Notes under the pieces: generated by a model
What the model saw: only the letters and a program-made list of their open reading frames with translations
Databases searched by the model: none
Told to the model about the DNA's origin: nothing
Part shown: one piece after another, positions 1 through 64,000 of the stretch
Layout of the letters: the number at the start of each line of letters is the position of its first letter
Position numbering within the stretch: the first letter of the stretch is position 1
Made by a program: the position numbers and the translations under genes
Assembly: GCA_016183325.1 (NCBI GenBank)
Contig: JACPEV010000008.1
Coordinates: forward strand, 472 to 64,471
DNA: 64,000 nucleotides
Source: Candidatus Curtissbacteria bacterium
Lineage (GTDB): Bacteria > Patescibacteriota > Microgenomatia > Curtissbacterales > GWA2-41-24
Reading direction: 5' to 3'

Positions 1-1
1 A

Positions 2-199
2 AAGACTATTTGGGGAAGATGGCAGGGCCTACAGATTCCCGACAAAATTACAATTTACAAAGGACCGATCGAGTTTTTGGCAAGAGGAGATAGGAAGAAA
101 ATTCGAAAACTGATTATTGACACAGTAGTGCATGAAATCGCCCATCACTTCGGAATTTCCGACAGAAGAATCGGAGAAATTGAAAGAAAGACTAAATAG
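2..199 (+). CDS. zincin-like metallopeptidase (small 'possible Zn-metallopeptidase'/DUF1025-type), C-terminal part; 5' end lies outside the window
   Basis: Frame 2 reads KTIWGRWQGLQIPDKITIYKGPIEFLARGDRKKIRKLIIDTVVHEIAHHFGISDRRIGEIERKTK*. The HExxH motif (HEIAHHFG) sits in the context typical of this family. Stop TAG at 197-199. Absent from the ORF track because no start codon lies inside the window. Confidence 0.55.
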   Translation, partial: KTIWGRWQGLQIPDKITIYKGPIEFLARGDRKKIRKLIIDTVVHEIAHHFGISDRRIGEIERKTK

Positions 200-205
200 C
201 AGTCT

Positions 206-311
206 ATAATTGTTCAAGAGTACCACGGGTTTTTACCCGTGGGTGAATTGAATAATTACGTACTCGCCGAAGGCGTAGCCTGAGGATACCACGACTGTAA
301 AGTCGTGGTAG
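206..311 (+). repeat. structured three-hairpin element, copy A; near-identical inverted copy at 13441-13549
   Basis: Three hairpins: ccacgggt-tttt-acccgtgg, cgcc-gaa-ggcg and ccacgact-gtaa-agtcgtgg (GNRA loop). An outer pairing joins taattgttc and gaataatta. The reverse complement matches 13441-13549 at about 95%. The element lies between the metallopeptidase gene and cutA. Confidence 0.5.
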
Positions 312-312
312 T

Positions 313-618
313 TCATTTTGTTTCAGAGATCAGCCAGTTAAGATAAGTCTCGCTGACTTTTGAGGATTTGATCGCAACAACTTCTGGAACTTCATAACCT
401 GAATGTTCTTGGATTATTTCTTTGATTTTTTCGAAATTAGAATCTTTCGTTTTCAAAATTATTAAAACTTCGTTGCTTTTTTCAATTTTCCCTTTCCACA
501 AGTAAGCTGATTTAACGGGGAACAAATTGTAACAGGCAATAAGACGTTCTTTTAACAACAGATCGCCGATTTTTCTAGCTGTTACCAATTTGTGGAAGGT
601 GGTAAAAATCAAAATCAT
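313..618 (-). CDS. cutA: divalent-cation tolerance protein CutA
   Basis: The 101-aa translation (…LIACYNLFPVKSAYLWKGKIEKSNEVLIILKTK…HSGYEVPEVVAIK…NWL) shows the CutA1 fold signature. Confidence 0.7.
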   Translation of the reverse strand: MILIFTTFHKLVTARKIGDLLLKERLIACYNLFPVKSAYLWKGKIEKSNEVLIILKTKDSNFEKIKEIIQEHSGYEVPEVVAIKSSKVSETYLNWLISETK

Positions 619-662
619 TTCATTTATTTCCTATTCTTTCAATTTTATGTACATTTTAAATC

Positions 663-696
663 ATCACATTTTACGACATGTCGAATTTTGTGATGG
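663..696. promoter_or_regulatory. 34-nt palindromic operator-like site, copy 2 (ATCACATTTTAYGACATGTCRAA-TTGTGATGG)
   Basis: Perfect inverted arms TCACAATT/AATTGTGA (TCACATTTT/AAAATGTGA in copy 1) around a GACATGTC core. It sits about 45 nt upstream of the cutA start, immediately after the regulator gene's stop. The twin copy is at 1307-1340. Confidence 0.45.
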
Positions 697-698
697 TA

Positions 699-1295
699 TT
701 AAATTCCAAAATATTTTCTGTAAGCAGTTTCGTTCTCTAAACTCCCAACTGTTAATATTTGAACTTCATTTCCAATAGCAAACAATTGTCTTAGATATTC
801 TATTTCATCTTCACATTTAAATGGTGTTAAATAAACGCTCTTTTGAAGCTTTAGCAAATTTAATTTTTTAATTGATATCCTAAATAATTCACTATTTGCC
901 TTTTTTGACTTTACAATATCGTATATTACAAGTCTCCATTTGCCGTCCCATTTTGATTCGTCCAGTTCCATTTCTTCGATCTTGTATCTGAGCAATTTCC
1001 TCTTGCCTTTTTCGGTGATTTTGATAAGCGGATTTCCATTTTCCTCTTTGATCTCAACTAGTTTTGCCTGTTGCATTCTCTTGATGACTTGCCGCAGCCT
1101 CCACAAGTTAAACTTTTCCCATTCCTTTTGTCTCTTTTGCAGCTCTGATTCTCTTTTGGCATCAATAAGGGGTTTGGCAGCCAAAGGCAAACCAGGAAAA
1201 ATAATGCTTCCAACAAGAAAGGTTCCGGCACCGAGAAGTATTAGAACTTCTTTAACCTTCGGATCAATTTTTGGTATTTCTACTATTTTAGGCAC
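699..1295 (-). CDS. membrane-anchored PaaX-like / Cas2-fold domain protein, putative transcriptional regulator
   Basis: N-terminal TM segment (ILLGAGTFLVGSIIFPGLPLA). The C-terminal block WRLVIYDIVKSKKANSELFRISIKKLNLLKLQKSVYLTPF resembles the Cas2/PaaX C-terminal fold (YDI…R…Q-SV). The gene is flanked on both sides by the 34-nt palindrome. Confidence 0.4.
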   Translation of the reverse strand: MPKIVEIPKIDPKVKEVLILLGAGTFLVGSIIFPGLPLAAKPLIDAKRESELQKRQKEWEKFNLWRLRQVIKRMQQAKLVEIKEENGNPLIKITEKGKRKLLRYKIEEMELDESKWDGKWRLVIYDIVKSKKANSELFRISIKKLNLLKLQKSVYLTPFKCEDEIEYLRQLFAIGNEVQILTVGSLENETAYRKYFGI

Positions 1296-1306
1296 GGTTT
1301 TATATT

Positions 1307-1340
1307 ATCACATTTTATGACATGTCAAAAAATGTGATGG
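1307..1340. promoter_or_regulatory. 34-nt palindromic operator-like site, copy 1
   Basis: atcacattttatgacatgtcaaaaaatgtgatgg lies 12 nt upstream of the start of the 699-1295 gene, which suggests autoregulation. It has the same architecture as 663-696. Confidence 0.45.
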
Positions 1341-1387
1341 TTATGCTATAGGGTGCCATTAAGAAACTGTTCTGTTTTAGCTGACAG

Positions 1388-2251
1388 TCATGAGCTGAAG
1401 ACGGAAAGAAGAACGATACCGATTAAAGTAACAATAATGCCTACGATTTGTTGTTTGGTGATCTTGTCTTTGAAAACAAAGAATGCTAATACAACAAATA
1501 AAGTAGGGTATGAGCCGGCAATAGGAGCAATTATCGAAACTAGGCCTTTTTCAATAGCTACATTATAGGTAAAATCCCCCACTCCAACAAGTATAGCAGC
1601 ACCTAATGTTGGAATAAGAGATTGTTTGAGTAGTTTCTTTGAGATTTGAAATTCTCTAAATTTCCAAAATAGCAAGATTAACGGGGTCAGCATTAGGGGA
1701 ATGTACGAAGGCCAAAACCAGCCGATTTCTCGGACGGGAATTTTTACAAATGTGATATATATTGCCCAACACAGCATAGCAATAATTGCAAAAGTAATTC
1801 CACGATCGATGGTTACTCTTCTATTTATGATTTCTTTAAGATTTAAAAGTGAAAAAGTTAAACCAGTAAAAATAATTAAAATTGCCAGAATTTGATTAGA
1901 AGTAATCTTTTCTTTTAGAAAAATTATTGAAAGGAGTACCACTAAAGCTGGAAAAGAGCCAGCAATACTACCAACTAAGGGTGCGTTACCGACTCTTAAC
2001 CCTTCAAAAAAGGCGAGAAAACCTATGATGAGAATAAAACCAATTACTATGTTTAAGATTAAAAGCCCTAAAGTGATATTTTGAAGTTCGTTCAACTGGG
2101 TGAATCCATAAAAGCTGAATAGTACTAAACGGATTATCCGTGTCCAAAAAGTAGTCTGGACACCACCTATTTTTCTAGTAGAAATCGCTCCGAATATATC
2201 ACCTATCCCCAATCCAAAATAAGAAATAAAAGCAAAAAAGATCGCTGGCAT
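1388..2251 (-). CDS. DMT/EamA-family permease
   Basis: 287 aa, about ten hydrophobic helices, EamA-like duplicated topology. Confidence 0.6.
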   Translation of the reverse strand: MPAIFFAFISYFGLGIGDIFGAISTRKIGGVQTTFWTRIIRLVLFSFYGFTQLNELQNITLGLLILNIVIGFILIIGFLAFFEGLRVGNAPLVGSIAGSFPALVVLLSIIFLKEKITSNQILAILIIFTGLTFSLLNLKEIINRRVTIDRGITFAIIAMLCWAIYITFVKIPVREIGWFWPSYIPLMLTPLILLFWKFREFQISKKLLKQSLIPTLGAAILVGVGDFTYNVAIEKGLVSIIAPIAGSYPTLFVVLAFFVFKDKITKQQIVGIIVTLIGIVLLSVFSS

Positions 2252-2276
2252 TTTTTGATTTTATCAGAATTTCAAT

Positions 2277-3572
2277 TTAAGTTTTGGAAAGGTTTGTAAA
2301 AATTCCTTTGAAGTAAAAGGTTGCTCCGACTAAAAGCGAAACTGCAGCACCAAGGCCAATAGAAAAAAGGGCAGAAGTGTAGTGCGCTACTGTTCCGGCG
2401 AGAGCATTGCCTAAAGGCATCATGCCGATGAACATCGTTAAGTAAACCGCCATGATTCTGGCGCGCATTTGATCAGGGGATGCAAGCTGGACGAGGGTAT
2501 TAACAGTTGAAACCTGGGTTAACATTCCAAACCCGGAAAAAAATAACAGGACGTGGGCAAGCGCAAAATTTCTGTTAACGGAAAAGAGGATAAGACTGAT
2601 TGTTGAAATCAGGATGCCTACCATAACAAACGATATTTTATTTTCCTTTCTTGAATTTGCGGAAACAAAGACTGCTCCCATAAGACTGCCGGCACCGGTT
2701 GCGGCCAATAATGATCCAAGACCCGAAGGTCCTGAAGAAAATACTTTCTCGGCGACAGGCGGCATTAATGTTTGGTAAGGCCAGACGAAAACAGCGGAAA
2801 CAAATCCTAGAATTATGAAATATAGAATTTTAGGGTGAGTAAATGCATATTTTATTCCTTCTTTTAAGGAATCCATTGGGCTGTTAGCGTGGTCGGGTGA
2901 AAAACTATAAATCGGCCTAATTTTTATGATAGCCCAGATGCCCGCAATGAAACTCAGGCCGTTTAGAATAAACGGCCAGCCGACACCAAAAGATACGATC
3001 AGTGCTCCGGCAATAGCAGGGCCAATGAAGCGAGCGGCATTAAAAAGACCGTTATTGATTGGAATTGCGGAGGCAAGATCGCGTTTGCCGACCATTTCGA
3101 CTATGAACGTTAATCTTGCCGGTAAGTCGATCGCGGCAATCGTGCCGCTTATGAAAAATAAGAGCAAAACAAGCTCAAGGTTTGCTTTTTCAAATAGGAC
3201 TAAGACGCCTAAGGTGATGGCCACTACAGCTTCCGCAACTTGTGTCCAAATCAATAGCTTTCGCTTGTCAACTTTGTCGACAAATACTCCAACGAAAGTC
3301 GTAAAAAACAAAAATGGAAGTCCGCCTACTGCCGCCGCGGCCCCGACCCAAAAGACGGAGTTGGTCAGCAAAAAAACAAGCCAGCCGATAGCAACTTGCT
3401 GGAGCCAAAAACCGATTAAGGAAATGGCTTGGCCAAATACATAGAGCTGAAAATTCCTGTGGGCAAGCGCAGGGAATATAGAGATAATTTTTCCAGGGAG
3501 CTGTACTGGCGCCGTACCTGAAGTAAGAGCTATTTCTATATCTTCTTCAATTAGTTGATTTTCTTTTTCCAT
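2277..3572 (-). CDS. MFS transporter
   Basis: 431 aa, 12 predicted TM helices, MFS-like loop motifs (GxxxDKxDKRK). Confidence 0.7.
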   Translation of the reverse strand: MEKENQLIEEDIEIALTSGTAPVQLPGKIISIFPALAHRNFQLYVFGQAISLIGFWLQQVAIGWLVFLLTNSVFWVGAAAAVGGLPFLFFTTFVGVFVDKVDKRKLLIWTQVAEAVVAITLGVLVLFEKANLELVLLLFFISGTIAAIDLPARLTFIVEMVGKRDLASAIPINNGLFNAARFIGPAIAGALIVSFGVGWPFILNGLSFIAGIWAIIKIRPIYSFSPDHANSPMDSLKEGIKYAFTHPKILYFIILGFVSAVFVWPYQTLMPPVAEKVFSSGPSGLGSLLAATGAGSLMGAVFVSANSRKENKISFVMVGILISTISLILFSVNRNFALAHVLLFFSGFGMLTQVSTVNTLVQLASPDQMRARIMAVYLTMFIGMMPLGNALAGTVAHYTSALFSIGLGAAVSLLVGATFYFKGIFTNLSKT

Positions 3573-3696
3573 TCTTTATTAGTCTTTCATTTTAACCTAT
3601 TTTATATCTGACTTTTGAATGGTATATTCTAAAATGGCACGAAAGTCCTCCTTCTCCGGCTTCGCCGGATTCGGAGGGTAAAGGAGGCGAATTTTA

Positions 3697-4116
3697 ATGC
3701 TACCATTTGAATCAAATTTTGTAGCCATTATAGTTGCTGCTGTTGCGAATATGGGTTTGGGCGCTTTTTGGTATTCGATGAGCGGACTGGGCAAAACTTG
3801 GATGAAACTTTCCGGCATTTCCAAAGAAGATATTGAAAAAGCTAAAAAAGCCGGTATGACCCAATCATATGTAATAGCCTCAGTAGGTTCACTGGTTATG
3901 GCTTATGTTTTGGGCGTCTTAACCTATTACCTTGGAGCCATGACTTTAATGGGCGGAATGAAAGTTGGAATTTTAGCCTGGCTTGGTTTTATTGCGCCGG
4001 CGATGCTGGGATCAGTTCTCTGGGAAAATAAGTCGTGGAATCTTTACGCAATTAACGCCGGGTATTATCTTGTGTCGCTATCAATTATGGGCGCGATTTT
4101 GGCTCTTTGGAAATAA
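3697..4116 (+). CDS. DUF1761-like small membrane protein
   Basis: 139 aa, four TM segments, conserved W/Y pattern. SD-like ggagg sits 12 nt upstream of the ATG. Confidence 0.45.
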   Translation: MLPFESNFVAIIVAAVANMGLGAFWYSMSGLGKTWMKLSGISKEDIEKAKKAGMTQSYVIASVGSLVMAYVLGVLTYYLGAMTLMGGMKVGILAWLGFIAPAMLGSVLWENKSWNLYAINAGYYLVSLSIMGAILALWK

Positions 4117-4128
4117 TTTTAATTTCTT

Positions 4129-4320
4129 TCACCAACCGAGAGCTTTTACGACCTCATCAGCAGAGTTGTAAGATCCTGCCGGCAAATTCTCTGAGAATTC
4201 TTTTTTATCTTCTTCTGAAAAATCAGAAAGGCCGTCGCACTCTTTAACTAAATCAGCTTTTGAAGCCGGATAGCTTTGATGATTTTTAAGATGGTCAATG
4301 GCACCTGATTTGTTTTGCAT
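4129..4320 (-). CDS. DUF2795-like small protein
   Basis: 63 aa (…YPASKADLVKECDGLSDFSEEDKKEFSENLPAGSYNSADEVVKALG). A strong SD (AAGGAGGTG) lies 8 nt upstream of the ATG. Confidence 0.5.
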   Translation of the reverse strand: MQNKSGAIDHLKNHQSYPASKADLVKECDGLSDFSEEDKKEFSENLPAGSYNSADEVVKALGW

Positions 4321-4430
4321 GTTTATTCACCTCCTTTACTTTAAGGGCAAACCTGACGGTTTTCCCTTAATATTCCCTTTCCCTACATGGAGTAAATTTT
4401 ACTGGCACAGCCAGATAAAATTTACATATT

Positions 4431-4826
4431 TTAGTTTGCGCGGACCTGGACTAGTTGGAAATAGTTGCCGTCTATATCCTCAAAGGTTGAAATCCAGCCA
4501 TAACCCTCTACGTGATAAGTATCCTGAATTTGTTTTACTTTTGCTTTCTTAAGTCTGGCCGCTTCCTTTTTAATATTATCCACTTCTAAATTGAAGATTA
4601 TTCTATCCGGGTTTTTATTTTTGCCTTTGACTTTTGAATGATCAATAACATAAATGCTGGGTCCTTTACCGAGTTTCAACTCGTAAAGTTCCTCGCCTTT
4701 TTCACCCATTACTCCCTCAAAATTAATTTCCAAACCGACTTTTTCCATATAAAAGGTTGCGAGTTTTTTGGCACTTTCGCTGAAGAGATTGATGCTTTCT
4801 AGGCTTGTGATCATAAAATTTATCAC
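4431..4826 (-). CDS. VOC-family (glyoxalase/bleomycin-resistance fold) protein
   Basis: 131 aa with a βαβββ-type pattern and conserved His/Glu positions. SD GAAGGAGGTG lies upstream. Confidence 0.5.
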   Translation of the reverse strand: MINFMITSLESINLFSESAKKLATFYMEKVGLEINFEGVMGEKGEELYELKLGKGPSIYVIDHSKVKGKNKNPDRIIFNLEVDNIKKEAARLKKAKVKQIQDTYHVEGYGWISTFEDIDGNYFQLVQVRAN

Positions 4827-4911
4827 CTCCTTCTATACTTACCGTGGATTCACAGTTTAACTCTAAGGTCGCCAAAATTCAATTGGGATTTTTTTAAGCA
4901 TTCCCTTAAAG

Positions 4912-4958
4912 GTCCGACCTTTTGCAGCTTCAGCTTTTTTTCAAGGTCGGACCTTTTA
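4912..4958. promoter_or_regulatory. 14-bp perfect inverted repeat (AAAGGTCCGACCTTT … AAGGTCGGACCTTT) in a divergent promoter region
   Basis: The two arms are exact reverse complements separated by 17 nt. The site lies between the divergently oriented 4431-4826 and 5054-5467 genes. TTGACA at 4974 and taataat follow it. Confidence 0.3.
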
Positions 4959-5010
4959 AAAATAAGACATTCATTGACAAATTAATAATATAGAGAATAA
5001 TGTATGTGAG

Positions 5011-5052
5011 AAGAAAAGTTTTATTTCATAAAAGAAAAGTTTTATTTCATAA
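5011..5052. repeat. perfect 21-nt tandem duplication (aagaaaagttttatttcataa x2)
   Basis: Read directly. It ends 1 nt before the ATG at 5054. Confidence 0.6.
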
Positions 5053-5053
5053 A

Positions 5054-5467
5054 ATGGAAAAAATTGTTCAGCTTTTGGCAGACCCGAAAATTAAGATTAT
5101 TTTGATAGCCGGCCTTATTATTATTTCCTCAATCATTTATTTTGGAGTCAAAAATCCCCAAATTGAAAATGCGACGGTTGTTAGTCAAACTTCTTCCCCG
5201 TCACCACAGACACCGGCCCCTGAAATTGATGCGGAAATTTTGAAAAACGCCCTGAATCTTTATATTGACAAAAGAGCGGAGAGTATAGACTTGAAAGATG
5301 GTCCATGTCTGGGCAAAATCGCAGAAGATTGGGTTTTGGACATTGCACACAGACCCCGAACTGCCGTTGATGATCTTCCGGAAAATCAGTGCGCGGACTT
5401 TCGCGAAGGCCGCGCTCATCACTTTATAGAACTTGACCCTGACGGACAATTAATCAGAAGCTTTTAA
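5054..5467 (+). CDS. hypothetical membrane-anchored protein
   Basis: Start MEKIVQ chosen after the tandem duplication. N-terminal TM segment, then a Pro/Ser linker and a C-terminal domain containing Cys residues. Confidence 0.35.
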   Translation: MEKIVQLLADPKIKIILIAGLIIISSIIYFGVKNPQIENATVVSQTSSPSPQTPAPEIDAEILKNALNLYIDKRAESIDLKDGPCLGKIAEDWVLDIAHRPRTAVDDLPENQCADFREGRAHHFIELDPDGQLIRSF

Positions 5468-5593
5468 TCCCACAATTTCTTTGTGGCCTTTATTTTGGCG
5501 GGGTTAGTGTTGCCAATGGCAATGATCATAAAAACTTCACCTTTAGTTTATCAACAAAGATAGTAATTGCTCAGTCTCTTTGACAAAGTTTTA

Positions 5594-5672
5594 TTGTTCG
5601 AGCGTAGCCAAGTCTGACTTGGCGTAGTCGAGAACTTCTCGGCTCCCGAGTCTGACTCGGTCGCTCGAAGAA
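5594..5672. repeat. compound palindromic intergenic element (outer stem ttcgagcg/cgctcgaa; inner hairpins gccaag…cttggc, cgagaa…ttctcg, ctcgg…ccgag)
   Basis: Read directly. A related element occurs at 33371-33420, and a ttattgttcgaac start at 62476. Confidence 0.4.
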
Positions 5673-5708
5673 TATTGTGTCAAGGACTCTGAGTAGTTAC
5701 AGATTTAG

Positions 5709-5745
5709 TGCGTCGCACAATCAATGCAGTGCGACATGATATAAT
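5709..5745 (+). promoter_or_regulatory. inverted repeat gtcgcac…gtgcgac overlapping a -10 box (gatataat) upstream of hicB
   Basis: GCGTCGCACAAT-N8-GTGCGAC-ATGATATAAT lies 10 nt before the hicB ATG. The same GCGTCGCACAAT 12-mer recurs at 10184. Confidence 0.4.
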
Positions 5746-5754
5746 ACTAGTAAC

Positions 5755-6042
5755 ATGAAATTACCATTGACCATAAAGGTTTTCTATGAAGGGACCTCTA
5801 AAGACGCACCGTGGGTTTCTTTTAATCCCGAATTTAAAGTTGCATCTTGTGGACCTACACCTAAAAAGGCCGAAGCAAATTTAAAAGAGGCCGTTAGAGG
5901 AGTTTTGAAAACTTGTGAAGACATTGGTACCTTGGAGGATGTTTTGAATGACGCGGGATTTTTAATGGAGGATAAGAAAGTTAAACTAACAAAGGCTACG
6001 GCAAAAATTGAAAACGTCGAAGTTGCCATTCCTGTTCTTTAA
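5755..6042 (+). CDS. hicB: HicB-family antitoxin (UPF0150 fold)
   Basis: 95 aa; …YEGTSKDAPWVSFNPEFKVASCGPTPKKAEANLKEAVRGVL… is typical of the HicB N-domain. It lies immediately upstream of hicA. Confidence 0.55.
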   Translation: MKLPLTIKVFYEGTSKDAPWVSFNPEFKVASCGPTPKKAEANLKEAVRGVLKTCEDIGTLEDVLNDAGFLMEDKKVKLTKATAKIENVEVAIPVL

Positions 6043-6057
6043 TTTTGGAATCTTCTT

Positions 6058-6288
6058 GTGTCTCGCATCATACCAATCCACTACCGCAAATTAGTTAAAG
6101 TTTTCGAGAAGGATGGCTGGAAATTCCATAACCAGACAGGTAGTCACATTCATTTCGTAAAGTCGGGGTTCGAAAGACCTGTGACGATCCCAACATACAA
6201 ATTAGTCCCTGTTTTTATAATTAAGAACAATATGGAAACTGCAAAAATGTCAAGACAGCGATACTTGGAACTTTTACAAAAAGTTTAG
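6058..6288 (+). CDS. hicA: HicA-family mRNA interferase toxin
   Basis: YRKLVKVFEKDGWKFHNQTGSHIHFVKSGFERPVTIPTYK matches the HicA/YcfA dsRBD-like motif (GW…GSH). GTG start. Confidence 0.6.
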   Translation: MSRIIPIHYRKLVKVFEKDGWKFHNQTGSHIHFVKSGFERPVTIPTYKLVPVFIIKNNMETAKMSRQRYLELLQKV

Positions 6289-6321
6289 ACTAGCGGATTT
6301 GACGAAAGAAAATGGGAATTA

Positions 6322-6963
6322 CTAAGTAGTCTTCGTCTTTTGTGTTTCAGGCTCTATTTTTTTAATAGTTATAAAGCTTTTAAGTACAGTGTCGTACATG
6401 TCATGAAAGTTCATAAGTGAAATTACTAGAGAATACAGAATGCAAAAAATGAATATCGTGTAATTTATTTTTATATCCGTTGCAGGTAATTCTATTTTAG
6501 TTTGGTTAAAAATTAAATCATTAATTATAAGCGAAATCGATAGAGCGAAGAATATGTTTGACCAGAAAGCAAATCTTGCAGAGAAATACTCAGGTAATCT
6601 TTCTCGACCTACGCTTGCTAAGTAATTGTGCATTAGGTAAAAATTATTTACAGTATCACCTGGTTTCTTTCGATTAATTTTTTTTAACTCTGAAACTGCT
6701 GCATCATATAAATCTAAATCGCTAAACTTTATCCATAAAAATATGATTTTATTGAGGAAAATTTGTCTGAGAAGTTTAGTAAGAGACTGAAATATAAAAC
6801 CCATAAATAATCCAAACGCTATTAATAGAAGAATCTTAAGAGCATTACCAGCGGTAGCGCTTTCTATATTAATTATTTTTAAGTTTCTATCGTTAATGTA
6901 GAAAAAAAGCAGACCGGGAATTATATTATAGAAAAAACCAATCACTGAGTTTAGATTATCCAT
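6322..6963 (-). CDS. hypothetical polytopic membrane protein (very AT-rich)
   Basis: 213 aa with five or more TM helices. Composition is lower-GC than its neighbours. Confidence 0.35.
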   Translation of the reverse strand: MDNLNSVIGFFYNIIPGLLFFYINDRNLKIINIESATAGNALKILLLIAFGLFMGFIFQSLTKLLRQIFLNKIIFLWIKFSDLDLYDAAVSELKKINRKKPGDTVNNFYLMHNYLASVGRERLPEYFSARFAFWSNIFFALSISLIINDLIFNQTKIELPATDIKINYTIFIFCILYSLVISLMNFHDMYDTVLKSFITIKKIEPETQKTKTT

Positions 6964-6983
6964 TTTTTTTCTATAACTATTAC

Positions 6984-7007
6984 GTCCACTCCCGATGTGA
7001 ATTAGGT
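6984..7007. promoter_or_regulatory. conserved 24-nt motif CCACTCCCGATGTGAATTAG, copy 1
   Basis: It lies 20 nt upstream of the 6322-6963 gene start. On the transcribed strand it reads TAATTCACATCGGGAGTGG and contains a -35-like TTCACA. Confidence 0.35.
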
Positions 7008-7070
7008 TGACACATTTCAGCTACTCGTCGGTAGATTAGGTCTTATCCCTCTTCAAGAAATTGCTTTTTC

Positions 7071-7631
7071 TCAAGATGCTATTTCGCACTGCCTTACTTC
7101 AATAACACCTATTGTTTGTGTACCAACGACTCCACGGACCGTAACTGTTTGGCCATTTTTGAGTGGTAAGAGTTGGGTTTTATCTTCAACACGGCAACTG
7201 ATTTGGGTTAGTGAAAAGTCTTTCGTGGCTACATTATGGAATGATATCCCCGATTCTGTGATATTTGAGATTGTGGCCGAAAACTCGACAAACTTATCTT
7301 TCCACTTTACTTCGGCTGCTACCTGATTAGCGTCGAAGTCATCAGCCAGATCCCTTACGGCAATTTTCATCGGTGTTGGTTTAGGTAACTCTTGCTGTAC
7401 TTCACTTTTGGGTTGTTGAGTAGTTGAGGAAGTGGCTGTATCTTTCTTCTGACTGCTACTACCGGTCACAAATAACCCTACTACCGGTGGTATTACTACA
7501 AAAGCTAAAATTAGAGCCAATATCGGGTGTCGTGCTGGCCAGCTTCTAAGATCAGTTTGGCAATGAGGGCATTTTTTGGCCTTCGCATCAATTTCCGACT
7601 GGCAATCCTTACATTTTTTTGTTGCTTCCAT
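7071..7631 (-). CDS. zinc-ribbon / TM / OB-fold (tRNA_anti-like) protein
   Basis: N-terminal CKDCQ…CPHCQ zinc ribbon, one TM segment, a Ser/Thr/Gln linker and a C-terminal β-rich OB-like domain. Confidence 0.4.
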   Translation of the reverse strand: MEATKKCKDCQSEIDAKAKKCPHCQTDLRSWPARHPILALILAFVVIPPVVGLFVTGSSSQKKDTATSSTTQQPKSEVQQELPKPTPMKIAVRDLADDFDANQVAAEVKWKDKFVEFSATISNITESGISFHNVATKDFSLTQISCRVEDKTQLLPLKNGQTVTVRGVVGTQTIGVIEVRQCEIAS

Positions 7632-7740
7632 GTTTCACCTCCTTCGGCAGATTACCTCTTGGACAATATAGTAACTAATTTAGGCCGACATATCAATCAT
7701 TTTAGTACTTTTTATTGTCTTTGCGCTAATAGAATTTTAC

Positions 7741-7766
7741 ATCCACTCCCCGATGTGAATTAGCTT
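7741..7766. promoter_or_regulatory. conserved motif CCACTCCCCGATGTGAATTAG, copy 2
   Basis: 23 of 24 positions match 6984-7007. It lies about 110 nt upstream of the 7071-7631 gene start. Confidence 0.35.
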
Positions 7767-7770
7767 GGAA

Positions 7771-8331
7771 TCAGATCTGAATTTGAATTTGTGTCTGTGA
7801 TTTTAGAAGGCCAGAAGTGGCATTTCTTACTCTTGTAACCAAATCAGGTTCTTCCCCTCGATACTTTATTTCTATTGAAATTTTAGTTATTTCAATTGTT
7901 CCTTGCCTATCTTCTAACACCCACTCAGCTTTTTGAAGTTGGGCAACAACTCCTTCGTTTCCTCGATCAGCTCCCTCTTGGTTTATCTGCTCACGTAACA
8001 AAGGATCTCTTTCTCGATTGTATCTGTCCCGCCAATCTTGAGCCTTTTGCTCTCTTTCCTGCGCGTCTCTTAGGAGCTTTAAAATATCGGCCTTCGTTCC
8101 TCCTTCAAGCTTGAAGCCGCCAAATTGAAGGGGGTCGAAAGTTGCCCTACCTTGAATCCCGATACTTTCAAATACTCTCTCAAACGAGTTTCTGAATAGA
8201 TCAGCTTTGGCTTCACCGAATAAATATATCGTGACTCTTGTTGGCTCAGGAAGTACAGCAAGTACACGTTCAATGTTCTCGTGAGGGATCTCTGGAACAC
8301 TTCTTATGCTTCTAATTGCCTCTCTATCCAT
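7771..8331 (-). CDS. hypothetical protein
   Basis: 186 aa, charged and Arg/Glu-rich, higher GC than its neighbours. Family not recognised. Confidence 0.3.
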   Translation of the reverse strand: MDREAIRSIRSVPEIPHENIERVLAVLPEPTRVTIYLFGEAKADLFRNSFERVFESIGIQGRATFDPLQFGGFKLEGGTKADILKLLRDAQEREQKAQDWRDRYNRERDPLLREQINQEGADRGNEGVVAQLQKAEWVLEDRQGTIEITKISIEIKYRGEEPDLVTRVRNATSGLLKSQTQIQIQI

Positions 8332-8382
8332 TGTGAGGGAAAAATATCATGAATCATGCTTTTTGTCAAAAGAAAAACTGAA

Positions 8383-8530
8383 AGCGCCGCGCAATAGATA
8401 AACGCGACGTAAAATATTTAGCTTCAATTAGCCTCAATAATACAAAGGGGCAAAAATTGTCAATTTTAGAATTTAGCCCTTCCACTTTGCTCAGGATCTA
8501 TGATCTCGACTCCCCTGTCGATACCATTCC
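8383..8530. repeat. ~150-nt intergenic repeat family, copy R1
   Basis: Aligns with 10183-10327 (…ttagcctc-a-aata…ttttagaatttagcccttc…actcccctg-t-g-tacc). It begins with gcgccgcgcaat. Confidence 0.5.
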
Positions 8531-8600
8531 AAAGTTTTATCTCATTCATTTGGACGTATATTGTTTGTGACAATTGAAGACTGGCTGGTATAATTAATCT

Positions 8601-8897
8601 ATGAAAACGAATGTTGAGCAAATTAAAGAGACTTTAGACCAAAACATGAAACTTCTTAGGGACAAATATGGTGTAAAACAACTCGGGGTGTTTGGCTCAG
8701 TCTCTCGCGGAGAAAATATTGAAACAAGTGATATTGATTTACTTGTTGAATTTTCAAAGCCAATCGGTCTTTTTAAATTTATCGAGCTAGAGGAATATCT
8801 TGGTGAACTTTTAGGTAATAAGGTCGATCTAGTCACAAAGGACGCCCTAAAACCAGCAATCAAAGAAGATGTTCTAAGGGAAGTGATTTATGTCTAA
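8601..8897 (+). CDS. mntA: MntA-type nucleotidyltransferase antitoxin
   Basis: GVFGSVSRGENIETSDIDLLVEF matches the GSxxRG…DxD minimal NTase motif. It overlaps hepT by 8 nt. Confidence 0.75.
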   Translation: MKTNVEQIKETLDQNMKLLRDKYGVKQLGVFGSVSRGENIETSDIDLLVEFSKPIGLFKFIELEEYLGELLGNKVDLVTKDALKPAIKEDVLREVIYV

Positions 8898-9228
8898 AAA
8901 GAGATATAGAGTTTATCTAGACGATATATTAACTTCGGTAGAAAGAATAAAAGATTACACAAAGAATTTATCCAAAGAAGATTTTCTCAAAGATCTGAAA
9001 ACTATAGATGCTGTTGTGAGAAACATCGAAATACTAGGCGAAGCGGCAAGAAATATTCCAGAAGATTTTAAAGAAAAATATCCCGAACTTCCATGGTCAA
9101 AAATGATAAGTATGAGAAACAAGGTGATTCACGAATATTCAGGGATTGATCTTGAAATACTTTGGCAAACGGTCCAAGAGGATATACCAAGCCTAGAAGA
9201 TCAGGTTAAAGAATTAGTAGAAAATTGA
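8890..9228 (+). CDS. hepT: HepT-type (DUF86) toxin
   Basis: RNKVIHEY matches the Rx4HxY motif near the C-terminus. 112 aa. Confidence 0.75.
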   Translation: MSKKRYRVYLDDILTSVERIKDYTKNLSKEDFLKDLKTIDAVVRNIEILGEAARNIPEDFKEKYPELPWSKMISMRNKVIHEYSGIDLEILWQTVQEDIPSLEDQVKELVEN

Positions 9229-9245
9229 GGCAACTTATCGAATCT

Positions 9246-9336
9246 GCCTGAGGAATGTGGGAATTCCTAAGTCGTCTACCATTTTTAGGTTCAAAACCAA
9301 TCAATAACTCCAAGAATGTATTAAGCCATTCTTCAG
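9246..9336 (+). repeat. decayed copy of the ftsZ 3' end (att-like direct repeat, copy 1) plus hairpin ccaagaatg…cattcttc
   Basis: ttatcgaatctgcctgaggaatgtgggaattcc matches ttatctaatttgtctgaggaatgtggggatgtc at 13614-13646 in 27 of 33 positions, same orientation. It is about 85% identical to 11042-11142 over roughly 85 nt. Confidence 0.55.
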
Positions 9337-9400
9337 TTCTCAAAAGGTAAGACTAGAATAACCAATAGTAGGGAAAATAGCAACAAGTTTAAAGGCTGCT

Positions 9401-9769
9401 CTAGGGAGTAGGCTGGCTTGCCTGTGGCTTGTTACTTGAAAATTGACCAAAAAGGTCAGAAAGATTTTTGATCTGATCAGAAGATAAGCTAGTTTTGATA
9501 TCATCAAACCATTCACTCAATAAGGCATCGTATTCATTTTGAAAGGCTTGCTCTAGCTGCTCTGCACTAGCCACTTGATCTATTGAGGGATTTGTATCGG
9601 TGGTGGCACTTTCTTCGAAAACTTGTAACTTTTCTTGAGGAATTTCCTGTAACATTTTTGTAGCGGTTCTTTGCTTGATTGTTGTAAAAAAATCCTCTAC
9701 GAATGCTTCTTTATCGTCTTGATACCCAATTATCTCAAGAATTTTTAAAATAAACTCTTTTCTTTGCAT
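9401..9769 (-). CDS. hypothetical acidic protein
   Basis: 122 aa, no recognisable family. Adjacent to 9772-10128. Confidence 0.3.
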   Translation of the reverse strand: MQRKEFILKILEIIGYQDDKEAFVEDFFTTIKQRTATKMLQEIPQEKLQVFEESATTDTNPSIDQVASAEQLEQAFQNEYDALLSEWFDDIKTSLSSDQIKNLSDLFGQFSSNKPQASQPTP

Positions 9770-9771
9770 TA

Positions 9772-10128
9772 TTAGCTTCTTTTTGTAAATCTTCCTTTTT
9801 CATCTCTAGGTTGTTCATATCTGTGAGGAAAAAACCTTCGACTACCTCCAAGAATGAAGTAATTAGCTCCTACCGCTGATGAAATAAGTCCAGCTGCCTT
9901 TACAATATCTCCTTCAGCAATAGCAATGGACCCGAACGTGGCGGCAGCAGAATCCAGCGCAGTCATAAAAACAAGACCAGCTTTTGTCAGTCCAGTTTTA
10001 TTCTCTATAACCTGCAAGGCATTTTTTGCTGATGTCGTTGCTTTTTCTAAAAAAGATTTTGACGAATCTGTAGGAGATTTTTCGGAAAGACCTTGATTTT
10101 CGCTAAATTCACTGTTACCTTCGCTCAT
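9772..10128 (-). CDS. hypothetical protein
   Basis: 118 aa, Ala/Gly-rich central region. No family recognised. Confidence 0.3.
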   Translation of the reverse strand: MSEGNSEFSENQGLSEKSPTDSSKSFLEKATTSAKNALQVIENKTGLTKAGLVFMTALDSAAATFGSIAIAEGDIVKAAGLISSAVGANYFILGGSRRFFPHRYEQPRDEKGRFTKRS

Positions 10129-10182
10129 TACATATATTATAACATTTTCTTACTTAATACGATTTTTAAAAAAGCGTCGCAC

Positions 10183-10327
10183 AATTATGTTTGTGCGCCT
10201 ATGAAAAATTAGTCTCGTTTAGCCTCGAAAATAAATAGTCGCAAAACGGGTGGTTTTTAAATTTTAGCCCTTCGATAAACTCTGGATTTTCAGCCTCAAC
10301 TCCCCTGCTCGGACTACCCTGTAGTTT
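10183..10327. repeat. ~150-nt intergenic repeat family, copy R2
   Basis: See 8383-8530. It begins gcgtcgcacaattatgtttgtgcgcc, a hairpin also found upstream of hicB. Confidence 0.5.
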
Positions 10328-10329
10328 TC

Positions 10330-10710
10330 CTATCGGAGCGGATTTAGGGTTTTTATGTCTTGCATGGGGAAATGCTTGGTATTCAGAGAGACCAGTTCAA
10401 GATCGTTTACATTGGCACAACCAGCAATTAAACAATCATCTAAGGTGAGATTTTTTAGTTGTTTTGAGTATTGCTGGCAGTAGAGACCGCCAATTTTTGC
10501 GGTTTTTTGGTCTAGATTGAAAATTATATGCTGGTTTAAAAAATCCTCCGTAGTTGACAATTCAGATGGAAAAACATTTCTGAAAATTTCTGCGATTGAA
10601 ATAACGGATATTGCCAGTGGTGATTTTTCTTTGAGTTTTGAGACTTTCTCTTTAACATCCTTTTTGCCTCGCAAAATCCAAATTAAGATATCTGTGTCTA
10701 GGAGAAACAT
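10330..10710 (-). CDS. vapC: VapC PIN-domain toxin
   Basis: MFLLDTDILIWILRG… carries the PIN acidic residues (D5, E, D). 126 aa. Confidence 0.75.
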   Translation of the reverse strand: MFLLDTDILIWILRGKKDVKEKVSKLKEKSPLAISVISIAEIFRNVFPSELSTTEDFLNQHIIFNLDQKTAKIGGLYCQQYSKQLKNLTLDDCLIAGCANVNDLELVSLNTKHFPMQDIKTLNPLR

Positions 10711-10713
10711 TAT

Positions 10714-10992
10714 TTAGAATGTTCGTTGGTTTTTGATGCGATTATTCTTGACCCAATCTATTACTTTCTTCTTTGTAGCCCATTCGGGATGATTTTTAGC
10801 AGTAAAAACACCGCTTGCTTTCCTAAGCGCTCTTTCATACGCGTCTTTGTCAAAAGTAAAGGTCTGAGTTATTTGGGCAATAGTCTTATTCTTTTTTTCG
10901 TCACGAATGAGCACACGGTTTCCTTTTATTACTTTATCCAAATAGCCAGATATATTTTTCCTGAGCTCGCTCACAGATACTGTTAGGGTCAT
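10714..10992 (-). CDS. Phd/YefM-like antitoxin partnered with VapC
   Basis: The N-terminus SVSELRKNISGYLDKVIKGNRVLI is Phd/YefM-like. A 4-nt spacer separates it from vapC. Confidence 0.6.
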   Translation of the reverse strand: MTLTVSVSELRKNISGYLDKVIKGNRVLIRDEKKNKTIAQITQTFTFDKDAYERALRKASGVFTAKNHPEWATKKKVIDWVKNNRIKNQRTF

Positions 10993-11041
10993 ATTTTCAT
11001 ATTAGTACAATATGTACAGATAGTCAATTATTGAGGAAGGA

Positions 11042-11142
11042 TTATCGAATTTGACGAAGGAATGTGGGGATTCCTAGGTCGTCTATCCTATTTAGGTTCA
11101 AAGTAGTTAAGACTGCCAAGAATAACGATTGTCATTCTTGGG
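11042..11142 (+). repeat. decayed copy of the ftsZ 3' end (att-like direct repeat, copy 2) plus hairpin ccaagaat…attcttgg
   Basis: gaaggattatcgaatttgacgaaggaatgtgggga matches gaaggtggttatctaatttgtctgaggaatgtgggga at 13605-13641. Confidence 0.55.
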
Positions 11143-11495
11143 TCATAAAAGATAGGTTAATACTAACCAATAGGTCAAGAAATATCAACAAGCTTCAGCA
11201 TTAGCCAGCTGAAGGTAAATATCGTATAATTTAACTGTGAAATACAAGTTTACAGCTTTAACCTTGTTTGTAGTTTTACTGTTGGGTATTGCCCTAGAAT
11301 TTAGCGAAAGTAAAGAGCACTTCAACACAGATAGAATTTCGATAATCCCTCTCAAGTTAGAAATTCCGAAACAACCACATGAACCAGTTCAGCAATATCC
11401 CATAACTCAAATTAGGTTGTCTGGCATGGCAAATATTGGAACTTCATCTATCAACCCAACGAGAATAAATTCTTCTGGAACAAATTTAACCTAAG

Positions 11496-11873
11496 ATGAA
11501 ATCAAAAGTAGAGACACAAAACGCACCAAGTGCCCCTGGTCTTTTGTCACAAGCAGTTGTAAATAATGGAATTATCTATGTAGCAGGCCAAATACATAGC
11601 TCTCCTAATGGAAAGTTAGTCGAAGGAACAACTGAAGCTAAAGTAAAACTGATAATGAAAAATTTACAAGCTATTCTTAAAGCTGCTGGTGCAGATTTTG
11701 ATGATGTACTTAAAGTAAATGTGTATGTCACGGATATTTCAGACTTACCTAAACTAAACGCAATTTATAAAACTTATTTCACGCAGGAACCTTTACCAGT
11801 TCGTGAAGCTGTTTGTGTTAAAGCCTTGCCACTTGGTGCAAGTATTGAAATGAGTTTAATGGCAGCAAAGTAA
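11496..11873 (+). CDS. ridA: RidA/YjgF-family reactive-intermediate deaminase
   Basis: 125 aa with the typical YjgF signature (…VYVTDISDLPKLNAIYKTYF…PVREAVCVKALPLGASIEM). Confidence 0.8.
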   Translation: MKSKVETQNAPSAPGLLSQAVVNNGIIYVAGQIHSSPNGKLVEGTTEAKVKLIMKNLQAILKAAGADFDDVLKVNVYVTDISDLPKLNAIYKTYFTQEPLPVREAVCVKALPLGASIEMSLMAAK

Positions 11874-11972
11874 TAAGTTAGGCTGTTAAGAATCAGTACG
11901 GTACACCCCTACCCACCCAGTTTTTCTGTATCCCAAAACCTATTAGACCTCGAATAAATCTGCGATGTGATT

Positions 11973-12755
11973 TTAGGTTTGACTGAAGAATCTAGCTATC
12001 ATATCCACCACTTCAGATTCATAGGGCTCATCGTGAAATCCGTGCTTTGACCCCTTGATAACGCGAAACTCCTTGCTGGCGTTAGATAACTCATCAAATC
12101 TATGTTGCACATGTCTAATGTCAACTTTTTCATCTCGGCTACCATGAACAGCAAGTAGCGGACCCATATAATTTTCCAACTCTTGGTACGGATAATAACT
12201 TCTCATTTCATCTATTAGGGGTTTACCCATTTTGAATCTCCTTGAGGCTACTTCAATAAAACCAAATCTTTTTAATCTATCGGTTAAATTGATAAATGTT
12301 CTCATTGCCCAAACCGTGGTTGGGTGTAAAAATGCTTTATCGTAATCGAGCACGGGATTTGCCAAGAACAGCATCTGAACTGCATCTGGATTGCGTCCGG
12401 CATATAGGGCAGCAATACTGCCGCCAAAGCTGGCACCTGCCAGACCTAACCAGTCAATTCCCTTTGCTCTCATAAAATCAACAACTGCTCCCAAATCTCT
12501 TACCTCACCAGAAATAGTGAAGTCCCTAATTGAATCTCCAGAACTTTTACCATGTGCCCTGAAATCAAACCTGATAGTAGAAAACCCGAGTCTATTTAGT
12601 TCTGGTTCTGCACGAACAAATATTCCTTCGTCATCTTTATTTACAGTCATTCCATGAGCAAAAATTATCCCTTTCGAGGAATCTTCGACTTGGATAAATA
12701 CTCCATCCAAACTAAACTTATCCGCAGTTTTTATTTTTATATCTTTACGCTCCAT
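11973..12755 (-). CDS. alpha/beta-hydrolase (dienelactone-hydrolase-like)
   Basis: GxSxG nucleophile elbow (LAGASFGGSIA) and a C-terminal His (GSKHGFHD). Confidence 0.65.
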   Translation of the reverse strand: MERKDIKIKTADKFSLDGVFIQVEDSSKGIIFAHGMTVNKDDEGIFVRAEPELNRLGFSTIRFDFRAHGKSSGDSIRDFTISGEVRDLGAVVDFMRAKGIDWLGLAGASFGGSIAALYAGRNPDAVQMLFLANPVLDYDKAFLHPTTVWAMRTFINLTDRLKRFGFIEVASRRFKMGKPLIDEMRSYYPYQELENYMGPLLAVHGSRDEKVDIRHVQHRFDELSNASKEFRVIKGSKHGFHDEPYESEVVDMIARFFSQT

Positions 12756-12816
12756 AATTTATTTAATCCCATTAAAAGGTACAGATTTGCTTTGTCCGAA
12801 ATTTAAAATCTTTGAT

Positions 12817-13245
12817 TTAGATTGAAATAATGATTTCTTCTTCTTTTCTGTTGAATAATACCTTATGGCACTTGTCGAAAAAGCCATTTTGACCCAAAAG
12901 CGGAATTTGCTGTTGGTAGCTAAAATAGGCGTTTGTTTCGATTTTGTGGCCTTCTATAAAAATTCCGATGCCTTCATGAAGGAAGCTGTCAATCTGGATA
13001 TCGCCAATTCCTGCGATTTTGTGTTTTTTGCCCTTTGGAATATTAATTCCTAACTTTTCTCCAAGTGATGCTGGGAATAAATTGACGCTCGCTCCTGAAT
13101 CGACAAGTGCCAGAACATTGAACATCTGTCCTCTTTTGTAATTAATAACAACGTCGATCAACGGAATGGGAACGTAAATTACTTTTTCATTTTGCTGTCG
13201 TGGAGCTTGAAAATATCTAAATTTGTGAGCGGACATCAAGGACAA
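12817..13245 (-). CDS. retropepsin-like (clan AA) aspartic protease, cassette 1
   Basis: LALVDSGASVNLFP matches the D-S/T-G-A catalytic motif. A likely true start is the Met at 13236, whose ATG overlaps the upstream stop (TGATG). Confidence 0.6.
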   Translation of the reverse strand: MSLMSAHKFRYFQAPRQQNEKVIYVPIPLIDVVINYKRGQMFNVLALVDSGASVNLFPASLGEKLGINIPKGKKHKIAGIGDIQIDSFLHEGIGIFIEGHKIETNAYFSYQQQIPLLGQNGFFDKCHKVLFNRKEEEIIISI

Positions 13246-13430
13246 TAGGGCACTAGAGGGGGAACTGCCATAAAAATTACTTTTTCCCTATCAACTTTTT
13301 TTGATACTTCCTCAAGGCTTTTTCCGTGGGCAACTATTTTTGTCTTATTTTTATCCAGAGCTACCCACTGCTTTGCATATTTTTCTAATCCTTTAATTGG
13401 TTTCTGTTTCATAAACCTATTATACTCCAA
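13236..13430 (-). CDS. small partner protein of the retropepsin cassette (KYxxxWVAL…V-A-G motif)
   Basis: 64 aa; KYAKQWVALDKNKTKIVAHGKSLEE aligns with the 61746-61943 product (KYKGKWVALKDDEKTVVASGSTAKE). Translationally coupled to the protease. Confidence 0.5.
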   Translation of the reverse strand: MEYNRFMKQKPIKGLEKYAKQWVALDKNKTKIVAHGKSLEEVSKKVDREKVIFMAVPPLVPYCP

Positions 13431-13440
13431 TTTTCAAATG

Positions 13441-13549
13441 AACTACCACGACTTAACAGTCGTGGTATCCTCAGGCTACGCCTTCGGCGAGTACGTAATT
13501 GTTCAATTCACCCACGGGTAAAAACCCGTGGTACTTGCGAACAATTATA
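13441..13549 (-). repeat. structured three-hairpin element, copy B (inverted relative to copy A at 206-311)
   Basis: About 95% identical to the reverse complement of 206-311. It lies between the ftsZ stop and the cassette 1 start. Confidence 0.5.
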
Positions 13550-13615
13550 AATCCTGAATCCTTAACAGGTCGGAGTCGTTAGACTCCAGACAAGTCCAGG
13601 ATGACAAGAAGGTGG

Positions 13616-14695
13616 TTATCTAATTTGTCTGAGGAATGTGGGGATGTCGAATTCATCCTCGTCGATTGAGGTTGGAGTTTCTTCAGAAGGTTGAGCTGTC
13701 TCCCCATCTTGCTGAGGAGTCACCTGAACGAACTTTCGTCTGGTTTCATCAAAACCTGTGGCAATAACTGTGACTTTAACCTGGTCGATGAGCTTTTCGT
13801 CGATAGTGGCACCAAAGATAATTTGGGCATCGGGATCGGCTTGACTGGTGATGACTTTGGCAGCTTCGTCAACTTCACTCATGGTCATATCGCTACCGCC
13901 AGTGATGTTGAAAAGAATGCCTCTTGCGCCGTCGATTGACGAATCTAAAAGCGGTGAGGCAATAGAAGATCTGGCTGCAGTTGATGCTCGATTTTCACCA
14001 GAGGCGGTACCTACACCCATCAATGTTGTACCGGCACTGGTCATGATAGTCTTAACATCGGCAAAATCAACGTTGATTAAGCCCGGCATGACGATGATAT
14101 CTGAAATTCCCTGAACACCTTGAGAAAGAACAGAGTCGGCAAGTTTAAACGCCTCAAGGAGAGAAACGTTCTTATCGACAACTTCAAGTAATTTTTGATT
14201 GGGAATAACAATCAACGTGTCGACTTTGTCTTTAAGACTTACAATGCCATCATCGGCGACAACCATGCGGCGAGTACCTTCAAATCCAAAAGGTTTGGTG
14301 ACTACGGCAACAGAAAGAATACCAAGTTTTCTCGCCAGCTCGGCAATAACTGGACCAGCACCTGTCCCGGTACCTCCTCCGGCACCGTAAGTTAGAAAAA
14401 CCATGTCGGCACCAGTTATTACTTCTTTGATGCGCTCTAAAGATTCTTCTGCAGCTTTTTTGCCAATCTCAGGGTCGGCACCTGCCCCAAGACCCTTGGT
14501 CAGGCCATCGCCGATTTGAACTTTAGTTTGAGCTTGATTTGCCAAGAGATGTTGTTGATCAGTGTTAACAGCCACAAAATCTACACCTTGGATTTGAGCA
14601 TTGGCGATCATGGAGTTTAAAGCATTGCAGCCACCTCCACCAATGCCAAGAACTTTTATTTTGGCGAATCTATTGACGTCGGGTTTAATTAACAT
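13616..14695 (-). CDS. ftsZ: cell-division GTPase FtsZ
   Basis: GGGTGTG tubulin signature, NTDQQ, acidic C-terminal tail …DEDEFDIPTFLRQIR. Confidence 0.95.
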   Translation of the reverse strand: MLIKPDVNRFAKIKVLGIGGGGCNALNSMIANAQIQGVDFVAVNTDQQHLLANQAQTKVQIGDGLTKGLGAGADPEIGKKAAEESLERIKEVITGADMVFLTYGAGGGTGTGAGPVIAELARKLGILSVAVVTKPFGFEGTRRMVVADDGIVSLKDKVDTLIVIPNQKLLEVVDKNVSLLEAFKLADSVLSQGVQGISDIIVMPGLINVDFADVKTIMTSAGTTLMGVGTASGENRASTAARSSIASPLLDSSIDGARGILFNITGGSDMTMSEVDEAAKVITSQADPDAQIIFGATIDEKLIDQVKVTVIATGFDETRRKFVQVTPQQDGETAQPSEETPTSIDEDEFDIPTFLRQIR

Positions 14696-14758
14696 TGAAG
14701 CGGTGACAATTTAACATAGAGGCAGGTGATTTGCAAGCGTTTTTTGCGTAAGAGAAAT

Positions 14759-16036
14759 TTACGGCAAGAGTGATTTAATCCAGTTAATACCTTTGTTAAC
14801 TACACCTTTTATTTCGATTCTTCCTACCAGAGGAAGTCTGACTTCTTCCTGTTGAAATTGAGTACCGTAGATAACTAGCCCAAGAGCAGCAGCAAAAGCC
14901 GGCGAGGCAATTTCATCAACAAGGCCTGTTGCGCCTTGCGGCAAGCCGAGCCTAACGGGCATCCCGAGTTCTTGCTTGGCGATATCAATCATACCAACTG
15001 TCGATGCTCCCCCGCCAGTTAAAACTACGCCAGAAGGAGTAAGACCAGTTGCGCCTGATTTTTGAAGCTCGAGTTTAACCATGTTGATAATTTCGCGAAT
15101 TCTAGGTTTAATGATTCCATCACTAAGAGTTTTTCTGGAAACTTGCCTTAAATCTTCCTCAATACCAAGGCCTGAAATATCTAAGTTATCTGGTTCTTTT
15201 TTATCTTGAGCCTTCCCGTTTGCACTGGATTCAACGGCGATTTTAGGAGGCTGAGACAGAGCAAGTTTAATTTTTTCAGCGGATTCAAGGGAGATGCGCA
15301 AGCCGATTGCCAAATCGTTGGTTACGTTTCTGGCGCCAATAGGTAGAACAGAGCAATAGGCGGGAGCTCCATCGGTGAAAACACAGATGTCAGTGGTACC
15401 ACCTCCGAAATCTACTAAGATTACTCCGAGTTCCTTTTCAGTATCAGTTAAAACTGAATAGGAGGAAGCAAGACCAGAAAAGACCATCCCTTCGACGTCA
15501 ACACCAACCTGACTAATGCATTTGGCGATATTTCTGAAAGCGGTGGCTGCACCGGTGACAATATGAGTTTCAACCTCCATCCTGACACCGTTCATGCCAA
15601 TTGGATCTTTAATACCGCTTTGGGAATCGACAACAAAATATCTCGGGATGACATGAAGAATTTCTCTAGACGAAGGTAAAGATATTGCCCTGGCAGCTTC
15701 AACTACTCTAGTAACATCTTCTGCTGAAATCTCTCCGTTTCTTTCAGAAACAGCAACGACTCCTTTGCTATTTTGTGAATCAATGTGAATACCGTCAACT
15801 GAAACGAAAGATGCACCAACTGAATACCCAGCCATTCTCTCAGATGATTCCAAAGATTGAGTTATGGAAGTAACGGCTTCATCAATATCGACAACCTGGC
15901 CTTTTCTTAAACCTCTTGAGGGAACCGAGGAAACTCCAATTATATTAACCTGGGACTCATTCTGGATGGTAGCAATAATGGTGGTAATCTTCGACGATCC
16001 AACATCAATACCAACAATAACTTTATCTTTAGACAT
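14759..16036 (-). CDS. ftsA: cell-division protein FtsA
   Basis: Actin-like ATPase motifs (VGIDVGSSKI, DFGGGTTD). 425 aa. Confidence 0.9.
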   Translation of the reverse strand: MSKDKVIVGIDVGSSKITTIIATIQNESQVNIIGVSSVPSRGLRKGQVVDIDEAVTSITQSLESSERMAGYSVGASFVSVDGIHIDSQNSKGVVAVSERNGEISAEDVTRVVEAARAISLPSSREILHVIPRYFVVDSQSGIKDPIGMNGVRMEVETHIVTGAATAFRNIAKCISQVGVDVEGMVFSGLASSYSVLTDTEKELGVILVDFGGGTTDICVFTDGAPAYCSVLPIGARNVTNDLAIGLRISLESAEKIKLALSQPPKIAVESSANGKAQDKKEPDNLDISGLGIEEDLRQVSRKTLSDGIIKPRIREIINMVKLELQKSGATGLTPSGVVLTGGGASTVGMIDIAKQELGMPVRLGLPQGATGLVDEIASPAFAAALGLVIYGTQFQQEEVRLPLVGRIEIKGVVNKGINWIKSLLP

Positions 16037-16158
16037 ATTTCCTTTTTCTAGAAATTTGTTAAGTGGAAATTAGAAATTGGTATTGAAATTCGAAATTTCC
16101 AATAACTAATTTCTTTAAATTTCGGCTTTCATGCTTCGAGTTTGGGATTTATTGTTAA

Positions 16159-16836
16159 TCATTGGAATTCCTTGTACTCCACAACTGGCTTGTCAAAGCG
16201 TAGATCAATTTTTGCGATTTTTGACGAATTTATTTTAGATACTATCAAGACCTGCTGTAAAGAGTCAACCTGCTCATCTGGTGATTTTTTAGAGGAAAAG
16301 ATGGCGATAGTTCCCTGTTGATTGTAAGCGGCCAGATCCTCGTTTGATATGATTCTAATATTCTGGACATTATAATCAGATTTCATAAGGGGCATTGCTA
16401 ATTTTAGCGCAAAGACTATAATTTCGTCAGTGATTTTTTGCCCAAGTTGAAGTTTTAAATTTTGAGGCAAATAAAGAGTAGGCAGATTTTGATTATCATT
16501 TTGGACTATTTGGCCGTCTTCTGTTAGGGAAAGATTACTTGCTTCAATTTTGACGACAGGTTTTTTGACTGTAATATCCAAGACAATTTTTGCCGGGAAT
16601 TCTCTTTTGAGGCTGACTTTGTCGACACAAGAATACTGGTTTTTGATTTGGGCCTCCAAGGTTTTCTGGTCAATTAAAAGAATGTTTTGATTGCCTAAGT
16701 TCAGATCGTTTAAAAGATTCTGATTTGGAATACATTGTTGACTCTGGTTTGTGACAACTTCTTTAATTTTAAGAAGCGGGGAGAAAAAGATAGATACTAA
16801 AATAATAATAACCAAAACGGGCAGCACTTTGGCCAT
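16159..16836 (-). CDS. ftsQ: FtsQ/DivIB-type cell-division protein (TM + POTRA)
   Basis: N-terminal TM segment, POTRA-like β-rich domain, position between ftsA and murG. Confidence 0.55.
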   Translation of the reverse strand: MAKVLPVLVIIILVSIFFSPLLKIKEVVTNQSQQCIPNQNLLNDLNLGNQNILLIDQKTLEAQIKNQYSCVDKVSLKREFPAKIVLDITVKKPVVKIEASNLSLTEDGQIVQNDNQNLPTLYLPQNLKLQLGQKITDEIIVFALKLAMPLMKSDYNVQNIRIISNEDLAAYNQQGTIAIFSSKKSPDEQVDSLQQVLIVSKINSSKIAKIDLRFDKPVVEYKEFQ

Positions 16837-16882
16837 ATATTAAGTATAACTCTACTGGTTAATAGTTAACAGTGAATAGTTA

Positions 16883-17045
16883 ATGGAGCTTGCTGAAAAC
16901 CTGTTAGCCTCGCAACAATGAGAAAAGACTACTTTGACAAACCATTAGTTTGTCATTCTGGCTTGTCCAGAATCCTTACTAGAATCAGATTCTGGAGTCG
17001 CTTCGCTCCCCAGAATGACAGTTTAACTTAGGTTTTCAGCAAGCT
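16883..17045. repeat. MITE/REP-like nested hairpin element in the ftsQ-murG spacer
   Basis: Outer 15-bp inverted repeat gcttgctgaaaacct/aggttttcagcaagc. Inner element 16952-17019 is bounded by GTCATTCTG/CAGAATGAC. A related element lies inside the glycosyltransferase gene at 60736. Confidence 0.45.
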
Positions 17046-17054
17046 CGTTAATGA

Positions 17055-18164
17055 TTAATAGTTAGTATATATAAAACGGGTGAGGATTTTTGCAGCGTCT
17101 TTGGGGAAGAATTTGGCGAGCTGATGAGCGCCTTTTTGATATTTTGAAAGATTTCGAGACATGTTTTGAACGGTTTTGATGAAAATTTCATGGGTTAGCA
17201 CTTCTTGTTTTAAGATAACCGCGCTTCCGGCTTTTTCCAAAATTTTGGCATTTGCCTGCTGTTCACCACTAGCTGACGCAGGCAAAGGGATTAGGATGGC
17301 AGGTTTTGCAACAGTTGCCAGTTCCCAGACAGTATTTGCACCGGAGCGGGAAATGACCAATAACGACTTTGAAAGTATGGACCCAATATCATCTGGATCA
17401 ATATCGGTAACTGGTAAGTAATTTTGTTTTTTTATTTGCTGGGCTTGTAGATGATCTTTTTTGAAGTTGGCAGTACCCAGTTGGTGAAGAACAGAGAACT
17501 GATCTAATTTATCAATTGTTTTGAAAATTAACTGATTGATAAAATGTGAGCCTTGATTGCCACCAGTAACAAAAACGAGACTTTGAGAATTTTGAAGAAA
17601 TTTTTTAATTTTAGTGTTAGAAGAAACAGTTTTGAAGATAGATGTTCTCAATAAATTACCTATAACTTCTGTCTTTGACGGGTCGAAAAATACTTTTGTT
17701 TGAGACCAGGTAAGAAACACTTTCTTAACGAAGAGTGCATTAAATTTATTGGCGAGACCTGGAACAACGGCTTGTTCATGAGTAATGGAGTCAATTCCCA
17801 AAAGCCATCCAGTAAAAACAATCGGTGATGAAACGTAGCTTCCGAAGGAAACAATTAGACTAGGTCTGATTCTAAGAAGAAAATAAAAACTTTGGAGAAA
17901 GCCAAGGGGAATTTTTAAGAGAGATAAAATTGTATATCTTGTGAATTTTCTTTGTAATCTACCTGTTACAATTTCAATAAACTCAATATTATTTTTAGTA
18001 ATTACTTGATATTCAGCAGAATAACTTTTTGAACCTTCTGTAGAATATTTACGTCCGAAAAAGTATATTTTTACTGATTCTTTTAGACGATCTTTTGATC
18101 TTAGCTCTTCTATGAGGGCGAGGGCTGGAGTGAGATGACCTCCGCAAATAACTATTTTTTTCAT
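17055..18164 (-). CDS. murG: MurG UDP-GlcNAc:lipid I GlcNAc transferase
   Basis: N-terminal G-loop ICGGHLTPALAL, GT28 fold. 369 aa. Confidence 0.8.
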   Translation of the reverse strand: MKKIVICGGHLTPALALIEELRSKDRLKESVKIYFFGRKYSTEGSKSYSAEYQVITKNNIEFIEIVTGRLQRKFTRYTILSLLKIPLGFLQSFYFLLRIRPSLIVSFGSYVSSPIVFTGWLLGIDSITHEQAVVPGLANKFNALFVKKVFLTWSQTKVFFDPSKTEVIGNLLRTSIFKTVSSNTKIKKFLQNSQSLVFVTGGNQGSHFINQLIFKTIDKLDQFSVLHQLGTANFKKDHLQAQQIKKQNYLPVTDIDPDDIGSILSKSLLVISRSGANTVWELATVAKPAILIPLPASASGEQQANAKILEKAGSAVILKQEVLTHEIFIKTVQNMSRNLSKYQKGAHQLAKFFPKDAAKILTRFIYTNY

Positions 18165-19270
18165 GACTGTCTTTTAATATTTAGCAAAATGCCGATTGAT
18201 GTCATGGTGACAAAAAGTGAAGAACCTCCGTAAGAAATGAATGGCAAGGGAACGCCAGTCAAAGGAACCAAGGCAACTACTGACGACAAATTAAAAAGGA
18301 TTTGGACGGAAAGTAAACCAATTATACCCATGGCCAAAATTTTACCTTGGTAATCAGGTGCTAATCGGGCAATATGGATGGATCTTTTTATTAAAAACAA
18401 AAAAAGACAAATCAGGAAAACTGCTCCTACAAAGCCCAGTTCTTCGACCACCACTGCGAAAATAGCATCGCTTTGTATTTCAGGAATGAAATCAAATTTA
18501 CTTCTGGAACCACCTAATCCAACCCCTAAAAGTCCTCCAGACGAAAGAGCAATTAAAATTTGATAAATCTGGTAAGAAGCACCTTGAGGATCGTGAGTTG
18601 GGTCAAAAAAAGATTTAACTCTTTCTATTCTGTAAGGGTGAGTAAAAACGGCCATAACAGCGGCCAGTATAATGGGGGGGATTATCAGAATAAAGTGAAC
18701 AATTGGGCCTCTGCCGACGAAATAAAGAATTAATGCGACAGCAATAAAAATTAGTGATGTGCCAAGATCGGGCTCTAATAATACTAAAGCACTGATAACA
18801 GCCGCTGGTAAAAAAATAACAACCAGAGCATCTGTAAATTTAATCTTGTACTTTTCAAATTTAGAAATTATGGCTGTTTCGTATAAAACGAGAGCAAGTT
18901 TGGCAACTTCTGAAGGCTGAAAAGTGAAACCTGCTGCGCTGATCCAACGTCTGGCCCCGTAAATTTTGGTGCCAACTCCTGGAATCAAAACTATCAATAA
19001 TAAAAGTATTGATATAGCCAAGAGAAAAGGCGCTACACGAATAAGTTTACGATAATCAAAAAAGCTAAAAAATCCCAAAGAAAAGAGACCAAGACTTGCC
19101 CAGATGAGCTGATTTTTAAAGTAATAAAGCTTATCGCCAAAATCCCTAAAGGCGGCAACCACTGAGGCTTCATAAATAATCACTAAGCCAAAGATAACAA
19201 GCAAGATTGTCACAACAATTAAAGGGATATCAAAGGCGCTTTTTTGAGAAAATAGATTCACCTGTCTCAT
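18161..19270 (-). CDS. ftsW: SEDS-family lipid II flippase/polymerase FtsW
   Basis: 369 aa, 10 TM helices, SEDS motifs. Positioned between murD and murG. Confidence 0.85.
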   Translation of the reverse strand: MRQVNLFSQKSAFDIPLIVVTILLVIFGLVIIYEASVVAAFRDFGDKLYYFKNQLIWASLGLFSLGFFSFFDYRKLIRVAPFLLAISILLLLIVLIPGVGTKIYGARRWISAAGFTFQPSEVAKLALVLYETAIISKFEKYKIKFTDALVVIFLPAAVISALVLLEPDLGTSLIFIAVALILYFVGRGPIVHFILIIPPIILAAVMAVFTHPYRIERVKSFFDPTHDPQGASYQIYQILIALSSGGLLGVGLGGSRSKFDFIPEIQSDAIFAVVVEELGFVGAVFLICLFLFLIKRSIHIARLAPDYQGKILAMGIIGLLSVQILFNLSSVVALVPLTGVPLPFISYGGSSLFVTMTSIGILLNIKRQS

Positions 19271-20622
19271 CTTTTTATTTTTTTGACTTCCGCCATAAAC
19301 TGCTCTCCTCTGTCTTGGTAATTTTTAAAAAGATTAAAGCTCGATGATGCCGGAGACAGGAGACAAATCTTTCCCTTTTGTGTAACTCTTCCAGCGGTTT
19401 TTACGGCTTCTTTCATATTTTTTACAAAGAAATGTTTTGGCTGATATCCCTTCTGAATTTTTATGCCGTCTAAAATTATTTTACCTGTTTGAGGGAAAAG
19501 TATTACATTTTGAATTTTTTCATCGATTATTTTTTTTGACAGCTGGGAATAATCTACCCCTCTATCATATCCTCCAACGATTAGAGTGACTACATTGGGG
19601 CTGAGAGTTTCAAGCGCAGCAATTGTAGCTTCTGGTATCGTTGCGATTGAATCATTGTAAAAATCGATTCCTTTGAAATTGCCAATATATTGAAGACGAT
19701 GTTTTACCGGTTCAAACTTCTTAACAGAATAAGCGATGGACTGGTTTGAAACTTTTAATATCTTCGCTACAGAAACGGCAGCTAAGATATTGTTTAGGTT
19801 AAATATCCCTTTTAGCTTTGTCTCATTTATTTTTAAAATTTTTTCTCCATTATAAAATACCCATTCTCCGCTTATATAAGCACCTGTTTTCAATTTTCTA
19901 CTAATGCTAAACGGGATTTTAACAGAATTCCCTTTTTCAACAAGTTCGGTTACGAGTTCTGAATCATTATTGTAAATTACAAAATCTTCTTTTTTCTGCC
20001 ATTTGATAACATTCGTTTTTGCTTTTTGGTAATTTTCAAATCCGCCGTGATAATCCAAGTGTTCTTTATAAAGATTCAGAAAAACGGAAATGTGAGGACT
20101 TGTTTTTAAATCTTGCAATTGAAAACTTGAAAGCTCGTAGACGAAGAGGCTCGTACTACTTATTTTATCTATAAAATCAAATGGCGGATTACCTATATTT
20201 CCAACAAGTTCAACGTTTACCTTCGCATCTTTTAAGATTTTATATATTAATGAGCAAGTAGTAGTTTTTCCTTTTGTGCCTGTTACACCAATAATTTTAT
20301 CTTTGTAGTTTTCAATAAATATTTTTGTCTGGGAAGTAACTTTCACTGTTGTAGACTTTGGCAAGCGCATTCCAGGTGACCTAAAAATCACCTCATAAAG
20401 ATTTAAAGATCCCATGTATTTTTTGCCCAAGTGAGGCTTTAATTTCTTATCTCTGGTTATTATTTTCTGTAAATTTGCCTCGAGTTGTTTTGGAGTTTTT
20501 TGATCAGCAATCCCTATTATTTTATAGGGAAATTTTTTTCTAATAAATTTAAGGGTTGAGACTCCTTCTTTTCCTAAACCTAAAATCAGTACTTTTTTAT
20601 CTTTCAACTCATTGAGATTCAT
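19267..20622 (-). CDS. murD: MurD-type UDP-MurNAc-L-Ala:glutamate ligase
   Basis: Mur-ligase P-loop (GVTGTKGKTTT). 451 aa. Start overlaps the upstream gene's stop by 4 nt. Confidence 0.8.
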   Translation of the reverse strand: MNLNELKDKKVLILGLGKEGVSTLKFIRKKFPYKIIGIADQKTPKQLEANLQKIITRDKKLKPHLGKKYMGSLNLYEVIFRSPGMRLPKSTTVKVTSQTKIFIENYKDKIIGVTGTKGKTTTCSLIYKILKDAKVNVELVGNIGNPPFDFIDKISSTSLFVYELSSFQLQDLKTSPHISVFLNLYKEHLDYHGGFENYQKAKTNVIKWQKKEDFVIYNNDSELVTELVEKGNSVKIPFSISRKLKTGAYISGEWVFYNGEKILKINETKLKGIFNLNNILAAVSVAKILKVSNQSIAYSVKKFEPVKHRLQYIGNFKGIDFYNDSIATIPEATIAALETLSPNVVTLIVGGYDRGVDYSQLSKKIIDEKIQNVILFPQTGKIILDGIKIQKGYQPKHFFVKNMKEAVKTAGRVTQKGKICLLSPASSSFNLFKNYQDRGEQFMAEVKKIKR

Positions 20623-22061
20623 TTTTTGATTTTTGTTTTTAAGTTTTCAGCTATCTCTCTAGGCAAAAAGTTGTCATCATCCCAAGCAGTCAATATTTCC
20701 GGTCGATGTGAATTTTTATTCGCAGAAAAGTTCTGCTTATTTAATATATTTTCTTTTGCGTATCCAAGAAGATAAGGGAGAGATTCATTTTCTTCATTTA
20801 ACTTTTTGATACTTAATCTTATACCTTCCAATATCTCTTCATATGTTCCAACACATTCAAATGGCTTTGGCTTTTCTATTCCAGTTATGTACAAGAGCAA
20901 ATTCGATAGGTCTTTTTTTGCATAGAGATCTTCATTGAAAATTCCGCTCAATTCTTTTTTATTAACAAATGGATATAAAGAGATGTAAGTGGAAAGGCAC
21001 TTGGGGCATTTCCCACACCAACTGTCAGTTACCTGGCCCCTGTTGCAGCTTTTGAATACTTTGAAATATTTATTGTATGTTGAAAATAATTTTGAAATCT
21101 GAATTTCATAAAGGGGTCTAAGCAAACTTATGTACTCGATATCATCTGCAAGATTTTCTTTAAGATAGACTCTAAACGATTTTTCAAATTCAAAACTTTT
21201 AGAATACTGATGGTTTATCTTCTCACCCAAAAATTCAATATTCTCTTCGTTTGAGCTCCTTTCGTTTGAAGATATAACGAATTTGTAATCGAAGAGTAAA
21301 GCACAGAGAACTGAAAGGAAAGCAAGGTATGCGGAAAAAGGGGTGTGTCCATTTAGGTATCCGTTTGCGTTAAGTTCTAAAAGCTTTTTATCGATTTCTC
21401 TTGTTACCACTATCTGATCCTTAGCTTGCGATTCATTTTTCACTGCAATCGACGCAACAGTAGGATTGAGCATAAGAACAGACACTTCCTTTTTTAGCTC
21501 TTTAAGTACTTCCAGAGAAACAGTCGAGTCACGGCCGCCGCTATTCAAGACAACATATCTATCTTTATGTGTATTCTTATCTTTTTGATAATTATTTTTT
21601 GCATCATTTATGATATTTACAAAATTACCTTCATTGAAGTTTATATTGTTCCGGTAAAAGAATTCGCCTAGTCCTTCAATCAGTAAATTCTTCCACCATA
21701 CAATTTGATTTCGGTCTAAGCTACCCGTTTTTATCTCGATAGTTGGAGAACATGTTGCCTTCCAATAACTTATCATCTCGATCAGTCCCAAATTAAAGAC
21801 AAAATTTTTAACTATTGCTTCGTCTAAAGTGGAAAAAACTGCCTGATTGATATTTTCTATTGTTACTTTCGGATTAAATTTTATGCTTGGAGGAATTTCG
21901 AACAAAAAAGAAATTACAAGAGAATCACCTTCTTTTTTATAGTCAAAGCTTTCATACAAAAATGTAGGATGTTTATCTCTTAAAGAAGCAACTTTATCCA
22001 TTTGCTTTAAAAAAATGACAGCCAGAGGCCAAAAGTTGCAAATATCATTTGTGCAAGCCAA
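20619..22061 (-). CDS. PP-loop ATP-pyrophosphatase-family protein (QueC-like Zn ribbon) embedded in the division/cell-wall (dcw) operon; candidate MurL-type epimerase
   Basis: VVLNSGGRDSTVSL matches the SGGxDS PP-loop. CNRGQVTDSWCGKCPKC is a QueC-like Cys cluster. 480 aa. It overlaps murD by 4 nt and mraY by 55 nt. Confidence 0.5.
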   Translation of the reverse strand: MACTNDICNFWPLAVIFLKQMDKVASLRDKHPTFLYESFDYKKEGDSLVISFLFEIPPSIKFNPKVTIENINQAVFSTLDEAIVKNFVFNLGLIEMISYWKATCSPTIEIKTGSLDRNQIVWWKNLLIEGLGEFFYRNNINFNEGNFVNIINDAKNNYQKDKNTHKDRYVVLNSGGRDSTVSLEVLKELKKEVSVLMLNPTVASIAVKNESQAKDQIVVTREIDKKLLELNANGYLNGHTPFSAYLAFLSVLCALLFDYKFVISSNERSSNEENIEFLGEKINHQYSKSFEFEKSFRVYLKENLADDIEYISLLRPLYEIQISKLFSTYNKYFKVFKSCNRGQVTDSWCGKCPKCLSTYISLYPFVNKKELSGIFNEDLYAKKDLSNLLLYITGIEKPKPFECVGTYEEILEGIRLSIKKLNEENESLPYLLGYAKENILNKQNFSANKNSHRPEILTAWDDDNFLPREIAENLKTKIKK

Positions 22062-23038
22062 AATCTAAAAACTATTTTAGGTTCTTCCCAGCCTTTATTT
22101 TGGAGCCAAAGATGGATGGGAGCGACTTCAAACAACTTTTTGCCCCTTAGTTTTTTGGAGAGAAGTTGAAGAAGTGATGAGGTGACTTCTATGACAAAAA
22201 CTCCACCAATTACGGCCAGGGCAATAGGCTTACCTAGAAGTAAACCGGACACGGCTAAGGTCGCCCCAAGAGAAAGAGCGCCTACGTCTCCGAGCCAAAT
22301 TCTGGCGGGCCAAATATTAAAATATAAAAAAGCAATGAGTGAACCAATTAATAATCCTATGAATGACGAGAGGGTTGTATCCAGTATTGAGCGAGACATA
22401 ATTAAAAAAGCAATTAAGGAGATGACTAATAAGCCTGCCGCCAGTCCATCCAGTCCATCTGATATGTTTACAGCGTTGGCAAATGAAACAATTACAAAAG
22501 CTGCAAAAGGCACATAGAAAATTCCTAGATCAAAAACATCAAAGAACCTGATATTAACCACATCAATTCCCAGATCTTTATAGAGTATCCAAGAAATTAC
22601 AAGTGCTAAAATCCATTGAATTAAAAATTTATATCTGAATCTTAAGCCCCAAAAATGTGCTCTTTTAAATCCAAAAGTTTTCCTTAGATCATCATATAGG
22701 CCTAAAATCCCGAATGAAAGAAAGGTGAAGAGAATTAATTGGATTTCACTTTTGTATGGATATATAGAAGTTCTTTCTATACCAAAAATTGGGGATAGGC
22801 TTGTTACAAAGAGAAATAAGATTGCAACGACAAAAATAATCAGGGTACCGCCGCCGACAGGAGTTCCAATTTTGTGGGCGTGGAGTTTGTCAAAAATTGG
22901 GGTTCTGGCTTCGAAGATATCTCTGGTTTTTTGCTTTTGGCGCTGAAATTTTATCTTGTAAAGTATATTAATGAATGGGACCAAAAGAACGCTGATGACA
23001 AAAAAAGACAAGAGGACTAATCCTAACAGTTGGACCAT
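22007..23038 (-). CDS. mraY: phospho-MurNAc-pentapeptide translocase MraY
   Basis: 343 aa, 10 TM helices, DDxxD-type motifs (NAVNISDGLDGLA). Confidence 0.85.
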   Translation of the reverse strand: MVQLLGLVLLSFFVISVLLVPFINILYKIKFQRQKQKTRDIFEARTPIFDKLHAHKIGTPVGGGTLIIFVVAILFLFVTSLSPIFGIERTSIYPYKSEIQLILFTFLSFGILGLYDDLRKTFGFKRAHFWGLRFRYKFLIQWILALVISWILYKDLGIDVVNIRFFDVFDLGIFYVPFAAFVIVSFANAVNISDGLDGLAAGLLVISLIAFLIMSRSILDTTLSSFIGLLIGSLIAFLYFNIWPARIWLGDVGALSLGATLAVSGLLLGKPIALAVIGGVFVIEVTSSLLQLLSKKLRGKKLFEVAPIHLWLQNKGWEEPKIVFRFWLAQMIFATFGLWLSFF

Positions 23039-23150
23039 AAATTAAAAATTCGAAATCAGAAGCTCGAAATACGAAACTTTTTGAAATTGGAAAATTTTAA
23101 TTTTGAATTTGTTTCGATATTCGATATTCGGATTTACCCTTCATTATATC

Positions 23151-24377
23151 TTATTCCAGTGTCCCACAGTGGTAGCAATTAATCCTGGTCGATTTGCCAA
23201 GTAAACCTGAGATAATTCTCTCAAGGTGGGCATGACGAGAGCCTTTGACTAAAATTATAGTATTTGCAAGAGGAATTTTTTTTAGCTCCTTGATAACTTC
23301 ATTTGTACTCTTAGTGGCTGATGTTTTGCCTTTAAAACCATTTCTCTTGGTACTTTTGTTAATTTCTTCGGCTACGCTACCAACAGTCATCAGATAGTTG
23401 ACACTGCTTCTGGCGACTTTTTGACCTAGTAATCGATGTTCTTCTTTCGATATCTTGCCTAAATCTTTCATTTCACCAAAGACCGCGATTTTCTTCTTTT
23501 TCTTTCCAAGATCAATTAAAGTGTTGAGTGCTTCTTCTGCCGCTTTCGGTGATGAATTATAAGTATCGTCTAAAATGCAAATTTCTCCTTTTTTAATCGG
23601 GTTGAGCCGGTGCTGTGGAGGTTTAACTTGGAACAAACCTCTGGCAATTTGCTTCAGAGTCAGACCACAGATAATTCCAACTGTGGCAGCAGCATACGCT
23701 GAAAGCAATTGGTGACGACCGATTATTTTCCAGGAAACAGAAGCTTTTTGGCTATTATAGTGCATACGGAATCTGGATCCTTTCAGATTTTGTGCGAAGT
23801 GAGAAATTTTTATTCCATCTTTTGCTTTTTGGCCAAACCACCAAACACGAGCATGAGTCATTGGAGCCACTTTGACTACTTCTGGATCATCTGCATTTAA
23901 AACTGCATAGCCACTTTTAGGAAGACTTTTAACGAGTTTTGCTTTTTCACTGGCAACACCTTCAAGGCCGCCAAAGTATTTTGTGTGGGTTGGGGCTATT
24001 ATTGTGACGACAGCTATTTTAGGAGTGACTATTGATAGATAGTGATCCATATCGCCAACTTGTTCAACACCAAATTCTAGAATCATCTTTTGGTCCCAAG
24101 GTTTGGCAGAAAGTATAGTTTTAGGAATACGAAATGTTGGGTCCAAATTTTCTTCTCCGACGACTGTTTTGAATTTCTGAGAAAGAACGCTCGCAATAGC
24201 GTTTTGAGTTAAGGTCTTACCAACACTGCCAGTTATGGCGATTATTTCAAGATTTGGCAGAAGCTTCAGGTAATGTTTGGCAGCAAGAGTCCTGGAAATA
24301 TGAATCGGTTTTTTCCAGGCTTTGACTTGGCGATAAACATCCAAGTTGAACATATATTGAAAAACTATTATATACAA
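23151..24377 (-). CDS. murF: MurF UDP-MurNAc-tripeptide:D-Ala-D-Ala ligase
   Basis: ITGSVGKTLT P-loop, Mur-ligase central and C-terminal domains. Short N-terminal domain. Confidence 0.75.
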   Translation of the reverse strand: MYIIVFQYMFNLDVYRQVKAWKKPIHISRTLAAKHYLKLLPNLEIIAITGSVGKTLTQNAIASVLSQKFKTVVGEENLDPTFRIPKTILSAKPWDQKMILEFGVEQVGDMDHYLSIVTPKIAVVTIIAPTHTKYFGGLEGVASEKAKLVKSLPKSGYAVLNADDPEVVKVAPMTHARVWWFGQKAKDGIKISHFAQNLKGSRFRMHYNSQKASVSWKIIGRHQLLSAYAAATVGIICGLTLKQIARGLFQVKPPQHRLNPIKKGEICILDDTYNSSPKAAEEALNTLIDLGKKKKKIAVFGEMKDLGKISKEEHRLLGQKVARSSVNYLMTVGSVAEEINKSTKRNGFKGKTSATKSTNEVIKELKKIPLANTIILVKGSRHAHLERIISGLLGKSTRINCYHCGTLE

Positions 24378-24406
24378 TAATCTCCATTAACGCAAACTAT
24401 GGGGCA

Positions 24407-25420
24407 TTACGAACTCTTGAATGCGAAACGAATGATTTTGTCTAAGAGCTGCGGGTAGGAAATACCATCAGCTTGCGCGGCCTTGGGCAGAAGAGACATG
24501 GGGGTTAATCCTGGAATAGTATTAACTTCTAAAACACAGACGTTATTCCCTTTTATAATCATGTCTACCCTACCGAAACCTCTACATCCAAGAGATCTAT
24601 ATGCATCAAGCGCTGCTTTTTGAGCTATCTTGGTTAATTTTTGGCTGAGCCTGGCTGGGACGATTTCTTTAGTTTGATTGTCGAAGTATTTGGCATTGTA
24701 ATCAAAAAATTGGCGAGTTGGCACAATTTCAACTAAGGGCAAAGCCGTTGGATTATCGTTACCAAGGATTGATCCGGTGAGTTCTATGCCTTTTATATAT
24801 TCCTCGACCAGAGCAAAACGACTAAAGCTTAAGGCTATCTCTAGAGCTTGTTTTAACTCTTTTCTTTTATTCACTTTGGAAGATCCAATTGATGATCCCT
24901 GGTTAGACGGTTTAATAAAAAGAGGGAAAGAAAATTGTCTCAAGACTTTTTTAAGACTGTTACCTTTTTCGAAAACGAGATATCGCGGGGTTTCCAAGCC
25001 TGCCTGAGTAAACAATTTCCTTGAGTAAATTTTGTCCATTCCGAGAGCTGAGGCTAAAACCCCGGATCCAGTGTAAGGAATGTCTATCAATTCTAAAAAT
25101 CCTTGAATAGTTCCATCTTCCCCAAAGTGTCCATGCATAGCTATAAAAAACAATTGACAATTGACAATTGACAATTGACCAAAATGATAATTTACTTTAC
25201 CAAGAATAAAAGATTTTCCATCTTTTGAAATTACAATGGGTAAAACTTCGTATTTTTGGAGATCCAAATTCTTGACCACTTCCCTACCCGAAATCAGAGA
25301 GATTTCATGTTCGGGAGATTTGCCGCCCATTAAAACGGCAACTTTGATTTTGCCAGTTTTGTTATTTTGTTTCTTTGATTTTGGCTCCAATGGTTGAGAG
25401 CCTTTCGACGATGTTTTCAT
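24407..25420 (-). CDS. ddl: D-alanine--D-alanine ligase
   Basis: ATP-grasp signature, EHEISLISGREV, C-terminal NTIPG. It contains an in-frame (caattgaca)x4 insertion, see 25151-25180. Confidence 0.85.
   Translation of the reverse strand: MKTSSKGSQPLEPKSKKQNNKTGKIKVAVLMGGKSPEHEISLISGREVVKNLDLQKYEVLPIVISKDGKSFILGKVNYHFGQLSIVNCQLFFIAMHGHFGEDGTIQGFLELIDIPYTGSGVLASALGMDKIYSRKLFTQAGLETPRYLVFEKGNSLKKVLRQFSFPLFIKPSNQGSSIGSSKVNKRKELKQALEIALSFSRFALVEEYIKGIELTGSILGNDNPTALPLVEIVPTRQFFDYNAKYFDNQTKEIVPARLSQKLTKIAQKAALDAYRSLGCRGFGRVDMIIKGNNVCVLEVNTIPGLTPMSLLPKAAQADGISYPQLLDKIIRFAFKSS
25151..25180 (+). repeat. tandem nonamer (CAATTGACA)x3.3 inside the ddl coding sequence
   Basis: Read directly. In frame, it encodes …QLSIVNCQLFF… just before the conserved HG.FGEDG of Ddl. 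Confidence 0.6.
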
Positions 25421-26615
25421 ATCCCCTCTCTATTAATTCCGCTCTTTCTATGCGGCTTTCCCCTTGTGCAGCCAAAGCTGCTATAACAAGTGCAATGCCT
25501 GCCCTGATGTCTGGTGTGTCAAGTCTCTGGCTGTGAAGCTTAGTGGGGCCGTAAACTAAAACACGATGAGGATCAGCAATTTCTACTTTTGCGCCCATAG
25601 ATAGAAGTTTATCAACGAAAAACATACGTGATTCGTACATCCAATCATGAAGTATAGTGACACCTTCCGCTTGAGTTGCCAAAACAATCATTGGTGCCAT
25701 TAAGTCCGTTGGGAATCCGGGCCAAACATCAGTGACAACTTTTTCGATCGCAGTTAATTTGCCATCTCTGACTGTAAGAGTGTCTTGCTCGGTTTTGAAG
25801 TTAACACCAAATCTTGAAAGGGTTAAAAGGATCATATCTAGATCTTCTTCGATTACTGGAGAAATGTTGACTGTACCCTTAGTCACGGCAGCAAGAATCG
25901 CAAAAGTTCCGACTTCGATGTGATCAGGGCGGATAGTATGACGAGTTCCAGAAAGTTCATCAATACCCGTGATGGTAAGGATATTAGAACCAACCCCAGA
26001 TATAAGAGCTCCCATTTTAATTAAAAAATTACATAGATCGACAACATGCGGCTCTGAGGCAGCACGTTTAATAACAGTCTGCCCCTCTGCAAGACAAGCG
26101 GCCATGATGGCATTTTCGGTTGCGGTAACTGACGATTCCTGCAAAAAAATGTTTGCTCCCTTAAGTTTTCGAGCTTCCGCAACATAATAATCATCTTCCT
26201 TTTTAACAACTGCTCCGAGAGCTTCAAGCGCTTGAACATGGGTTTCAAGAGGACGTCTGCCGATTATATCTCCGCCAGGGTATCCCATTTTAACTTCACC
26301 AATCCTTGCTAACATCGGGCCAAGAAGAAGAACGGAGGCTCTTAACTTTTCTGTTAATTGGGAAGGGAATTGAGTCGCCTTGATTTTTTGGCAATCGACA
26401 GTTAAAGTCGATTTATCTTGAGTAATTTTTGCGCCGCAAGCTTCGAGCAGCTGAATCATCACGGAAACGTCGGAAATATTGGGAACGTTTTCTACTATAC
26501 AGGTGTCTTTGGTTAAAAGACAGGCAGTCATAATGGGAAGTACTGAGTTTTTATTACCAGCGATTTTGATGTCTCCTGAAAGCCTGTTTGCACCGATTAC
26601 TTCAAAGGTAGCCAT
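25362..26615 (-). CDS. murA: UDP-GlcNAc 1-carboxyvinyltransferase MurA
   Basis: 417 aa, EPSP-synthase-like fold, catalytic Cys region (…RPLE…). Confidence 0.9.
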   Translation of the reverse strand: MATFEVIGANRLSGDIKIAGNKNSVLPIMTACLLTKDTCIVENVPNISDVSVMIQLLEACGAKITQDKSTLTVDCQKIKATQFPSQLTEKLRASVLLLGPMLARIGEVKMGYPGGDIIGRRPLETHVQALEALGAVVKKEDDYYVAEARKLKGANIFLQESSVTATENAIMAACLAEGQTVIKRAASEPHVVDLCNFLIKMGALISGVGSNILTITGIDELSGTRHTIRPDHIEVGTFAILAAVTKGTVNISPVIEEDLDMILLTLSRFGVNFKTEQDTLTVRDGKLTAIEKVVTDVWPGFPTDLMAPMIVLATQAEGVTILHDWMYESRMFFVDKLLSMGAKVEIADPHRVLVYGPTKLHSQRLDTPDIRAGIALVIAALAAQGESRIERAELIERGYENIVERLSTIGAKIKETK

Positions 26616-26620
26616 TATAA

Positions 26621-26656
26621 AAAATTGAAAATTGAAAATTGAAAATTGAAAATTTC
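26621..26656 (+). repeat. tandem octamer (AAATTGAA)x4 in the murA-murB spacer
   Basis: Read directly. Related to the CAATTGACA repeats. Confidence 0.5.
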
Positions 26657-26662
26657 ATTAAT

Positions 26663-27664
26663 TTAATCAAAGTCTCCGATGTAAAAGATTTCTTCCTTTA
26701 GATCAAGGCCATATGTTTGTTTAGCTTTAACCTTGATTAGATTAATTAATTTTATCACGTCGGCGGCCTTTGCTTCAGCTGTATTGATTATGAAATTGGC
26801 ATGGTGCTCTGAGACTTGGGCGCCTCCAATTTTTGTACCTTTAAGGCCAAGGCTCTCGATAATATAACCAGTAGACGTCGTTAAATTGGGTGTTGACAGC
26901 CTGATCGCATCTTTGTGGTTAATATTCCTAAAGGTACATCCAGAACAGGCAATTCCAATTGGTTGTTCTGCATTTCTTCGCTTGACTCCTTCCATGGCTT
27001 TTTGCCAAAGAACTGCCTTATCTTGAGCGGCGTCTAGCCTGAAGGTAGCATCCAAGACAATTTCGTCAGTATCTTGTATCGTTGAGTGGTCGTATGAAAA
27101 TTTGAAATAATCTTGAGCAACATTTTTTTTCTGGCCATTTTTAGGATCGAAAAGTGTTGCAGATACTAGGCGATTGCCAAGAAATTCTGCTCTTTCCACT
27201 TCAAAGTGTGCATTGATCTTTAAACCGCCGCCAACTGTTCCTGGAACAGAAAGTAAAAATTCCAGGCCTTCCAGGCCTTGGTCGATAGTAAATCTGGCAA
27301 GTTGATTCATGGGGGTACCGGAAGCTGTCCAAACCAGAGCGCTTTTAATACCTTGGCCATTTTTATTAATAGTACCTTTAATACCAACGAGTTTAACTTG
27401 AGCTGCCCTATTTTTGACAACAAGACCATCGAATCCTTTGTCACTGACTAAAACATTGGCTCCTCCGCCCAGAACAACAAATGGGACTTGGTACTCTAAA
27501 ACAGTTTTTAAGGCAAGTTTCAGGTCTTCGATGCTTTTGGCTTCGAATAATAACCTTGCTGGTCCACCAATTTTAAAGTAAGTATGCTTTGAAAGAGACT
27601 CGTTTTCGCGGACTCGCAGTATTCCGAGAATATTCTTTATTTCTTCTGTGATTTGCTGATCCAT
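26663..27664 (-). CDS. murB: UDP-N-acetylenolpyruvoylglucosamine reductase MurB
   Basis: FAD-binding PCMH motifs (KIGGPA…, GGGANVL). Start set at MDQQITEE; the ORF track extends the frame 20 codons further upstream. Confidence 0.8.
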   Translation of the reverse strand: MDQQITEEIKNILGILRVRENESLSKHTYFKIGGPARLLFEAKSIEDLKLALKTVLEYQVPFVVLGGGANVLVSDKGFDGLVVKNRAAQVKLVGIKGTINKNGQGIKSALVWTASGTPMNQLARFTIDQGLEGLEFLLSVPGTVGGGLKINAHFEVERAEFLGNRLVSATLFDPKNGQKKNVAQDYFKFSYDHSTIQDTDEIVLDATFRLDAAQDKAVLWQKAMEGVKRRNAEQPIGIACSGCTFRNINHKDAIRLSTPNLTTSTGYIIESLGLKGTKIGGAQVSEHHANFIINTAEAKAADVIKLINLIKVKAKQTYGLDLKEEIFYIGDFD

Positions 27665-27755
27665 CTCTTTATTATTATCCTTGACTATATGGTATCTTGC
27701 ATAACATCCCCTAGGTGCGTGCATATTTCACCCCGGGGGTGGGTTAGCTTCGCAC

Positions 27756-29843
27756 CTACGGAGTGTGGTTTTTGACTAGATCGAAAAGTTTGTAAACATC
27801 CCCGGCACCCATGGAAAGAATCACTCCAAAACCACTAAGGTGTTTAGATAGGTAACGAGCCGTTGCCTCCAATGATCCCGAGTATTGTGCCTTAGAACCG
27901 ACTGATCTGGCAAGTTTTTGGGCGAGTATGACTTTATCCCCTTTTTCCCTTGCCGGGTAGACATCGGTTATTAAGATTTGATCAACTTTGCTTTCTTTTA
28001 GGCTTTTGACGAAATCCGCAAAGAAAGTTTCGATTCTGGAAAAAGTATGGGGTTCAAAAACGAGAACCACTTTTTTATTTAGAGATTTTTCTTTTAGGGC
28101 ATTTGAGGTTTTGAGAATTGTGTATGGTTGTACAGCGTAATCATCGTAGACTCTAACTTGATTGATTGTCCCCTTATATTCCAATCGGCGACAGAGTCCA
28201 GAGAAAGATTCAACTGATTTTTTTGCAAGTTTTGGATCAATTTTAAGAATTTTAGCAACAGTCAGTGCGGCCTTTGCATTTTCTTTTCTAAAGTCGCCGA
28301 TTATGGAAAGTTTCAGTTCTGTGAAATCTTTGACCTTAACGACTCTTGTTTTTGCAGGGTCCGTCCCTTTTATTGGTGCTCTTGTCGACTCAATAAGCTC
28401 TTTTGTCGTAGGGACGGACCCTAAAATTATGGTCCCGCCTGGTTTAATATTTTCGATAAACTTTTTGTATGAGTTTATTACTGCCTCTCTTGTCTTGAAA
28501 AAATCTGGGTGATCCCAACCGATGTTGAGGATGACGGCGATGTCGGGATGATAATATAAAAAATTATCATTATATTCATCTGCTTCACAAATATAGTATT
28601 TTGACTTCCCTACTCTGAAGTTTGTCTCCCAACCGAGTACTTTGGCTCCTATTTCGCAAGTGGGATCAAGTCCTGCATCGATTAAAATTTGGGCAATCAT
28701 CGCCGTTGTGGTTGATTTACCATAGGCTCCGGCAACAGCGATGACAAATTTATTCTTTTGAAGATATTCGCCTTGGAATTTTTGCCAGCTAATAATAGGT
28801 ATTTTGCCCTTGCTGGCATAGACCAGCTCCAAATTTTGTGAATTAAATTTTTCCACTGCAGGAGAAATAACGAGAAGATCAATACCGATCAAGTGACTTC
28901 GGCTATGACCTTTGGCGATGTCGATTTTTAAATTTTGGGTATAAGGAGAAGCTGGATTTAAATCGCAACCGGTAACTTCATATCCATAACTCTTAGCAAT
29001 TGATAAAATTGCTGAAGCTCCGGCGCCAGCAGCGCCCATGATGTGGATCTTTAGCTTTTGAAGTTCAACCTCTTTGGCGCTTGAATCTCTGATCTGGCTT
29101 GTTGCGATAAGCTTATTGGCAATTTCGAGTTCTTCTGGGGTATTGATTCCATGCCATTCTGACGGATCTTCGAGTTTATAGGTTTGTACCTTATCGCCTT
29201 GATTTAGCGCAATGGAAATAAGGTCTGTTAGATATAATTCGCCAGTCACTGAAGAAGGCTTTATTTTTAGCAAATTATCACCAAGCCAGTTTTTATTAAA
29301 AAAATATAATCCGTCATTGACTTCCTTAATTTTTTTTTGAGTGGGAGAGGCGTCCTTTTCTTCAATGATTCCGAAAAGTCTGTCGTTTTTCCTAAGTATT
29401 CTGCCAAGTCCAAATGGGCTCTCTTTGTCTAAAGTGACAAATGTGATTTTCGACTTTGATCTCCGGTGGAATTCAAAAATTTTTTTAATCGTTTCAGGTT
29501 TGTAAAAGGCAGTATCGTCACCATACATAACGGCAACAATTTGAACATTTTTATCAGTTTTCCTGAGTCCAATCCTTGCGGCGTCGGCTGTTCCAGCAGG
29601 TGATTGTTGATTAGCAAAGGTGTACTGATTTCCGACCGTTTTTTTAATTTGAGATGAGTTATTTTGATTGATCACTATAATTATTTGACGGGGTCTCACT
29701 TTGTCTATAATTTCCAAAGTTCTTTTGAGTAGTGGTTTTTGGTCGACAGGGTGAAGAACCTTAGGCAAGGAAGACCTCATTCTTTTACCCTCTCCGGCTG
29801 CCAGAACTATGGCTGCAAAAGATTTCTGCGAATTATTGTTCAT
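27756..29843 (-). CDS. murC: bifunctional fusion: GlmU-type sugar-1-P uridylyltransferase N-domain + MurC UDP-MurNAc:L-Ala ligase
   Basis: Residues 1-240 read AIVLAAGEGKRMRSSLPKVLHPV…, the GlmU pyrophosphorylase domain without the LbH acetyltransferase. Residues ~260-695 carry the Mur-ligase motifs (GAAGAGASAI, AVAGAYGKSTTTAMI). Confidence 0.75.
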   Translation of the reverse strand: MNNNSQKSFAAIVLAAGEGKRMRSSLPKVLHPVDQKPLLKRTLEIIDKVRPRQIIIVINQNNSSQIKKTVGNQYTFANQQSPAGTADAARIGLRKTDKNVQIVAVMYGDDTAFYKPETIKKIFEFHRRSKSKITFVTLDKESPFGLGRILRKNDRLFGIIEEKDASPTQKKIKEVNDGLYFFNKNWLGDNLLKIKPSSVTGELYLTDLISIALNQGDKVQTYKLEDPSEWHGINTPEELEIANKLIATSQIRDSSAKEVELQKLKIHIMGAAGAGASAILSIAKSYGYEVTGCDLNPASPYTQNLKIDIAKGHSRSHLIGIDLLVISPAVEKFNSQNLELVYASKGKIPIISWQKFQGEYLQKNKFVIAVAGAYGKSTTTAMIAQILIDAGLDPTCEIGAKVLGWETNFRVGKSKYYICEADEYNDNFLYYHPDIAVILNIGWDHPDFFKTREAVINSYKKFIENIKPGGTIILGSVPTTKELIESTRAPIKGTDPAKTRVVKVKDFTELKLSIIGDFRKENAKAALTVAKILKIDPKLAKKSVESFSGLCRRLEYKGTINQVRVYDDYAVQPYTILKTSNALKEKSLNKKVVLVFEPHTFSRIETFFADFVKSLKESKVDQILITDVYPAREKGDKVILAQKLARSVGSKAQYSGSLEATARYLSKHLSGFGVILSMGAGDVYKLFDLVKNHTP

Positions 29844-31039
29844 TATTTTAATCGATTTTTAATGGCTTTTTTGACGACGGCAAATTCATTCCAGGGATAG
29901 TCTTTTTTGCCATAGGTCATTGATTTTTCATGAGATTTGCCAAAAGTTGCCACGACGTCATCTTTTTTGGCCAAGTTAATGGCAAACTGGATAGCATCTT
30001 TTCTGTCGACAATTACAAAATACCCTTGACCTTCCTTTTTACTGGTGATTCCTCTTGTTATTTGTTCACAAATCTCATCAACTTTTTCCGAACGGGGATC
30101 TTCGGCAGTAAGAACAATTATATCCGAAATCTGGTCTGCGACCTTTCCCATCAGTTGCCTCTTCGGCTTATCTCGCTCCCCTGCGGCTCCAAAAACTGCA
30201 ATAAGTTTGGATTTGTTAGATTCCAGTTGTGCTTTTAATGTTGTAAGGGCGTTTTTAAGACCGTTGGGGGTGTGGGCAAAATCAATAATAACCCTAAAAT
30301 CTTGCCCCAAGTCTACTTCATCAAGTCTCCCGATCACACCTTTGAAATTAGAAAGGGAATCTAATATTGTCTCTCTGTTAACTTTAAGCGCTTTACAAAC
30401 GGCCGTCGCCGCCAAGGCATTTGACAAATTAAACGAGCCGGGAATTTGAAGTTTGAGCGGGTATTTTTTTAAGCTGACATCAGCCTCATTGCTTTTTGCG
30501 TATGAAATAATTTGTCCGCCAACTTTATCTTTTAAAAAGAGAAAGGATTTTTTTTCATCCTTATTCAAAATTGAAATTTTGGATTTTGTGAAAAGTTTAC
30601 TCTTTGCAAGGGCATAATTTACCCAAGTTTTATGATAATCAAGATGCTCGTGAGTGATATTGGTAATAGCTCCTATTTTGAAATCCACAAAAGCTAACCT
30701 GTTTTGATCAAGTCCATGCGAAGTTGCCTCAAGAACAAAATATTGACTGTCAGATTCAACTGCCTGTTTTAGGTATTTTTGAATTTGCCATGGATCGGGA
30801 GTAGTAACATGGAAGCCTGTATCATAGATCTTATCTCCAATTTGGGCATTCACTGAGGAAATCATGGATACTTTTTTACCCGCTTGCTTCAAGATGTGGT
30901 AGATCATGTTGACAGTGGTAGTCTTGCCGTCGGTGCCGGTAACACCAATGACAGTCAATTTTTTCGAAGGGAAATTAAAATAGGCGGCAGCGACAAACGC
31001 GGTTAGTAAATGATAAATATTCTTTATCTTTTGCCACAT
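29843..31039 (-). CDS. murE: MurE-type UDP-MurNAc-dipeptide:diamino-acid ligase (short N-terminus)
   Basis: VIGVTGTDGKTTT P-loop, C-terminal GERDKPKR motif. 398 aa. Confidence 0.7.
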   Translation of the reverse strand: MWQKIKNIYHLLTAFVAAAYFNFPSKKLTVIGVTGTDGKTTTVNMIYHILKQAGKKVSMISSVNAQIGDKIYDTGFHVTTPDPWQIQKYLKQAVESDSQYFVLEATSHGLDQNRLAFVDFKIGAITNITHEHLDYHKTWVNYALAKSKLFTKSKISILNKDEKKSFLFLKDKVGGQIISYAKSNEADVSLKKYPLKLQIPGSFNLSNALAATAVCKALKVNRETILDSLSNFKGVIGRLDEVDLGQDFRVIIDFAHTPNGLKNALTTLKAQLESNKSKLIAVFGAAGERDKPKRQLMGKVADQISDIIVLTAEDPRSEKVDEICEQITRGITSKKEGQGYFVIVDRKDAIQFAINLAKKDDVVATFGKSHEKSMTYGKKDYPWNEFAVVKKAIKNRLK

Positions 31040-31101
31040 CTAATGTAATTGTACACAGTTAAGCAACATGCGTAGCTTATGATGATGTTTTTTCAGTAGG
31101 C

Positions 31102-31926
31102 TTATGGCCGTTTAACAGAAGATTGATAACTCAACCAGCTTGCCAAAAGATAAGGATCTTGGCCGCGATATTGATAGAAAGATCCGTAACTTAACCAAAC
31201 TTCGCTCCAAACAATATCTACCCCTTGAGATGTTTTCCATTGATTGGCTGACACATAGTCTTGCACTTCTAGAAAAGGATGGATTTTTTGATAATGACGA
31301 ATCCCATGGTAGAGATAAAGAATAAAGTCACGCTCGGATAAGTTTCCGTTAGCCAGATTATTTAAGTCTCCTTCTGAGATTAAAATGCGATCGTTTGATT
31401 CAGATTTACCCATCAAATTACCCACCATAACAGGTCGTTCAAGATATTGAGATGGAGCAATTTGCCAGATTTTAGCTGGTCCATGTTCTTGCTGATTGAA
31501 ATAATCCGCCGCTTCTCTGATTTGGGGTGCCGTCGACTTTTCCATATCTGAAAGAATACCTTGGAATACTTCTAGTTGCCTTTGAGAAGGAGCAAGATCC
31601 AGCTCGTTTGGCCCTATCCCTAGGTTGATTTGCGGACTAAAATCTCCAGGATTTGAAATCACTAGTTGGGAATTTGGCGAATCTTGCGTGAGTGAACTAA
31701 CGTGATTATCTGTCAACCGATTGTCGTTTTGTGGCTGGTTGAGGTTGACACGATCTCGATTCAAAGATGCCATTAGAAACATTACGGAACCAACAGCACC
31801 AGCAACTCCAACAACTACCCTCCTTTTAATTTCTCTCAAGGTCGAAAGAGCATGCTTACTAGGCCTTATGACTCGATAGGTGTCTGGGGCAATTTTTTGC
31901 AAAGGCAATGGTCTTTCTTCGCTCAC
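31102..31926 (-). CDS. hypothetical membrane-anchored protein inserted in the dcw cluster
   Basis: 274 aa, one N-terminal TM segment. No family recognised. Confidence 0.35.
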   Translation of the reverse strand: MSEERPLPLQKIAPDTYRVIRPSKHALSTLREIKRRVVVGVAGAVGSVMFLMASLNRDRVNLNQPQNDNRLTDNHVSSLTQDSPNSQLVISNPGDFSPQINLGIGPNELDLAPSQRQLEVFQGILSDMEKSTAPQIREAADYFNQQEHGPAKIWQIAPSQYLERPVMVGNLMGKSESNDRILISEGDLNNLANGNLSERDFILYLYHGIRHYQKIHPFLEVQDYVSANQWKTSQGVDIVWSEVWLSYGSFYQYRGQDPYLLASWLSYQSSVKRP

Positions 31927-32017
31927 AATAAAAACCGCCTTAAAGCTTGGACGGCCCTCCGTAATTTATGCGCCCATTTTAAACCAGGCCGAGTCTAAAA
32001 GTCAAGCGGACTATGGG

Positions 32018-33121
32018 CTAGACAATCTTCTCCCAGGGAAAGCCGGGGCGGCCGAAGTGGCCATAGGCCGCGGTTTGGCGATAGATAGGTCTTCTTAAGT
32101 TGAGACCATCTAAAATGCCTTTGACGGAAAGTTCAAGTAGACTCCAGGCGAATTTTTCAATCTCGCCAATTGCAACTCTATTGGTACCGAATGTTTCGAC
32201 TGATTTGGAAACTGGCCTTGGTTTACCGATGACATAAGAAAGCTGGACTTCACACCTTCTGGCCAATTTTTTAGCCACAATATTTTTGGCAATAAATCTG
32301 GCAGCGTACGCTCCCGAGCGGTCGACCTTCGTTGGGTCTTTTCCGGAAAAACAGCCTCCGCCGATTCTGGCCATGGCCCCATAAGTATCAACTATGATTT
32401 TGCGGCCCGTAACGCCCGTATCAGAGGCCGGTCCACCGATTTCCCACTTACCGGTGCCGTTGCAGACAAAGTCATCAAAAGCTACATTGAAACCATATTT
32501 TCTAAGAACGGGAGTTACTACAGCTTCATAAATATCCCTGGCGACTTTTGCGCTCTTAACTTTGGGATCGTGAGGAACGGCAGTTATAACCTTGACCACT
32601 TTTTTGGGATGACTATCTTTATATTCAACTGTTACTTGGGATTTACCATCGGGCCTGAGATATTTAAGGTTTGACTGGCGGGCTTCGTCTATTGCTTTTG
32701 CAATTTCGTGGGCAAGAGTTATTGGGAGAGGCATCAACTGGGGAGTTTCTTGGCAAGCGTAACCATACATCATACCTTGATCTCCAGCGCCAAAGTTTTC
32801 AACCCCAAGCGCAATGTCCAGCGACTGTTCGTGAATGTAGACTTCTACGCTAGAATTTTTGTAATCGAAGTTATAGATCTCTTCTGTATAACCCAAATCT
32901 TTGACTACGTCTCTGGCAACTTTTTCAAAGTCTACTTTGGCTTTGGTAGTAACCTCCCCAGCTAAAACAACTTTATTAGTCGTTACTAACGTTTCTACAG
33001 CTACTCGACTGAAAGGATCTTGATTGAGACAAGCGTCCAAGATAGTATCTGATATTTGATCACAGATTTTATCGGGATGGCCAGCGCAAACCGATTCAGA
33101 GGTAAAAAGTTTATAATTCAT
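32018..33121 (-). CDS. metK: S-adenosylmethionine synthetase
   Basis: Signatures GAGDQGMMYGYA and GGGCFSGKD. 367 aa. Confidence 0.9.
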   Translation of the reverse strand: MNYKLFTSESVCAGHPDKICDQISDTILDACLNQDPFSRVAVETLVTTNKVVLAGEVTTKAKVDFEKVARDVVKDLGYTEEIYNFDYKNSSVEVYIHEQSLDIALGVENFGAGDQGMMYGYACQETPQLMPLPITLAHEIAKAIDEARQSNLKYLRPDGKSQVTVEYKDSHPKKVVKVITAVPHDPKVKSAKVARDIYEAVVTPVLRKYGFNVAFDDFVCNGTGKWEIGGPASDTGVTGRKIIVDTYGAMARIGGGCFSGKDPTKVDRSGAYAARFIAKNIVAKKLARRCEVQLSYVIGKPRPVSKSVETFGTNRVAIGEIEKFAWSLLELSVKGILDGLNLRRPIYRQTAAYGHFGRPGFPWEKIV

Positions 33122-33130
33122 AAATTAAAA

Positions 33131-33152
33131 AAACTCTCCCGAAGGAGAGTTA
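33131..33152 (-). terminator. intrinsic terminator / attenuator hairpin of the metK leader
   Basis: On the minus strand: AACUCUCC-UUCG-GGAGAGUU followed by UUUUUUAAUUU. It sits 9 nt before the metK ATG. Confidence 0.65.
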
Positions 33153-33157
33153 AAGTT

Positions 33158-33268
33158 TGTATCTTCCCCTTACGGGCTTGGATGTGGCACCTTCTTTGAC
33201 TTTTTGAGACAAAGGGTTGCCAGACGGATCATTGGGCCAAGTCCCATACCGTCATTCTCGATACTTTG
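33158..33268 (-). ncRNA. SAM-I (S-box) riboswitch aptamer controlling metK
   Basis: The minus strand reads UAUCGAGAAUGACGG…GGGACUUGGCCCAAUGAUCCGUCUGGCAACC…AAGGUGCCACAUCCAAGC…GGGGAAGAUA. This matches the S-box core elements (GGGA-CUGGCCC-AUGA-CCC-GCAACC, AAGGUGC-AA-UCC, closing P1 UAUC/GAUA). The terminator follows. Confidence 0.7.
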
Positions 33269-34956
33269 CAAATATTAAAGTTCTAACTATTAATTATCCT
33301 ACAACAGTACCTCAATTTGTTGCAAGTATCTAAAAAAGGTAACTGTTCACCGTTACTGACACAACGCATATTGTTCGAGGCTGGAAGCCGAGAACTAAAC
33401 TTCTCGCTCACGCTCGAAGAGTAATAACGTGTCAGCGATTGTGAACTCTTACTAAAAAAAGAAAGACGTCTAATCAGCTGAGCGATGAATTTTTATGTTC
33501 AATCGGGATAGAAATTTAGCCGTGGAAATAATGAACATAATATTTATTCATAGATAAATATTATCTTTCTTGTTTCACGGCCTCTAAAAAGCTTGCCGGC
33601 AGTTAAATCTGAGAGATTTTTTGCAAGATTTTTTGCTAATAATGTCTAATGCCACGGCACTTCTTATTAGATCGCAAGGGGTAAGAATGCAAATCGAAAT
33701 AATAGGGGGGTTAATTTTAAAGAAGAGGTTAGAATTAGTAATTCTCTTTGACCTAGTGGCTTGTTTTTCTTAATATTTGCCGTAAAGGTTTACGCTAATG
33801 TGCATACTGGGACATGTTTGGCAGACACACTTGATGCTACTTGGATTTTGGACCCAGACAATTACACTTCAGAAGGAACACATGTAATACGCAATTTACG
33901 ACGGTTTTTATGGTAATGAACCTAACGTTCTTAATGCAGGTGATGCCAGTTTAGGAGCTGGTGAAGTAGCGCTAGGTTCTGGGGCAGGGCAAATAGAACC
34001 TGGGCAGTTCTCGGGACCCCATTTGCCCTTCGGGGATTGAGCAGTATAGGAAGTTTCACGAGAGGTGCAATACCAAATAACTGCGGCTTAGGGCAATAAA
34101 TAGCAAAGTCGACTAAAAAATTATTAATTTTTTGTAATTATCTTGAAGATCAAATAGGAGACGCCATATTTGGCGCTTTATGGTTTTGAGTGCTAAAGGC
34201 ATATTAAAATGAGTTGAGACCGTAATAACAGGCTTAATCATCTATAAATCTAATAAGGAACAAGTCTGGATGTAACAGAGAGTTGTTTTTATAGAAAACA
34301 GCAATTTAAATCTTTTAAAACAAACATCTACGCACAGGGCGGGGCTTAAATCCAATCTAATACTATTTTTTGATAATTTCAAGCCCCCAAAAAGCATCTC
34401 AAAAAGTGTCCAGACTTTGTTAAATTTGTTTAAAGATAAATTATTATAAAATTGGGCACAAGGATTATAAAAAGCAAATTTTTAAGTGCAAAAATCATAG
34501 AATATTTAAACATTAGTTATTGAAAATCTTGAAGATAGATGTTTTTTTGCAAGAAAAGATAACCTTTTGGTAGGAGGTCGTCTAAAGAACATACGGTTTA
34601 TCTTTTGGGATTGTGGGGGGGACAAAGTCGCAGGGAAATAGTCAACGTTCTTAAAGGCAAATTTGATCTGAGCTGTTAAGGGGCATGAGTCATTTGTGAC
34701 AACTAGTATTCTGCCTGTTTTTTTAATCTTGTTCTTATAGGTATGATTTCATCGTAGGTTTTGGTAAATTTTGCTCTTTTGTGAATTTTATCGAATTTAT
34801 GGAAGATTTTCTCGAATTCTAGCAATTATAGTTAAATATTTTTTATTAACAGTATTTAAGCAATTTTTGAACTTGATTCGCCATTTTCGTGAAAATTTAT
34901 GTATTTTCACTCGTTGCTTGTCAATAAGCACATCTTTGGTATGGAACAATTTTGAA

Positions 34957-35202
34957 TTAATGGCGTTTTAGCAGAGTTTTAAGGTTTAACCTTGGTGTAG
35001 CAAAAACAAATAGGTAGAGAATTTCTAGAATACCGAGAGAGTTGACTACAAGCAAGGCTACAAACCAATATTTTTGTCTGGCGGTTGCGGCATACCACAT
35101 GGCAATACCTTTTATTGAAAGCGCCCAAATAGTTAAAAGAATTATTAAAAGGGCATTAGCGGGATCTTTTGGAAGATTGAAATAGTTTGAGAAGAAGCTC
35201 AT
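34957..35202 (-). CDS. small two-TM membrane protein downstream of ftsI
   Basis: 81 aa with the conserved-looking motif WALSIKGIAMWYAA…KYWF. Family not recognised. Confidence 0.4.
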   Translation of the reverse strand: MSFFSNYFNLPKDPANALLIILLTIWALSIKGIAMWYAATARQKYWFVALLVVNSLGILEILYLFVFATPRLNLKTLLKRH

Positions 35203-35244
35203 TGATGACCATAATAGATCTTATAACTAGGATTTTGCAACAGA

Positions 35245-36990
35245 CTAATTCTTGGAGGGAAGAATGCCGAAATAATTAAAGAGTTCTTTGGCAACTTCAA
35301 AGAAAGTGGGAGCCGCAGTTTCTGAGCCGAAGGGAGATGAAGTTGGTTCTGTGAAACGAACTAACATAACAAATCTAGGGTCATCGGCAGGAACGAATCC
35401 AACGAAGCTAGTAATTGTTTTATTGGGGTCATAATGTCCAGCCACAGGGATTTGAGCAGTTCCTGTTTTACCGGCGATTCTGAAACCTTTCGGGGCAAAA
35501 GCTTTTGCTTCACCATTTTGGACCGCATTGACCATCATTTCAGTCATTAGAGTAGCGGCTTGTGGCGAAATTACTTGTCTTATTTGATTAGGTTTGACTT
35601 CTTCAGTTTTTTTGCCGTCTTCGATTCTTGCGACGACTTTAGGAGTGATAAGTTTGCCGTGATTAGCAATAGTGGCGACTGCCTGAACCATTTGGATTGG
35701 AGTAACTGCTATGCCCTGGCCAAAAGAAGCTGTAGCAAGATCAATCGGTTTCCAATCTTTTTTGGCACGGACAAAACCTGTTGATTCTCCCTGAAGATCG
35801 ATTCCTGTTTCCTTGCCAAAACCAAACTTGGAGATATAATCGTAAAATTTGTCTACTTGAAGTTTAGCCGCAACATAGGTCATACCAACATTATCTGAAT
35901 GCTGGATGATTTCTGTCATAGTAGAATTTGGGTAGTATTTTTTATTCCAAGTGGAAATTTCAAAACCTCCAATCTGTCTTGCACCTGAACAATCCTCACA
36001 TCTGGTTTGAGGATCTACCAGTCCAAGATCAAGTGCAGCGGACATGGCTATTAACTTAAATGTAGATCCAGGTTCATATGTTTCTGCAACCGCTGGGTTT
36101 TTATAAAGGTTTTCATTATATTCAGAGTACAAAGCTGGCTGATAGGTCGGGCTGTTTGCCATTGCCAAAATGTGCCCATTTTTGGGGTCTGAGATGATAA
36201 TTGTGCCGCCTTTGGCATCATATTTTTCAATCGCAAGTCTTAATTTTTCCTCAACCATAAACTGAATTGATCTGTCAATCGTAAGGTGAAGCGAAGTTCC
36301 TTTTTGAGGCTGGTGGGGCCGAAATTTTCCAATCAGGATCGGGAACCCGAAAGGGTCGATAATTTTACCTGATTTACCAGGTTTACCTCTGAGTCTGTGA
36401 TCATAGTAACCTTCAAGGCCAAAATAGCCAGTATCTTCTCCAAATTTGTCCGAGCCTACAAACCCTATGACGTGGGCGGCTAGTGACGCCTCTGGGTAGA
36501 ATCGTTTATCATCTCGTTCAAATCCCAAACCGTTAATTTTAGTATCTTCGATTTTATATCTTGTTTGACGAGGTACTTTTCTGGCGAGTTGGATCCAGAA
36601 AAAGTTTTTGTTTGCTAGTTTAGCCGTTAAAGATTCTTCTTTGGTTTTGATCTCTTCTTCTTTTTGTTGCTTTTCATCAGCTGAGAGCCGGGCTTCCCTC
36701 GTTGAATATTTTTCTGATATTAGAAAGGGAGCAAGTATTCTCGCAAGATCTTTTGGGTCTTTATCAATTTCCCGGGGGTGTGCATAAAGGAGTGATGCAT
36801 TTTGATTGGTAACAATTGGAAAATTGTCAGCCGTATAAATTTCCCCACGAGTGGCTGGAAGAGTATCTGATGAAACATCTGCTCCAAAATTCCCCTCTAT
36901 TTTGGCAACAAATTGCCAGTAAAATAGTCTTAGAATTATAATAGCCGCTAATAAAAAAACACAGAGTTGGAATATGCGAAATCGGTCCAT
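35245..36990 (-). CDS. ftsI: class B penicillin-binding protein / FtsI transpeptidase
   Basis: Motifs STFK (PGSTFKL), SDN (HSDN) and KTGT (GKTGTAQ). N-terminal TM segment. 581 aa. Confidence 0.9.
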   Translation of the reverse strand: MDRFRIFQLCVFLLAAIIILRLFYWQFVAKIEGNFGADVSSDTLPATRGEIYTADNFPIVTNQNASLLYAHPREIDKDPKDLARILAPFLISEKYSTREARLSADEKQQKEEEIKTKEESLTAKLANKNFFWIQLARKVPRQTRYKIEDTKINGLGFERDDKRFYPEASLAAHVIGFVGSDKFGEDTGYFGLEGYYDHRLRGKPGKSGKIIDPFGFPILIGKFRPHQPQKGTSLHLTIDRSIQFMVEEKLRLAIEKYDAKGGTIIISDPKNGHILAMANSPTYQPALYSEYNENLYKNPAVAETYEPGSTFKLIAMSAALDLGLVDPQTRCEDCSGARQIGGFEISTWNKKYYPNSTMTEIIQHSDNVGMTYVAAKLQVDKFYDYISKFGFGKETGIDLQGESTGFVRAKKDWKPIDLATASFGQGIAVTPIQMVQAVATIANHGKLITPKVVARIEDGKKTEEVKPNQIRQVISPQAATLMTEMMVNAVQNGEAKAFAPKGFRIAGKTGTAQIPVAGHYDPNKTITSFVGFVPADDPRFVMLVRFTEPTSSPFGSETAAPTFFEVAKELFNYFGILPSKN

Positions 36991-37062
36991 TAGAAATTTT
37001 CCCCAAACAGTTTAGATGCGACTATGTTTAGTTTACCAAATTACTAGGGGGTATTTATTTTT

Positions 37063-37374
37063 TCAGTTTTTTTCAAAACCTAGAGTTTTTGCCTTCTCTT
37101 TTAGAGTTTTGAACGATGATTGTTGGGTTATCTGCACTTTCAGATTAATGTTTTCTATTTCGAGTTTTTCAATTTCCTGATCAATTTGTGATATTTTTTG
37201 GCCATCTGTGGCAAGACTTGCGGCAAAAACCATTTGGGTAGCTAAAACTACCAAGATAATAATTGCAGTAACAACTAAAACTTTGACCTTAACTCTTCCG
37301 ATAAGGTTAATATTTTGATTATTATTCTTAATTTTAAAAGCAAAGTTTTTATCGAAAACTGATATGGGCAGCAT
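37063..37374 (-). CDS. ftsL: FtsL-type septum-formation initiator
   Basis: 103 aa with a TM segment and a coiled coil (EIEKLEIENINLKVQITQ). Positioned between rsmH and ftsI. Confidence 0.6.
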   Translation of the reverse strand: MLPISVFDKNFAFKIKNNNQNINLIGRVKVKVLVVTAIIILVVLATQMVFAASLATDGQKISQIDQEIEKLEIENINLKVQITQQSSFKTLKEKAKTLGFEKN

Positions 37375-37417
37375 ATTGTCAAATTTTCAACAGGCGAAGC
37401 CTGATTGAAATTTGTAT

Positions 37418-38365
37418 TTATAATTTTTCGGCGGCCCGGAGCTTTGCGCTTCGGGAACGCGGATTATTTTCTATTTCCCAAAAGGTGGGGCCGACTGGTT
37501 TTTTAGTCAATACCTTGAGCCTTCTTTCTTTTTTGAAGAACCGTTTGACTAAACCGTCTTCAAGTGAATGAAAACTGACAATTACCAATCGGCCTCCTTT
37601 TTTTAAAAGATCTACAGTCTGCGGTAATCCTTCTTCTAAATTTAAAAGTTCGCTGTTAACCACTATCCTCAGAGCTTGAAAAATTCTAGTTTTTATCCCG
37701 ATTCCATGGCTTGCAAATTTCAACCCCCATTGACTTGGCCTTATATATTTTCCTTTTGTATCTCCTGTCGCTTCGTCTATTATTTGGGCTAATTCTTTTG
37801 TTGTTGTTATTGGTTTCACTTCACGGGCGCGACAAATAGCTTCACTAATTGTCCGACTAAACTTTTCTTGACCATACGTTTTAAAAATTTCATATAACCT
37901 CCTTTTGTCAAAATTGTTGACAATATCGTATGCTTTTACGCTTAAGCCTGGATCCATGCGCATATCTAGTGGTCCTTCGCTTGCGTAGCTAAATCCCCTT
38001 TCGGCTTTTTCGATCTGATGACTCGAAATACCAAGGTCAAATAGGATCCCAGAAACGTCGTTGAATCTGTGATCGTTGGCAATTTGACCAACGTTGGCGA
38101 AATTTCCCTGGACAAGGAATAGATTTTGACCAATTTGACAATTGACAAGAGAAGTTTCGCTCTGCGAAATTGACAATTGACATTGATTTTTAAGGTATTC
38201 GATAGCTTCGGGATCACGGTCAATTGCTAAGACTTTCGCTCCTCGTTTTAACAGCTCAAACGTGTGTCCCCCACCGCCTGCAGTCGCATCTATAATGAAA
38301 TCGCCTGGTTTAGGATTCAGGAAGCTAACAATTTCTTGTAAAAGTACGGGTGTGTGATATTTCAC
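37418..38365 (-). CDS. rsmH: 16S rRNA m4C1402 methyltransferase RsmH
   Basis: SAM motif DATAGGGGH, DLGISS, C-terminal PSRRSAKLR. It contains an in-frame CAATTGACA-repeat insertion, see 38131-38185. Confidence 0.9.
   Translation of the reverse strand: MKYHTPVLLQEIVSFLNPKPGDFIIDATAGGGGHTFELLKRGAKVLAIDRDPEAIEYLKNQCQLSISQSETSLVNCQIGQNLFLVQGNFANVGQIANDHRFNDVSGILFDLGISSHQIEKAERGFSYASEGPLDMRMDPGLSVKAYDIVNNFDKRRLYEIFKTYGQEKFSRTISEAICRAREVKPITTTKELAQIIDEATGDTKGKYIRPSQWGLKFASHGIGIKTRIFQALRIVVNSELLNLEEGLPQTVDLLKKGGRLVIVSFHSLEDGLVKRFFKKERRLKVLTKKPVGPTFWEIENNPRSRSAKLRAAEKL
38131..38185 (+). repeat. CAATTGACA-family repeats (two doublets flanking a gaagtttcgctctgcgaaa hairpin) inside the rsmH coding sequence
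   Basis: Read directly. It encodes the extra segment …NQCQLSISQSETSLVNCQIGQN… in RsmH. Confidence 0.55.
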
Positions 38366-38763
38366 TTCGTTATTTTAGACAAATTGCTTTGATACTTTTG
38401 CCAACTAGCCTCTTGCCAAATTTCGAAGTGATCACCAGCACCGATAATTACCGGCTTTGAGATCTTTGCGTATGCCAGTAAATTGCCAGGTATAACAAAC
38501 CGGCCCTGATCATCAAGATTGGTACGCTCGGCTGAGGAGAAAAAGAAGCGGCGTATAGAACGGGAACGCCTCTCGGTGAGTGCGCCAGCCAATTGCTTCG
38601 CCGACTCATTCTCCCAAGTCTTTGTGTCGAAGCCGAAAATACATTTTTCAAAACCCAAAGACAGAATAATTTCGCTTGTTGTAAGCTCATCGCGGATTTT
38701 TTTTGGTAAAGCAATTCTTCGAGATTTTAAATCAAATGAAGGTCTGTAGCTGCCCAGAAACAC
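38362..38763 (-). CDS. mraZ: transcriptional regulator MraZ
   Basis: 133 aa with a duplicated MraZ fold. 4-nt overlap with rsmH. Confidence 0.85.
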   Translation of the reverse strand: MFLGSYRPSFDLKSRRIALPKKIRDELTTSEIILSLGFEKCIFGFDTKTWENESAKQLAGALTERRSRSIRRFFFSSAERTNLDDQGRFVIPGNLLAYAKISKPVIIGAGDHFEIWQEASWQKYQSNLSKITK

Positions 38764-38889
38764 TTTTTACCCTTACTCTCTACTCCCAGGCAGCTATGTG
38801 CAATTAGGAGTACCGATAATGATTCACCAAAAATCACCATCTATTTCCATTTTTCACCATGATTTGGTTGTTGTCAAGGGGGGAAAGTA

Positions 38890-38921
38890 AACAATTAACA
38901 ATTGACAGTTAACAATTGACT
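38890..38921. promoter_or_regulatory. three direct AACAATTRAC repeats at ~10-11-nt phasing upstream of mraZ (candidate MraZ operator)
   Basis: acaattaacaattgacagttaacaattgac lies about 130 nt upstream of the mraZ start. It is the same motif as the intragenic CAATTGACA repeats. Confidence 0.4.
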
Positions 38922-39025
38922 ATGAGCTAGCGGTTAGAGAGTAATTTGGAAGATCAAAAGTGAAATTAGGACAATAAGTGTTACTAGGATTCCAATTATT
39001 GTTAAAATTTGCTTAGTTAAATCAG

Positions 39026-40621
39026 TCATACTAATTGAGCCGTCAATTTAGGCTGTATAACTTCTGGTAAATTTACTTTTTGAAATTTGGCGTAGGGGGT
39101 TTTTGGGTATTCAGGGTCGTAAGGACGCATATCAAAAGGGTTGTTATAGTCAAGACAGCCTGTACAGTGTGATGAATGCATTTCTTCCTGGGTCATGTTA
39201 AGCGACCTGGCCATACCACCAAGAGTAAGATAGTGCAGTGAAGATACATTCAGTTTACGCTTGATTTGATCTTCTGACAGAGTTTTATAATTACCATGCT
39301 TATCCTTTGTAACTGCTCCAAGCTCATCTCTTGAACCAATATTGACACCCAAAAAACAAGGATTGACAAACCGCGGGGCTAAAAATCGACAATGGATAGT
39401 TTTTACTCCAATTTTCAGAAGATGGGCGACCAGAATACTGAAGGTAGTCAGACGAACTGCCGTATCGTCGATTAAGTATATGGATTTGCCGATGAGGCTG
39501 GGCGATATAAAAAACTTTTTTTCGACATCTTTTTTCCTAAGATACGGATCGTCTTCAATGAAAGAACGTTTGGCGTGATCATATCTCTCTTTAACCAGAC
39601 CTCTTTTGTATCTAAATTTGAGTTTGGGGGACAGTTTATTTGCCAGCGATTCGTAAAAAGCGTAAGCTCCGGGATTGGCGGTATCTGGTACGGCAACCAC
39701 ATAATCGATGGCTTCGATAGTCTCTCTTCTAATCTTTTGTGATTTGATCCTGGCGTATTCTTCATTTGCTAGTTGACTGCCCAAACTTTCCCGATTTTGG
39801 CCAATGACTCCATCCCAAATAGAAGTCTCATGGGAAAAATACAGTTTTTCAAAAACACAAAAACTTCTTTTTTGAGGCATCAAATACTGGGCGATTGTAA
39901 CGCCGGTGCTATCTGCAATTAACATCTGTCCGGCTTCGATTTTTTGGCTGTGAGGAATGTTAATCCTGTCAAGTGCACAAGTTTCAGAAGCAACGAAGGC
40001 ATGGCCGTTGTCTTGGCTCCAAACCAGCGGTCTGACTCCCCAAGGATCTCGAAGTGCAATTAACTTGTCGTCACCGGTGACCATAACAAGCGAGAAAGCT
40101 CCTTTGACGTCGCAGAGGCTCTGGGCGATTTTTTGCCGCCAGGTAAAGCCGGGAGCCGTGACAATTAGCCAGGCAAGAATTTCTGAATCGGAATCAGATT
40201 CGAGTCTTATTCCAAATTTAGCCAATTTTCTGCGATGTTTTTTCAAATCGACAACATTACCATTGTGACCAAGTGCCACCTCCCAACCTTGATGTGAAGC
40301 GTGAAATGGTTGAGCGTCACAATCGCGACGCCGGCTGCCTTCTGTAGGATACCTTAGGTGGGCAATAGTAATTTCGCCTTTTAGAGAATTCTGATCCACA
40401 ATTTCTGTAGAACTAAAGATTTCGTTGAAAGCTCTGGCTTCTTTGTAAACTCTTAAGATTTGCCCTTGGGGCTTGACAGCGATTCCTCCACCGTTTTGGC
40501 CACGATGTTGAAGGGCCTTGCCCATTTCGATTGCTACAGCCGAGGCGTTAACGCCCTGAGGCGCTAAGCAACCGGCTACTCCGCAGCGATCGTAGGGTTT
40601 GTCAGGAAGATCCAGATTCAT
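39026..40621 (-). CDS. amidophosphoribosyltransferase-like protein (class II GATase + PRTase domains)
   Basis: N-terminal propeptide then CGVAG nucleophile. PRTase motif IYLIDDTAVRLTT. C-terminal Cys cluster. 531 aa. Confidence 0.55.
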   Translation of the reverse strand: MNLDLPDKPYDRCGVAGCLAPQGVNASAVAIEMGKALQHRGQNGGGIAVKPQGQILRVYKEARAFNEIFSSTEIVDQNSLKGEITIAHLRYPTEGSRRRDCDAQPFHASHQGWEVALGHNGNVVDLKKHRRKLAKFGIRLESDSDSEILAWLIVTAPGFTWRQKIAQSLCDVKGAFSLVMVTGDDKLIALRDPWGVRPLVWSQDNGHAFVASETCALDRINIPHSQKIEAGQMLIADSTGVTIAQYLMPQKRSFCVFEKLYFSHETSIWDGVIGQNRESLGSQLANEEYARIKSQKIRRETIEAIDYVVAVPDTANPGAYAFYESLANKLSPKLKFRYKRGLVKERYDHAKRSFIEDDPYLRKKDVEKKFFISPSLIGKSIYLIDDTAVRLTTFSILVAHLLKIGVKTIHCRFLAPRFVNPCFLGVNIGSRDELGAVTKDKHGNYKTLSEDQIKRKLNVSSLHYLTLGGMARSLNMTQEEMHSSHCTGCLDYNNPFDMRPYDPEYPKTPYAKFQKVNLPEVIQPKLTAQLV

Positions 40622-40723
40622 ATTTGTGGCCTTTTCCAGTTCTTAGTATCTGCTGCAAAATACTTTTTGTCAATTTCCAACACCTAGTTTTGTTTCTAAT
40701 TTTTTCGCCAGTCCCCCTGTCTT

Positions 40724-40795
40724 GACTCTCTCCTGCCTTGCACTGTCACGCTCCCGTATCGTGGCAGTATCGTCCTCGAGGGTCTGGAAATCAAC
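40724..40795 (-). repeat. decayed copy of the glyS 3' end (left island boundary)
   Basis: gactctctcctgccttgcactgtcacgctcccgtatcgtggcagtatcgtcctcgagggtc is about 70% identical to glyS 3'-end sequence at 51913-51975 and 51024-51085. The cacg-tcccg-atcgtg palindromic core is retained. Confidence 0.45.
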
Positions 40796-40878
40796 TTATT
40801 AAGGAAACGTTCCGCGAGTCAAGAGAGGAAAATTAGGGCAGGAAAACTGAAAGAAAAATTGCTTGAACTTTATTAATC

Positions 40879-41487
40879 TTACAGCCTTTCCATTTCTCTA
40901 TTTGCTTGTTCCGGACTAATGCTAGCAATCTGTTGGCTTTCTTTTGTCACGTAAAGGGTATCAGAATCATCGAGAAATTTGAGTTGAGATCTTTCGTATT
41001 TTCCCAGGCCAAGGTATTTGGCAATATCTCCTTCTCGTTGTTTAAATTCTTGGTCTTCAATTCTCAATTCCGGAACGTATGAATTGTTTGTAGGATCAAA
41101 ATATTCTACTTTTAATAATCTGACACAAGCCCCAACGCCGGTTTCATCCTGGGATACGATTAGCGACTGGCAAATCTGCCGCATCGGAGGATTCCAAAAA
41201 TCGCCAGGCTTCATATCGTTCATTGCTCTATACCTGAAACCTACCCTATTTTTTTCAAAAGCTTCAGCTTCGGAAATCCTCACCCGCCTATTGATTCCAA
41301 TAAGAGAGATTACTATTCTGCCATCTTTTGAAAGCTCTTCAGTTAATTTTATGACATTATTTTGGAATAATTGTGACGTTCTTGATTCAGGTGATTTGTC
41401 TTCTGGTCTTTCAGCCATTTTTTCATCCTCTTCCATTCCCGCTGATAAGTTGTCGTCTTGCTTCTCTAATGATATAAGAAAATGCAT
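40879..41487 (-). CDS. hypothetical protein ending in the shared C-terminal tail (ISPEQANREMERL); island gene 6
   Basis: The annotated start overlaps the helicase by 64 nt. Likelier starts are MEEDEK at 41436 or MAERPE at 41418, the latter 5 nt after the helicase stop and preceded by GGAAGAGGA. Confidence 0.5.
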   Translation of the reverse strand: MHFLISLEKQDDNLSAGMEEDEKMAERPEDKSPESRTSQLFQNNVIKLTEELSKDGRIVISLIGINRRVRISEAEAFEKNRVGFRYRAMNDMKPGDFWNPPMRQICQSLIVSQDETGVGACVRLLKVEYFDPTNNSYVPELRIEDQEFKQREGDIAKYLGLGKYERSQLKFLDDSDTLYVTKESQQIASISPEQANREMERL

Positions 41488-44400
41488 TCAACCTATCTTT
41501 GGGCATTCTATCGGTAACTGATAAATCTTGCAAAATCCGAATGCAGAATTCTTCTGCTTGAGGCCAATCCCATCCTGTGATTCTCGAAATTGGTCGGATT
41601 AAGTTTGTCCTGTAATCTCTGAAGTCTTGTATGGAAACTCCTCGTAAGAAATCTAAAATTGAGTTTTCCCTTTTAATAAGGGGTTCACCAGTCAAGATAA
41701 GTTCAACATCTTTATCAGTATCCACACTACGAATCTCTATTTCCGGCTTCTGTGTAGTTGTGACGTTTGGATTATATATTTCAAAGTGATCAAGCTCTAA
41801 ACGGAGCTGTGGCGACGGATAATCTGTTCCAGGACTCTTCCTCACTCTGCGGTTTGCCTTGGGACCTATGCTTAACCAGGCGCGTGAATCAGTAAGTAAT
41901 TCCAAGTCAGACAGGGTTAGACCTTTTAAGTCTACTTCTCCAACTTTTTGCGCCAAAATCGACCATCCAAGGCTTTTCTTGGTGCCGAGCTTACTAATTC
42001 CAATTGCACGCCCGCTATATTCTTGGTCAACCTTAAAACCAAAATGTTCTTCAAGAGCTGCTGTAAATTTTCTGAACTTGTCATCGTCTAAAACTCTTTC
42101 CGGTAAAGTTAGGGAGAAATAACCACTATTTTTAAGGACTCGGTTGCTTTCCCTTAGTATCTTCGTTCTTTCGGAATCTTCTGCCTTCACAGAACCTTTA
42201 TTTGAAAGTGAGGAATAATGTAGAACAAAAGCATTATCCAAAAAGTCATACGTATCATCCCGAGACTCTAGCTCATCGGCTCTTCCGAATTTTGCAGTAC
42301 CACCAAATATTCTTGCTTTTTCCCATCCTACTTGCAAAATATATGGATTAATGTCGACGTTATCAATACCCCTTTTTAGCTTTCTTTGCAGAAGAAGGGT
42401 CCCTGCGCCAACGCTCAAAATTTGACTTTCCTCTTCTGATTTAGTTTTAATCAGATGGCTTACGAAGTCAGCATTATATCCTGTTATATGATACTCATCT
42501 CTTCCTTCATCATAAAATTTAACCGCGATTCTTTGCGGATCTATCTCGTTTGTATGAAACATTTCAAGCGTCCTCTCTGCCCCCGCACCTGTCATGTTAT
42601 GGAAAGCTGTTGAGAGATATAATGAATCTTTGCTTCTAATTTCAATCCTATTCCCAAGTCTTTTAGAATCAAAAAATTCTTGTTGATCTGGATGTAAAAC
42701 AATTCCGGAAAGTGCCATTCTTGAAAGTAGATATGAGTAAACAACTGCTTCACCTTTACCTTGATCAACCATATCTTTAACTTCCAAAACCAGATTTTCG
42801 ACAGGGACAAGTTGTCCTTGTCTTTGCGATCTTCCTACCATCTGTTTTAACTGTTGAAAATGCCAGGGGGGTCCTAAGAAAATTTTTCTTACACCTACAA
42901 TCTCCCTGTCTTGTTCGTCCTTCAGGGCGTTTAATGTGTAATCCCTACTTTGATAGGTGGCTTCAAGCGTGACCAACATAAGCGCAGAACTTGGATTATT
43001 GACCCATCGAGAAATGACAGCTTCCCGCGGCCTTCCCACCCCGATTGTTCCATCTATCATTAATATGTCTTCAGGTGAACATAGACCGCTTACCCAAGAT
43101 TTTAGGAGAGTCATCAACTTAAAATCATTTATCGTATCCAATTCGTAACTTGTATATAAATTTGTTACTGACCCATCCTCTTGATTTATTGCTCGCTGCA
43201 AGACATCACCAGTTCGCCCTTGTCTACGTGAAGGAGAAATAATAAATACTTTGTCTCTAACTATTCTTCCATCTTCTGACTGCCTCCATGTCAACGAATC
43301 CGTGACGAGTCGTTTTAACGTTTTATATTTGGTTGATAACTTCCGACTCATCCAAAATTTTCTTAATTCAGCCAGGTCGGCATCAGAAGAATCTTTGGTA
43401 AGTTCTTCTACTAATGTATCCACTCCATTTTCTAAAAGCTCACTAAAGAAACAGGATAGTACTAAATCTCCCATTCCAATTTCGACTAGTCGATCTGCGC
43501 TTAAAAAATCTTCAGATTTTTGTGGAGAATCTACTCCCTTGAACTCTTTCCATTTGGGAACTATGAGTTTTAATATATTCAAAGTTTCGTCAATATCCAT
43601 TTCCTGAATTTTATCTTTTGCCATTCTTCGAATCTCCACTTTAGTGAGAAGTGGGTTCAGCAATGCATCTTCCAATAACCTAATCTTATTAAGAGGATTT
43701 GTTTGTATGTTGTCTTCAATGAATTGATGCAAATATTCTTCAAAGGGAGATGCTTGAATACTAAAAGGTGTGTATCTGAATTCTTGTACTCCGGTGGCCT
43801 GTTCCCACCTAAACATTCTTTTTTCTCCAATTAATGACATGTATACCAGGTCAGGGCGATTTAAATGGGCATCGCTAAAGGTTTTTCTTCTTGCAGTCGA
43901 AAATTCATGAACAGGAACATATTCAGATGGATATAGAATTGACATAGGCACATTTAAGTTGGCAAGTTTACTTCTGATTGGAGTGGCAGTAAGTCCCAGG
44001 ATCGGCGCATCTTCGTTTCCGGTTCTTTCTTGATAATTTTGACGTATTTTGCCGATTAAATGGAGTAATGCCTTAGAAGAAATTGCATCGTAATTATTGA
44101 AGTTATCAATCTCGTCAATTATTGAAGCGTCTACTTTTGCTGATTTAATTAGGGTTTCCTCAAGCAAAGGAAGCAAATTTGAATCACTTTGCGTGTCTTC
44201 CAGTAATTCTTGGCTAATAACTATATATTTCTTGCCTGAGTTTGCCGCATTTTTCAGCTCACCAGATCCTTTGACAATGTAAACTTGATCCGGATTGGTA
44301 AACGCAACATTTGATTCAATTTCCCATGTTTCTTTCCCTGCTGCTGTTGCAAAAACCAACACTCTTGCAGCATCCGAGTTTTCCATAGCTAGGTAAGCAG

Positions 44401-45394
44401 CGCTAGTTTTTCCAAGTCCCGTATCAGCTGCCAAAAGCCTTGTATTATGCCTTACAAAGTCGTAACAAAATGTTCTCTGTTCAAATGAGGGGAATGGCCT
44501 GGTTTGGTCTTTGACTTGAATTTGGGATTTAAATTCTCCTTTCAGCGGGAAAGTGGCTATATCATAAAATCGTTCGTGAATTTTTTCCAAAAATTGTTTT
44601 TTATCGGGATCTGTGCATTGCTTGATCACCTCTTCAAATTGTTTCATTCCCTCTTGAAGCCCGGCGTCCGTAATACTTCTTGAAAGGCTTTGTTCCAAAT
44701 AATTTTGAACTAAGTTGTATTTAATTGCATATATATTTCTAAAAATTTTCTTGGGGACTCTGTCTATCATGTCAACGATATCCATGTCTCTTTGAGGCAT
44801 AGTTCCAGTAAGAAGTCCAATATAAGGTCTGATAAGAGCAGTGGTTACCCAGGCACGGAGTTCTTCAATTTTTTTGGCATCCGTGACATTCTCGAATAAT
44901 TCCAATGTCATGATTTGACCTACTACCTCTAGAGGCCAACCGGCATCGACAAGCTCTTTGACATTAATATTCTCTGCCAACTTTGTTTCTACGACCTTTT
45001 GCGCTTCTTCATCCTCATGAGTCCCTCGCTTTATATGTCCTTTTTCTACTAGTAAAAGCTGCAAGTCTTCATACAATTCTTTGCCATGTGCTTTAATTTC
45101 TGCTTCTGCTTGCAGGCGTTCCTCATCAGATTTGAGTTGAATTACCATATCATCTCGAGGGATAAAATTCCTGAGAAGGAAAAGGGGGTCTTTTTGTTGC
45201 GCGTATATTCCACCTTCAATAAGCTTTTTCGCATAGTAAAATTTATGTCTAAGACGTGTTGAAGATGCGTAATTAGCTTCAAAAGTGCTACTTCCTTGCC
45301 AGTTTAGAACCCGATCTTCAAAATCGGGTGGTAGGATTATTTCTCCTTGTGGAGCCTCGTTCAGTCTCTCAATCATTAGGACTGATTTTATCAA
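41423..45394 (-). CDS. large SF2 helicase fused to a class I SAM-dependent methyltransferase-like domain (N-terminal ~320-aa unknown domain, C-terminal ~250-aa unknown domain)
   Basis: Helicase motifs I ADTGLGKTS, III LTATP and VI QMVGRSQRQGQ. MTase motifs I ILSVGAGTLLL, II DDTYDFLDNAFVLH and the RVLKNSGYFSL block. The annotated start is TTG; the ATG at 45376 (MIERLNEAPQG) is likelier. Confidence 0.7.
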   Translation of the reverse strand: MIKSVLMIERLNEAPQGEIILPPDFEDRVLNWQGSSTFEANYASSTRLRHKFYYAKKLIEGGIYAQQKDPLFLLRNFIPRDDMVIQLKSDEERLQAEAEIKAHGKELYEDLQLLLVEKGHIKRGTHEDEEAQKVVETKLAENINVKELVDAGWPLEVVGQIMTLELFENVTDAKKIEELRAWVTTALIRPYIGLLTGTMPQRDMDIVDMIDRVPKKIFRNIYAIKYNLVQNYLEQSLSRSITDAGLQEGMKQFEEVIKQCTDPDKKQFLEKIHERFYDIATFPLKGEFKSQIQVKDQTRPFPSFEQRTFCYDFVRHNTRLLAADTGLGKTSAAYLAMENSDAARVLVFATAAGKETWEIESNVAFTNPDQVYIVKGSGELKNAANSGKKYIVISQELLEDTQSDSNLLPLLEETLIKSAKVDASIIDEIDNFNNYDAISSKALLHLIGKIRQNYQERTGNEDAPILGLTATPIRSKLANLNVPMSILYPSEYVPVHEFSTARRKTFSDAHLNRPDLVYMSLIGEKRMFRWEQATGVQEFRYTPFSIQASPFEEYLHQFIEDNIQTNPLNKIRLLEDALLNPLLTKVEIRRMAKDKIQEMDIDETLNILKLIVPKWKEFKGVDSPQKSEDFLSADRLVEIGMGDLVLSCFFSELLENGVDTLVEELTKDSSDADLAELRKFWMSRKLSTKYKTLKRLVTDSLTWRQSEDGRIVRDKVFIISPSRRQGRTGDVLQRAINQEDGSVTNLYTSYELDTINDFKLMTLLKSWVSGLCSPEDILMIDGTIGVGRPREAVISRWVNNPSSALMLVTLEATYQSRDYTLNALKDEQDREIVGVRKIFLGPPWHFQQLKQMVGRSQRQGQLVPVENLVLEVKDMVDQGKGEAVVYSYLLSRMALSGIVLHPDQQEFFDSKRLGNRIEIRSKDSLYLSTAFHNMTGAGAERTLEMFHTNEIDPQRIAVKFYDEGRDEYHITGYNADFVSHLIKTKSEEESQILSVGAGTLLLQRKLKRGIDNVDINPYILQVGWEKARIFGGTAKFGRADELESRDDTYDFLDNAFVLHYSSLSNKGSVKAEDSERTKILRESNRVLKNSGYFSLTLPERVLDDDKFRKFTAALEEHFGFKVDQEYSGRAIGISKLGTKKSLGWSILAQKVGEVDLKGLTLSDLELLTDSRAWLSIGPKANRRVRKSPGTDYPSPQLRLELDHFEIYNPNVTTTQKPEIEIRSVDTDKDVELILTGEPLIKRENSILDFLRGVSIQDFRDYRTNLIRPISRITGWDWPQAEEFCIRILQDLSVTDRMPKDRLNAFSYIIREARRQLISGNGRG

Positions 45395-45413
45395 ATTTAG
45401 CCTATAGTTTCAA
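45385..45413 (-). promoter_or_regulatory. promoter P2 for the helicase gene: TTGAAA-N17-TAAAAT, 8 nt before the ATG (near-leaderless)
   Basis: Minus strand reads TTGAAActataggctaaatttgaTAAAATcagtcctaATG. It is almost identical to P1 at 50852-50880. The shared upstream motif CTAACAAGTGCCTTA is at 45498-45512. Confidence 0.5.
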
Positions 45414-45529
45414 ATCTGAAAAGTGATGTCTGCTCTTCTGTTTGCAAAATCTCAAATTAATTTTACGGTCCATGCTGATCCTTTGCATGATATTTACCTA
45501 ACAAGTGCCTTAGAGAGCATTATTGATTT

Positions 45530-47524
45530 TCATGCCTCTAAAAGCTTTACTAGTTGTTCGTTTGCCTCATCAGGAGAAATTGGTTGTGCTTTATCTCGAT
45601 TATTTTGTTTTTCTATTATTTCAACTATTAGTTGAATCAGCTCAGGAGCGTAGTGCTCAATAGGATGTCCTCCCTGATCGAGGTAAATCTCAAACCATTC
45701 TTGATGATCTTTCCTAAATTCTTTCGCTATCTGATCAATTACTCTTGAATTTTTTTTACGTAAATGATCCATTATGCCTCCTCTTGTCATCCAACCTTCC
45801 GGTGCTCGGCCATATCGTGTGAGCTCTTTGATAATTAACTCTTTCAATTCTGGTGAGTAATGCTCACGAATTCTGCCGTTTGAATCTACATAAAACTGAT
45901 GCCACTCGGGATGATTTTCTTTAAATTTATCGGCTCTATTACCCACAATTAAAGTGCTTCTCTTAATTTCTTTTGCTAAAGCTTCTTTTGTTATCCAGCC
46001 ATCTGGTTGATTTTTAAAGTTTGCGACATGCTCGATAATTAATGCAACGAATTCTGGTGAGTAATAATTATTGGGATGACCAGTCCGACTCAGAAATGTT
46101 TTGAACCAATCCAGATGCTCTTTTTTATATTTTTCTGCTAACCTTTCAACAAATTTCGGCGATTTTTCAACCAGTTCTGCTAAGCGCGCATTTGGGACCC
46201 ATCCTTCAGGAACAATATCGTATTTTGTAAGTTCATTTGTTAAGAAGGATACGAATTCGGGTGAATAATGATCCCGAAGAAACCCATTTCTAGCAACATA
46301 ATTTTTGGCCGATTCCGGATGTTGATCTCCAATTTGTTTAATTAATCTTTCAATAGGCCTCCTGGTTTTTCCTAATCGTTTTGCCAATTCTGTAATCGTT
46401 ATCCACCCTTCAGGTGCTTCGGTACCACCCTTTAATTCTTCTTCGGAAAATTCTATACCCAAAGGACTAAATGCAGATTTGAGGATCTCAAGCCGTAAGT
46501 TTTCGAATGATGGGTGCTCGCGACGAGGATTTCCAAACATTCTGCTGAAGTTCTTTTTTGATCTAACTTTTTCCCTAACGAATTGCTTTGCTTCTTCAAT
46601 TCTTCCTGTAATGACTGTCCCGTCTTTATCTAAGAAGGTTTCTATAAAATCTGGAAATTCTTGCAAAAATATCTCTCTTACGGCTTCAAAAATTTCTTCT
46701 CTATCTCTAGTATGCCAAATCCTCGGGTGAGCAAAATCGCTGTTATTAAATTGTACTCCCCAGGGTTTAAATGCTTTTTTAATAGCAGTTATGTAGCTTC
46801 CCTGGAAATAAGGTACTGCACCTTTTTGAACGGGTGTTCCACCAATAATTTGCGCAAATTTAATCTGATTTCCAATTTTCTCTTTAATAAATTCTTTCGC
46901 CGTTTCTTGGAAATTACTTTTTATTTGTCCATCATCATCTCTTGGAAATAAATCATTAAATTCAGGAAAGTTTTCAAGAAATAATCCTTGAATGTTGCCA
47001 ATGCCTATTTGTTCATTCTCTTCGGTGGTTTTGTCTGGAAATTTCCAGCGAACTTGTCCTATTGCATCTTTTAAAATTATTGGCCTATTTTTATCGCCAT
47101 TTGGTGAAGTATCTTTTGCAATTTCATTTCCTGGTAGCTCAATTCCCCAAGGAGCGAAGGATTTTTTAAAAACAACTAGGTAAGAGCCTTCAAAATATGG
47201 GCAAGATCTCTTATCACAAGCAACTCCAAAAGACATATAAAATTGTCTATTTTTGAAGACGTGGCTAAGTATAAATTCTCTTGCTTGTTCTACCCTGTTA
47301 CCATCAACTTTACCATCCTGATCTCTAAGAAATTGTAAATTAAAATCTGGAAACTTTTCTAGAAAAAGCGCTTGCACATTTCTAATGCCCAGCCGCTCAT
47401 TTTCCTCCAAGGTGTTGCCAGGTAGATGCCAACGTATTCGGCCTCCTCTATCCCTAAGAACTGTTGGCTTAGATATAGGAGAATATTCTGATAGTGACTG
47501 AGGATTTTCTTCTTCTTTTATCAT
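45530..47524 (-). CDS. repeat-rich protein with shared C-terminal tail (…PISPDEANEQLVKLLEA); island gene 4
   Basis: 664 aa. Two N-terminal copies of a ~110-aa 'RDRGGRIRWxLPGN…FLExFPxFN' domain plus a degenerate third. Then four tandem ~68-aa 'PEGW-T…LA…R…HxEW…HYSPE' repeats that look HTH-like. Confidence 0.55.
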   Translation of the reverse strand: MIKEEENPQSLSEYSPISKPTVLRDRGGRIRWHLPGNTLEENERLGIRNVQALFLEKFPDFNLQFLRDQDGKVDGNRVEQAREFILSHVFKNRQFYMSFGVACDKRSCPYFEGSYLVVFKKSFAPWGIELPGNEIAKDTSPNGDKNRPIILKDAIGQVRWKFPDKTTEENEQIGIGNIQGLFLENFPEFNDLFPRDDDGQIKSNFQETAKEFIKEKIGNQIKFAQIIGGTPVQKGAVPYFQGSYITAIKKAFKPWGVQFNNSDFAHPRIWHTRDREEIFEAVREIFLQEFPDFIETFLDKDGTVITGRIEEAKQFVREKVRSKKNFSRMFGNPRREHPSFENLRLEILKSAFSPLGIEFSEEELKGGTEAPEGWITITELAKRLGKTRRPIERLIKQIGDQHPESAKNYVARNGFLRDHYSPEFVSFLTNELTKYDIVPEGWVPNARLAELVEKSPKFVERLAEKYKKEHLDWFKTFLSRTGHPNNYYSPEFVALIIEHVANFKNQPDGWITKEALAKEIKRSTLIVGNRADKFKENHPEWHQFYVDSNGRIREHYSPELKELIIKELTRYGRAPEGWMTRGGIMDHLRKKNSRVIDQIAKEFRKDHQEWFEIYLDQGGHPIEHYAPELIQLIVEIIEKQNNRDKAQPISPDEANEQLVKLLEA

Positions 47525-48871
47525 TCATTCCTCTAAAAACCTTCTTAATTGTTCGTTGGCTTCGTCGGGGGAGATTGAATCCTTTTCTATCTTTTCTTTT
47601 GGTGAATAGTTGCCCCCTTTGAGCGCGTCCATTATATCTTCTTGATTGTAAAGCTCAACAACTTTACCAGAAATGTCGCGACCGGTAATAACATTAATAT
47701 TTCTTCCACGAAGGTGGCGACGCATAGTTGCTGTTTGAAGCCCAAATGATTTTCGAAAATAAAATTGGGGCACCCATGTTTGATTGTTTTCATCGGTGTA
47801 GAGTCCCGTCACCTTATCCACTCGGGGTAAGTTTAAAAATTCGCTGATCTTTTCTGAAGCTTTCGATTCGTCGAAAAGGACTACTTCCGCACCAACCCTA
47901 CTTCTACCTTGTATCTGGGGGACATCAACAAGTAATGATGATAACGAAGTTCCACTAACCTGGAATCTGCTTCGAAGCACTCTTCTAGATACCCAACTGG
48001 AAGTACTGTTTTCTGTATACGAGCCTGTTTCGTTATTTACCCTAGGTAGCAGCAAAAAATTATTTATTTGACTTGTCACTTCGGGCACATTGTAGAGAAT
48101 GGTTTCGTGGCCAACCCCATCTCTGCCAGCTATAGATCGAACTCCTTGCATGAACTTTGATAGTTTTTCAGCACTAAGACCGTGATTAACTTTAAAGTAA
48201 TTAGCAGGGGCCCAACATTCTCCGTCTTCGTTTTGATATTGACCGATTGAACTATCAACTTGCGGGAGCGCAAAAAATTCGTTAATTCTTCTTGAAACTT
48301 CAGCTTCATTGTAGAGTCTAATTTCATGACCTTTAAGACCTACTCCTGCTCTTGATGGAACGCCGATCAAACGTTTAGACAAAGTTGGTCCGTTGATTTT
48401 AAAATTCTTTCTAAAAAAATAGGAGGAGGCCCAATTATTACCGTTTGCGTCCGTCCAGCGAGTTTCCTTATCAACCTTCGGTAAAGAAAGGTCGAGTCCC
48501 CAAGGATTGAAAGATTTTTCTAAAACGAAGTGATATGATCCTTGAAAATACGGGACTGTATTTTTCGAAAAAGGGGATTCTCCTGTTAGAGCAACAAACT
48601 CTTGTCTTTTACCTATTCTATCTAATATAAATTCTTCTGCTTGACCTCTTTTATCCTCTATAATTTTTTCATCTTCGCCCTTGGGGAAAAGTTCATTAAA
48701 CTCTGGATATCTTTCTAAGAAGATTGCTCGAATGTTTTTTATTCCAAGCATTAAGTTCTCTTCTTCAGAGTTGCCTGGAAGCGACCAGCGAATTCTGCCT
48801 CCTTTATCACGAAGAATTGACGGTACTTGGATTTCTTGATTTTGTGTTAGTAATGTTTCTTTTGCCATCAA
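47525..48871 (-). CDS. repeat-rich protein with shared C-terminal tail (…SISPDEANEQLRRFLEE); island gene 3
   Basis: 448 aa. One RDKGGRIRWSLPGN domain, then four ~70-aa 'W…YF-K-F…LS-L…GR-GVG-E…LYNE-EV…I-EFL-LPRV…TG-YT' repeats. The true start ATG overlaps the upstream stop (TGATG). Confidence 0.55.
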   Translation of the reverse strand: MMAKETLLTQNQEIQVPSILRDKGGRIRWSLPGNSEEENLMLGIKNIRAIFLERYPEFNELFPKGEDEKIIEDKRGQAEEFILDRIGKRQEFVALTGESPFSKNTVPYFQGSYHFVLEKSFNPWGLDLSLPKVDKETRWTDANGNNWASSYFFRKNFKINGPTLSKRLIGVPSRAGVGLKGHEIRLYNEAEVSRRINEFFALPQVDSSIGQYQNEDGECWAPANYFKVNHGLSAEKLSKFMQGVRSIAGRDGVGHETILYNVPEVTSQINNFLLLPRVNNETGSYTENSTSSWVSRRVLRSRFQVSGTSLSSLLVDVPQIQGRSRVGAEVVLFDESKASEKISEFLNLPRVDKVTGLYTDENNQTWVPQFYFRKSFGLQTATMRRHLRGRNINVITGRDISGKVVELYNQEDIMDALKGGNYSPKEKIEKDSISPDEANEQLRRFLEE

Positions 48872-49728
48872 TTCTCCAAAAGTCTTTTTAGCTGTTCGTT
48901 AGCTTCGTCGGGGGAAATAGTTGATTCTGCAGGTCTGTAAAGTCTTGTGTCTCCTTTGTGAAATATCCTGCGATCGATTAATTTTTGTTCTCCTTCTTGA
49001 TTAACTAAGAAAATTTCTAAAAATGTATTGCTTTTTTCATCGACTTTTGGTTGAAAAGCTAGCTCTTTTCCGTAAGACGTTCGTATTTCTTTATTATTTA
49101 ATACGACGGCTTTACCTCTAACCATTCCTATATGAAAGCTGTCTGTTCGAGTGAAATTCCACGTCCAAAATTCTTTCAGCATGTGTGGTTCTATCTCTTT
49201 TCTTCCACCGAGGTAATCTAAAAAAATCTGTCTTTCAAAACCATGCCAACTTTCTACTTTTAGGTTTTGAGCGTCAATCCTAAACGATTGAATTAGTTCA
49301 TTAAAATCTACTACATCCCTTAATCCTAATTCGTGGAAATCAATCCATTGATATAATTTATTTTCGTCTTCTCTAGGAAAAGCTAAGATTATTCCGCTGT
49401 TGCGGATAATTTTTTGCGATAATGGATTGAGGCTAAAGATTACTGTCCTTCCTTGAATTCTGCCACCTATGTAAAATCTTGTTCCGACTTTATTATCACC
49501 TCTGGCTTCTTCTATCAAAAACGGTGGAATTTCTTCAAAAGGAAATCTTCCTCTGAGAAAAGCGTGCAGAAAAGCTACGCCCTCCTCCTGGTCTACTGCG
49601 TATATGGGTGAAGGTTTCCATGGATCTGGCTCTACTTGCGAAGGATCAGACCTGTCTCCCAATTCCAAATCTATTATTTTAATGAATCGTTTACTATTGG
49701 GACTTTTTGGTTGCATCTCTGGATTCAT
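48868..49728 (-). CDS. hypothetical protein with shared C-terminal tail (…TISPDEANEQLKRLLEN); island gene 2
   Basis: 286 aa. The upstream gene's final GAGGAA (Glu-Glu) codons form the SD, and its TAA stop overlaps this ATG (TAATG). Confidence 0.5.
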   Translation of the reverse strand: MNPEMQPKSPNSKRFIKIIDLELGDRSDPSQVEPDPWKPSPIYAVDQEEGVAFLHAFLRGRFPFEEIPPFLIEEARGDNKVGTRFYIGGRIQGRTVIFSLNPLSQKIIRNSGIILAFPREDENKLYQWIDFHELGLRDVVDFNELIQSFRIDAQNLKVESWHGFERQIFLDYLGGRKEIEPHMLKEFWTWNFTRTDSFHIGMVRGKAVVLNNKEIRTSYGKELAFQPKVDEKSNTFLEIFLVNQEGEQKLIDRRIFHKGDTRLYRPAESTISPDEANEQLKRLLEN

Positions 49729-50843
49729 TATTCCTCCAAAAGTCTTCTTAACTGTTCATTGGCTTCGTCAGGGGAAATGATTACATCTACCGAATTTTTA
49801 TTTGTGTCACTAAGACCTAGCTTTGCTCTCAAAGCTCTAATACGACCTGGATAAGCTCGAATTGCACCCCATAGGTCATACCTGTTTTTTGCTTGCAATG
49901 CATTTCTTGTAAGTAATCCTTCCTGCTGGAAGAATTCCCAAGCCTCTTTTTCTATTACTTCTGAAGTCCAATATCCTTTCTTCCTTATTAGTCTAATATC
50001 AAGCCCTAGATCTCTTTTTAAGCCTGTCATTTTCCCAGGATAAAATTTACCAATAGCTGTTCTAAGATCGCCCCTTCCTTGCCTAGCTAATAAATTTGTT
50101 GTTAAATGTTCCTCTTCTCCTAAAAAAGCTAAAGCTGCTTTTCGGATTTCTTCTGGGGTCCAGTAATGATATGGCTTTGCAGATGGTCCTAAACCTAAAT
50201 CTTGTTTTAACTGCCTTATTCCACCTGGATAATGTCGTAGGATAGCATTAAGTAAGTCATTTCTATGGCCCTCGAAAAGCAATCGGGCGCTAATTTTTCC
50301 TTCTTGATCTAGAAACCCTTTGGACTCCTCGAAGATCATTTCCTTTGTCCAATAATTTCCAGGTTTTTTAATTATCTTAAGACCAAGATTTCTTCTGAGC
50401 CCCACCATTCCATCTGGATAATATTTAGCTACTGCAGCGACAAAGCTTGATAAGCCAGCTTTTACCAATGTTCGTTGTTTTAAGTCTGAGCCTTCTGTAT
50501 CCAATCTACGACCCTCGTGTTCTATATTGGTTAGCTCCCGCCAGAATCCGGATGGTCTTGATGATGAAGGTACGCCAAGATTCACTTTTAAACCTGAAAA
50601 ACCTCCAGGATAGTAATGAACAATACCATAAAGCAGATCAAACTTTCCTGCACGGCTCAAGTTAACTCTTGTAAGATCATTTCCTTGTTGAATAAATCCA
50701 GTTGCTTCTGCAAGAACAACCGCGCCTAATAATCCTTGATCTTCTAATAACCTCCAACGGATCCTACCTCTATCATCTCGCGGTATGTCAATAGATTGGA
50801 AATCTTCCTCGGTCTTAGTAGCAAAAACAGTTCTTTCAGCCAT
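49728..50843 (-). CDS. repeat-rich protein with shared C-terminal tail (…IISPDEANEQLRRLLEE); island gene 1
   Basis: 371 aa. N-terminal RDDRGRIRW motif, then about five ~68-aa 'L…AI…YPGG…L…LGL…YWT-EEI…F…EG-L' repeats. Confidence 0.55.
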   Translation of the reverse strand: MAERTVFATKTEEDFQSIDIPRDDRGRIRWRLLEDQGLLGAVVLAEATGFIQQGNDLTRVNLSRAGKFDLLYGIVHYYPGGFSGLKVNLGVPSSSRPSGFWRELTNIEHEGRRLDTEGSDLKQRTLVKAGLSSFVAAVAKYYPDGMVGLRRNLGLKIIKKPGNYWTKEMIFEESKGFLDQEGKISARLLFEGHRNDLLNAILRHYPGGIRQLKQDLGLGPSAKPYHYWTPEEIRKAALAFLGEEEHLTTNLLARQGRGDLRTAIGKFYPGKMTGLKRDLGLDIRLIRKKGYWTSEVIEKEAWEFFQQEGLLTRNALQAKNRYDLWGAIRAYPGRIRALRAKLGLSDTNKNSVDVIISPDEANEQLRRLLEE

Positions 50844-50851
50844 GATGAGGA

Positions 50852-50880
50852 ATTTTACAATATTTGGCCTATAGTTTCAA
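50852..50880 (-). promoter_or_regulatory. promoter P1 for the island operon: TTGAAA-N17-TAAAAT, 8 nt before the ATG
   Basis: Minus strand reads TTGAAActataggccaaatattgTAAAATtcctcatcATG. The shared upstream motif CTAACAAGTGGCTTA is at 50947-50961. Confidence 0.5.
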
Positions 50881-50973
50881 GTGGGCCCATGATATTATTA
50901 CTGCCTGTAGTTTATTAAACGAGTATATTACTCGCTTGATAGTTATCTAACAAGTGGCTTACTGAGTAGGCGG

Positions 50974-51140
50974 TTAATGATATATGGATAATTTTTGCGC
51001 AAGTTCTTTTTGGAGATTTTCGACCTTCACTCTTTCTTGTTTAGCCGTATCACGATCCCGAATCGTGACGGTGTCGTCTTCGAGTGTCGCAAAGTCTATG
51101 GTTATGCAGTAGGGTGTTCCGATTTCGTCCTGGGTGGAGC
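50974..51140 (-). pseudogene. displaced 3'-terminal fragment of glycine--tRNA ligase (att-like duplicate; right island boundary)
   Basis: The minus strand encodes …[52 protein letters not shown]. The intact glyS ends …[49 protein letters not shown]. Nucleotide identity is about 85% over ~110 nt. The fragment has no start codon. Confidence 0.65.
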
Positions 51141-51180
51141 CTTGAATAGGCTTAAGGAATGTTATATTATTATCTATATC

Positions 51181-51372
51181 ATGGGAATCATTGATCTAAG
51201 AAGAGTCTTGAAAAATCGTCGTTCCGGGTGGATCTCTATTTCGAAAGACTACAAAAGGGTTATTGCCAAAGACCAAACCTTAGGGGGTCTTGTCAAAAAA
51301 CTGCAAAGGCTTGGCAATCCCGAAGGATATCTTGTCAAGGCAGCGAACGATTATTCCAGATATGTGGGCTGA
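51181..51372 (+). CDS. small partner protein of the retropepsin cassette, copy 2 (divergent)
   Basis: 63 aa (…[19 protein letters not shown]…). It occupies the 3' part of the ORF-track frame 50995-51372. Its stop overlaps the next ATG (TGATG). Confidence 0.4.
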
Positions 51373-51899
51373 TGAAACCTGTTATTTTGCAGCCACCAAT
51401 AAAGATCTGGTATAAAACGCTTCCCGGATTTTCAAAAATCATTTGGCCAATACTTGATATCAAATTGTCTATAAATAGTTTCGTTCTTCCTCAACCTATC
51501 TTTTCGCTTGTAGATTCCGGTGCGAGTATTTCTATAATCCATCCACAGATAGCCGAGATATTAGGATTTGACCGAGAAAGATTAGGCAAATCGCGATCGT
51601 CAGGAAAATCAGCCAGCGGTGATTATAAATCTTGGATTTTACCGAATCTTGTTGAAGTAAATATTTATGGCCATTTGTTTAATTTTAGGTTCGAAGTATT
51701 AGATAATCCAAATCTTATGTGGCCATGTATTTTGGGAGAAGATTCAATCTTTCAAGTTGCCAAGGTTGATTTTTCAAAATTCAGAGGTTATTTTGAATTG
51801 AGGATTAGACTAAAAGAAGATAAATCTAGGAGTTTGGCCGAACTTGCTAAAAACACGTACGGTGCATGGAAAGAACCGGTTAGGAAAATTTCTTCATAA
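51372..51899 (+). CDS. retropepsin-like (clan AA) aspartic protease, cassette 2
   Basis: FSLVDSGASISIIHPQIAEILGFD. Start MKPVIL is coupled to the upstream stop. The ORF-track N-terminus (51228-) is probably not translated. Confidence 0.55.
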   Translation: MKPVILQPPIKIWYKTLPGFSKIIWPILDIKLSINSFVLPQPIFSLVDSGASISIIHPQIAEILGFDRERLGKSRSSGKSASGDYKSWILPNLVEVNIYGHLFNFRFEVLDNPNLMWPCILGEDSIFQVAKVDFSKFRGYFELRIRLKEDKSRSLAELAKNTYGAWKEPVRKISS

Positions 51900-53409
51900 G
51901 AATATTTGCAAGTGTGTCCACTTTTACTCTTTCCTGTTTGGCCGTGTCACGATCCCGGATCGTGACAGTGTCGTTTTCCAAAGTTTCGAAGTCGATGGTG
52001 ATGCAATAGGGTGTGCCGATTTCGTCTTGGGCGAAGTAGCGTTTGCCGATGTTGCCGCGATCGTCCCAAGCAACAGGTTGCAGTAAATGGTGAATGGATA
52101 ATTGTGAATAGAGCAAGCGGGCTTTTTTGACGAGATCGGGTTTATTGGCAAGAAGCGGGAAAACGGCGGCTTTAAAGGGGGCGAGTTTGGGGTGGAGTTT
52201 AAGAATTACTCTCTTTGCTATATCCCCCGAACCCGGTTTGGAGGATTTTTGCAAACCGGGTTCGTCTTTTGCTGGTTCCTCTGTATAAGCATCGATTAAG
52301 AAAAAAAGCGCGGCGCGATCGACTCCTCCCGAAGTTTCGATGATATATGGAAGGTATTTTTTATTTTTCGCAGGCTCAAAATAGGTCATATCGACGCCGG
52401 AATGTTTTTGATGCTGAGACAGATCCCAGTCTCCCCTATTGTGAATTCCTTCAAATTCTTTCCAGCCTCCGCCAGAGGCGGATAGATCGTATTCAATATC
52501 CCAGGCGTCTTTGGCGTAGTGAGCACGCTCGCCTTCTTCGTGCTGACGAAACCTAAGTTTGTCTTTTTTCATTCCGAGCTCCAAGTACCATTTCATGCGC
52601 TCGTTTTTCCAGTATTCGTACCATTTTTCGGATTCTTCCTTTTCTGGTTTGACATAATATTGAAGTTCCATTTGTTCAAATTCACGGGAGCGAAATGTAA
52701 AGTTACCGGGAGTAATTTCGTTTCGGAAGGCCTTGCCGATTTGGGCAATTCCGAAAGGAATTTGGACTCGAGTGGAATCGAGGATGTTTTTGAAATTGAC
52801 ATGGACACCTTGAGTGATTTCACCGCGAAGATAAACTTTTTGTTTGGCGTCTTCAACAACGCCGAGTTTGGCTTCAACAAGGAGATTGAATTTTTTAGGT
52901 TCTGTAAAATTGTGCTCTTTATCTTTGGTGGGATTTTCTACGATTTCTTTAAAATCATGCTTATTTTTACCATCCATGCAGTAAATGAACGGTAAAATTT
53001 CGCTTTGCTCTTGAGATAATGACCAAGAAGTTACATTTGTTGAGATCGAACTTGTCTTTGTAAAAACCATGTGCTTCAATTTCTCTTTTGCTTCTGTAAC
53101 ATTATCAGCCCTGAACCTCTTATGACAAATTTTGCATTCTACAAGTGGATCAGTAAACGCTTTGACATGACCGGAGGCTTCCCAGACTTTGGGATTCATG
53201 AGAATTGCAGTGTCGATGCCCACTACATCGTCCCTACCGTAAACCATCGACTGCCAAAAAGCCTTTTTGATGTTGTTTTTGAGCTCGACTCCGAGAGGAC
53301 CATAATCCCAAGTTCCCCCAAGTCCGCCGTAGATTTCAGAACCGGGATAAATAAAGCCACGACGCTTTGCGAGAGAAACAATTTTTTCTAAATTCGTAAT
53401 TTTATCCAC
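51880..53409 (-). CDS. glyQS: glycine--tRNA ligase (dimeric class II GlyQS type)
   Basis: 509 aa with class II motifs and an anticodon-binding C-terminus. Confidence 0.9.
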   Translation of the reverse strand: MDKITNLEKIVSLAKRRGFIYPGSEIYGGLGGTWDYGPLGVELKNNIKKAFWQSMVYGRDDVVGIDTAILMNPKVWEASGHVKAFTDPLVECKICHKRFRADNVTEAKEKLKHMVFTKTSSISTNVTSWSLSQEQSEILPFIYCMDGKNKHDFKEIVENPTKDKEHNFTEPKKFNLLVEAKLGVVEDAKQKVYLRGEITQGVHVNFKNILDSTRVQIPFGIAQIGKAFRNEITPGNFTFRSREFEQMELQYYVKPEKEESEKWYEYWKNERMKWYLELGMKKDKLRFRQHEEGERAHYAKDAWDIEYDLSASGGGWKEFEGIHNRGDWDLSQHQKHSGVDMTYFEPAKNKKYLPYIIETSGGVDRAALFFLIDAYTEEPAKDEPGLQKSSKPGSGDIAKRVILKLHPKLAPFKAAVFPLLANKPDLVKKARLLYSQLSIHHLLQPVAWDDRGNIGKRYFAQDEIGTPYCITIDFETLENDTVTIRDRDTAKQERVKVDTLANILMKKFS

Positions 53410-53507
53410 GATAATTTGTCAGCTTGCTGAATTATGAAGATAGAATTATGAATCAAGGGTAAAACTTTCAAGGAACATAATTCATACTTCTTAATTCACT
53501 ATTCAAT

Positions 53508-54341
53508 TTATTGTGACGATACTACTACAAATGTGGCGAAGTTGGAAATGACGGCGCTTATGGTCTTGTTTTTCTCGTTGAAGGTTGACTCTAACTCTTC
53601 TATCTGCCCGTCATTATGATTATATGCATATATCTTTGCGTCCTCGTCTGATTTTATTTCGAGCTTGGCATTTTGTAAGAACTTAGGAGGAATTGAAAAG
53701 ATTCCGTAAACCGGAAGCTTGGCTGATTTAAATTTATCGTCTTTGGGAATTCCTACTGTGTCTGCTGTAATAACCCAATAATCTTTATCGAGACTTAAGC
53801 TAGAAACCGTGATATTTCCGAGTGAATCATGGATTGAGTTTGTTTGACCTGTGACACGCATTATGTCCCACTTTGTTTCAGAAAGATATTCGGTTTCACC
53901 CTTGAACATGTGCATCGTAAGTTTGCCGTCTGTAATGCCTTGATCAGGGCTTCTGACTTTCTTAGAAGCAGTGCCTAAAAGAATCGATTTTTTGAATTTC
54001 GCGTCTTTAGTATTAACATCTGTACCTGTTGCGCCCCTTTCTAATTTTTGTCCAGGAACCTGAGGGTTATCTGCAAGATAAATCAGTTCATATTCGATTT
54101 TGTCAAAACTGGCCATATTTTCAACAGAAATGACAATTTCTACACCGTCTGATGTCGGGGTTAAAGTTACATATGGTCTTTCTTCTGTTTTAAGGTTTGC
54201 GACTTCTTTTACCTCGTTTGAGGCAACATCTGTTTCGATTTCTTTTGGTTTTTTTTGGAAGATAAAGAGAAAATAAATGGCAGTTATTATGACCAGTAAA
54301 CTTATAGCGGCAATAATATAGGTGCTGCGCTTAGATTCCAT
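53508..54341 (-). CDS. hypothetical membrane-anchored extracytoplasmic protein
   Basis: 277 aa, N-terminal TM segment, β-rich. Confidence 0.35.
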   Translation of the reverse strand: MESKRSTYIIAAISLLVIITAIYFLFIFQKKPKEIETDVASNEVKEVANLKTEERPYVTLTPTSDGVEIVISVENMASFDKIEYELIYLADNPQVPGQKLERGATGTDVNTKDAKFKKSILLGTASKKVRSPDQGITDGKLTMHMFKGETEYLSETKWDIMRVTGQTNSIHDSLGNITVSSLSLDKDYWVITADTVGIPKDDKFKSAKLPVYGIFSIPPKFLQNAKLEIKSDEDAKIYAYNHNDGQIEELESTFNEKNKTISAVISNFATFVVVSSQ

Positions 54342-54963
54342 TTAAAAATCGTGAGGTGGTTAGCTTTGATTGTGTCAGGCCCTCAATTAATCTATCAAGA
54401 AATAATAAAATGTTGGAGTAAGAATTTTGAGTCAATTTAATTTTTCCCTTGATGGTTTCAAAATTGTCTTTCTCAAATGTGGCAAGGATGTACTTTACTT
54501 TTGGATTTTTAAGATAATGACTAGTAAAAAAGCCAAGGCTTGAAAGAAGTTTAATTTTGAATACACACGAAAGCAGAGAAAATTGTTCGTCTTTTTCTAT
54601 TCTTTTTAAGAACTGCACAAGAAGAATGAAAACTTCTAGATTCTTTTGATGGGATGCTGTCAAATTTTCAACGATTTCCAAAAGATGATAGATGCGATTG
54701 GCGCGCTCTTCGGTGAAATTGGCGATGCCAAAAGCGCGTTTGGTTTCGGCTTCTGTCACGAGATCAATGTTTTTACCGCGGGCAACAAAAAGTTTGCACC
54801 AATTGCCAAGTTCAATGTGGCCGGCCTTTTTAGATCGTGGACGACGGGCACCTTTGGCGATTGCCGTGATTTTGCCGTGGTCGCGGGTGAAGATTGTCAA
54901 AAGCCTGTCCGCTTCCCCAAAGTTGCGCTTTTTGAGAATTACTCCCTCGGTCGCAAAGTACAT
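54331..54963 (-). CDS. recO: DNA repair protein RecO
   Basis: The N-terminal OB fold (GVILKKRNFGEADRLLTIFTRDHGKITAIAKGARR) is typical of RecO. Confidence 0.8.
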   Translation of the reverse strand: MYFATEGVILKKRNFGEADRLLTIFTRDHGKITAIAKGARRPRSKKAGHIELGNWCKLFVARGKNIDLVTEAETKRAFGIANFTEERANRIYHLLEIVENLTASHQKNLEVFILLVQFLKRIEKDEQFSLLSCVFKIKLLSSLGFFTSHYLKNPKVKYILATFEKDNFETIKGKIKLTQNSYSNILLFLDRLIEGLTQSKLTTSRFLNGI

Positions 54964-55092
54964 ACCACTATTGTATCAAGTATCATGGATCAAGTTTCAA
55001 GTTTTGATAAAATCAGCATTACCTACTTATCAAGGTATTCTAAATCCGGTTTGGAATAGCTTTACAAATCAGGATTTCGACGGTATCTAATT

Positions 55093-55146
55093 CCCTACTC
55101 GCCAAGCTAATCCGAACCCGGTTTGGTCTACGTTGGCGAGCAAGGG
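55093..55146. repeat. REP-like hairpin flanking the RAYT gene (left)
   Basis: ccctactcgccaagctaatccgaacccggtttggtctacgttggcgagcaaggg is the near reverse complement of 55844-55896. ctcgccaa/ttggcgag forms an internal stem. Confidence 0.55.
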
Positions 55147-55821
55147 TTATTCTAGGGTGAGATGTTTGATTATGTTAAGTTTTTGCTGATAGCCGGCTTG
55201 ATCATAAACGAATTTTCTGTAATCTTGAATGGATTTAAAGTAATTTAAAATTACCTGCGTGTTTACAAAGCTTTGAACATTTCCTTCATTTAAATAACTT
55301 CTAAATGACGACCACGGATAGTTATCTAAATCCCCTATTCTGATAATAAAAGCAGACACGGGATTCAAGTGAATATATCTTGAGACATGTAATAATTGTT
55401 CATCATTTTCAATTCTCACTGCTTTGAACATAGATTGAAATAGTGAGCCAGTTCTTTCATTTTTAGTATTAAAGTATTTCGAGCAACTATGCTGAAAGTT
55501 TGTCATAAAATTGGAAATTGATTTTTCCTCTAAAGCTTTTAACAAGAAATGTACATGGTTTGGCATAATACAAAAAGCAATAATTTCTAAGAAAGGTTTA
55601 TAACTTCGTGCTAAATTTTCTAAAAAAACAGCCCTTTGAGCTGCTGGTAATTGTTTATACTTGGAAAACTTTAATGGCGGTTTTGGGTATCGATAAAAAC
55701 TGATAACCTCAAGAGCTCGCTGATAATCCTTTTGGCTTAGAAAAATTGGCTGTTTGGCAATACTTCTGTTAAAAACATGATAAACTTCTCCAGGAACTAA
55801 AGGTATTTTGCGATAAGGCAT
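55147..55821 (-). CDS. IS200/IS605-like Y1 (HUH) transposase of the REP-associated tyrosine transposase (RAYT) type
   Basis: YHVFNRS N-terminus, HUH motif MPNHVHFLL, C-terminal SRYIHLNPV with a candidate catalytic Tyr. 224 aa. Flanked by REP-like inverted repeats. Confidence 0.7.
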   Translation of the reverse strand: MPYRKIPLVPGEVYHVFNRSIAKQPIFLSQKDYQRALEVISFYRYPKPPLKFSKYKQLPAAQRAVFLENLARSYKPFLEIIAFCIMPNHVHFLLKALEEKSISNFMTNFQHSCSKYFNTKNERTGSLFQSMFKAVRIENDEQLLHVSRYIHLNPVSAFIIRIGDLDNYPWSSFRSYLNEGNVQSFVNTQVILNYFKSIQDYRKFVYDQAGYQQKLNIIKHLTLE

Positions 55822-55843
55822 ATCTTGATCTTAATCGAGTATT

Positions 55844-55896
55844 CCTTACTTGTCAACGTATTCCGAACCGGGTTCGGACTAGCTTGGCGAGTAAGG
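55844..55896. repeat. REP-like hairpin flanking the RAYT gene (right)
   Basis: ccttacttgtcaacgtattccgaaccgggttcggactagcttggcgagtaagg contains the perfect palindrome ccgaaccgggttcgg. Confidence 0.55.
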
Positions 55897-55972
55897 ATAA
55901 GGCAGTTTGCAAGTTTTGCGGGCTTTGATTTGTTCAAGACCTCTGTATCAAGTATCATATATCAAACGGCAT

Positions 55973-56512
55973 ATGAAAACTGGGGAAATATATGATGTAG
56001 TGGACAAACGAGGCAGGAAAATCGGGTCTGCTACTTGGGTTGAATGTCATACAAAGGGCTTATTGCATCAAGCTGTTCATGGAATTTTATTTAAAGATAA
56101 GTCAAGAAAAGAGGTTTTAATCAAGAGAAGAAGTCTCGGAATGGTTCAGGGACCAGGTCAATGGGAAATTGCCGTGGCAGGACATATGATTTCCGGTGAT
56201 ACACCAAAACAAGCAATATTAAAAGAAATTGAAGAAGAACTCTTCTGTGAGAATAAAGTACCAAGTGACATAATCGTAAAAAGGATTTGTTCTTATTTTA
56301 ATAACGATATTTTGGATAATCATGAAATTGCTTACCTATTTGAAATAATATACCCTGGGCCATTTTATATTGATCAAGAAGAGTCAAGCGGAGAGCCGAA
56401 GTGGGTAAACTTGATGGATTTAGTAAATGATACGAAATTTAATCCAAAAAAATATGCTCAGTTTTCAATTAATGCAATTAATACTTATCTTTCAAGGAGT
56501 CCACAAACTTAG
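55973..56512 (+). CDS. NUDIX hydrolase
   Basis: GHMISGDTPKQAILKEIEEELF matches the Nudix box. Start set at MKTGEIYDV; the ORF track starts 22 codons earlier. Confidence 0.7.
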   Translation: MKTGEIYDVVDKRGRKIGSATWVECHTKGLLHQAVHGILFKDKSRKEVLIKRRSLGMVQGPGQWEIAVAGHMISGDTPKQAILKEIEEELFCENKVPSDIIVKRICSYFNNDILDNHEIAYLFEIIYPGPFYIDQEESSGEPKWVNLMDLVNDTKFNPKKYAQFSINAINTYLSRSPQT

Positions 56513-58323
56513 AGTTTGACAATCAATTCTTTGTCGGTTGTTAGCGGGAAGGGTTTTTGTTTTTTGCCGAAGGCGTCGATTTCGTAAGTTGGACCCGCTG
56601 TTCCGGGCTGTTTTTGCATTAGGAGTTTATAAACTTTGTCCGCTTTAATGGGAACTGTGTATTCAATCTCAATTTTGCCGGTGCCTTCCGGACGCAGGGT
56701 GAAAAAACCTTCAAAAACGATTTTACCAAGATCTTCAGTTGCCGTAATTGGTACTTCAGTCCCTGATGCTTTTATAAGGCTCGAACCTTTCGGCACGTAG
56801 ATTCTGATCCAATCCCTATAAATTCCTGCTAAACAAAGACCACCTTTTCTCTCGAGTGAACAATTGTCCATGCGTCTGGGGTATTTATATTCGATGGTTA
56901 GAGTTTTGTGGATATTGCCGTCTTTATCTTTTTTGGCCACCTGCCTAACCTTTTGTTGTATATAAAGATTGCTTTTGGCACCGCCAAGATTAGCCTCGTT
57001 GATGTTTAAATAATCGCCATCATATTCGTAAAGCCGACCGGCAAAATTGATGCGCTCGACAGCTTCTTGAGACTGGGAATCGTGGAAGTATAAAAGCAGA
57101 TGTTTTTGTCTGAGAGAATCAATGGCAGTCCCCAAGAGATTTGGCCAGGTCGATTTGGGAGCATTAAAAGCTTGATCCATCATTTGTTGCATCAAAACCC
57201 CAATGATGCCTTTTCTGGAACCTTTTTCGTAGGCCACCGGCTCGTCGGCAAACTTTTCCAGCTCGTAAATGATTTGCGGACAATCACAAACGTCGACTTT
57301 ATCGGTGGTAAATTTGGTGCCATAGGCTTCGATAGGACCTAAGACTTCCATCATACTTAAAACAAACTGCGTATCGAGTGCGATGATACCGTCAATAACT
57401 TTTTTATCGCCAGCGGCCTCATAGAGCTTTTCAAATTGTTTCATGGAAGCAAAAAAGTCGGGAGACCAATTGGAATCGCGTAAATTAAGATTGGAAACGT
57501 TAAGATATGTGGCAATTGGCCCGGGGGGAGGAACTCTTTTTAATAAAGTGTTGTCTAAATTGTAAATGTCATTTGATCCCTCTGAAGCAATAGTGCCCTT
57601 GTTGATTCTGAAAACGGCATAAGCGGTGATAAAACCACCGGTGGGGCGCAGTTCTTTGTCGTTCTGAAAAAGGATGAGGTATTTCTTTTCTTTTTGCTGA
57701 CCCATAATTTCCGGTAGAACTAAAAGGAGAGGCTTGGTATCAACCACCAGAGACTCAAGTTGATCGACAGTTTGTTTTGCCTGCGCAAGCAAAGTACCAG
57801 GTTTACCTGGCAAGAAATTGGGGTAACGCCAAGATTCAATTCTATCGATTTGATCTCTGGCTTTTTGAAGACTTTTGCCTACTTCGTCAATTTGGGGAGT
57901 AACAAGAGAGAGCGTCTCGATAGCTTTTGCCAGTCTTTCGGCAGCAGTCCCTCCCAAAAATGTGCCTTGGCCCACCAGTCCAAGAACATCGGCATAGGGA
58001 GTGATAGCATCGGCAAAAGTAATAGCCGCACCAAGTCCATCAATGGCAGCACCAATACCTCTTTGGACGTCCGCAACGTACCAACCCAAAAGCGGGACGA
58101 TTCTGAGGGGGGTAAAAACTGAAACCCACTTTTTGGTGGTATTAAACTCTTTTTTTGCATCTTTTAAATAAGCCTTAGTGGCATCCAGGTCCTGAAGTTT
58201 GGCGGCTCCGACGGCTTTTTGGGTGGTTGAGATGGCGCGCTTGGCAGAGAAAACGGTGAGGATGGCAAAAATACCGTAGAATACTACTAATATTAAGATA
58301 ATTAAGGTTATTCTTTTTCTCAT
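56509..58323 (-). CDS. DUF4012-like membrane-anchored protein of the glycan-synthesis cluster
   Basis: 604 aa, N-terminal TM segment, large extracytoplasmic domain. It neighbours the sugar-transferase genes. Confidence 0.45.
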   Translation of the reverse strand: MRKRITLIILILVVFYGIFAILTVFSAKRAISTTQKAVGAAKLQDLDATKAYLKDAKKEFNTTKKWVSVFTPLRIVPLLGWYVADVQRGIGAAIDGLGAAITFADAITPYADVLGLVGQGTFLGGTAAERLAKAIETLSLVTPQIDEVGKSLQKARDQIDRIESWRYPNFLPGKPGTLLAQAKQTVDQLESLVVDTKPLLLVLPEIMGQQKEKKYLILFQNDKELRPTGGFITAYAVFRINKGTIASEGSNDIYNLDNTLLKRVPPPGPIATYLNVSNLNLRDSNWSPDFFASMKQFEKLYEAAGDKKVIDGIIALDTQFVLSMMEVLGPIEAYGTKFTTDKVDVCDCPQIIYELEKFADEPVAYEKGSRKGIIGVLMQQMMDQAFNAPKSTWPNLLGTAIDSLRQKHLLLYFHDSQSQEAVERINFAGRLYEYDGDYLNINEANLGGAKSNLYIQQKVRQVAKKDKDGNIHKTLTIEYKYPRRMDNCSLERKGGLCLAGIYRDWIRIYVPKGSSLIKASGTEVPITATEDLGKIVFEGFFTLRPEGTGKIEIEYTVPIKADKVYKLLMQKQPGTAGPTYEIDAFGKKQKPFPLTTDKELIVKL

Positions 58324-58486
58324 AACAATTCTTGGTATTTAGAAAATAGTTACCAGAAATTGGAATTTAGTTATATGAGAGCATATTTTCTTTAAGAAAA
58401 GAGAAATTTGGAACTGGAAATTTGTTTAGGTCCATTTTCTATTATCTAATTTCCAATACTATTTTCTATTTTCCATTTACTATTTT

Positions 58487-59137
58487 CTATATTGCTCCCC
58501 TAGCGGTAATCATGGCAATTGGTGTTTTTAAAATAATCCATAAATCATAAAGGATCGATCGTTTCTTGATATAGGCGGCATCCATGACAACACGTTTGTC
58601 AAAATTGATAAAAGATCTTCCAGAAACTTGCCAAGGACCGGAAGCACCGGGCCGAGCCTGAAGAATTATTCTAACGTATTTTGCTGTTTTAGGGTAAACT
58701 TTCTGCTGATGCGCAAGCTCATCCGCTTGATATGCCCGGGGGCCAACAAGAGACATATGACCCATTAGGACATTGATTAGTTGAGGCAGTTCGTCAAAAG
58801 AAAACTTTCTTAAAAATTTGCCGACAGGGGTAATTCTGGGATCATTTTGCAGCTTGTAACTGTTGAGCTGATATTCTTTCATCAACTTTGGATTACTTTC
58901 TAGATATTTTTCGGCATGAACCAGTTCGCCTTTGATTTCATACATGTACATACTTCTAAACTTAAGCATTTTAAAAAGCTTGCCACCTTTGCCTACTCTT
59001 TGAGGACCATAAAGAACTGGGCCTTTTGAGGTGAGTTTAATAAGAATCGAGACGATGATAAAGATTGGCGAAAAGACGAACAGGGCAACGGTGCTGCCGA
59101 TAATATCGATAGTACGTTTCAGGGAATCGTAAAGCAT
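58487..59137 (-). CDS. PglC/WbaP-type polyprenyl-phosphate sugar-phosphotransferase (small form)
   Basis: Motifs KFRSM…DELPQLINVLMGHMSLVGPRA. 216 aa, N-terminal TM segment. Confidence 0.85.
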   Translation of the reverse strand: MLYDSLKRTIDIIGSTVALFVFSPIFIIVSILIKLTSKGPVLYGPQRVGKGGKLFKMLKFRSMYMYEIKGELVHAEKYLESNPKLMKEYQLNSYKLQNDPRITPVGKFLRKFSFDELPQLINVLMGHMSLVGPRAYQADELAHQQKVYPKTAKYVRIILQARPGASGPWQVSGRSFINFDKRVVMDAAYIKKRSILYDLWIILKTPIAMITARGAI

Positions 59138-59245
59138 ATCTTTGGAATTTCTAATTTCTAATTTATCTAATTAACCTAAATTTGTTTGACTCTTGACTCA
59201 TTGGGAATTGTTTAGAAATTAGAATAATTAGACAAATTAGGTTAA

Positions 59246-60349
59246 TTACAAATACTGCTCTTTTTTCTCTTCTTTTAACTTTTCAATTATTTTTTTGACA
59301 TCATGAGTTCTGTCTTTTGTGCAAACAAGTAGAGCATCCTCTGTATCAACTACAATAAGACCTTCGAGGCCGATAGCTGCTATTATTTTTTTGTCCGTTG
59401 ATGAATAGATTAAACAATCTTTCAGATCAAGATCAACAACATTCCCCTGCAGAATATTTTCCCGGGGCTGTGAGGACATTTCTTCTTTTAATTCGTCCCA
59501 AGTCCCGACGTCTCTCCATCCAAGATCAGCTGAGATTACAACTTGATCTGTTCCTGTAAGATGAGAGTTGATGGCATAATCAATCGAATTTTTGGGAATT
59601 TTTTCGTATTCTTTTTGAATAACCGCCTGCTGCTGATGTGTCCCCCAAGCCTTCTGGATTTTCATCAAAGCCTCCCAACCCTCTTTGAAATGTTTTTCGT
59701 AAAGGTTCAGCATTTTTTGGGCACTCCAGACAGAATATCCAATATGCCAAAGGTATTCCCATGACTGGACAAATTTTTTGGCCGTCTTGTAATCGGGTTT
59801 TTCAATCTGGCTGACGAATTCAAAAATGGCTAGACCATCGTCGCTTTTAAGCATTTTCCCAACCTTCAAATAACCTAAGGCGATGCTGGGGAGAGTTGGG
59901 CGGACTCCGATTTCCACAAATTTGTCCATCTCCTTGACAGCTTTATCGGCAAGCCGTATAGCCTTTAAAAATTCCTGTTCGTTTCTAACTACATGATCGC
60001 TCCAAAGCCCCAGTACATTAGGATTATCAAATTTTTTATCTAGAACTGCGGCTGATAAGCCAACGGCGGCGGCTGTATCGCGCATTTGGGGCTCAATGAT
60101 GATATTCTCAAGGGGAATAGCTGGAGCTAGCTTAACAATCCATTGTACGTTATCACGCGTTGTAACCGGAAAGATATCATGCATTTGAAATTCAGGTTTA
60201 AGACGGTTGATCATCATTTCAAATGTAGATTCGCCTTCTATTAACGGCTGAAACTGCTTGGGTAAATTTCTGCGGCTCATTGGCCACATGCGAGTTCCGC
60301 TGCCGCCACAGAAAAGAGCAATTTTTAAATCTTTATGAGAATTTTGCAT
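59246..60349 (-). CDS. mannose-1-phosphate guanylyltransferase-like NDP-sugar pyrophosphorylase
   Basis: LFCGGSGTRMWPMSRRNLPKQF is the ManC-type signature. 367 aa. Confidence 0.7.
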   Translation of the reverse strand: MQNSHKDLKIALFCGGSGTRMWPMSRRNLPKQFQPLIEGESTFEMMINRLKPEFQMHDIFPVTTRDNVQWIVKLAPAIPLENIIIEPQMRDTAAAVGLSAAVLDKKFDNPNVLGLWSDHVVRNEQEFLKAIRLADKAVKEMDKFVEIGVRPTLPSIALGYLKVGKMLKSDDGLAIFEFVSQIEKPDYKTAKKFVQSWEYLWHIGYSVWSAQKMLNLYEKHFKEGWEALMKIQKAWGTHQQQAVIQKEYEKIPKNSIDYAINSHLTGTDQVVISADLGWRDVGTWDELKEEMSSQPRENILQGNVVDLDLKDCLIYSSTDKKIIAAIGLEGLIVVDTEDALLVCTKDRTHDVKKIIEKLKEEKKEQYL

Positions 60350-61637
60350 ACTTTGTGACTTGAAGTTTAAGTTTGCTGACGAACTCAGCTTGCGAAAATC
60401 TTAGAGTGTTATTTCTACAGGCTGTGCTATTCCATTTTACCTTACTTGCCCTAATAATTGCATCTTGAAGAGATATTGCGCTTTGGTCGCTGAAAAAAAG
60501 ACCTGTTTGCCCTTCAATTATGATTTCTCTAACTCCGCCTTTACTGTAAGCGATAACCGGCAGACCACAAGCTTGGGCCTCAACTGCGGCAATGCCAAAA
60601 TCTTCTTCCTGCGTTACGATTAACGCCTTGGCATTTTGATAAAGGTTGCGAAGTTGTTCCTTAGAAACAGCACCAAGAAACTCGATATCGTTTGTTATTG
60701 TTCGAGCTTGTCGAGAACTTACCTTATTCCCTTCTGTCATTCCGAACTTGTCTGATTTTATCGACCCGAATGGGTTTCGGAATCTTAGCGTAGATCCTGA
60801 AACGAGTTCAGGATGACGTGGCGTGGTATGGTAACTTCTCGACTCCCCTGCACCATACGGTGCAGGGTCGCTCAAAGAATAATTAAGTGAAGATGTATTC
60901 TTGGCTATATTTTGCAGCCTCCTCTCGTCCGGTCCGGTTCCCACAATTTTGAGGTTAACTTTAAGAACTTGGGCCGCTTTTATGGCAATTTCTACTTTTT
61001 TCCACTTCACCAGTCTCGTGACGATTAGAAAAAAATCATTTGACCGTTTACCTTTGGTCGCTTGGAAAAAATCTGTATCGACTGCGGGGTAAACCACTTC
61101 ACTATCTATACCGTAATGTTCTTTGACTAGTTGGGCGACATTTTTGGAATTGGCAATATAGCGATCTACTCTGGTTGAGGCAATTTTATCCCATTTCTCA
61201 AGCCATTTAAGAAGCGGAGAAAAAAGTATTCTTAAAATTTGGGGCAAATATTCCATTTTGGCTTTTTCACTCCAGAGGAATCTGGGAACGCTATTGATAT
61301 AGCAGATATGGAGAGTTTTAGGTTTGGTAATAATACCTTTGGCAAATCTGGTTGTTGATGAGATAACCAGATCAAAATCGTTGAAATTGAAACTCTCAAA
61401 GGCAATTGGGTAAAGCGGCAGGAGAAATTTATACCACTTTCGCGCAATAGCGTATTTTTGGAATATTTGCAGGAATGAGGGTCGGACCCTATTTCGGCTT
61501 ATTGTGGCGGGCAGTTTATTCCAATCAACAAGCGAGGTATAGATAGGAGCCTCGGACCAAATTTGAGCAATTGCGGCAAACAAATTCTCCGCTCCCCCAC
61601 TTTGGATGAAGTCATCGTGGACGAGGGCAATTTTCAT
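60333..61637 (-). CDS. GT4-family glycosyltransferase with an in-frame ~50-aa element-derived insertion
   Basis: N-terminal KIALVHDDF…GGAE and C-terminal EFLGAVSKEQL…EDFGIAAVEAQACGLPVIA are the GT4 cores. The insertion SDPAPYGAGESRSYHTTPRHPELVSGSTLRFRNPFGSIKSDKFGM lies between them. Confidence 0.75.
   Translation of the reverse strand: MKIALVHDDFIQSGGAENLFAAIAQIWSEAPIYTSLVDWNKLPATISRNRVRPSFLQIFQKYAIARKWYKFLLPLYPIAFESFNFNDFDLVISSTTRFAKGIITKPKTLHICYINSVPRFLWSEKAKMEYLPQILRILFSPLLKWLEKWDKIASTRVDRYIANSKNVAQLVKEHYGIDSEVVYPAVDTDFFQATKGKRSNDFFLIVTRLVKWKKVEIAIKAAQVLKVNLKIVGTGPDERRLQNIAKNTSSLNYSLSDPAPYGAGESRSYHTTPRHPELVSGSTLRFRNPFGSIKSDKFGMTEGNKVSSRQARTITNDIEFLGAVSKEQLRNLYQNAKALIVTQEEDFGIAAVEAQACGLPVIAYSKGGVREIIIEGQTGLFFSDQSAISLQDAIIRASKVKWNSTACRNNTLRFSQAEFVSKLKLQVTKYAKFS
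60736..60870. repeat. GC-rich hairpin element inserted in frame in the glycosyltransferase gene
   Basis: gtcattccgaa…ttcggaatc, cctgaaacgagttcagg and ctgcaccatacggtgcag. It is bounded by GTCATTCCG/AGGATGAC, as the 16952-17019 element is bounded by GTCATTCTG/CAGAATGAC. Confidence 0.5.
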
Positions 61638-61745
61638 TTGTAAAGATTATATATCAGCCTTGAACTTCGCTCAATCTGATATATGTCGCTCTGCGAAGCA
61701 GAGGAAGACATATCAGCGATGCTAAATTGGTGTATAATTGTTTTT

Positions 61746-61943
61746 ATGGCAATCGACTGGACCAAAATATTTCAAAAGTATAAAGGTAAGTGGGTGGCAC
61801 TAAAAGACGATGAAAAGACTGTTGTAGCTAGTGGCAGCACTGCAAAAGAAGCTTGGGACAGGGCACAAAGCAAAGGTTTTAAGAAACCAATTCTAAGTCG
61901 TATGCCCACCAAACTCATTCCCTATGTTGGCTTCGGGGTATGA
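61746..61943 (+). CDS. small partner protein of the retropepsin cassette, copy 3
   Basis: MAIDWTKIFQKYKGKWVALKDDEKTVVASGSTAKEAW…; 4-nt overlap (ATGA) with the protease gene. Alternative starts lie upstream at 61683 and 61719. Confidence 0.5.
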   Translation: MAIDWTKIFQKYKGKWVALKDDEKTVVASGSTAKEAWDRAQSKGFKKPILSRMPTKLIPYVGFGV

Positions 61944-62335
61944 AATTTCGCTATAAGAAATACGGCCCTCAAGTTCTGCGTCCAGTTATTCCAATCGAAG
62001 TTATCTATGAAAGTATAGCTGTACCATATGAAGTTCTAGTTGATTCGGGCGCAGATTCTAACATTTTTGATGCTCAAATTGCTCAGATTTTAGGCTTAGA
62101 TTTACTTCTAGGGAAGCATGCTGAAGTTTCTGGAATCACTGGAGTCGAAGAATCTATGTATATTCACAATCTCGATCTATTGGTTGGTGGTCATTTATTT
62201 AAGAATGTGGAGGTTGGTTTTCTTAAACATATGGGGCATCTTGGTTACGGTGTCGTTGGGCAAAAAGGCTTCTTTGATTTATTCGTGGTGAAATTTGACT
62301 TAAAGAAAGAAATTATTGAATTAAAGCCTCGGTAA
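61940..62335 (+). CDS. retropepsin-like (clan AA) aspartic protease, cassette 3
   Basis: EVLVDSGADSNIFDAQIAQILGLD. 131 aa. Confidence 0.6.
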   Translation: MKFRYKKYGPQVLRPVIPIEVIYESIAVPYEVLVDSGADSNIFDAQIAQILGLDLLLGKHAEVSGITGVEESMYIHNLDLLVGGHLFKNVEVGFLKHMGHLGYGVVGQKGFFDLFVVKFDLKKEIIELKPR

Positions 62336-62775
62336 GTGCTTTTCGGATTTCTCTTCTTAATTCTTGCTTCGCTTTTGTATCAGTTTGCTTCCATTTCTTG
62401 TCGGGTTTACAAAGGCCACAAGTAGATTTTCTTTTGACCATAAGAAAATATATTAACACACATTATGATTATTGTTTTATGATTATTGTTCGAACTTAAT
62501 GAGAACTTTCCTGACTTCACTTTAATGATTTAAATCATTAAAGTATTCAGCTTTAAAAACCATCACTGCTTGTGACATATCATAAACAATGATGGTAAGC
62601 CGACGTTGGAATTTTGAGGTCTTCGACTCTGAGGAATGAGCCCTCAGGCTCAGACTCGAGCGAGCTAATTTGAGGCTAAAATTCAAACTTGTCGAAAATT
62701 GTCAATTTGTAATTTTAGGCACGGGGGAATTTTGAAACTATCCTGTAGTTCTCTTTTTACAGGTTACTAAAACGG

Positions 62776-64000
62776 TTATTTTAATATAGAGATTTTTAAA
62801 CTTTCTGTATCAATGCTAACTTTTGGTCTTGCATTTTCATCATTTAATGTTAAGACATTTTGTTGTTTGCGAAGAGTCCACTTGTCTAGTGAGAAGAAAC
62901 TATTGTTTGCTGAATCTGATTTAAATACAGAGTTGAAATCTTTCAAAATTTTTGCATTTTTTAAATCGAGTAACCAGATTTTAGATTCGCCACAGAAGCT
63001 AGAAGGACCACATCCAGAGTCGATAACTACTCCTAATAGGCTCTCGGGGTCTATAAGCAAATTAATTGTTCCTTGGTTAATTGAATGTGGACTTCCTCCT
63101 TCAATATTTTTACCAAGTTTTATATAAAGTTCGGGAATATTTAAAGAGCTGTCTAATAAGTCTACAGTGGCATTGGTTAAAATGTATCTTTTGCCATTTA
63201 TTATGGGGGATAGAACCAGGTTGGCGCGCCCATCTAGTTGGTAGTTGCTTACTTCCCCAGATGGATTTGGCAGCGCTAATTGATTTAAGCCGTCTTGGTC
63301 AGTTTTGGTATAGTAAAAATATTGAGGAAATTGAGGTTTTAATAAATCCTCGCAATTAGTAACATATTTCACTTGCTGAGAAAATACTGTGCTCCATTGT
63401 TTAGCGGTGTAGTCATATTTCCTAATCAAACAATTATCTGTGGCTTGATCTCCTGCGTAAATACCTGCTTCGAACCCACCTTGTACTAGTTTAATACCTC
63501 CACGAAAGTCTAACCTTGTCTCTCCTTGCCCACCGATGGTTTCTTCAGACGTAAACTTTCTCCAAGTCTTGGCAGCTTTATCAAAAAGTGCCAAGCCTGT
63601 ATCCAATGAGTGGCCCCAAACATAGTCCTTATCAGGCAGTATTGAACCGAGCCCGAAACTAACCCCTATTTGAGATTCAGGATAAAATGATACCTCGTTT
63701 GTTTTACTATCAATTCTACCAATTCCTTTGAAAGTTTCTATCCAAACAGTGTCGCCATCTGCAACAAGTTCGTAATTATAACCATTCTGCAATCCATCTT
63801 CTTTTGAAAAAACATGTTCTACTTTATGCGTTAGAGGGTTGATTTTGAAAACTGCGTAATGCCCAGCGTATATTTTACCTTCTAGTTGTTCGGTGTGCCC
63901 AAAAGCATCTTCTATATTGTCTATGTGGCAGGGAACAAAAATGAAATTATTCACTAAGACTAGGTTACGATCACAATTTGCTTTAATAGGGTCACTATAG
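62776..64000 (-). CDS. hypothetical β-rich protein; 5' end runs off the window
   Basis: The open frame continues upstream of the annotated start (a GTG at 63954) to the window edge with no stop. Family not recognised. Confidence 0.4.
   Translation of the reverse strand, partial: YSDPIKANCDRNLVLVNNFIFVPCHIDNIEDAFGHTEQLEGKIYAGHYAVFKINPLTHKVEHVFSKEDGLQNGYNYELVADGDTVWIETFKGIGRIDSKTNEVSFYPESQIGVSFGLGSILPDKDYVWGHSLDTGLALFDKAAKTWRKFTSEETIGGQGETRLDFRGGIKLVQGGFEAGIYAGDQATDNCLIRKYDYTAKQWSTVFSQQVKYVTNCEDLLKPQFPQYFYYTKTDQDGLNQLALPNPSGEVSNYQLDGRANLVLSPIINGKRYILTNATVDLLDSSLNIPELYIKLGKNIEGGSPHSINQGTINLLIDPESLLGVVIDSGCGPSSFCGESKIWLLDLKNAKILKDFNSVFKSDSANNSFFSLDKWTLRKQQNVLTLNDENARPKVSIDTESLKISILK

What the first reader, a model, noticed from the sequence alone, without database searches (positions are those of the whole stretch)
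20619..22061. PP-loop ATPase wedged between murD and mraY: candidate MurL-type UDP-MurNAc-L-Ala-L-Glu epimerase
A 480-aa protein with the SGGRDS PP-loop and a QueC-like Cys cluster is translationally embedded in the division/cell-wall (dcw) operon, overlapping murD by 4 nt and mraY by 55 nt. PP-loop enzymes adenylate carboxylates. An ATP-dependent, AMP-forming epimerisation of the glutamate residue after an L-Glu-adding MurD2 is the chemistry reported for the MurD2/MurL route in bacteria that lack glutamate racemase. If this protein is MurL-like, the adjacent murD would be a MurD2. I cannot confirm homology to characterised MurL from memory, so this is inference from motifs and synteny.
Basis: inference. 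Interest (0 to 1): 0.6.

Follow-up and report, generated by a model that had tools for sequence, protein, structure and literature searches.

The report
MurL epimerase gene beside murD
This gene in an uncultured groundwater bacterium (Candidatus Curtissbacteria) most likely encodes MurL, the ATP-using enzyme that flips L-glutamate to D-glutamate on the cell-wall precursor; close relatives carry an ordinary glutamate racemase gene at exactly this position, so the supposedly rare MurD2/MurL route is common and interchangeable with the classical one.

Summary
The ORF is real, but it most likely starts at the ATG at 22001. That gives 460 aa and a 5-nt gap after mraY, not 480 aa with a 55-nt overlap. 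The SGGRDS PP-loop, the QueC-like four-Cys cluster and the ATGA overlap with murD are confirmed.

The only significant family match is Xanthomonadales MurL (NF041275, E 4e-69). Identity to Xanthomonas sacchari MurL is 31% (E 2e-50), with every motif shared. The AlphaFold model (pLDDT 95) has a QueC-like PP-loop core, which fits AMP-forming chemistry.

MurL relatives sit beside murD, or are fused to it, in 71 of 80 species genomes from many phyla. The best evidence comes from the closest relatives (MraY 71-81% identical). There the mraY-ftsW slot holds either murI+murD or murL+murD, never both. Flanking genes are equally similar in both types, but MurD is 68-71% versus 37-40% identical to the window's.

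All MurL-linked MurDs form one clade, and nearly all carry the Glu+Arg pair that sets L-Glu specificity in X. oryzae MurD2.

Not shown: enzyme activity, and absence of murI elsewhere in this genome. This is a new member of a known kind, of moderate interest.

The parts
20619..22001 (-). [quoted passage not shown]
   Evidence: ORF. The start is supported by the homolog alignment and by the identical NCBI protein. NF041275 MurL E 3.9e-69. 31% identity to X. sacchari MurL. Model pLDDT 95.4.
22002..22061 (-). In-frame upstream extension from a TTG start; probably not translated. It overlaps the 3' end of mraY.
   Evidence: It is present only in the longest-ORF call. No homolog has this N-terminal extension. 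The NCBI protein is 460 aa.
21525..21542 (-). PP-loop ATP pyrophosphatase motif SGGRDS (residues 154-159)
   Evidence: Sequence. G155, G156 and D158 are invariant in 113 homologs. In the model it is a strand-loop-helix. It aligns with the PP-loops of QueC and TtuA.
21198..21353 (-). Conserved core motifs NGHTPFS (217-223), SNERS (245-249) and INHQYSK (262-268); candidate substrate-binding or catalytic residues
   Evidence: N217-P221, E247, N263-Q265 and K268 are invariant. The motifs are shared with X. sacchari MurL and with the Pseudonocardia paralog.
20997..21050 (-). QueC-like four-Cys cluster S-C319-N...W-C329-G-K-C332-P-K-C335; predicted zinc site
   Evidence: All four Cys are invariant. 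The spacing and the CGxCxxC pattern match E. coli QueC. The best structural matches are QueC-family proteins. Metal binding is inferred, not shown.
20844..20867 (-). KPFECVGT motif containing Cys383, which is nearly invariant; candidate acid/base residue for epimerisation
   Evidence: K379 is invariant and P380-T386 are at least 90% conserved. The motif is present in X. sacchari MurL. The catalytic role is inference only.
19267..20622 (-). [quoted passage not shown]
   Evidence: TIGR01087 342 bits; that model also scores the Xanthomonas MurD2 ortholog above its cut-off. The protein falls in the pure clade of 66 MurL-linked MurDs. It is 68-71% identical to MurL-linked MurDs of relatives and 37-40% identical to their MurI-linked MurDs.
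20062..20064 (-). MurD Glu187 codon, equivalent to E. coli D182 and X. oryzae MurD2 E197
   Evidence: Alignments. This residue is not diagnostic on its own, because MurI-linked CPR MurDs also have Glu here.
19561..19563 (-). MurD Arg354 codon, equivalent to E. coli K348 and X. oryzae MurD2 R358; the site that separates the two MurD types in this lineage
   Evidence: Arg is present in all 72 MurL-linked or MurL-fused MurDs that could be read at this position. Lys is present in all 40 MurI-linked or mraY-adjacent MurDs of relatives that could be read there.
22007..23038 (-). mraY, directly upstream of murL (5-nt gap)
   Evidence: ORF. MraY lies directly upstream of MurL in 31 of 80 MurL loci. 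Relatives are 53-81% identical.
29843..31039 (-). [quoted passage not shown]
   Evidence: TIGR01085 399 bits and NF001126 378.5 bits, both above their cut-offs.
13616..38365 (-). Division and cell-wall cluster on one strand: rsmH, PBP/ftsI, metK, an ORF with no family match, murE, glmU(N-terminal half)::murC, murB, murA, ddl, murF, mraY, murL, murD, ftsW, murG, ftsQ, ftsA, ftsZ
   Evidence: It contains no glutamate racemase and no class IV aminotransferase.

Best explanation
[quoted passage not shown] The murD immediately downstream encodes its partner, an L-glutamate-adding MurD2.

Proposed sequence of events:
1. MurD2 ligates L-Glu, not D-Glu, onto UDP-MurNAc-L-Ala.
2. MurL binds ATP at its PP-loop (SGGRDS) and adenylates the alpha-carboxylate of the terminal L-Glu, releasing PPi.
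3. The acyl-adenylate makes the C-alpha proton acidic. It may also cyclise to an oxazolone with the Ala carbonyl.
4. The proton is removed and returned from the opposite face.
5. [quoted passage not shown]

ATP consumption makes the inversion one-way. The cell would need neither a glutamate racemase nor a free D-Glu pool.

Shown here: homology, motifs, predicted fold, gene linkage and fusions, the murI/murL slot swap, and the MurD signature and clade.

Established by others for Xanthomonas, Micromonospora and Salinispora enzymes only: L-Glu ligation, ATP to AMP, and one-way L-to-D epimerisation (PMC8788868, PMC5808125).

Inferred: adenylation at the PP-loop, zinc at the Cys cluster, the identity of the catalytic bases, and the oxazolone option.
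For: - Family match. NF041275 (MurL) is the only significant family: E 3.9e-69 over model positions 39-385 of 447. Relatives that sources name as the epimerase are 45-47% identical to the window protein and score about the same against that model, 254 bits.
- Pairwise match. 31% identity and E 2e-50 to annotated X. sacchari MurL. GGxDS, NGHxP, SNExS, NHQxSK, RPLxE, SCN..WCGxCPKC and KPFECVG are all shared.
- Fold. In the AF2 model (pLDDT 95.4) the nearest solved folds are QueC-family PP-loop ATPases, which adenylate a carboxylate: QatC, B. subtilis QueC (TM 0.68 normalised to the target) and Cap9 (TM 0.74).
- Linkage. Of 80 species genomes with MurL, 54 have murD within 200 nt downstream, 13 have it within 3.4 kb, and 4 have a MurL::MurD fusion.
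- Fusions. 29 of the best 150 family representatives are longer than 700 aa. All 10 that were sampled are fused to a Mur ligase (in either order) or to MurB.
- Slot swap. In loci with MraY 71-81% identical to the window's, the mraY-ftsW slot holds murI+murD or murL+murD. The murI call rests on TIGR00067, 214 bits against a cut-off of 147. Across the 80 MraY-related loci, 29 have MurI, 5 have MurL, and none has both.
- Cassette behaviour. Flanking MurF, MraY, FtsW and MurG are equally similar to the window's in both locus types. MurD is 68-71% identical in murL loci and 37-40% in murI loci.
- MurD clade. All 66 MurL-linked MurDs, including the window's, form one pure neighbour-joining clade apart from the MurI-linked ones.
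- MurD signature. The window's MurD has Glu187 and Arg354, equivalent to X. oryzae MurD2 E197 and R358 (PMC8788868).
- Downstream step. A D-Glu-type MurE lies in the same operon.
Against: - The NF041275 score of 233 bits is far below NCBI's equivalog cut-off of 700. The protein therefore belongs to a different, uncharacterised branch of the family.
- The X. sacchari MurD2 ortholog falls outside the clade of MurL-linked MurDs that contains the window's MurD. Equivalence of the ligases rests on the signature residues and the linkage.
- Three MurL-linked MurDs have Asp+Arg rather than Glu+Arg (L002, L030, L042).
- Glu at the D182 position and a non-Lys residue at the K319 position also occur in MurI-linked MurDs, so they are not diagnostic.
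- Only 64 kb of the genome was seen, so a murI or D-amino-acid transaminase elsewhere is not excluded.
- At least one CPR bacterium is reported to have a working glutamate racemase. I know this only from the title of Penalver et al. 2024 in the reference list of PMC11974145; the paper itself was not available.
- No activity data exist for any member of this branch.
Confidence: 0.87

Rival explanations
1. The protein is a QueC-like PP-loop enzyme that adenylates the alpha-carboxylate of the precursor's glutamate. It then passes the acyl group to ammonia or another nucleophile, for example to give iso-glutamine, instead of epimerising it.
For: The core fold and the Cys cluster are QueC-like. QueC chemistry is carboxylate to amide to nitrile with ammonia (established knowledge). 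Alpha-carboxyl amidation of D-Glu is a known cell-wall modification, carried out by MurT/GatD (established knowledge). No member of this branch has been assayed.
Against: Homology is to MurL, whose product is the D-Glu epimer with AMP release (PMC8788868). Similarity to QueC outside the PP-loop is seen only at the fold level. The gene replaces murI, not an amidase-type function, at the same slot. The partner MurD carries the L-Glu-type Glu+Arg pair, so an L-to-D inversion is still required.
Confidence: 0.05
2. The protein is a tRNA- or nucleoside-modifying PP-loop enzyme (QueC, TtuA, MnmA or TilS type) that happens to lie in the division and cell-wall cluster.
For: There are weak hits to the QueC N-terminus (26 bits), to TtuA (E 0.0016; E 0.04 in PDB) and to PADLOC QueC (17.8 bits).
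Against: These matches cover only the first 35-65 residues around the PP-loop, or are very weak. TIGR00364 QueC scores 14 bits against a cut-off of 150. No RNA-binding domains were detected. There is no queuosine or thiolation gene context. Linkage and fusion to Mur enzymes are conserved across phyla.
Confidence: 0.02
3. The gene is a true MurL homolog but is redundant here. The genome also has murI or a D-amino-acid transaminase elsewhere, and the adjacent MurD accepts D-Glu, so D-Glu supply does not depend on MurL.
For: Only 64 kb of the genome was examined. Some CPR bacteria reportedly have an active glutamate racemase (title cited in PMC11974145). TIGR01087 classifies the MurD as the D-Glu ligase.
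Against: In the relatives murI and murL are alternative occupants of one slot and were never seen together. Small CPR genomes rarely keep redundant routes (general knowledge). TIGR01087 also scores the Xanthomonas MurD2 ortholog above its cut-off, so it cannot separate the two ligase types. The window's MurD belongs to the MurL-linked clade and carries Arg at the discriminating site.
Confidence: 0.08

Closest known systems
[quoted passage not shown]
   Same: Homologous along most of its length (HMM E 3.9e-69; 31% identity to the X. sacchari ortholog). All conserved motifs are shared, including the PP-loop, the four-Cys cluster and KPFECVG. The gene lies directly upstream of, and overlaps, a murD that carries Glu+Arg at the specificity positions.
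   Different: It scores 233 bits against an equivalog cut-off of 700 and belongs to a separate, much larger branch that includes CPR, Acidobacteriota, Chloroflexota, Clostridia, Bacteroidales and others. Here the pair is embedded in the division and cell-wall operon between mraY and ftsW. In X. sacchari it sits next to a lysC/lysA-type gene, outside such a cluster. No member of this branch has been assayed.
[quoted passage not shown]
   Same: The window's MurD has Glu, Ile, Arg and Phe at E. coli positions D182, K319, K348 and L416. The X. sacchari MurD2 ortholog has Glu, Ile, Arg, Pro and Phe at D182, K319, K348, A414 and L416. Both are partnered with MurL.
   Different: It has Ser instead of Pro at the A414 position; the P433A mutant of X. 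oryzae MurD2 kept its specificity (PMC8788868). It is only 27% identical to the X. sacchari protein, which falls outside the clade of MurL-linked MurDs that contains the window's.
QueC (7-cyano-7-deazaguanine synthase) and the QueC-like proteins QatC and Cap9
   Same: They share the PP-loop ATPase core with the SGGxDS motif and a C-x8/9-CGxCxxC cluster at a similar distance from the PP-loop. They are the best structural matches. They work the same way in that a carboxylate is activated with ATP to give AMP.
   Different: Sequence similarity is limited to the PP-loop. MurL has an extra N-terminal domain of about 140 aa and a C-terminal helical domain. The substrate and the gene context are different. 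It is not a member of the QueC family (TIGR00364 14 bits against a cut-off of 150).
MurI, glutamate racemase
   Same: It has the same physiological job, supplying the D-Glu of the peptide stem. In close relatives it occupies the same chromosomal slot between mraY and murD.
   Different: It is unrelated in sequence and fold. It is cofactor-independent and reversible, and it acts on free glutamate, whereas MurL is ATP-driven, one-way and acts on the nucleotide-linked dipeptide (PMC8788868).

Membership tests
[quoted passage not shown] | Significant, near full-length sequence homology to MurL of the characterised lineage | tested here: met
   NF041275 E 3.9e-69, model positions 39-385 of 447. BLASTP to X. 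sacchari MurL gives 31% identity over 324 aa, E 2e-50. No other family scores better than E 1e-3.
[quoted passage not shown] | Score above NCBI's curated equivalog cut-off for the Xanthomonadales model | tested here: not met
   233 bits against a cut-off of 700. Eight relatives from other phyla, including two that sources name as the epimerase, also score only 232-275 bits. The cut-off therefore delimits the order Xanthomonadales, not the whole family.
[quoted passage not shown] | Gene paired with a murD | tested here: met
   4-nt ATGA overlap with murD. The same pairing occurs in X. sacchari. In 71 of 80 MurL loci murD is adjacent, nearby or fused.
[quoted passage not shown] | ATP-dependent, AMP-forming chemistry | tested here: inconclusive
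   The PP-loop motif is present and invariant, and the fold is QueC-like. This fits the chemistry but does not demonstrate it.
[quoted passage not shown] | [quoted passage not shown] | not testable with these tools
   This needs an enzyme assay.
[quoted passage not shown] | The organism lacks glutamate racemase and D-amino-acid transaminase | tested here: inconclusive
   None is present in the 64-kb window or in the 80 MurL loci. In close relatives murI and murL exclude each other at the same slot. The rest of this genome was not available.
[quoted passage not shown] | Glu and Arg at the positions of X. oryzae MurD2 E197 and R358 (E. coli D182 and K348) | tested here: met
   Glu187 and Arg354. 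Arg is found in all 72 readable MurL-linked MurDs. Lys is found in all 40 readable MurI-linked or mraY-adjacent MurDs of relatives.
[quoted passage not shown] | Preference for L-Glu over D-Glu | not testable with these tools
   This needs an enzyme assay. TIGR01087 does not separate MurD from MurD2.
QueC (7-cyano-7-deazaguanine synthase) | Full-length match to the QueC models | tested here: not met
   Pfam QueC matches only residues 169-232 of the 480-aa ORF (profile positions 2-62 of 210). TIGR00364 scores 14 bits against a cut-off of 150. hhalign aligns 34 columns.
tRNA-modifying PP-loop enzymes (TtuA, MnmA, TilS) | Family-level match together with RNA-binding domains | tested here: not met
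   TtuA scores 17.6 bits against a cut-off of 450. The PDB TtuA match has E 0.04 over 54 residues. No further domains were detected.

The most novel reading that the evidence does not exclude
The MurD2/MurL route may not be a rarity of Xanthomonas and a few other genera. It may be a major, mobile alternative to glutamate racemase across bacteria, including much of the Candidate Phyla Radiation. On this reading, murL-murD2 and murI-murD behave as interchangeable two-gene cassettes at one slot of the division and cell-wall operon. Lineages with murL-murD2 would make all their wall D-Glu on the nucleotide precursor, with no free D-Glu pool. MurL itself would be a QueC-derived, zinc-binding PP-loop adenylating enzyme, which would settle its so far unexplained use of ATP.
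Probability: 0.5. Interest if true: 0.6.

Novelty: new member of a known kind. Interest (0 to 1): 0.45.

Why it matters
- Annotation. It assigns a function to a protein deposited as 'hypothetical'. It also implies that the neighbouring 'D-glutamate ligase' annotation is probably wrong about stereochemistry. The standard murD model cannot tell the two ligases apart.
- Distribution. The reviews I could read describe the pathway as limited to a few genera and propose it as a narrow-spectrum antibiotic target. Here it appears in at least 505 species-representative genomes, in about 1,600 protein clusters at 50% identity, and in many phyla. That changes the target's expected spectrum. It also affects metabolic reconstructions that score peptidoglycan synthesis as incomplete when murI is missing.
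- Comparative evidence. The murI/murL slot swap among close relatives gives a clean case for functional equivalence.
- Mechanism. The PP-loop and QueC-like fold gives a concrete, testable mechanism for an enzyme that its discoverers described as lacking known domains.

Tried and rejected
- TTG start at 22061 (480 aa): rejected in favour of the ATG at 22001.
- Source contig: a look-up by exact protein found nothing on record, so the rest of the genome could not be read.
- Profile comparison: the MurL alignment against a single E. coli QueC sequence aligned only the PP-loop. The QueC likeness of the Cys cluster rests on pattern, spacing and the Foldseek matches.
- First MurD signature: I initially took Glu at E. 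coli D182 and a non-Lys residue at K319 as diagnostic of MurD2, using six canonical MurDs (five from PDB structures plus the E. coli genome sequence) as controls. MurI-linked MurDs of close relatives also have Glu and Phe/Tyr/Ser at these positions. I therefore dropped that reading in favour of the Glu+Arg pair and clade membership.
- Defence-system role (QatC or Cap9 type): rejected. PADLOC gives only 17.8 bits for QueC, and the gene context is cell-wall synthesis.
- Literature: searches found no paper linking MurL or MurD2 to CPR bacteria or to a PP-loop. Penalver et al. 2024 on a CPR glutamate racemase was not held.
- murI in the window: regex and phmmer searches were negative.
Full report
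**1. What is in the sequence**

The minus strand carries an ORF at 20619..22061, 480 aa from a TTG.
- The first ATG is at 22001. It lies 5 nt after the mraY stop codon (22007-22009).
- An alignment of 24 homologs shows that they all begin within a few residues of this ATG, just before the conserved LRxKHPxFxYxSF stretch.
- The 460-aa product is identical to a deposited protein, 'hypothetical protein HYU92_02705 [Candidatus Curtissbacteria bacterium]', from a 67-kb contig.
- The gene is therefore 20619..22001. The 55-nt overlap with mraY is an artefact of the longest-ORF call.
- The ATGA overlap with murD (20619-20622) is real.
- SGGRDS lies at residues 154-159, and a cluster S-C319-x9-C329-G-K-C332-P-K-C335 follows 160 residues later.
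- In 113 homologs G155, G156, D158 and all four Cys are invariant. So are H219, E247, N263-H264-Q265 and K268. A fifth Cys (C383, in KPFECVGT) is conserved in at least 90%.

**2. What family it is**

- Pfam (local copy) sees only the first 60 positions of QueC, at 26 bits.
- In NCBIfam, NF041275, the Xanthomonadales MurL equivalog, scores E 3.9e-69 and 233 bits over model positions 39-385 of 447. The next hits are TtuA at E 0.0016 and QueC at E 0.022.
- The score is below the curated cut-off of 700. Eight relatives from other phyla score 232-275 bits, including two that NCBI or JGI name 'UDP-N-acetyl-alpha-D-muramoyl-L-alanyl-L-glutamate epimerase'. The cut-off therefore delimits the order, not the family.
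- A tblastn search of PLSDB found a 508-kb Xanthomonas sacchari record with annotated murL and murD side by side.
- The window protein is 31% identical to that MurL over 324 residues (E 2e-50), and every conserved motif is shared.
- X. sacchari is a congener of X. oryzae, where the activities of XOO_1319 (MurL) and XOO_1320 (MurD2) were shown (PMC8788868, PMC5808125).

**3. Fold**

- An AlphaFold2 model built on 113 sequences is confident (mean pLDDT 95.4, pTM 0.94).
- Foldseek against the PDB finds no full-length match, so no solved MurL structure was found among PDB entries released up to April 2026.
- The best matches are QueC-family PP-loop ATPases. These are QatC (E 4e-5), B. subtilis QueC (TM 0.68 normalised to the target, 219 columns) and Cap9 (TM 0.74). 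TtuA, MnmA and argininosuccinate synthase follow.
- The E. coli QueC motif C-x8-CGHCAAC has the same form as the MurL cluster and a similar distance from the PP-loop.
- MurL therefore looks like a QueC-type adenylating core (about residues 145-345) flanked by an N-terminal alpha/beta domain (about 1-140) and a C-terminal helical domain.
- The discoverers wrote that MurL 'lacks known conserved domains' while noting that it needs ATP and forms AMP (PMC5808125, PMC8788868). A PP-loop explains that chemistry.
- I found no paper in the held library that makes this link. All homologs carry two precomputed Pfam families absent from my local copy (PF26298, PF26299), so database curators already know the family.

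**4. Linkage to murD across bacteria**

- The best 80 come from Parcubacteria, Microgenomates and Saccharibacteria. They also come from Acidobacteriota, Chloroflexota, Rokubacteria, Methylomirabilia, Clostridia (including the cultured Mordavella massiliensis), Bacteroidales, Bdellovibrionota, a cyanobacterium and Alphaproteobacteria.
- In 54 of these loci murD starts within 200 nt downstream on the same strand. In 13 it lies within 3.4 kb. In 4 MurL and MurD are one polypeptide. Of the 9 loci without a murD, 4 end at the contig edge.
- MraY is directly upstream in 31 loci, the arrangement typical of CPR.
- A profile search of 1.84 billion cluster representatives gave 1,612 proteins at E<=1e-30. 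Of the best 150, 29 are longer than 700 aa.
- I scanned ten of these long proteins. Eight carry a Mur ligase before or after the MurL part; in three Pfam recognises the MurD-type N-domain. One carries a ligase with the MurC/MurE-type N-domain. One is a MurB::MurL fusion.
- All fusion partners are enzymes that build the UDP-MurNAc peptide.

**5. The decisive comparison: murI and murL share one slot**

I scanned metagenome contigs with the window's MraY, a gene that says nothing about the D-Glu route.
- Among the relatives with MraY 71-81% identical, the space between mraY and ftsW is filled in one of two ways.
- Most have a 259-260-aa gene followed by murD. That gene is a glutamate racemase: TIGR00067 213.7 bits against a cut-off of 146.65, phmmer against E. 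coli MurI E 1e-36 to 1e-46, and the FDSGVGG, ACNTA and GCTHFP motifs.
- Two loci (L088, L093) have murL followed by murD, as the window does. Three more distant loci (L160, L162, L165) also do.
- In all, 29 loci have MurI, 5 have MurL, and none has both.
- Identity of the flanking proteins to the window's is the same in both locus types. MurF is 59-67%, MraY 74-80%, FtsW 61-68% and MurG 51-59% identical.
- MurD is 68-71% identical in the murL loci and only 37-40% in the murI loci.
- The racemase and its ligase, and the epimerase and its ligase, therefore behave as alternative two-gene cassettes.
- In a neighbour-joining tree of 110 MurDs rooted on E. coli, all 65 MurL-linked MurDs plus the window's form one pure clade. 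A separate clade of 38 holds only MurI-linked and mraY-adjacent MurDs.

**6. MurD specificity residues, with a correction**

- The review reports that X. oryzae MurD2 E197, R358, P433 and F435 replace E. coli D182, K348, A414 and L416. The E197D/R358K double mutant becomes a D-Glu ligase, and E. coli K319T gains some L-Glu use (PMC8788868).
- The window's MurD has Glu187, Ile326, Arg354, Ser427 and Phe429 at D182, K319, K348, A414 and L416. X. sacchari has Glu, Ile, Arg, Pro and Phe.
- Against six canonical MurDs (five from PDB structures plus the E. coli genome sequence) I first read Glu at D182 and a non-Lys residue at K319 as diagnostic.
- The MurI-linked MurDs of close relatives overturn that reading. 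They have Glu, then Phe, Tyr or Ser, then Lys.
- What separates the two types is the K348 position. Arg is present in all 72 MurL-linked or fused MurDs that could be read there. Lys is present in all 40 readable MurI-linked or mraY-adjacent ones.
- Streptococcal canonical MurD has Thr and Arg (PMC8788868). The marker is therefore the Glu+Arg pair, which agrees with the double-mutant result.
- Three MurL-linked proteins have Asp+Arg (L002, L030, L042).
- TIGR01087 scores the window's MurD, a MurI-linked MurD, a MurL-linked MurD and the Xanthomonas MurD2 ortholog all above its cut-off. It cannot tell the types apart.

**7. Context in the window**

- One strand carries rsmH, a class B PBP, metK, an ORF with no family match, murE, a GlmU-N-terminal::MurC fusion, murB, murA, ddl, murF, mraY, murL, murD, ftsW, murG, ftsQ, ftsA and ftsZ.
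- MurE passes the cut-offs of the D-Glu:meso-DAP ligase models, so the pathway needs the D-Glu dipeptide.
- No ORF of 260-371 aa matches a glutamate racemase or class IV aminotransferase family.
- A phmmer search with E. coli MurI finds nothing in the six-frame translation of the window or of the 80 MurL loci.

**8. Mechanism**

- Taken from experiments on the Xanthomonas, Micromonospora and Salinispora enzymes: MurD2 adds L-Glu; MurL converts the L-Glu dipeptide to the D-Glu form with one ATP, giving AMP, and does not run backwards (PMC8788868).
- Shown here: the window's pair is homologous to that pair and linked in the same way. The PP-loop and the QueC-like core give the ATP-to-AMP site.
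- Inferred: adenylation of the alpha-carboxylate, zinc at the four Cys, proton exchange by conserved residues (C383, H219, H264 and K268 are candidates), and a possible oxazolone intermediate.

**9. Limits**

- There is no activity data for this branch of the family.
- The rest of the genome was not available, so a murI elsewhere is not excluded.
- At least one CPR bacterium reportedly has an active glutamate racemase. I have only the title of that paper, from a reference list.
- The Xanthomonas MurD2 ortholog falls outside the MurL-linked MurD clade that holds the window's protein.

**10. Verdict**

This is a new, divergent member of the known MurL/MurD2 system in a phylum where the papers I could search do not describe it. 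The new points are the breadth of the family, the natural fusions, the murI/murL cassette swap and the QueC-like PP-loop fold.

Noticed in passing
window 27756..29843 (-): A 695-aa fusion. The N-terminal uridylyltransferase half of GlmU (residues 10-262, with no acetyltransferase half) is joined to a complete MurC (residues 265-687). In the other loci MurC is a stand-alone protein of about 400-430 aa.
   Followed up: partly
window 29843..31039 (-): MurE passes its family cut-offs but aligns only from model position 71 onward. It appears to lack the usual N-terminal UDP-binding domain.
   Followed up: no
L030 5977-8253, L042 5950-8259, L051 5986-8310, L059 5956-8484; proteins P0123, P0126, P0128, P0130, P0155, P0162, P0172, P0207, P0208, P0267: Natural fusions of MurL with a Mur ligase occur in either order. 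There is also one fusion with MurB (P0155) and one with a ligase carrying a MurC/MurE-type N-domain (P0130). 29 of the best 150 family representatives are longer than 700 aa.
   Followed up: partly
L084 4911-6311 (Pseudonocardia alni plasmid pPaSha1, NZ_CP052772.1); also NZ_CP011869.1 and NZ_CP010991.1: Actinomycete plasmids carry a MurL-like gene annotated as hypothetical. The P. alni copy is 27% identical to the window protein and keeps all motifs. It has no murD next to it and is flanked by WD40, ParA-like and HTH genes, so it may act on a different substrate.
   Followed up: partly
L083 (Xanthomonas sacchari R1, NZ_CP010410.1, 508,653 bp, labelled plasmid): This 'plasmid' carries murL, the only murD seen in the stretch, a lysC/lysA fusion, ssb and a polyprenyl synthetase. 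It looks like a chromosome piece or a chromid rather than a plasmid.
   Followed up: no
L086-L165 (relatives found with MraY): Many relatives have murD directly after mraY with neither murI nor murL in the slot. Some have ftsW directly after mraY with no murD within 6 kb (for example L153, L156-L158, L163). The organisation of this part of the cluster is very fluid among Microgenomates.
   Followed up: no
window 41423..50843 (-): A run of five large ORFs (1323, 664, 448, 286 and 371 aa). Four have no Pfam match. The 664-aa ORF has only a winged-helix HTH hit below the Pfam gathering cut-off.
   Followed up: no
window 31102..31926 (-): A 274-aa ORF between murE and metK, inside the cell-wall cluster, has no match in Pfam or NCBIfam.
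   Followed up: no
window 39026..40621 (-): A 531-aa class II glutamine amidotransferase is most similar to PurF (239 bits, below the cut-off of 350). It lies just upstream of the cluster. It is not GlmS, because no SIS domains were found.
   Followed up: no

What the first reader, a model, noticed from the sequence alone, without database searches (positions are those of the whole stretch)
25151..38921. CAATTGACA-family tandem repeats recur in frame inside ddl and rsmH, upstream of mraZ, and as (AAATTGAA)4 between murA and murB
The nonamer (a multiple of 3) is tandemly repeated inside two essential genes, always as CAATTGACA on the plus strand, and adds extra residues. Ddl gains …QLSIVNCQLFF… just before its conserved HG-FGEDG. 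RsmH gains …NQCQLSISQSETSLVNCQIG…. Three phased copies (AACAATTRAC at ~10-11 nt spacing) lie ~130 nt upstream of mraZ, where MraZ operators are usually direct repeats. A related octamer is tandemly repeated four times in the murA-murB spacer. This could be an in-frame-tolerated simple-sequence element, as RPE-type elements insert into Rickettsia genes. It could be slipped-strand contingency sites, or internal binding sites for MraZ or another regulator spread along the operon.
Basis: seen in the sequence. Interest (0 to 1): 0.6.

Follow-up and report, generated by a model that had tools for sequence, protein, structure and literature searches.

The report
Seven-base repeats inside cell-wall genes
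The flagged "nonamer" is really a 7-base simple tandem repeat, of a kind common in tiny CPR bacteria. It sits in frame in surface loops of two conserved enzymes and stays periodic across species, and it is not the MraZ operator.

Summary
The repeats are real and non-random, but the unit is 7 bases, not 9 or 8. On the + strand they are (ACAATTG)4.3 in ddl, a split array in rsmH, an imperfect array upstream of mraZ, and (AAAATTG)4.9 between murB and murA.

The window comes from a Candidatus Curtissbacteria (CPR) genome. Period 7 is the only long repeat period enriched here and in other CPR loci.

- **ddl:** relatives with 64-75% identical Ddl keep an array at the same site. One is perfect but with unit CAACTGT instead of CAATTGT.
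- **Periodicity:** it is retained far beyond what protein-level selection predicts (about 1e-5).
- **Census:** 47 of 120 Ddl and 36 of 120 RsmH homologs carry a heptamer-encoded peptide in the same loops, from at least 10 and 15 unit types.
- **MraZ:** the likely operator is elsewhere. Four TGGTGA boxes at 10-bp spacing overlap the mraZ promoter and are conserved in relatives; the heptamer array is not.

Best reading: slippage-born heptanucleotide simple-sequence repeats, tolerated in frame (+21 nt) in loops and homogenised in place. This is a new variant of a known kind. The RPE, contingency-locus and MraZ-site readings are not supported.

The parts
25150..25179 (-). Perfect heptamer array inside ddl. 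It reads (ACAATTG)4.3 on the + strand and (CAATTGT)4.3 on the gene-sense strand. It is 30 nt long and encodes Q82-L90 (QLSIVNCQL) plus part of F91.
   Evidence: TRF gives period 7, 4.3 copies, 100% matches. Translation, codon view. It coincides with a 9-residue gap against 3r23. The AlphaFold model places it as a short helix (80-85), a loop (86-89) and the start of a strand (90-95), with pLDDT 86-89.
24407..25420 (-). ddl (D-alanine--D-alanine ligase, 337 aa). Identical to NCBI MBI2327210.1 of a Candidatus Curtissbacteria MAG.
   Evidence: NCBIfam PRK01372, E = 2.5e-101. 100% identity to P0241.
26621..26654 (-). Perfect heptamer array (AAAATTG)4.9 on the + strand, (CAATTTT)n on the sense strand. 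It fills the 47-nt murB-murA spacer and ends 5 nt before the murA ATG (26615). There is no Shine-Dalgarno sequence.
   Evidence: TRF, sequence, upstream-region listing. The spacer is not conserved in relatives.
38125..38148 (-). The half of a split CAATTGT-type array inside rsmH that lies nearer the gene's 3' end (+ strand TTGACCAATTTGACAATTGACAAG). It encodes ...LVNCQIGQ.
   Evidence: TRF gives period 7, 3.0 copies, 88%. Codon view.
38149..38167 (-). Unique segment interrupting the rsmH array (encodes SQSETS). It contains a 6-bp hairpin, TTTCGC-AGA-GCGAAA, at 38155-38169.
   Evidence: Relative L145 shows the same array-hairpin-array layout with a different unit.
38168..38186 (-). The half of the split array in rsmH that lies nearer the gene's 5' end (+ strand AATTGACAATTGACATTGA). 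It encodes NQCQLSI.
   Evidence: TRF gives period 7, 2.9 copies, 92%. Codon view. There are 16 extra residues against 1wg8.
37418..38365 (-). rsmH (16S rRNA m4C1402 methyltransferase, 315 aa). Identical to NCBI MBI2327220.1.
   Evidence: TIGR00006, E = 2.5e-81. P0121 is 100% identical.
38890..38921 (-). Imperfect heptamer array (sense strand GTCAATTGTTAACTGTCAATTGTTAATTGTT). It lies between the stop codon of a 31-aa ORF and the mraZ promoter, 13 nt upstream of the -35 box. It is found only in this genome.
   Evidence: TRF gives period 7 x4.0 (80%), or period 14 x2.1 (93%). It is absent upstream of mraZ in L145 and L147.
38824..38877 (-). Context, not part of the heptamer family. The mraZ promoter has -35 TTGACA (38877-38872), a 17-nt spacer and -10 AAAAAT (38854-38849). 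It is overlapped by four boxes at 10-bp period, TGGTGAAAAA TGGAAATAGA TGGTGATTTT TGGTGA (38859-38824). This is the likely MraZ operator.
   Evidence: Promoter scan. The pattern is unique in the window with 0 expected. It is conserved almost base for base in L145 and L147. It matches the published GTG(G/T)-box, 6-nt-spacer architecture (PMC12957436).
38362..38763 (-). mraZ (133 aa).
   Evidence: TIGR00242, E = 3e-28.
58434..58490 (.). An example of the other heptamer arrays in the window: (ATTTTCT)8.3. Others are at 16066-16097, 23113-23130, 54973-55004 and 59146-59164. All are intergenic and have different units.
   Evidence: TRF. Positions compared with the ORF list.

Best explanation
These are heptanucleotide simple-sequence repeat (SSR) arrays. 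The unit is CAATTGT on the gene-sense strand, and CAATTTT in the murB-murA spacer. They are one expression of a 7-nt-repeat-rich genome style shared by Curtissbacteria and other CPR bacteria.

**Shown**
- The period is 7.
- The arrays sit in frame in one surface loop of Ddl and one of RsmH, and in Shine-Dalgarno-less spacers.
- The same two loops carry heptamer-encoded peptides of many different units across Curtissbacteria.
- The ddl array is orthologous across species with 64-75% identical Ddl.
- It has stayed periodic while its unit changed (CAATTGT, CAACTGT, CAGTTGT).

**Inferred**
- The arrays arise by slipped-strand expansion, with the 7-nt bias already proposed for bacterial polymerases.
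- Inside genes, only in-frame products survive, and only in loops that tolerate them. A gain of 3 units is 21 nt, or 7 residues: Ddl has 29 residues between 'DG' and 'HG', against 20-22 in short forms.
- Intra-array homogenisation (slipped mispairing followed by repair or conversion, or repeated in-frame re-expansion) then keeps them periodic.
- The ddl-encoded peptide has since been built into the fold, as a short helix plus a loop before the strand that leads into HG.FGEDG. It is now also conserved as protein.
- No regulatory role is needed, and MraZ binds elsewhere.
For: - **Period 7 only.** TRF rows; exact arrays; 3 observed against 0.03 in shuffles.
- **Enrichment by clade.** Exact period-7 arrays of at least 2.7 copies: 7 in 177 kb of Curtissbacteria, 12 in 234 kb of other CPR, 1 in 382 kb of non-CPR. 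Periods 6 and 8-12 give none in CPR. Period 7 is also the top long period in 749 kb of mixed metagenome loci.
- **Orthologous ddl arrays**:
  - window: CAATTGT x4.3, perfect
  - L004: CAACTGT x4.3, perfect
  - L006 and L008: one mismatch each
  - L142: mixed C and T units
  - L141: alternating CAGTTGT and CAATTGT
  - L143: split by a 51-nt insert
  - L144: decayed DNA, but peptide QLSAIQCQLFF retained
- **Periodicity beyond protein selection.**
  - Codons for identical residues differ at 51-62% of sites outside the array and at a similar rate inside it, yet periodicity persists.
  - Under a null that conserves the protein, the probability of a perfect array given at least 3 changes is about 1e-5, and of at least 18/20 periodic matches about 0.003.
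  - Under the gene-average null, 0 of 399,294 simulated arrays stay perfect.
  - All 12 Leu codons in the six arrays are TTG or CTG, which together make up 22% of Leu codon usage.
- **Hot-spot loops.**
  - 47 of 120 Ddl and 36 of 120 RsmH homologs have a peptide of at least 9 aa that fits the translation of a tandem heptamer, always in the same loop. None of 1205 shuffled proteins does.
  - There are at least 10 and at least 15 unit classes. Many are single-substitution neighbours.
  - L011 and L012 carry a different array, (NAAAATT)5, at the ddl loop.
- **Second conserved in-frame array.** (CTACCAA)n in a tRNA synthetase gene of L145 and L147, showing synonymous decay.
- **Other CPR.** In-frame arrays occur in long ORFs of Saccharibacteria, Liptonbacteria and Taylorbacteria loci.
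- **Structure.** The model gives the array-encoded residues pLDDT 86-89.
- **Prior knowledge.** Heptamers are the commonest long SSR in bacteria and have been ascribed to polymerase slippage (Mrazek 2007, as summarised in PMC4679880 and PMC4692102).
Against: - The same unit, on the same strand, occurs at ddl, at rsmH and upstream of mraZ within 14 kb. My rough estimate for this by chance is about 0.01. Pure local slippage does not predict it, so it hints at copying between sites or at common selection.
- No copy-number polymorphism was seen. Three near-identical population sets show no length change, and six species all have 4.3 copies. So active slippage is inferred, not observed.
- It is unclear how a 4-copy array in a presumably essential gene gets homogenised without passing through frameshifted intermediates.
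- In both ddl (T/C) and rsmH (T/A), the variable unit position is the one base outside an antisense TTGACA hexamer.
Confidence: 0.62

Rival explanations
1. The arrays are cis-acting sites for a sequence-specific factor acting on DNA or on the mRNA. One version has them as clusters of -35-like TTGACA hexamers on the antisense strand. They would be distributed along the dcw operon, and selection on that site keeps them periodic.
For: - The same unit and strand occur at three or four sites of one operon.
- Periodicity is retained beyond protein-level selection.
- On the antisense strand the units read TTGACA+A (window), TTGACA+G (L004) and TTGACA+T (inferred for P0122), so only the seventh base varies.
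- Intergenic arrays often end 2-9 nt before a start codon that lacks a Shine-Dalgarno sequence. The same was reported for the TAACTGA repeats of Beggiatoaceae (PMC4679880).
Against: - The arrays upstream of mraZ and in the murB-murA spacer are not conserved in relatives.
- In L145 the ddl and rsmH units differ and lie on opposite strands.
- L141, L006 and L008 break the TTGACA hexamer in some units, and L143 and L144 let the DNA decay while keeping the peptide.
- The T/C position in ddl is also the least damaging one for the protein (Leu synonymous, Asn synonymous, Ile/Thr).
- No -10 box lies at 16-18 nt in a conserved way, and promoter-like hits are at chance level.
- The weak hairpin of the window array (-7.5 kcal/mol, z = -2.4) is lost in L004 (z = 0.1).
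Confidence: 0.13
2. The arrays are slipped-strand contingency (phase-variation) sites. Gain or loss of one 7-nt unit would switch ddl or rsmH off and on, as in neuO.
For: - A 7-nt unit shifts the reading frame with every single-unit change.
- neuO shows that heptanucleotide coding repeats can work this way (PMC13001214).
- Three independent Logan contigs of the same organism all break inside the array.
Against: - There are only 4.3 copies, and the number is the same in six species. neuO ranges from 3 to 53 copies, with 66% of genomes phase-OFF.
- Near-clonal populations show no length variant.
- The array-bearing homologs recovered read through the array in frame.
- ddl is a core cell-wall gene, not a surface or antigen gene.
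- The contig breaks fall at three different positions, in short contigs of about 1-2 kb.
Confidence: 0.07
3. The repeats are MraZ operators, or sites for another dcw regulator, spread along the operon.
Against: - The period is 7 or 14, not 10, and there is no GTG(G/T) box.
- The array is absent upstream of mraZ in L145 and L147.
- A four-box TGGTGA array at 10-bp period overlaps the promoter at 38824-38859 and is conserved in all three genomes. It matches the published consensus.
Confidence: 0.02
4. The repeats are an RPE-like mobile element inserted in frame, or simply a native loop whose repeat is a coincidence.
For: The arrays sit in frame in conserved genes, and the peptide is conserved in relatives.
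Against: - There are no terminal inverted repeats, no 100-150 bp element and no flanking duplication. The whole feature is a 30-nt head-to-tail array.
- Coincidence is excluded by the shuffles, by 0 hits in 1205 shuffled proteins, and by a nucleotide-level periodicity that protein selection cannot produce.
Confidence: 0.03

Closest known systems
Long simple sequence repeats with 7-nt units in bacteria (Mrazek, Guo and Shah 2007, as summarised in PMC4679880 and PMC4692102)
   Same: Head-to-tail heptanucleotide arrays. Period 7 predominates among long units. They are mostly intergenic. Polymerase slippage with a footprint of about 7 nt was proposed as the cause.
   Different: - Not described for CPR/Patescibacteria in any paper I could find.
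- Here the arrays sit in frame inside core enzymes, at orthologous loops.
- They stay periodic across species while the unit changes.
TAACTGA direct repeats of marine Beggiatoaceae, some Cyanobacteria and Bacteroidetes (MacGregor 2015, PMC4679880)
   Same: - Heptamer arrays of 2-6 copies.
- Often a few nucleotides upstream of start codons that lack a Shine-Dalgarno sequence.
- Occasionally inside ORFs, where the reverse orientation encodes a 7-aa periodic peptide (LSVISYQ; compare QLSIVNC here).
   Different: - That family has one dominant unit per genome, and the unit is shared across phyla. Here there are many units per genome.
- ORF copies there lie mostly at protein termini or in hypothetical proteins, not in conserved loops of Ddl or RsmH.
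- No orthologous conservation or concerted unit change was reported.
Cyanobacterial STRR heptamers (Calothrix and Nostoc; cited in PMC4692102) and the GGGNATC repeats of Xanthomonas and Nostoc
   Same: Tandem heptanucleotides that are abundant in particular lineages. Their length and sequence vary between close relatives.
   Different: The units differ (G-rich and quadruplex-forming there, A/T-rich here), the lineage differs, and those repeats are intergenic.
neuO heptanucleotide repeat (AAGACTC)n of E. coli K1 (PMC13001214)
   Same: A 7-nt unit inside a coding sequence, translated as a 7-aa periodic peptide. The gene is in frame only for certain copy numbers.
   Different: neuO is hypervariable (3-53 copies, mostly phase-OFF genomes) and is an accessory phage gene. 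Here the copy number is fixed at 4.3 across species, in a core gene.
Tandem repeats in Borg elements that create new protein regions (PMC9879509)
   Same: Perfect tandem repeats arising inside ORFs and adding new peptide segments, with independent origins at many sites.
   Different: Borg in-ORF repeat units are multiples of 3 and occur in extrachromosomal elements of archaea. Here a unit that is not a multiple of 3 is read in all three frames.
MraZ boxes (GTG(G/T) boxes with 6-nt spacers; PMC12957436)
   Same: The TGGTGA-N4 x4 array at 38824-38859 has this architecture and position.
   Different: The flagged heptamer arrays do not. They have period 7, no GTG box, and are not conserved upstream of mraZ.
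Rickettsia palindromic elements (RPE)
   Same: Extra residues are tolerated in frame inside conserved genes.
   Different: From my own knowledge, RPEs are mobile palindromic elements of about 100-150 bp. These are 20-35 nt simple repeats with no element structure.

Membership tests
Heptanucleotide simple sequence repeat (LSSR type) | Head-to-tail copies of a 7-nt unit | tested here: met
   TRF gives period 7 at 100% matches for 25150-25179 and 26621-26654, and 80-92% for the rsmH and mraZ-upstream arrays.
Heptanucleotide simple sequence repeat (LSSR type) | Arrays longer than composition predicts, with period 7 predominant among long units | tested here: met
   3 observed against 0.03 expected at period 7, and none at periods 6 or 8-12. 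The same pattern holds across CPR loci.
Heptanucleotide simple sequence repeat (LSSR type) | Length or sequence turnover between relatives (a signature of slippage) | tested here: inconclusive
   Intergenic arrays and the rsmH loop turn over completely between species. The ddl array keeps 4.3 copies in six species, and near-clonal populations show no change.
Contingency (phase-variable) locus | Copy number varies among closely related strains or cells, including out-of-frame alleles | tested here: not met
   L146, L147 and L148 differ by 1-4 SNPs in 20.9 kb with no indel. L004, L005 and L145 are identical. Array-bearing homologs read through the array in frame. Read-level data were not available.
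Contingency (phase-variable) locus | A long tract, typically many units, in an accessory or surface gene | tested here: not met
   There are 4.3 units, in ddl and rsmH.
MraZ operator | Three or four GTG(G/T)-type boxes | tested here: not met
   The sequence at 38890-38921 contains no GTG box on either strand. The boxes lie at 38824-38859 instead.
MraZ operator | 10-bp period (6-nt spacers) | tested here: not met
   The period is 7 or 14. Published architecture is in PMC12957436.
MraZ operator | Conserved at the dcw promoter in relatives | tested here: not met
   The heptamer array is absent in L145 and L147, while the TGGTGA boxes and the -35 box are conserved.
MraZ operator | Binding by MraZ | not testable with these tools
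   This needs EMSA or ChIP.
Rickettsia palindromic element (RPE)-like in-frame mobile element | A discrete element of about 100-150 bp with palindromic structure, present in many dispersed copies | tested here: not met
   The feature is a 30-nt simple array. The ddl array has only a weak hairpin, which is lost in the ortholog.
TAACTGA repeat family (Beggiatoaceae, Cyanobacteria, Bacteroidetes) | Unit TAACTGA as the dominant direct repeat of the genome | tested here: not met
   Units here are CAATTGT, CAATTTT, AGAAATT and others. One TAACTGT unit occurs within the mraZ-upstream array.
TAACTGA repeat family (Beggiatoaceae, Cyanobacteria, Bacteroidetes) | Arrays a few nucleotides upstream of start codons without a Shine-Dalgarno sequence | tested here: inconclusive
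   This holds for murA (5 nt), for the genes starting at 54963 (9 nt) and 59137 (8 nt), and for L145 (2 and 5 nt). However, spacers are short and most genes here lack a Shine-Dalgarno sequence anyway.
Cyanobacterial STRR | Heptamer tandem repeats with the STRR unit sequences, in heterocystous cyanobacteria | tested here: not met
   The organism is a Curtissbacteria and the units differ. Only the 7-nt period is shared.

The most novel reading that the evidence does not exclude
In CPR bacteria, heptamer arrays embedded in core genes would not be passive debris. A sustained process would keep them periodic over deep divergence, being either an active homogenising and re-expanding mechanism or selection on the nucleic-acid repeat itself. 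The selected feature could be, for example, clusters of TTGACA-N on the antisense strand, or a leader or mRNA element read by a lineage-specific factor. On this reading the repeats would be a lineage-wide generator of new protein loops, or a dispersed regulatory code in which units co-evolve between loci such as ddl and rsmH.
Probability: 0.2. Interest if true: 0.7.

Novelty: new variant of a known kind. Interest (0 to 1): 0.45.

Why it matters
- **A 7-nt unit read in three frames.** It shows how a repeat whose unit is not a multiple of three can still add structured residues to conserved, probably essential enzymes. Three units make one 7-residue peptide period, and each unit is read in all three frames.
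- **Concerted evolution inside a core gene.** Periodicity survives while the unit mutates, so concerted evolution appears to operate within a core gene. That makes the mutational mechanics of uncultured CPR bacteria testable from metagenome reads.
- **Annotation.** Heptamer-encoded peptides mark recurrent insertion loops in Ddl and RsmH, and the arrays break short-read assemblies.
- **MraZ.** The work corrects a tempting misreading and points to the probable MraZ operator and promoter of a CPR dcw cluster.

Tried and rejected
- **Nonamer or octamer unit.** Rejected by TRF and by exact-period scans.
- **MraZ operator.** Rejected after fetching the mraZ upstream regions of two relatives and finding the conserved TGGTGA boxes.
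- **Conserved hairpin or cruciform.** The window array folds weakly (z = -2.4), but the orthologous CAACTGT array does not (z = 0.1).
- **Antisense promoter from the TTGACA hexamers.** Promoter-like hits are at chance level, and spacing to any -10 box is not conserved.
- **Restriction-site (CAATTG) avoidance or enrichment.** 33 sites observed against 34.3 expected.
- **One heptamer family per genome.** This holds for the window (ddl, rsmH, mraZ-upstream). In the L145/L004 genome, though, seven arrays have seven different units, and the one near-match is within chance.
- **Copy-number variation.**
  - Logan contigs L001-L003 only reach the edge of the array.
  - MurA and Ddl of the window could not be looked up as exact products.
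  - Population sets showed no indels.
- **Known RNA families.** Rfam finds only a SAM riboswitch in the region.
- **Literature.** Four searches found no report of heptamer repeats in CPR.

Full report
**Observation.**
- Tandem Repeats Finder reports period 7 for every member:
  - 25150-25179: (ACAATTG)4.3, 100% matches
  - 26621-26654: (AAAATTG)4.9, 100% matches
  - 38125-38148 and 38168-38186: 88% and 92%
  - 38890-38917: 80%; read as period 14 x2.1 it scores 93%
- An exact-period scan finds four arrays of at least 2.5 copies at period 7 and none at periods 6 or 8-15.
- Allowing one mismatch in three copies gives 3 arrays at period 7, against 0.03 in Markov shuffles.
- The exact 9-mer CAATTGACA occurs 6 times, all on the + strand and all inside the dcw cluster. 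Shuffles give 0.83, and 0 of 100 reach 6.
- So the feature is real and non-random. But the 'nonamer, multiple of three' and 'octamer' descriptions are wrong, and the copies upstream of mraZ are 7 or 14 nt apart, not 10-11.

**Context.**
- The genes lie on the minus strand: mraZ, rsmH, an ftsL-like gene, ftsI, metK, a murE-like gene, a glmU(N)-murC fusion, murB, murA and ddl.
- The organism is a Candidatus Curtissbacteria (CPR/Patescibacteria).
- RsmH and Ddl are identical to MBI2327220.1 and MBI2327210.1, on a 67,095-nt NCBI MAG contig.

**Are they insertions?**
- Against solved structures, Ddl has 9 extra residues exactly at 'hfgqlsivn' compared with B. anthracis 3r23.
- RsmH has 16 extra residues compared with T. 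thermophilus 1wg8.
- Array-bearing Ddl proteins have 29 residues between the conserved 'DG' and 'HG'. L010, P0117 and B. anthracis 3r23 have 20-21, as does E. coli DdlB (my recollection of its sequence).
- Removing one 7-residue period (QLSIVNC, 21 nt, 3 units) restores 22 residues, so a three-unit in-frame gain fits. This last step is my inference.
- An AlphaFold model places the array-encoded residues as a short helix (80-85), a loop (86-89) and the start of the strand leading into HG.FGEDG, with pLDDT 86-89. The alignment behind the model consisted of array-bearing sequences.

**Relatives: ddl.**
- Ddl homologs at 64-75% identity keep the peptide QLS[IT]VNCQLFF.
- Their DNA is the key result:
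  - L004 has a perfect (CAACTGT)4.3 where the window has a perfect (CAATTGT)4.3, so the same unit position differs in all four copies.
  - L006 and L008 have one mismatch each.
  - L142 mixes C and T units.
  - L141 alternates CAGTTGT and CAATTGT.
  - L143 has the array split by a 51-nt insert.
  - L144 has lost the DNA periodicity (6/20) but keeps QLSAIQCQLFF.
  - L010 has no array.
  - L011 and L012 carry a different heptamer array, (NAAAATT)5 encoding NLKFKIENLK, in the same loop.
- Outside the array, 51-62% of codons for identical residues differ between these genes. Inside it the rate is similar, yet periodicity persists.
- If only synonymous changes and Ile-to-Thr are allowed, at the gene's own rate and codon usage, a perfect array after at least 3 changes has probability about 1e-5. 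A score of at least 18/20 has probability about 0.003.
- With average amino-acid replacement also allowed, 0 of 399,294 simulated arrays stay perfect.
- All 12 Leu codons in the six arrays are TTG or CTG, which together make up 22% of Leu usage.
- Protein-level selection therefore explains the peptide but not the nucleotide periodicity.

**Relatives: rsmH and a census.**
- The RsmH loop varies greatly in length, and many Curtissbacteria have no insert there.
- I tested each homolog for a stretch of at least 9 residues that fits the translation of some tandem heptamer with at most one mismatch. The result was 47 of 120 Ddl, 36 of 120 RsmH and 0 of 1205 shuffled proteins.
- Every hit lies in the same loop of its protein.
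- There are at least 10 unit classes in Ddl and at least 15 in RsmH. Many are single-substitution neighbours, for example AAAAGTC, AAATGTC, AATTGTC, AACTGTC and AGCTGTC.
- One RsmH (P0209) carries NCQLSTVNCQLSTN, the same unit class as the commonest ddl array.
- In the window and in L145, the rsmH array is split by a short segment that can form a hairpin.
- A second orthologous in-frame array, (CTACCAA)n encoding YQLLTTNYQLL, sits in a tRNA synthetase gene of L145 and L147. In one of them it shows synonymous decay.

**A lineage property.**
- Exact period-7 arrays of at least 2.7 copies number 7 in 177 kb of Curtissbacteria loci, 12 in 234 kb of other CPR loci and 1 in 382 kb of non-CPR loci. 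Periods 6 and 8-12 give none in CPR.
- In 749 kb of mixed metagenome ddl loci, period 7 is still the commonest long period.
- In-frame arrays in long ORFs also occur in Saccharibacteria, Liptonbacteria and Taylorbacteria loci.
- Intergenic arrays in the window, and in L145 and L004, often end 2-9 nt before a start codon. But most genes here lack a Shine-Dalgarno sequence and spacers are short, so I do not read a function into this.

**MraZ.**
- Upstream of mraZ, the window, L145 and L147 share a -35 TTGACA, a 17-nt spacer and a -10 AAAAAT.
- These are overlapped by TGGTGA-N4 repeated four times at a 10-bp period. In the window the boxes lie at 38824-38859, and the pattern is unique there.
- This matches the published architecture of GTG(G/T) boxes with 6-nt spacers (PMC12957436).
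- The heptamer array at 38890-38921 lies 13 nt upstream of the -35 box and is missing in both relatives.
- The MraZ-site reading of the flagged repeats is therefore not supported.

**Other rivals.**
- Contingency switching is unlikely:
  - The ddl array has 4.3 copies in six species.
  - There are no indels among near-clonal population sequences.
  - The contrast with neuO is sharp: 3-53 copies, and 66% of genomes phase-OFF.
- Three Logan contigs do break inside the array, but at three different positions and in short contigs of about 1-2 kb.
- A conserved secondary structure is excluded, because the weak hairpin of the palindromic CAAUUG array (z = -2.4) is lost in the CAACUGU ortholog (z = 0.1).
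- CAATTG itself is neither avoided nor enriched (33 observed, 34.3 expected).
- A cis-element reading is not excluded. Three points count for it:
  - The same unit on the same strand occurs at ddl, at rsmH and upstream of mraZ.
  - Periodicity is retained.
  - The variable base is the one outside an antisense TTGACA hexamer.
- Three points count against it:
  - The intergenic members are not conserved.
  - In L145 the ddl and rsmH units differ.
  - For ddl, the T/C position is also the least damaging one for the protein.

**Comparison with what is known.**
- Heptamers are the commonest long simple-sequence repeat in bacteria. Their excess has been attributed to polymerase slippage over a segment of about 7 nt (Mrazek 2007, as summarised in PMC4679880 and PMC4692102).
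- The TAACTGA repeats of Beggiatoaceae lie just upstream of start codons and, in reverse orientation, encode LSVISYQ periods inside a few ORFs.
- I found no paper linking such repeats to CPR bacteria.
- What differs here is the setting: arrays in frame in conserved loops of core enzymes, orthologous across species, with the unit changing while periodicity is kept.

**Verdict.**
- These are slippage-type heptanucleotide repeats, tolerated in frame in loops and homogenised in place. They are a new variant of a known kind.
- Interest is moderate, at 0.45.
- It would rise if read-level or genome-wide data showed active homogenisation, or co-variation of units between loci.

Noticed in passing
window 38824-38877 (minus strand): Probable mraZ promoter (-35 TTGACA, 17-nt spacer, -10 AAAAAT), overlapped by four TGGTGA boxes at 10-bp period. 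It is conserved almost base for base in L145 and L147, and is a candidate MraZ operator for a CPR dcw cluster.
   Followed up: partly
window 38934-39029 (minus strand): A 31-aa hydrophobic ORF (MTDLTKQILTIIGILVTLIVLISLLIFQITL). Its ATG overlaps the TGA stop of the purF-like gene (ATGA). L147 has a homolog, MTDFQKQIFTIIGILVGVLVLISLIIFQITL, in the same position.
   Followed up: partly
window 33156-33267 (minus strand): A SAM riboswitch (RF00162, 44.7 bits) upstream of metK. In Curtissbacteria, metK sits inside the dcw cluster, at different positions in different genomes.
   Followed up: partly
window 33270-34950: About 1.7 kb inside the dcw cluster with no ORF longer than 66 aa. This is odd for a compact CPR genome. 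There is no credible Rfam match up to E = 1 (only weak microRNA-family hits far below threshold) and no phage DNA match. The equivalent gap in L147 is about 0.5 kb.
   Followed up: partly
window 38149-38169; L145 about 10206-10225; L143 within ddl: Heptamer arrays are themselves interrupted by short unique inserts. In rsmH of the window the insert contains the hairpin TTTCGC-AGA-GCGAAA. In L145 it contains CCTGCC...GGCAGG. In ddl of L143 it is 51 nt long. P0008 and P0124 look similar at the protein level.
   Followed up: partly
L145 6496-6525 and L147 3777-3808: An orthologous in-frame (CTACCAA)n array encoding YQLLTTNYQLL, near the C-terminus of a class II tRNA synthetase. Periodicity is 92% in L147 and 73% in L145, with synonymous decay.
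   Followed up: partly
window 16066-16097, 23113-23130, 54973-55004, 58434-58490, 59146-59164: Further intergenic heptamer arrays with other units (GAAATT-, TTCGATA, GTATCAA, ATTTTCT x8.3, AATTTCT). Several end 8-9 nt before a start codon.
   Followed up: no
window 27756-29843 (minus strand): A fusion of the GlmU N-terminal (uridyltransferase) domain to MurC, 695 aa. It is conserved in all Curtissbacteria loci seen (665-692 aa). The adjacent murE-like gene matches its family model only from position 71 onward.
   Followed up: no
whole window (start-codon contexts): Most genes lack a Shine-Dalgarno sequence. Several have TTGACA...TATAAT-like boxes ending a few nucleotides before the start codon, which suggests many leaderless or short-leader mRNAs.
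   Followed up: no
L001-L003 (Logan contigs from SRR12113384, SRR12113383 and SRR12113428): Three independent short-read assemblies of the same organism all end inside the ddl array, and the gene is then called from M95. With k = 31, a 30-nt array should not break the assembly graph by itself, so low coverage or length heterogeneity is possible.
   Followed up: partly
L011, L016, L019 and L051 (record titles): MAG records titled 'uncultured Gammaproteobacteria' encode Ddl proteins that are closest to CPR ones, and L011 also shares the dcw gene order of Curtissbacteria. The taxonomic labels of these bins look wrong.
   Followed up: no

What the first reader, a model, noticed from the sequence alone, without database searches (positions are those of the whole stretch)
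33270..34956. 1.7-kb ORF-free stretch in the middle of the division/cell-wall (dcw) cluster
Elsewhere in the window intergenic spacers are typically 30-250 nt, with many genes overlapping. Here about 1,690 nt between the metK riboswitch and the small gene after ftsI contain no ORF of at least 60 codons on either strand. The stretch is AT-rich with GC-rich structured patches. One is gggcaaat…atttgccc enclosing cccUUCGggg. Another is a copy of the ttgttcgag…ctcgaaga palindromic element at 33371-33420. There is at least one decayed coding fragment, about 45 codons reading …GFYGNEPNVLNAGDASLGAGEVALGSGAGQIEPGQFSGPHLPFGD* around 33880-34030. Candidates are a large structured ncRNA, remnants of a degraded insertion, or an unusual regulatory region. 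I found no RNase P, tmRNA or 6S signatures by eye.
Basis: seen in the sequence. Interest (0 to 1): 0.6.

Follow-up and report, generated by a model that had tools for sequence, protein, structure and literature searches.

The report
Decayed spacer, pseudogene, conserved noncoding promoter block
The 1.7-kb gene-free stretch is real, but it is not one large RNA: it is a decaying, fast-changing spot in a Curtissbacteria cell-division cluster holding a broken small gene, an inserted palindromic repeat and one short conserved non-coding unit with its own promoter.

Summary
The ORF-free stretch (33268-34956) is real. It is the longest non-coding run in the window and is 100% identical in four independent assemblies.

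The organism is a CPR bacterium, Candidatus Curtissbacteria. All neighbouring genes are on the - strand.

A single large structured RNA is not supported:
- Rfam finds only the flanking SAM riboswitch.
- Folding energies match shuffled controls across most of the region.
- Relatives have 130-1900 nt of unrelated content at this position.

The stretch resolves into parts:
1. A weak, inferred metK promoter.
2. A 115-nt palindromic, MITE-like insertion (33338-33452). It is absent from a syntenic relative and has a second copy at 5563-5700.
3. A hairpin conserved with that relative (33519-33581).
4. A pseudogene on the + strand (33716-34099) of an uncharacterised small, apparently secreted, protein family. 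The start codon is lost, and there is an in-frame stop, a frameshift and a 22-nt insertion. After removing one base it is 47% identical over 75 aa to a relative's 79-aa ORF.
5. A conserved sigma-70-type promoter plus a non-coding block on the - strand (~34392-34150). Five Curtissbacteria lineages share it. It begins AAGCCCCGCCC. It is a candidate small RNA or leader.
6. About 550 nt of AT-rich DNA with no coding or homology signal, apart from one short hairpin (34889-34910) shared with the relative.

Overall this is ordinary genome decay, with one modestly interesting conserved element.

The parts
33156..33267 (-). SAM-I riboswitch leader of metK. It is the left boundary of the stretch, not part of it.
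   Evidence: Rfam RF00162 at 44.7 bits against a gathering score of 44.4. Homologous riboswitches sit at the same place in L001, L056 and L125.
33296..33325 (-). Weak promoter-like site for the riboswitch-metK unit (TTGCAA, 18 nt, TAGGAT). This is inferred.
   Evidence: Read directly from the sequence. It scores 8 of 12, below the scan's cut-off of 9. The aligned L125 sequence has TTGAAT, 17 nt, TAACAT at the same place.
33338..33452 (.). 115-nt palindromic, MITE-like insertion element. It is flanked by the direct repeats CTAAAAAAG and CTAAAAAAAG, and on the - strand a U6 run follows it.
   Evidence: It folds as one long hairpin (-42.9 kcal/mol, z -3.2). It is absent from the syntenic L125 in the pairwise alignment. 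A related 138-nt copy lies at 5563-5700 (-81.5 kcal/mol, z -10.5). All Logan contigs break inside it, at 33424 and at 33366. The flanks are read.
33519..33581 (.). 63-nt AT-rich hairpin, conserved as a hairpin in L125.
   Evidence: z is -4.9 (- strand) and -5.4 (+ strand) in the window, and -3.0 and -2.1 in L125. The stem base CGTGRAA...TTTCACG is shared, while the interior differs but remains self-complementary.
33716..34099 (+). Pseudogene of a small, apparently secreted, protein family with no Pfam or NCBIfam name. Lesions: start codon position now TTT (33716-33718), in-frame TGA (33749-33751), 1-nt frameshift near 33885-33890, and a 22-nt insertion (34015-34036). The last 20 codons (34040-34099) lie in another frame.
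   Evidence: phmmer of 33888-34037 hits P0016 (E 4.3e-4, 59% over 41 aa). With one base removed, the reading is 47% identical to P0016 over 75 aa without gaps (E 4e-18). All six family members hit 33831-34037 by tblastn (E 5.6e-10 to 2e-5). Both halves match the L125 gene, in different frames. The lesions are read. This is the only positive + strand coding-score blip in the gap.
34015..34036 (+). 22-nt insertion (GACCCCATTTGCCCTTCGGGGA) relative to L125.
   Evidence: Pairwise alignment with L125 and the sequence itself.
34150..34392 (-). Conserved non-coding block. It comprises a -35 TTGAAA (34382-34377), a -10 TAGATT (34359-34354), the conserved start AAGCCCCGCCCTGTGCGTAG (34347-34328), a conserved body to about 34184, and a terminator-like hairpin at 34176-34161. 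It is a candidate small RNA or leader.
   Evidence: An nhmmer profile finds it only in the window lineage, L001 (=L041, L065), L005, L056 and L125 (E 1e-42 to 1e-49). The -35 and extended -10 elements sit in register in all five. The promoter and terminator-like sites are flagged. There is no conserved ORF on either strand. No Rfam family matches.
34400..34956 (.). AT-rich spacer (26-36% GC) between DUF5652 and the block promoter, with no detectable coding, structure or homology signal. It includes a small hairpin, GTGAAAAT...ATTTTCAC, at 34889-34910 that is shared with L125.
   Evidence: Composition. Coding score negative. No Pfam match. No protein-level similarity to the L125 spacer. Hairpin.

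Best explanation
The stretch is a composite, mostly decaying spacer at a fast-changing position of the Curtissbacteria division/cell-wall cluster, between DUF5652 and the metK/murE module. It is not one functional unit.

Reading along the - strand, the direction of the flanking genes:
1. The ftsI-DUF5652 operon ends.
2. About 550 nt of AT-rich DNA follows, with no recognisable function.
3. A conserved sigma-70-type promoter (-35 TTGnAA, 17-18 nt, extended -10 TGnTAnnnT) then fires a non-coding transcript. It starts at a C-rich conserved sequence (AAGCCCCGCCC..GCGUAG) and runs roughly 175-285 nt to a weak terminator-like hairpin. This is most likely an independent small RNA, less likely a leader.
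4. That transcript is convergent with a + strand gene for a small, apparently secreted protein. In this genome the gene is dead: start lost, in-frame stop, frameshift, 22-nt insertion.
5. A conserved 63-nt hairpin follows.
6. A 115-nt palindromic, MITE-like element is inserted next. With its U-run it probably stops read-through.
7. The separate promoter and SAM riboswitch of metK come last.

What is shown:
- absence of coding capacity
- homology and lesions of the pseudogene
- presence of the palindrome here and its absence in L125
- conservation of the promoter and block

What is inferred:
- that the promoter is active
- the transcript ends
- the terminator or insulator role of the hairpins
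- any target of the candidate RNA
For: **Organism and context**
- FtsI is 61-69% identical to Candidatus Curtissbacteria genomes.
- The source's own name for the DUF5652 protein says Curtissbacteria.

**No large RNA**
- Rfam finds only the SAM riboswitch.
- The z-score scan is flat except at 33300-33450, 33500-33650 and 34150-34300.
- The GC-rich patch has z -0.3 and -0.9.

**Variable position**
- Relatives carry nothing, a convergent 200-aa ORF, other ORFs, or metK at this position.
- None of those ORFs leaves a trace in the window.

**Pseudogene**
- After correcting one frameshift, the reading is 47% identical to P0016 over 75 aa (E 4e-18).
- All six family proteins match the region.
- The N-terminal and middle parts match the L125 gene in two different frames.

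**Palindromic element**
- It forms a long hairpin.
- It is missing in L125.
- A family copy lies at 5563-5700, z -10.5.
- It is flanked by 9-10-nt direct repeats.
- Assemblies break inside it.

**Conserved block**
- It is present in five lineages whose FtsI proteins are only about 64-69% identical to the window's.
- T-12, A-11 and T-7 of the -10 hexamer are invariant, exactly 6 nt before AAGC in all five. TG is present at -15/-14 in four of five, and TTGnAA at -35 in four of five.
- Stops occur in every frame, and there is a 1-nt indel inside the most conserved 21 nt, so it is not coding.
- L005 has a strong terminator (10-bp stem plus T-run) about 250-280 nt downstream of the start and before murE. 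This favours an independent RNA over a murE leader.
Against: - There are no expression data, so promoter activity and transcript ends are inferred from sequence alone.
- The predicted transcript is not more stable than shuffles in four lineages (z +0.3, -0.7, +0.05, -2.0).
- RNAalifold finds only 9-12 weak pairs, with almost no covariation.
- The terminator-like hairpins differ between lineages and are weak in L001 and the window.
- The block is seen in only five lineages and is absent from other Curtissbacteria loci.
- The relative's own gene (L125) also looks imperfect. Its signal-peptide-like start and its last 20 codons lie in another frame. The last 20 codons nevertheless differ from the window mostly at synonymous third positions. 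So some form of expression of this gene cannot be excluded.
- About 550 nt (34400-34956) remain unexplained.
- The direct repeats flanking the palindrome are A-runs and could be chance. The second copy has at most a 4-nt repeat.
Confidence: 0.65

Rival explanations
1. The whole stretch, or most of it, encodes one large structured non-coding RNA of the OLE, GOLLD, ROOL or HEARO kind.
For: It is long, ORF-free, inside an otherwise compact genome and flanked by essential genes. G exceeds C on the + strand.
Against: Rfam 15 gives no match even at E up to 10. Folding z-scores are near zero over most of the region on both strands. Relatives with the same flanking genes have only about 300 nt here (L001, L056). 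Only about 210 nt of the gap is alignable to them. Part of the region is demonstrably a protein-gene remnant.
Confidence: 0.03
2. The small + strand gene (33716-34099) is still functional. Either it is expressed through recoding, or the lesions are sequence errors. In that case the 'gap' contains a real gene.
For: The coding score of 33870-34020 reaches the level of real genes. The last 20 codons differ from L125 mainly at synonymous positions, and the stop codons align, TAA against TAG. The middle part has no internal stop.
Against: At least four independent lesions exist relative to L125: TTG to TTT at the start, an in-frame TGA, a 1-nt frameshift outside any homopolymer run, and a 22-nt insertion. 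The sequence is identical in four assemblies. The frame shifts differ in direction between the window and L125, so no conserved recoding site exists. There is no start codon in the middle frame.
Confidence: 0.1
3. The conserved block is not an RNA gene. It is instead a DNA-level regulatory site (an operator overlapping a promoter), or the promoter and leader of the downstream dcw/metK genes.
For: The strongest conservation is a 21-nt GC-rich box immediately after the -10 element. The transcript has no significant structure. In L005 the next gene in the same direction is murE.
Against: L005 has a strong terminator between the block and murE. In L001, L056 and the window the next unit has its own riboswitch leader. 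In the window it lies about 1.08 kb away, beyond two long hairpins. Conservation continues for about 160 nt beyond the box.
Confidence: 0.2
4. The stretch is an assembly or binning artefact, that is, a chimeric join of two contigs at the palindrome.
For: Every Logan contig stops inside the palindromic element. The 57 nt from 33367 to 33423 are in none of them.
Against: Synteny across the join (small gene, hairpin, metK promoter, SAM riboswitch) is preserved in L125, which lacks the palindrome. L001 and L056 also place the block next to SAM-metK. The 1533 nt on the DUF5652 side are reproduced exactly in four samples.
Confidence: 0.02

Closest known systems
Large ornate bacterial ncRNAs (OLE RF01071, GOLLD, ROOL, HEARO, raiA; Rfam)
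   Same: A long ORF-free stretch in a compact genome.
   Different: No covariance-model match. No excess folding stability. No conservation of the stretch as a unit. Part of it is a protein pseudogene.
Miniature inverted-repeat / repetitive extragenic palindromic elements (for example Neisseria Correia elements, pneumococcal RUP/BOX, enterobacterial ERIC; named from general knowledge)
   Same: The element is 115-138 nt and non-coding. It has terminal inverted repeats (GTAAnTnnTCA...) and folds into one long hairpin. It is intergenic, present in this genome but absent in a syntenic relative, and has short direct repeats at the flanks of the gap copy.
   Different: There is no sequence relation to those families. 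Only two full copies and two partial matches are seen in 64 kb. The target duplication is convincing for one copy only. No partner transposase has been identified.
Trans-acting small RNAs with an unpaired C-rich seed that pairs with G-rich ribosome-binding sites (for example RsaE/RoxS of Firmicutes; from general knowledge, a lead only)
   Same: Own sigma-70-type promoter, conserved C-rich 5' end (CCCCGCCC), an AU-rich body, a variable 3' end with a terminator-like hairpin, and a size of 175-285 nt.
   Different: No Rfam match. No conserved secondary structure. No expression data. No target has been tested. The block is known from five Curtissbacteria lineages only.
SAM-I riboswitch (RF00162) upstream of metK
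   Same: It forms the left boundary and meets the Rfam gathering score.
   Different: It lies outside the stretch and explains none of it.
Uncharacterised small protein family with the motif SDGFYGNEPN...PGSVAG..P.Q (P0016, P0018-P0022)
   Same: The window's 33785-34037 aligns to all members. The 14 columns invariant across all seven sequences (D47 G48 F49 Y50 G51 N52 P54 G65 G72 S73 A75 G76 P80 Q82) are kept.
   Different: The window copy is disrupted. Other members are 111-129 aa with signal-peptide-like N-termini, and one comes from a contig with 64% GC. The family has no Pfam, NCBIfam or PDB relative.

Membership tests
Any Rfam RNA family (including large ornate RNAs, RNase P, tmRNA, 6S, SRP) | A covariance-model score at or above the family's gathering threshold. 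| tested here: not met
   Only RF00162 (SAM) passes. At E up to 10 the gap yields only chance miRNA and sRNA hairpin hits far below threshold. ARAGORN finds no tRNA or tmRNA in the window. The block regions of L125 and L056 give nothing.
Large structured ncRNA (generic) | Folding energy clearly below dinucleotide shuffles along its length, and conservation with covariation. | tested here: not met
   150-nt windows mostly have z between -1.5 and +1.7 on both strands. Homology to relatives is limited to about 210 nt.
Pseudogene of a protein family | Significant protein-level homology to ORFs called elsewhere. | tested here: met
   E 4e-18 and 47% over 75 aa to P0016 after removing one base. Six family members hit the region. 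The profile search recovers the family.
Pseudogene of a protein family | A disrupted reading frame or lost start relative to the homologue. | tested here: met
   The N-terminal and middle parts lie in different frames. There is a TGA at 33749, TTT replaces the homologue's TTG start, and there is a 22-nt insertion.
Pseudogene of a protein family | The lesions are real and not sequencing errors. | tested here: inconclusive
   The sequence is identical in four Logan assemblies. All are short-read assemblies of one project, and the raw reads were not inspected.
MITE / repetitive palindromic element | Terminal inverted repeats, folding into a long hairpin, and no coding capacity. | tested here: met
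   The two copies share their outer arms and differ in the interior.
MITE / repetitive palindromic element | Multiple copies in the genome. | tested here: inconclusive
   Two full copies and two short partial matches are seen in the 64-kb window. The rest of the genome could not be searched.
MITE / repetitive palindromic element | Presence/absence polymorphism with a target-site duplication. | tested here: inconclusive
   The element is absent from syntenic L125. CTAAAAAAG and CTAAAAAAAG flank the gap copy. The 5563-5700 copy has at most AGAT.
Sigma-70-type promoter | -35 and -10 hexamers at 16-18 nt spacing, conserved in register among homologues. | tested here: met
   Window: TTGAAA-17-TAGATT. 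TAnnnT lies exactly 6 nt before AAGC in all five lineages. TG at -15/-14 occurs in four, and TTGnAA in four.
Sigma-70-type promoter | An experimentally mapped transcription start. | not testable with these tools
   No transcriptome data are available.
Bacterial small regulatory RNA | A discrete transcript with its own promoter and terminator. | tested here: inconclusive
   The promoter criterion is met (above). Terminator-like hairpins are present, but they vary in position and strength: strong in L005, moderate in L056 and L125, weak in the window and L001.
Bacterial small regulatory RNA | Non-coding, and conserved beyond neutral expectation. | tested here: met
   Stops occur in all frames of the four homologues examined (the window, L001, L005 and L056), and a 1-nt indel lies inside the most conserved box. 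The profile matches at E 1e-42 to 1e-49 in lineages whose FtsI is about 64-69% identical to the window's.
Replication origin | A cluster of DnaA boxes and a switch of gene orientation. | tested here: not met
   No TTATCCACA-like box (one mismatch allowed) occurs in 33268-34956. Genes on both sides are on the - strand.

The most novel reading that the evidence does not exclude
The conserved block (window 34392-34150, - strand) encodes a previously undescribed, weakly structured small RNA specific to Curtissbacteria. It sits inside the division/cell-wall cluster, and its conserved C-rich 5' end (AAGCCCCGCCC) pairs with G-rich ribosome-binding sites. One candidate is the AGGGGGG site of the convergent small secreted-protein gene. 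The RNA would thereby regulate translation in an organism group for which almost no regulatory RNAs are known.
Probability: 0.2. Interest if true: 0.45.

Novelty: new member of a known kind. Interest (0 to 1): 0.28.

Why it matters
- **Main value: a correction.** A conspicuous 1.7-kb 'empty' stretch in a very compact CPR genome is not a hidden giant RNA. It is the visible result of gene turnover: a dying accessory gene, an inserted palindromic repeat and unconstrained spacer. This shows that even reduced Patescibacteria genomes carry recent pseudogenes and small mobile repeats inside an essential gene cluster.
- **Conserved promoter and non-coding block.** This is a concrete, cheaply testable candidate for a regulatory RNA or control region in Curtissbacteria, where experimental knowledge is nearly absent.
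- **SDGFYGNEPN small-protein family.** It has no annotation anywhere, and this locus adds a decayed member to it.

Tried and rejected
- **Rfam.** Searched at gathering threshold and at E up to 10, on the window and on relatives. Only SAM was found.
- **tRNA/tmRNA scan.** None.
- **Origin of replication.** No DnaA boxes in the gap and no strand switch.
- **Tandem or interspersed repeat arrays (CRISPR- or TIGR-like).** Only a 12-nt unit present twice and a weak 10-nt array. The TIGR idea came from a title seen. There are no repeats and no associated protein, so it was rejected.
- **Pfam on all six stop-masked frames.** Nothing.
- **Remnants of the ORFs that relatives carry at this position** (the convergent 200-aa ORF and others). 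No tblastn trace.
- **Word-indexed search with a first hand-joined version of the fragment.** Nothing. The exhaustive phmmer search was needed to find the family.
- **Similarity to phages or plasmids.** None.
- **The core motif in viral contigs.** One chance hit in an unrelated GC-rich contig.
- **The block as a small ORF.** The apparent ...TQRGGA-stop ending on the + strand is only nucleotide conservation. Frames differ because of a 1-nt indel, and no start codon exists.
- **The block as a structured RNA.** Folded on both strands with 4 and 5 sequences. Only weak helices were found.
- **Closer relatives through DUF5652.** The next proteins are 48-68% identical over 47-81% of the query, so there are no intermediate genomes.
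- **A genome-wide GTGAAA...TTTCAC hairpin family.** Only the one copy in the gap.
- **Literature searches.** 'DUF5652' and 'CPR non-coding RNA' gave nothing relevant.
Full report
**1. Observation**

The window comes from a CPR bacterium. FtsI (35245-36990, - strand) is 61-69% identical to proteins of Candidatus Curtissbacteria genomes. One source names the neighbouring 81-aa protein 'hypothetical protein HYU92_02755 [Candidatus Curtissbacteria bacterium]'.

The gene order on the - strand is mraZ, rsmH, ftsL, ftsI, DUF5652 (35202-34957), the gap, SAM riboswitch (33267-33156; 44.7 bits against a gathering score of 44.4), metK, a 274-aa unknown protein, then murE.

- No ORF wholly inside the gap exceeds 51 aa.
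- One 66-codon TTG ORF (34771-34971, +) overlaps the right edge. It has a negative coding score.
- Every frame has 27-42 stops.
- A phase-specific Markov score trained on the window's genes is positive over metK, DUF5652 and ftsI. It is negative over the gap except for one + strand blip.
- This is the longest stretch without a coding-like ORF in the window.
- Four Logan assemblies reproduce 1533 nt of it exactly.

**2. Not a large structured RNA**

- Rfam gives only the SAM riboswitch, at gathering threshold and at E up to 10.
- ARAGORN finds nothing.
- A 150-nt sliding fold compared with dinucleotide shuffles is flat on both strands. The exceptions are 33300-33450, 33500-33650 and 34150-34300.
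- There are no DnaA boxes, no repeat arrays and no similarity to phages or plasmids.

**3. The position is a hot spot of gene turnover**

I examined 115 related loci from genomes and metagenomes. The usual Curtissbacteria order is ftsI-DUF5652-murE. The spacer ranges from about 130 nt to 1.4 kb. Depending on the lineage it holds nothing, a convergent roughly 200-aa ORF, other unrelated ORFs, or metK.

None of those ORFs left a trace in the window. Only three other lineages gave DNA similarity to the gap beyond the riboswitch:
- L001 (identical to L041 and L065)
- L005
- L056

That similarity covers only about 210 nt.

**4. A syntenic relative and a pseudogene**

A word-indexed search found nothing. 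An exhaustive phmmer search of 1.84 billion representatives found a 79-aa protein, P0016 (E 4.3e-4, 59% over 41 aa), plus three repetitive low-complexity proteins.

The N-terminal half of P0016 matches the other + frame of the window (ORF 33761-33916). Removing one base anywhere between 33885 and 33894 gives a continuous reading. With 33886 or 33887 removed, that reading aligns to P0016 over 75 residues without gaps, at 47% identity and E 4e-18.

A profile search recovered five more members of 111-129 aa. They have signal-peptide-like N-termini and the shared motif SDGFYGNEPN...PGSVAG..P.Q. All six proteins hit window 33831-34037 by tblastn (E 5.6e-10 to 2e-5). The family has no Pfam, NCBIfam or PDB relative.

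The contig encoding P0016 is L125 (1851 nt, 36% GC). It is syntenic with the window and carries, in order: SAM riboswitch, the small gene, the conserved block, then the ftsI 3' end. It has no DUF5652.

Aligned to L125, the window copy shows these lesions:
- TTT where L125 has its upstream TTG start behind a GGGGGA ribosome-binding site
- an in-frame TGA at 33749-33751
- the 1-nt frameshift
- a 22-nt insertion (34015-34036), which creates the GGGCAAAT/ATTTGCCC and CCC-UUCG-GGG hairpin

The last 20 codons (34040-34099) lie in yet another frame. Even so, they differ from L125 at seven synonymous third positions, and the stop codons align. The decay therefore appears recent. L125's own copy is not cleanly in one frame either.

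I call the window copy a pseudogene, with about 0.8 confidence.

**5. The palindromic element**

Positions 33338-33452 fold into one long hairpin (-42.9 kcal/mol, z -3.2).
- The element is missing from L125 in an otherwise colinear alignment.
- It is flanked by CTAAAAAAG and CTAAAAAAAG.
- On the - strand a U6 run follows it, just before the metK promoter region.
- A 138-nt relative with the same outer arms (GTAAnTGnTCA...TGACA...TTATTGTTCGAG / CTCGAAG...GTGTCA...TGA..TTAC) lies at 5563-5700 and is an almost perfect hairpin (-81.5 kcal/mol, z -10.5).
- Shorter matches occur at 60698 and 62486.
- All Logan contigs end at 33424 on the DUF5652 side or start at 33366 on the metK side. This is the behaviour expected of a repeated or hairpin element in a de Bruijn graph.

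This fits a MITE-like or REP-like element.

**6. The conserved block**

A roughly 210-nt segment (window 34392-34184, - strand) is found by a profile only in five lineages: the window, L125, L001, L005 and L056 (E 1e-42 to 1e-49). It is always on the strand of ftsI. In L001, L005 and L056 it begins 40-60 nt after DUF5652.

It is not coding. All frames of the four homologues examined have stops, and the most conserved 21 nt contain a 1-nt indel.

Anchoring the sequences on the invariant AAGC(C/T)CCGCCC shows a promoter in register:
- TAnnnT lies exactly 6 nt upstream in all five: TAGATT, TAAAGT, TAACTT, TATTTT and TAATGT.
- TG is present at -15/-14 in four of five.
- TTGnAA lies 17-18 nt further upstream in four of five.

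Transcription would therefore start at about 34347 with a C-rich sequence.

Terminator-like hairpins occur downstream at varying distances:
- L005: a strong terminator (10-bp stem plus T-run) about 250-280 nt downstream of the start and before murE
- L056: about 205-220 nt downstream
- L125: about 160-175 nt downstream
- the window: a weak one at 34176-34161

The predicted RNA is not significantly structured (z +0.3 to -2.0). Consensus folds are weak. No Rfam family matches.

The best reading is an independent, weakly structured small RNA. The alternative is a promoter and operator or a leader. No expression data exist.

**7. The remainder**

- A 63-nt hairpin at 33519-33581 is kept as a hairpin in L125. 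The stem base is shared and the interior differs.
- A short hairpin at 34889-34910 downstream of DUF5652 is also shared.
- The 550 nt from 34400 to 34956 have 26-36% GC. They show no coding or homology signal, and no folding signal apart from that short hairpin.

**8. Verdict**

- 'decayed remnants' is supported and now specified
- 'regulatory region' is partly supported
- 'large structured ncRNA' is not supported

The object as a whole is ordinary genome decay at a variable locus. The conserved promoter and block is a modest, testable novelty: a candidate RNA not present in Rfam.

Scores: interest 0.28; novelty 'new member of a known kind'.

Noticed in passing
window 205-318 and 13436-13549: A 114-nt inverted repeat pair, 96% complementary and 13.1 kb apart, itself containing hairpins (CCACGGGTTTTTACCCGTGG). 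It could bracket an invertible or mobile segment.
   Followed up: no
window 5563-5700: Second, longer copy of the palindromic element: a near-perfect 138-nt hairpin (-81.5 kcal/mol, z -10.5) between two + strand ORFs.
   Followed up: partly
window about 38806-38845 (- strand, upstream of mraZ): Four direct repeats at exact 10-nt spacing, ATGGTGAAAA | ATGGAAATAG | ATGGTGATTT | TTGGTGAATC. The architecture resembles an MraZ operator array; the resemblance is recalled from general knowledge and was not tested.
   Followed up: no
window 25151-25179, 26622-26655, 38888-38920: Tandem 7-nt repeats (TCAATTG / TTCAATT, 3.5-4.5 copies) just upstream of - strand gene starts within the cell-wall cluster. 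At about 26615-26622 a TATAAT overlaps the ATG, which suggests a leaderless mRNA.
   Followed up: no
window 27756-29843 (-): A 695-aa protein that fuses an N-terminal nucleotidyl-transferase domain to a complete Mur-ligase module.
   Followed up: no
window 6290, 9235, 11042, 13616; and 45528, 47523, 48866, 49726: Two families of 53-61-nt direct repeats (60-85% identity). The second family lies at the low-coordinate (3') ends of four consecutive - strand genes, which suggests paralogues with a shared C-terminal segment.
   Followed up: no
L125 1070-1586: This syntenic relative has no DUF5652 gene between ftsI and the conserved block. It has another 517 nt without any called gene.
   Followed up: partly
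L125 449-808: The relative's small gene is called as a 79-aa TTG-initiated ORF. A signal-peptide-like stretch upstream would join it in frame if a T6 run had one more T. Its conserved last 20 codons are in a +1 frame. The gene may therefore be decaying there too, or be phase-variable.
   Followed up: partly
window 31102-31926 (-): A 274-aa ORF between metK and murE with no Pfam or NCBIfam match. It has no tblastn match in the 35 related genome loci searched, including L001 (metK directly followed by murE).
   Followed up: no
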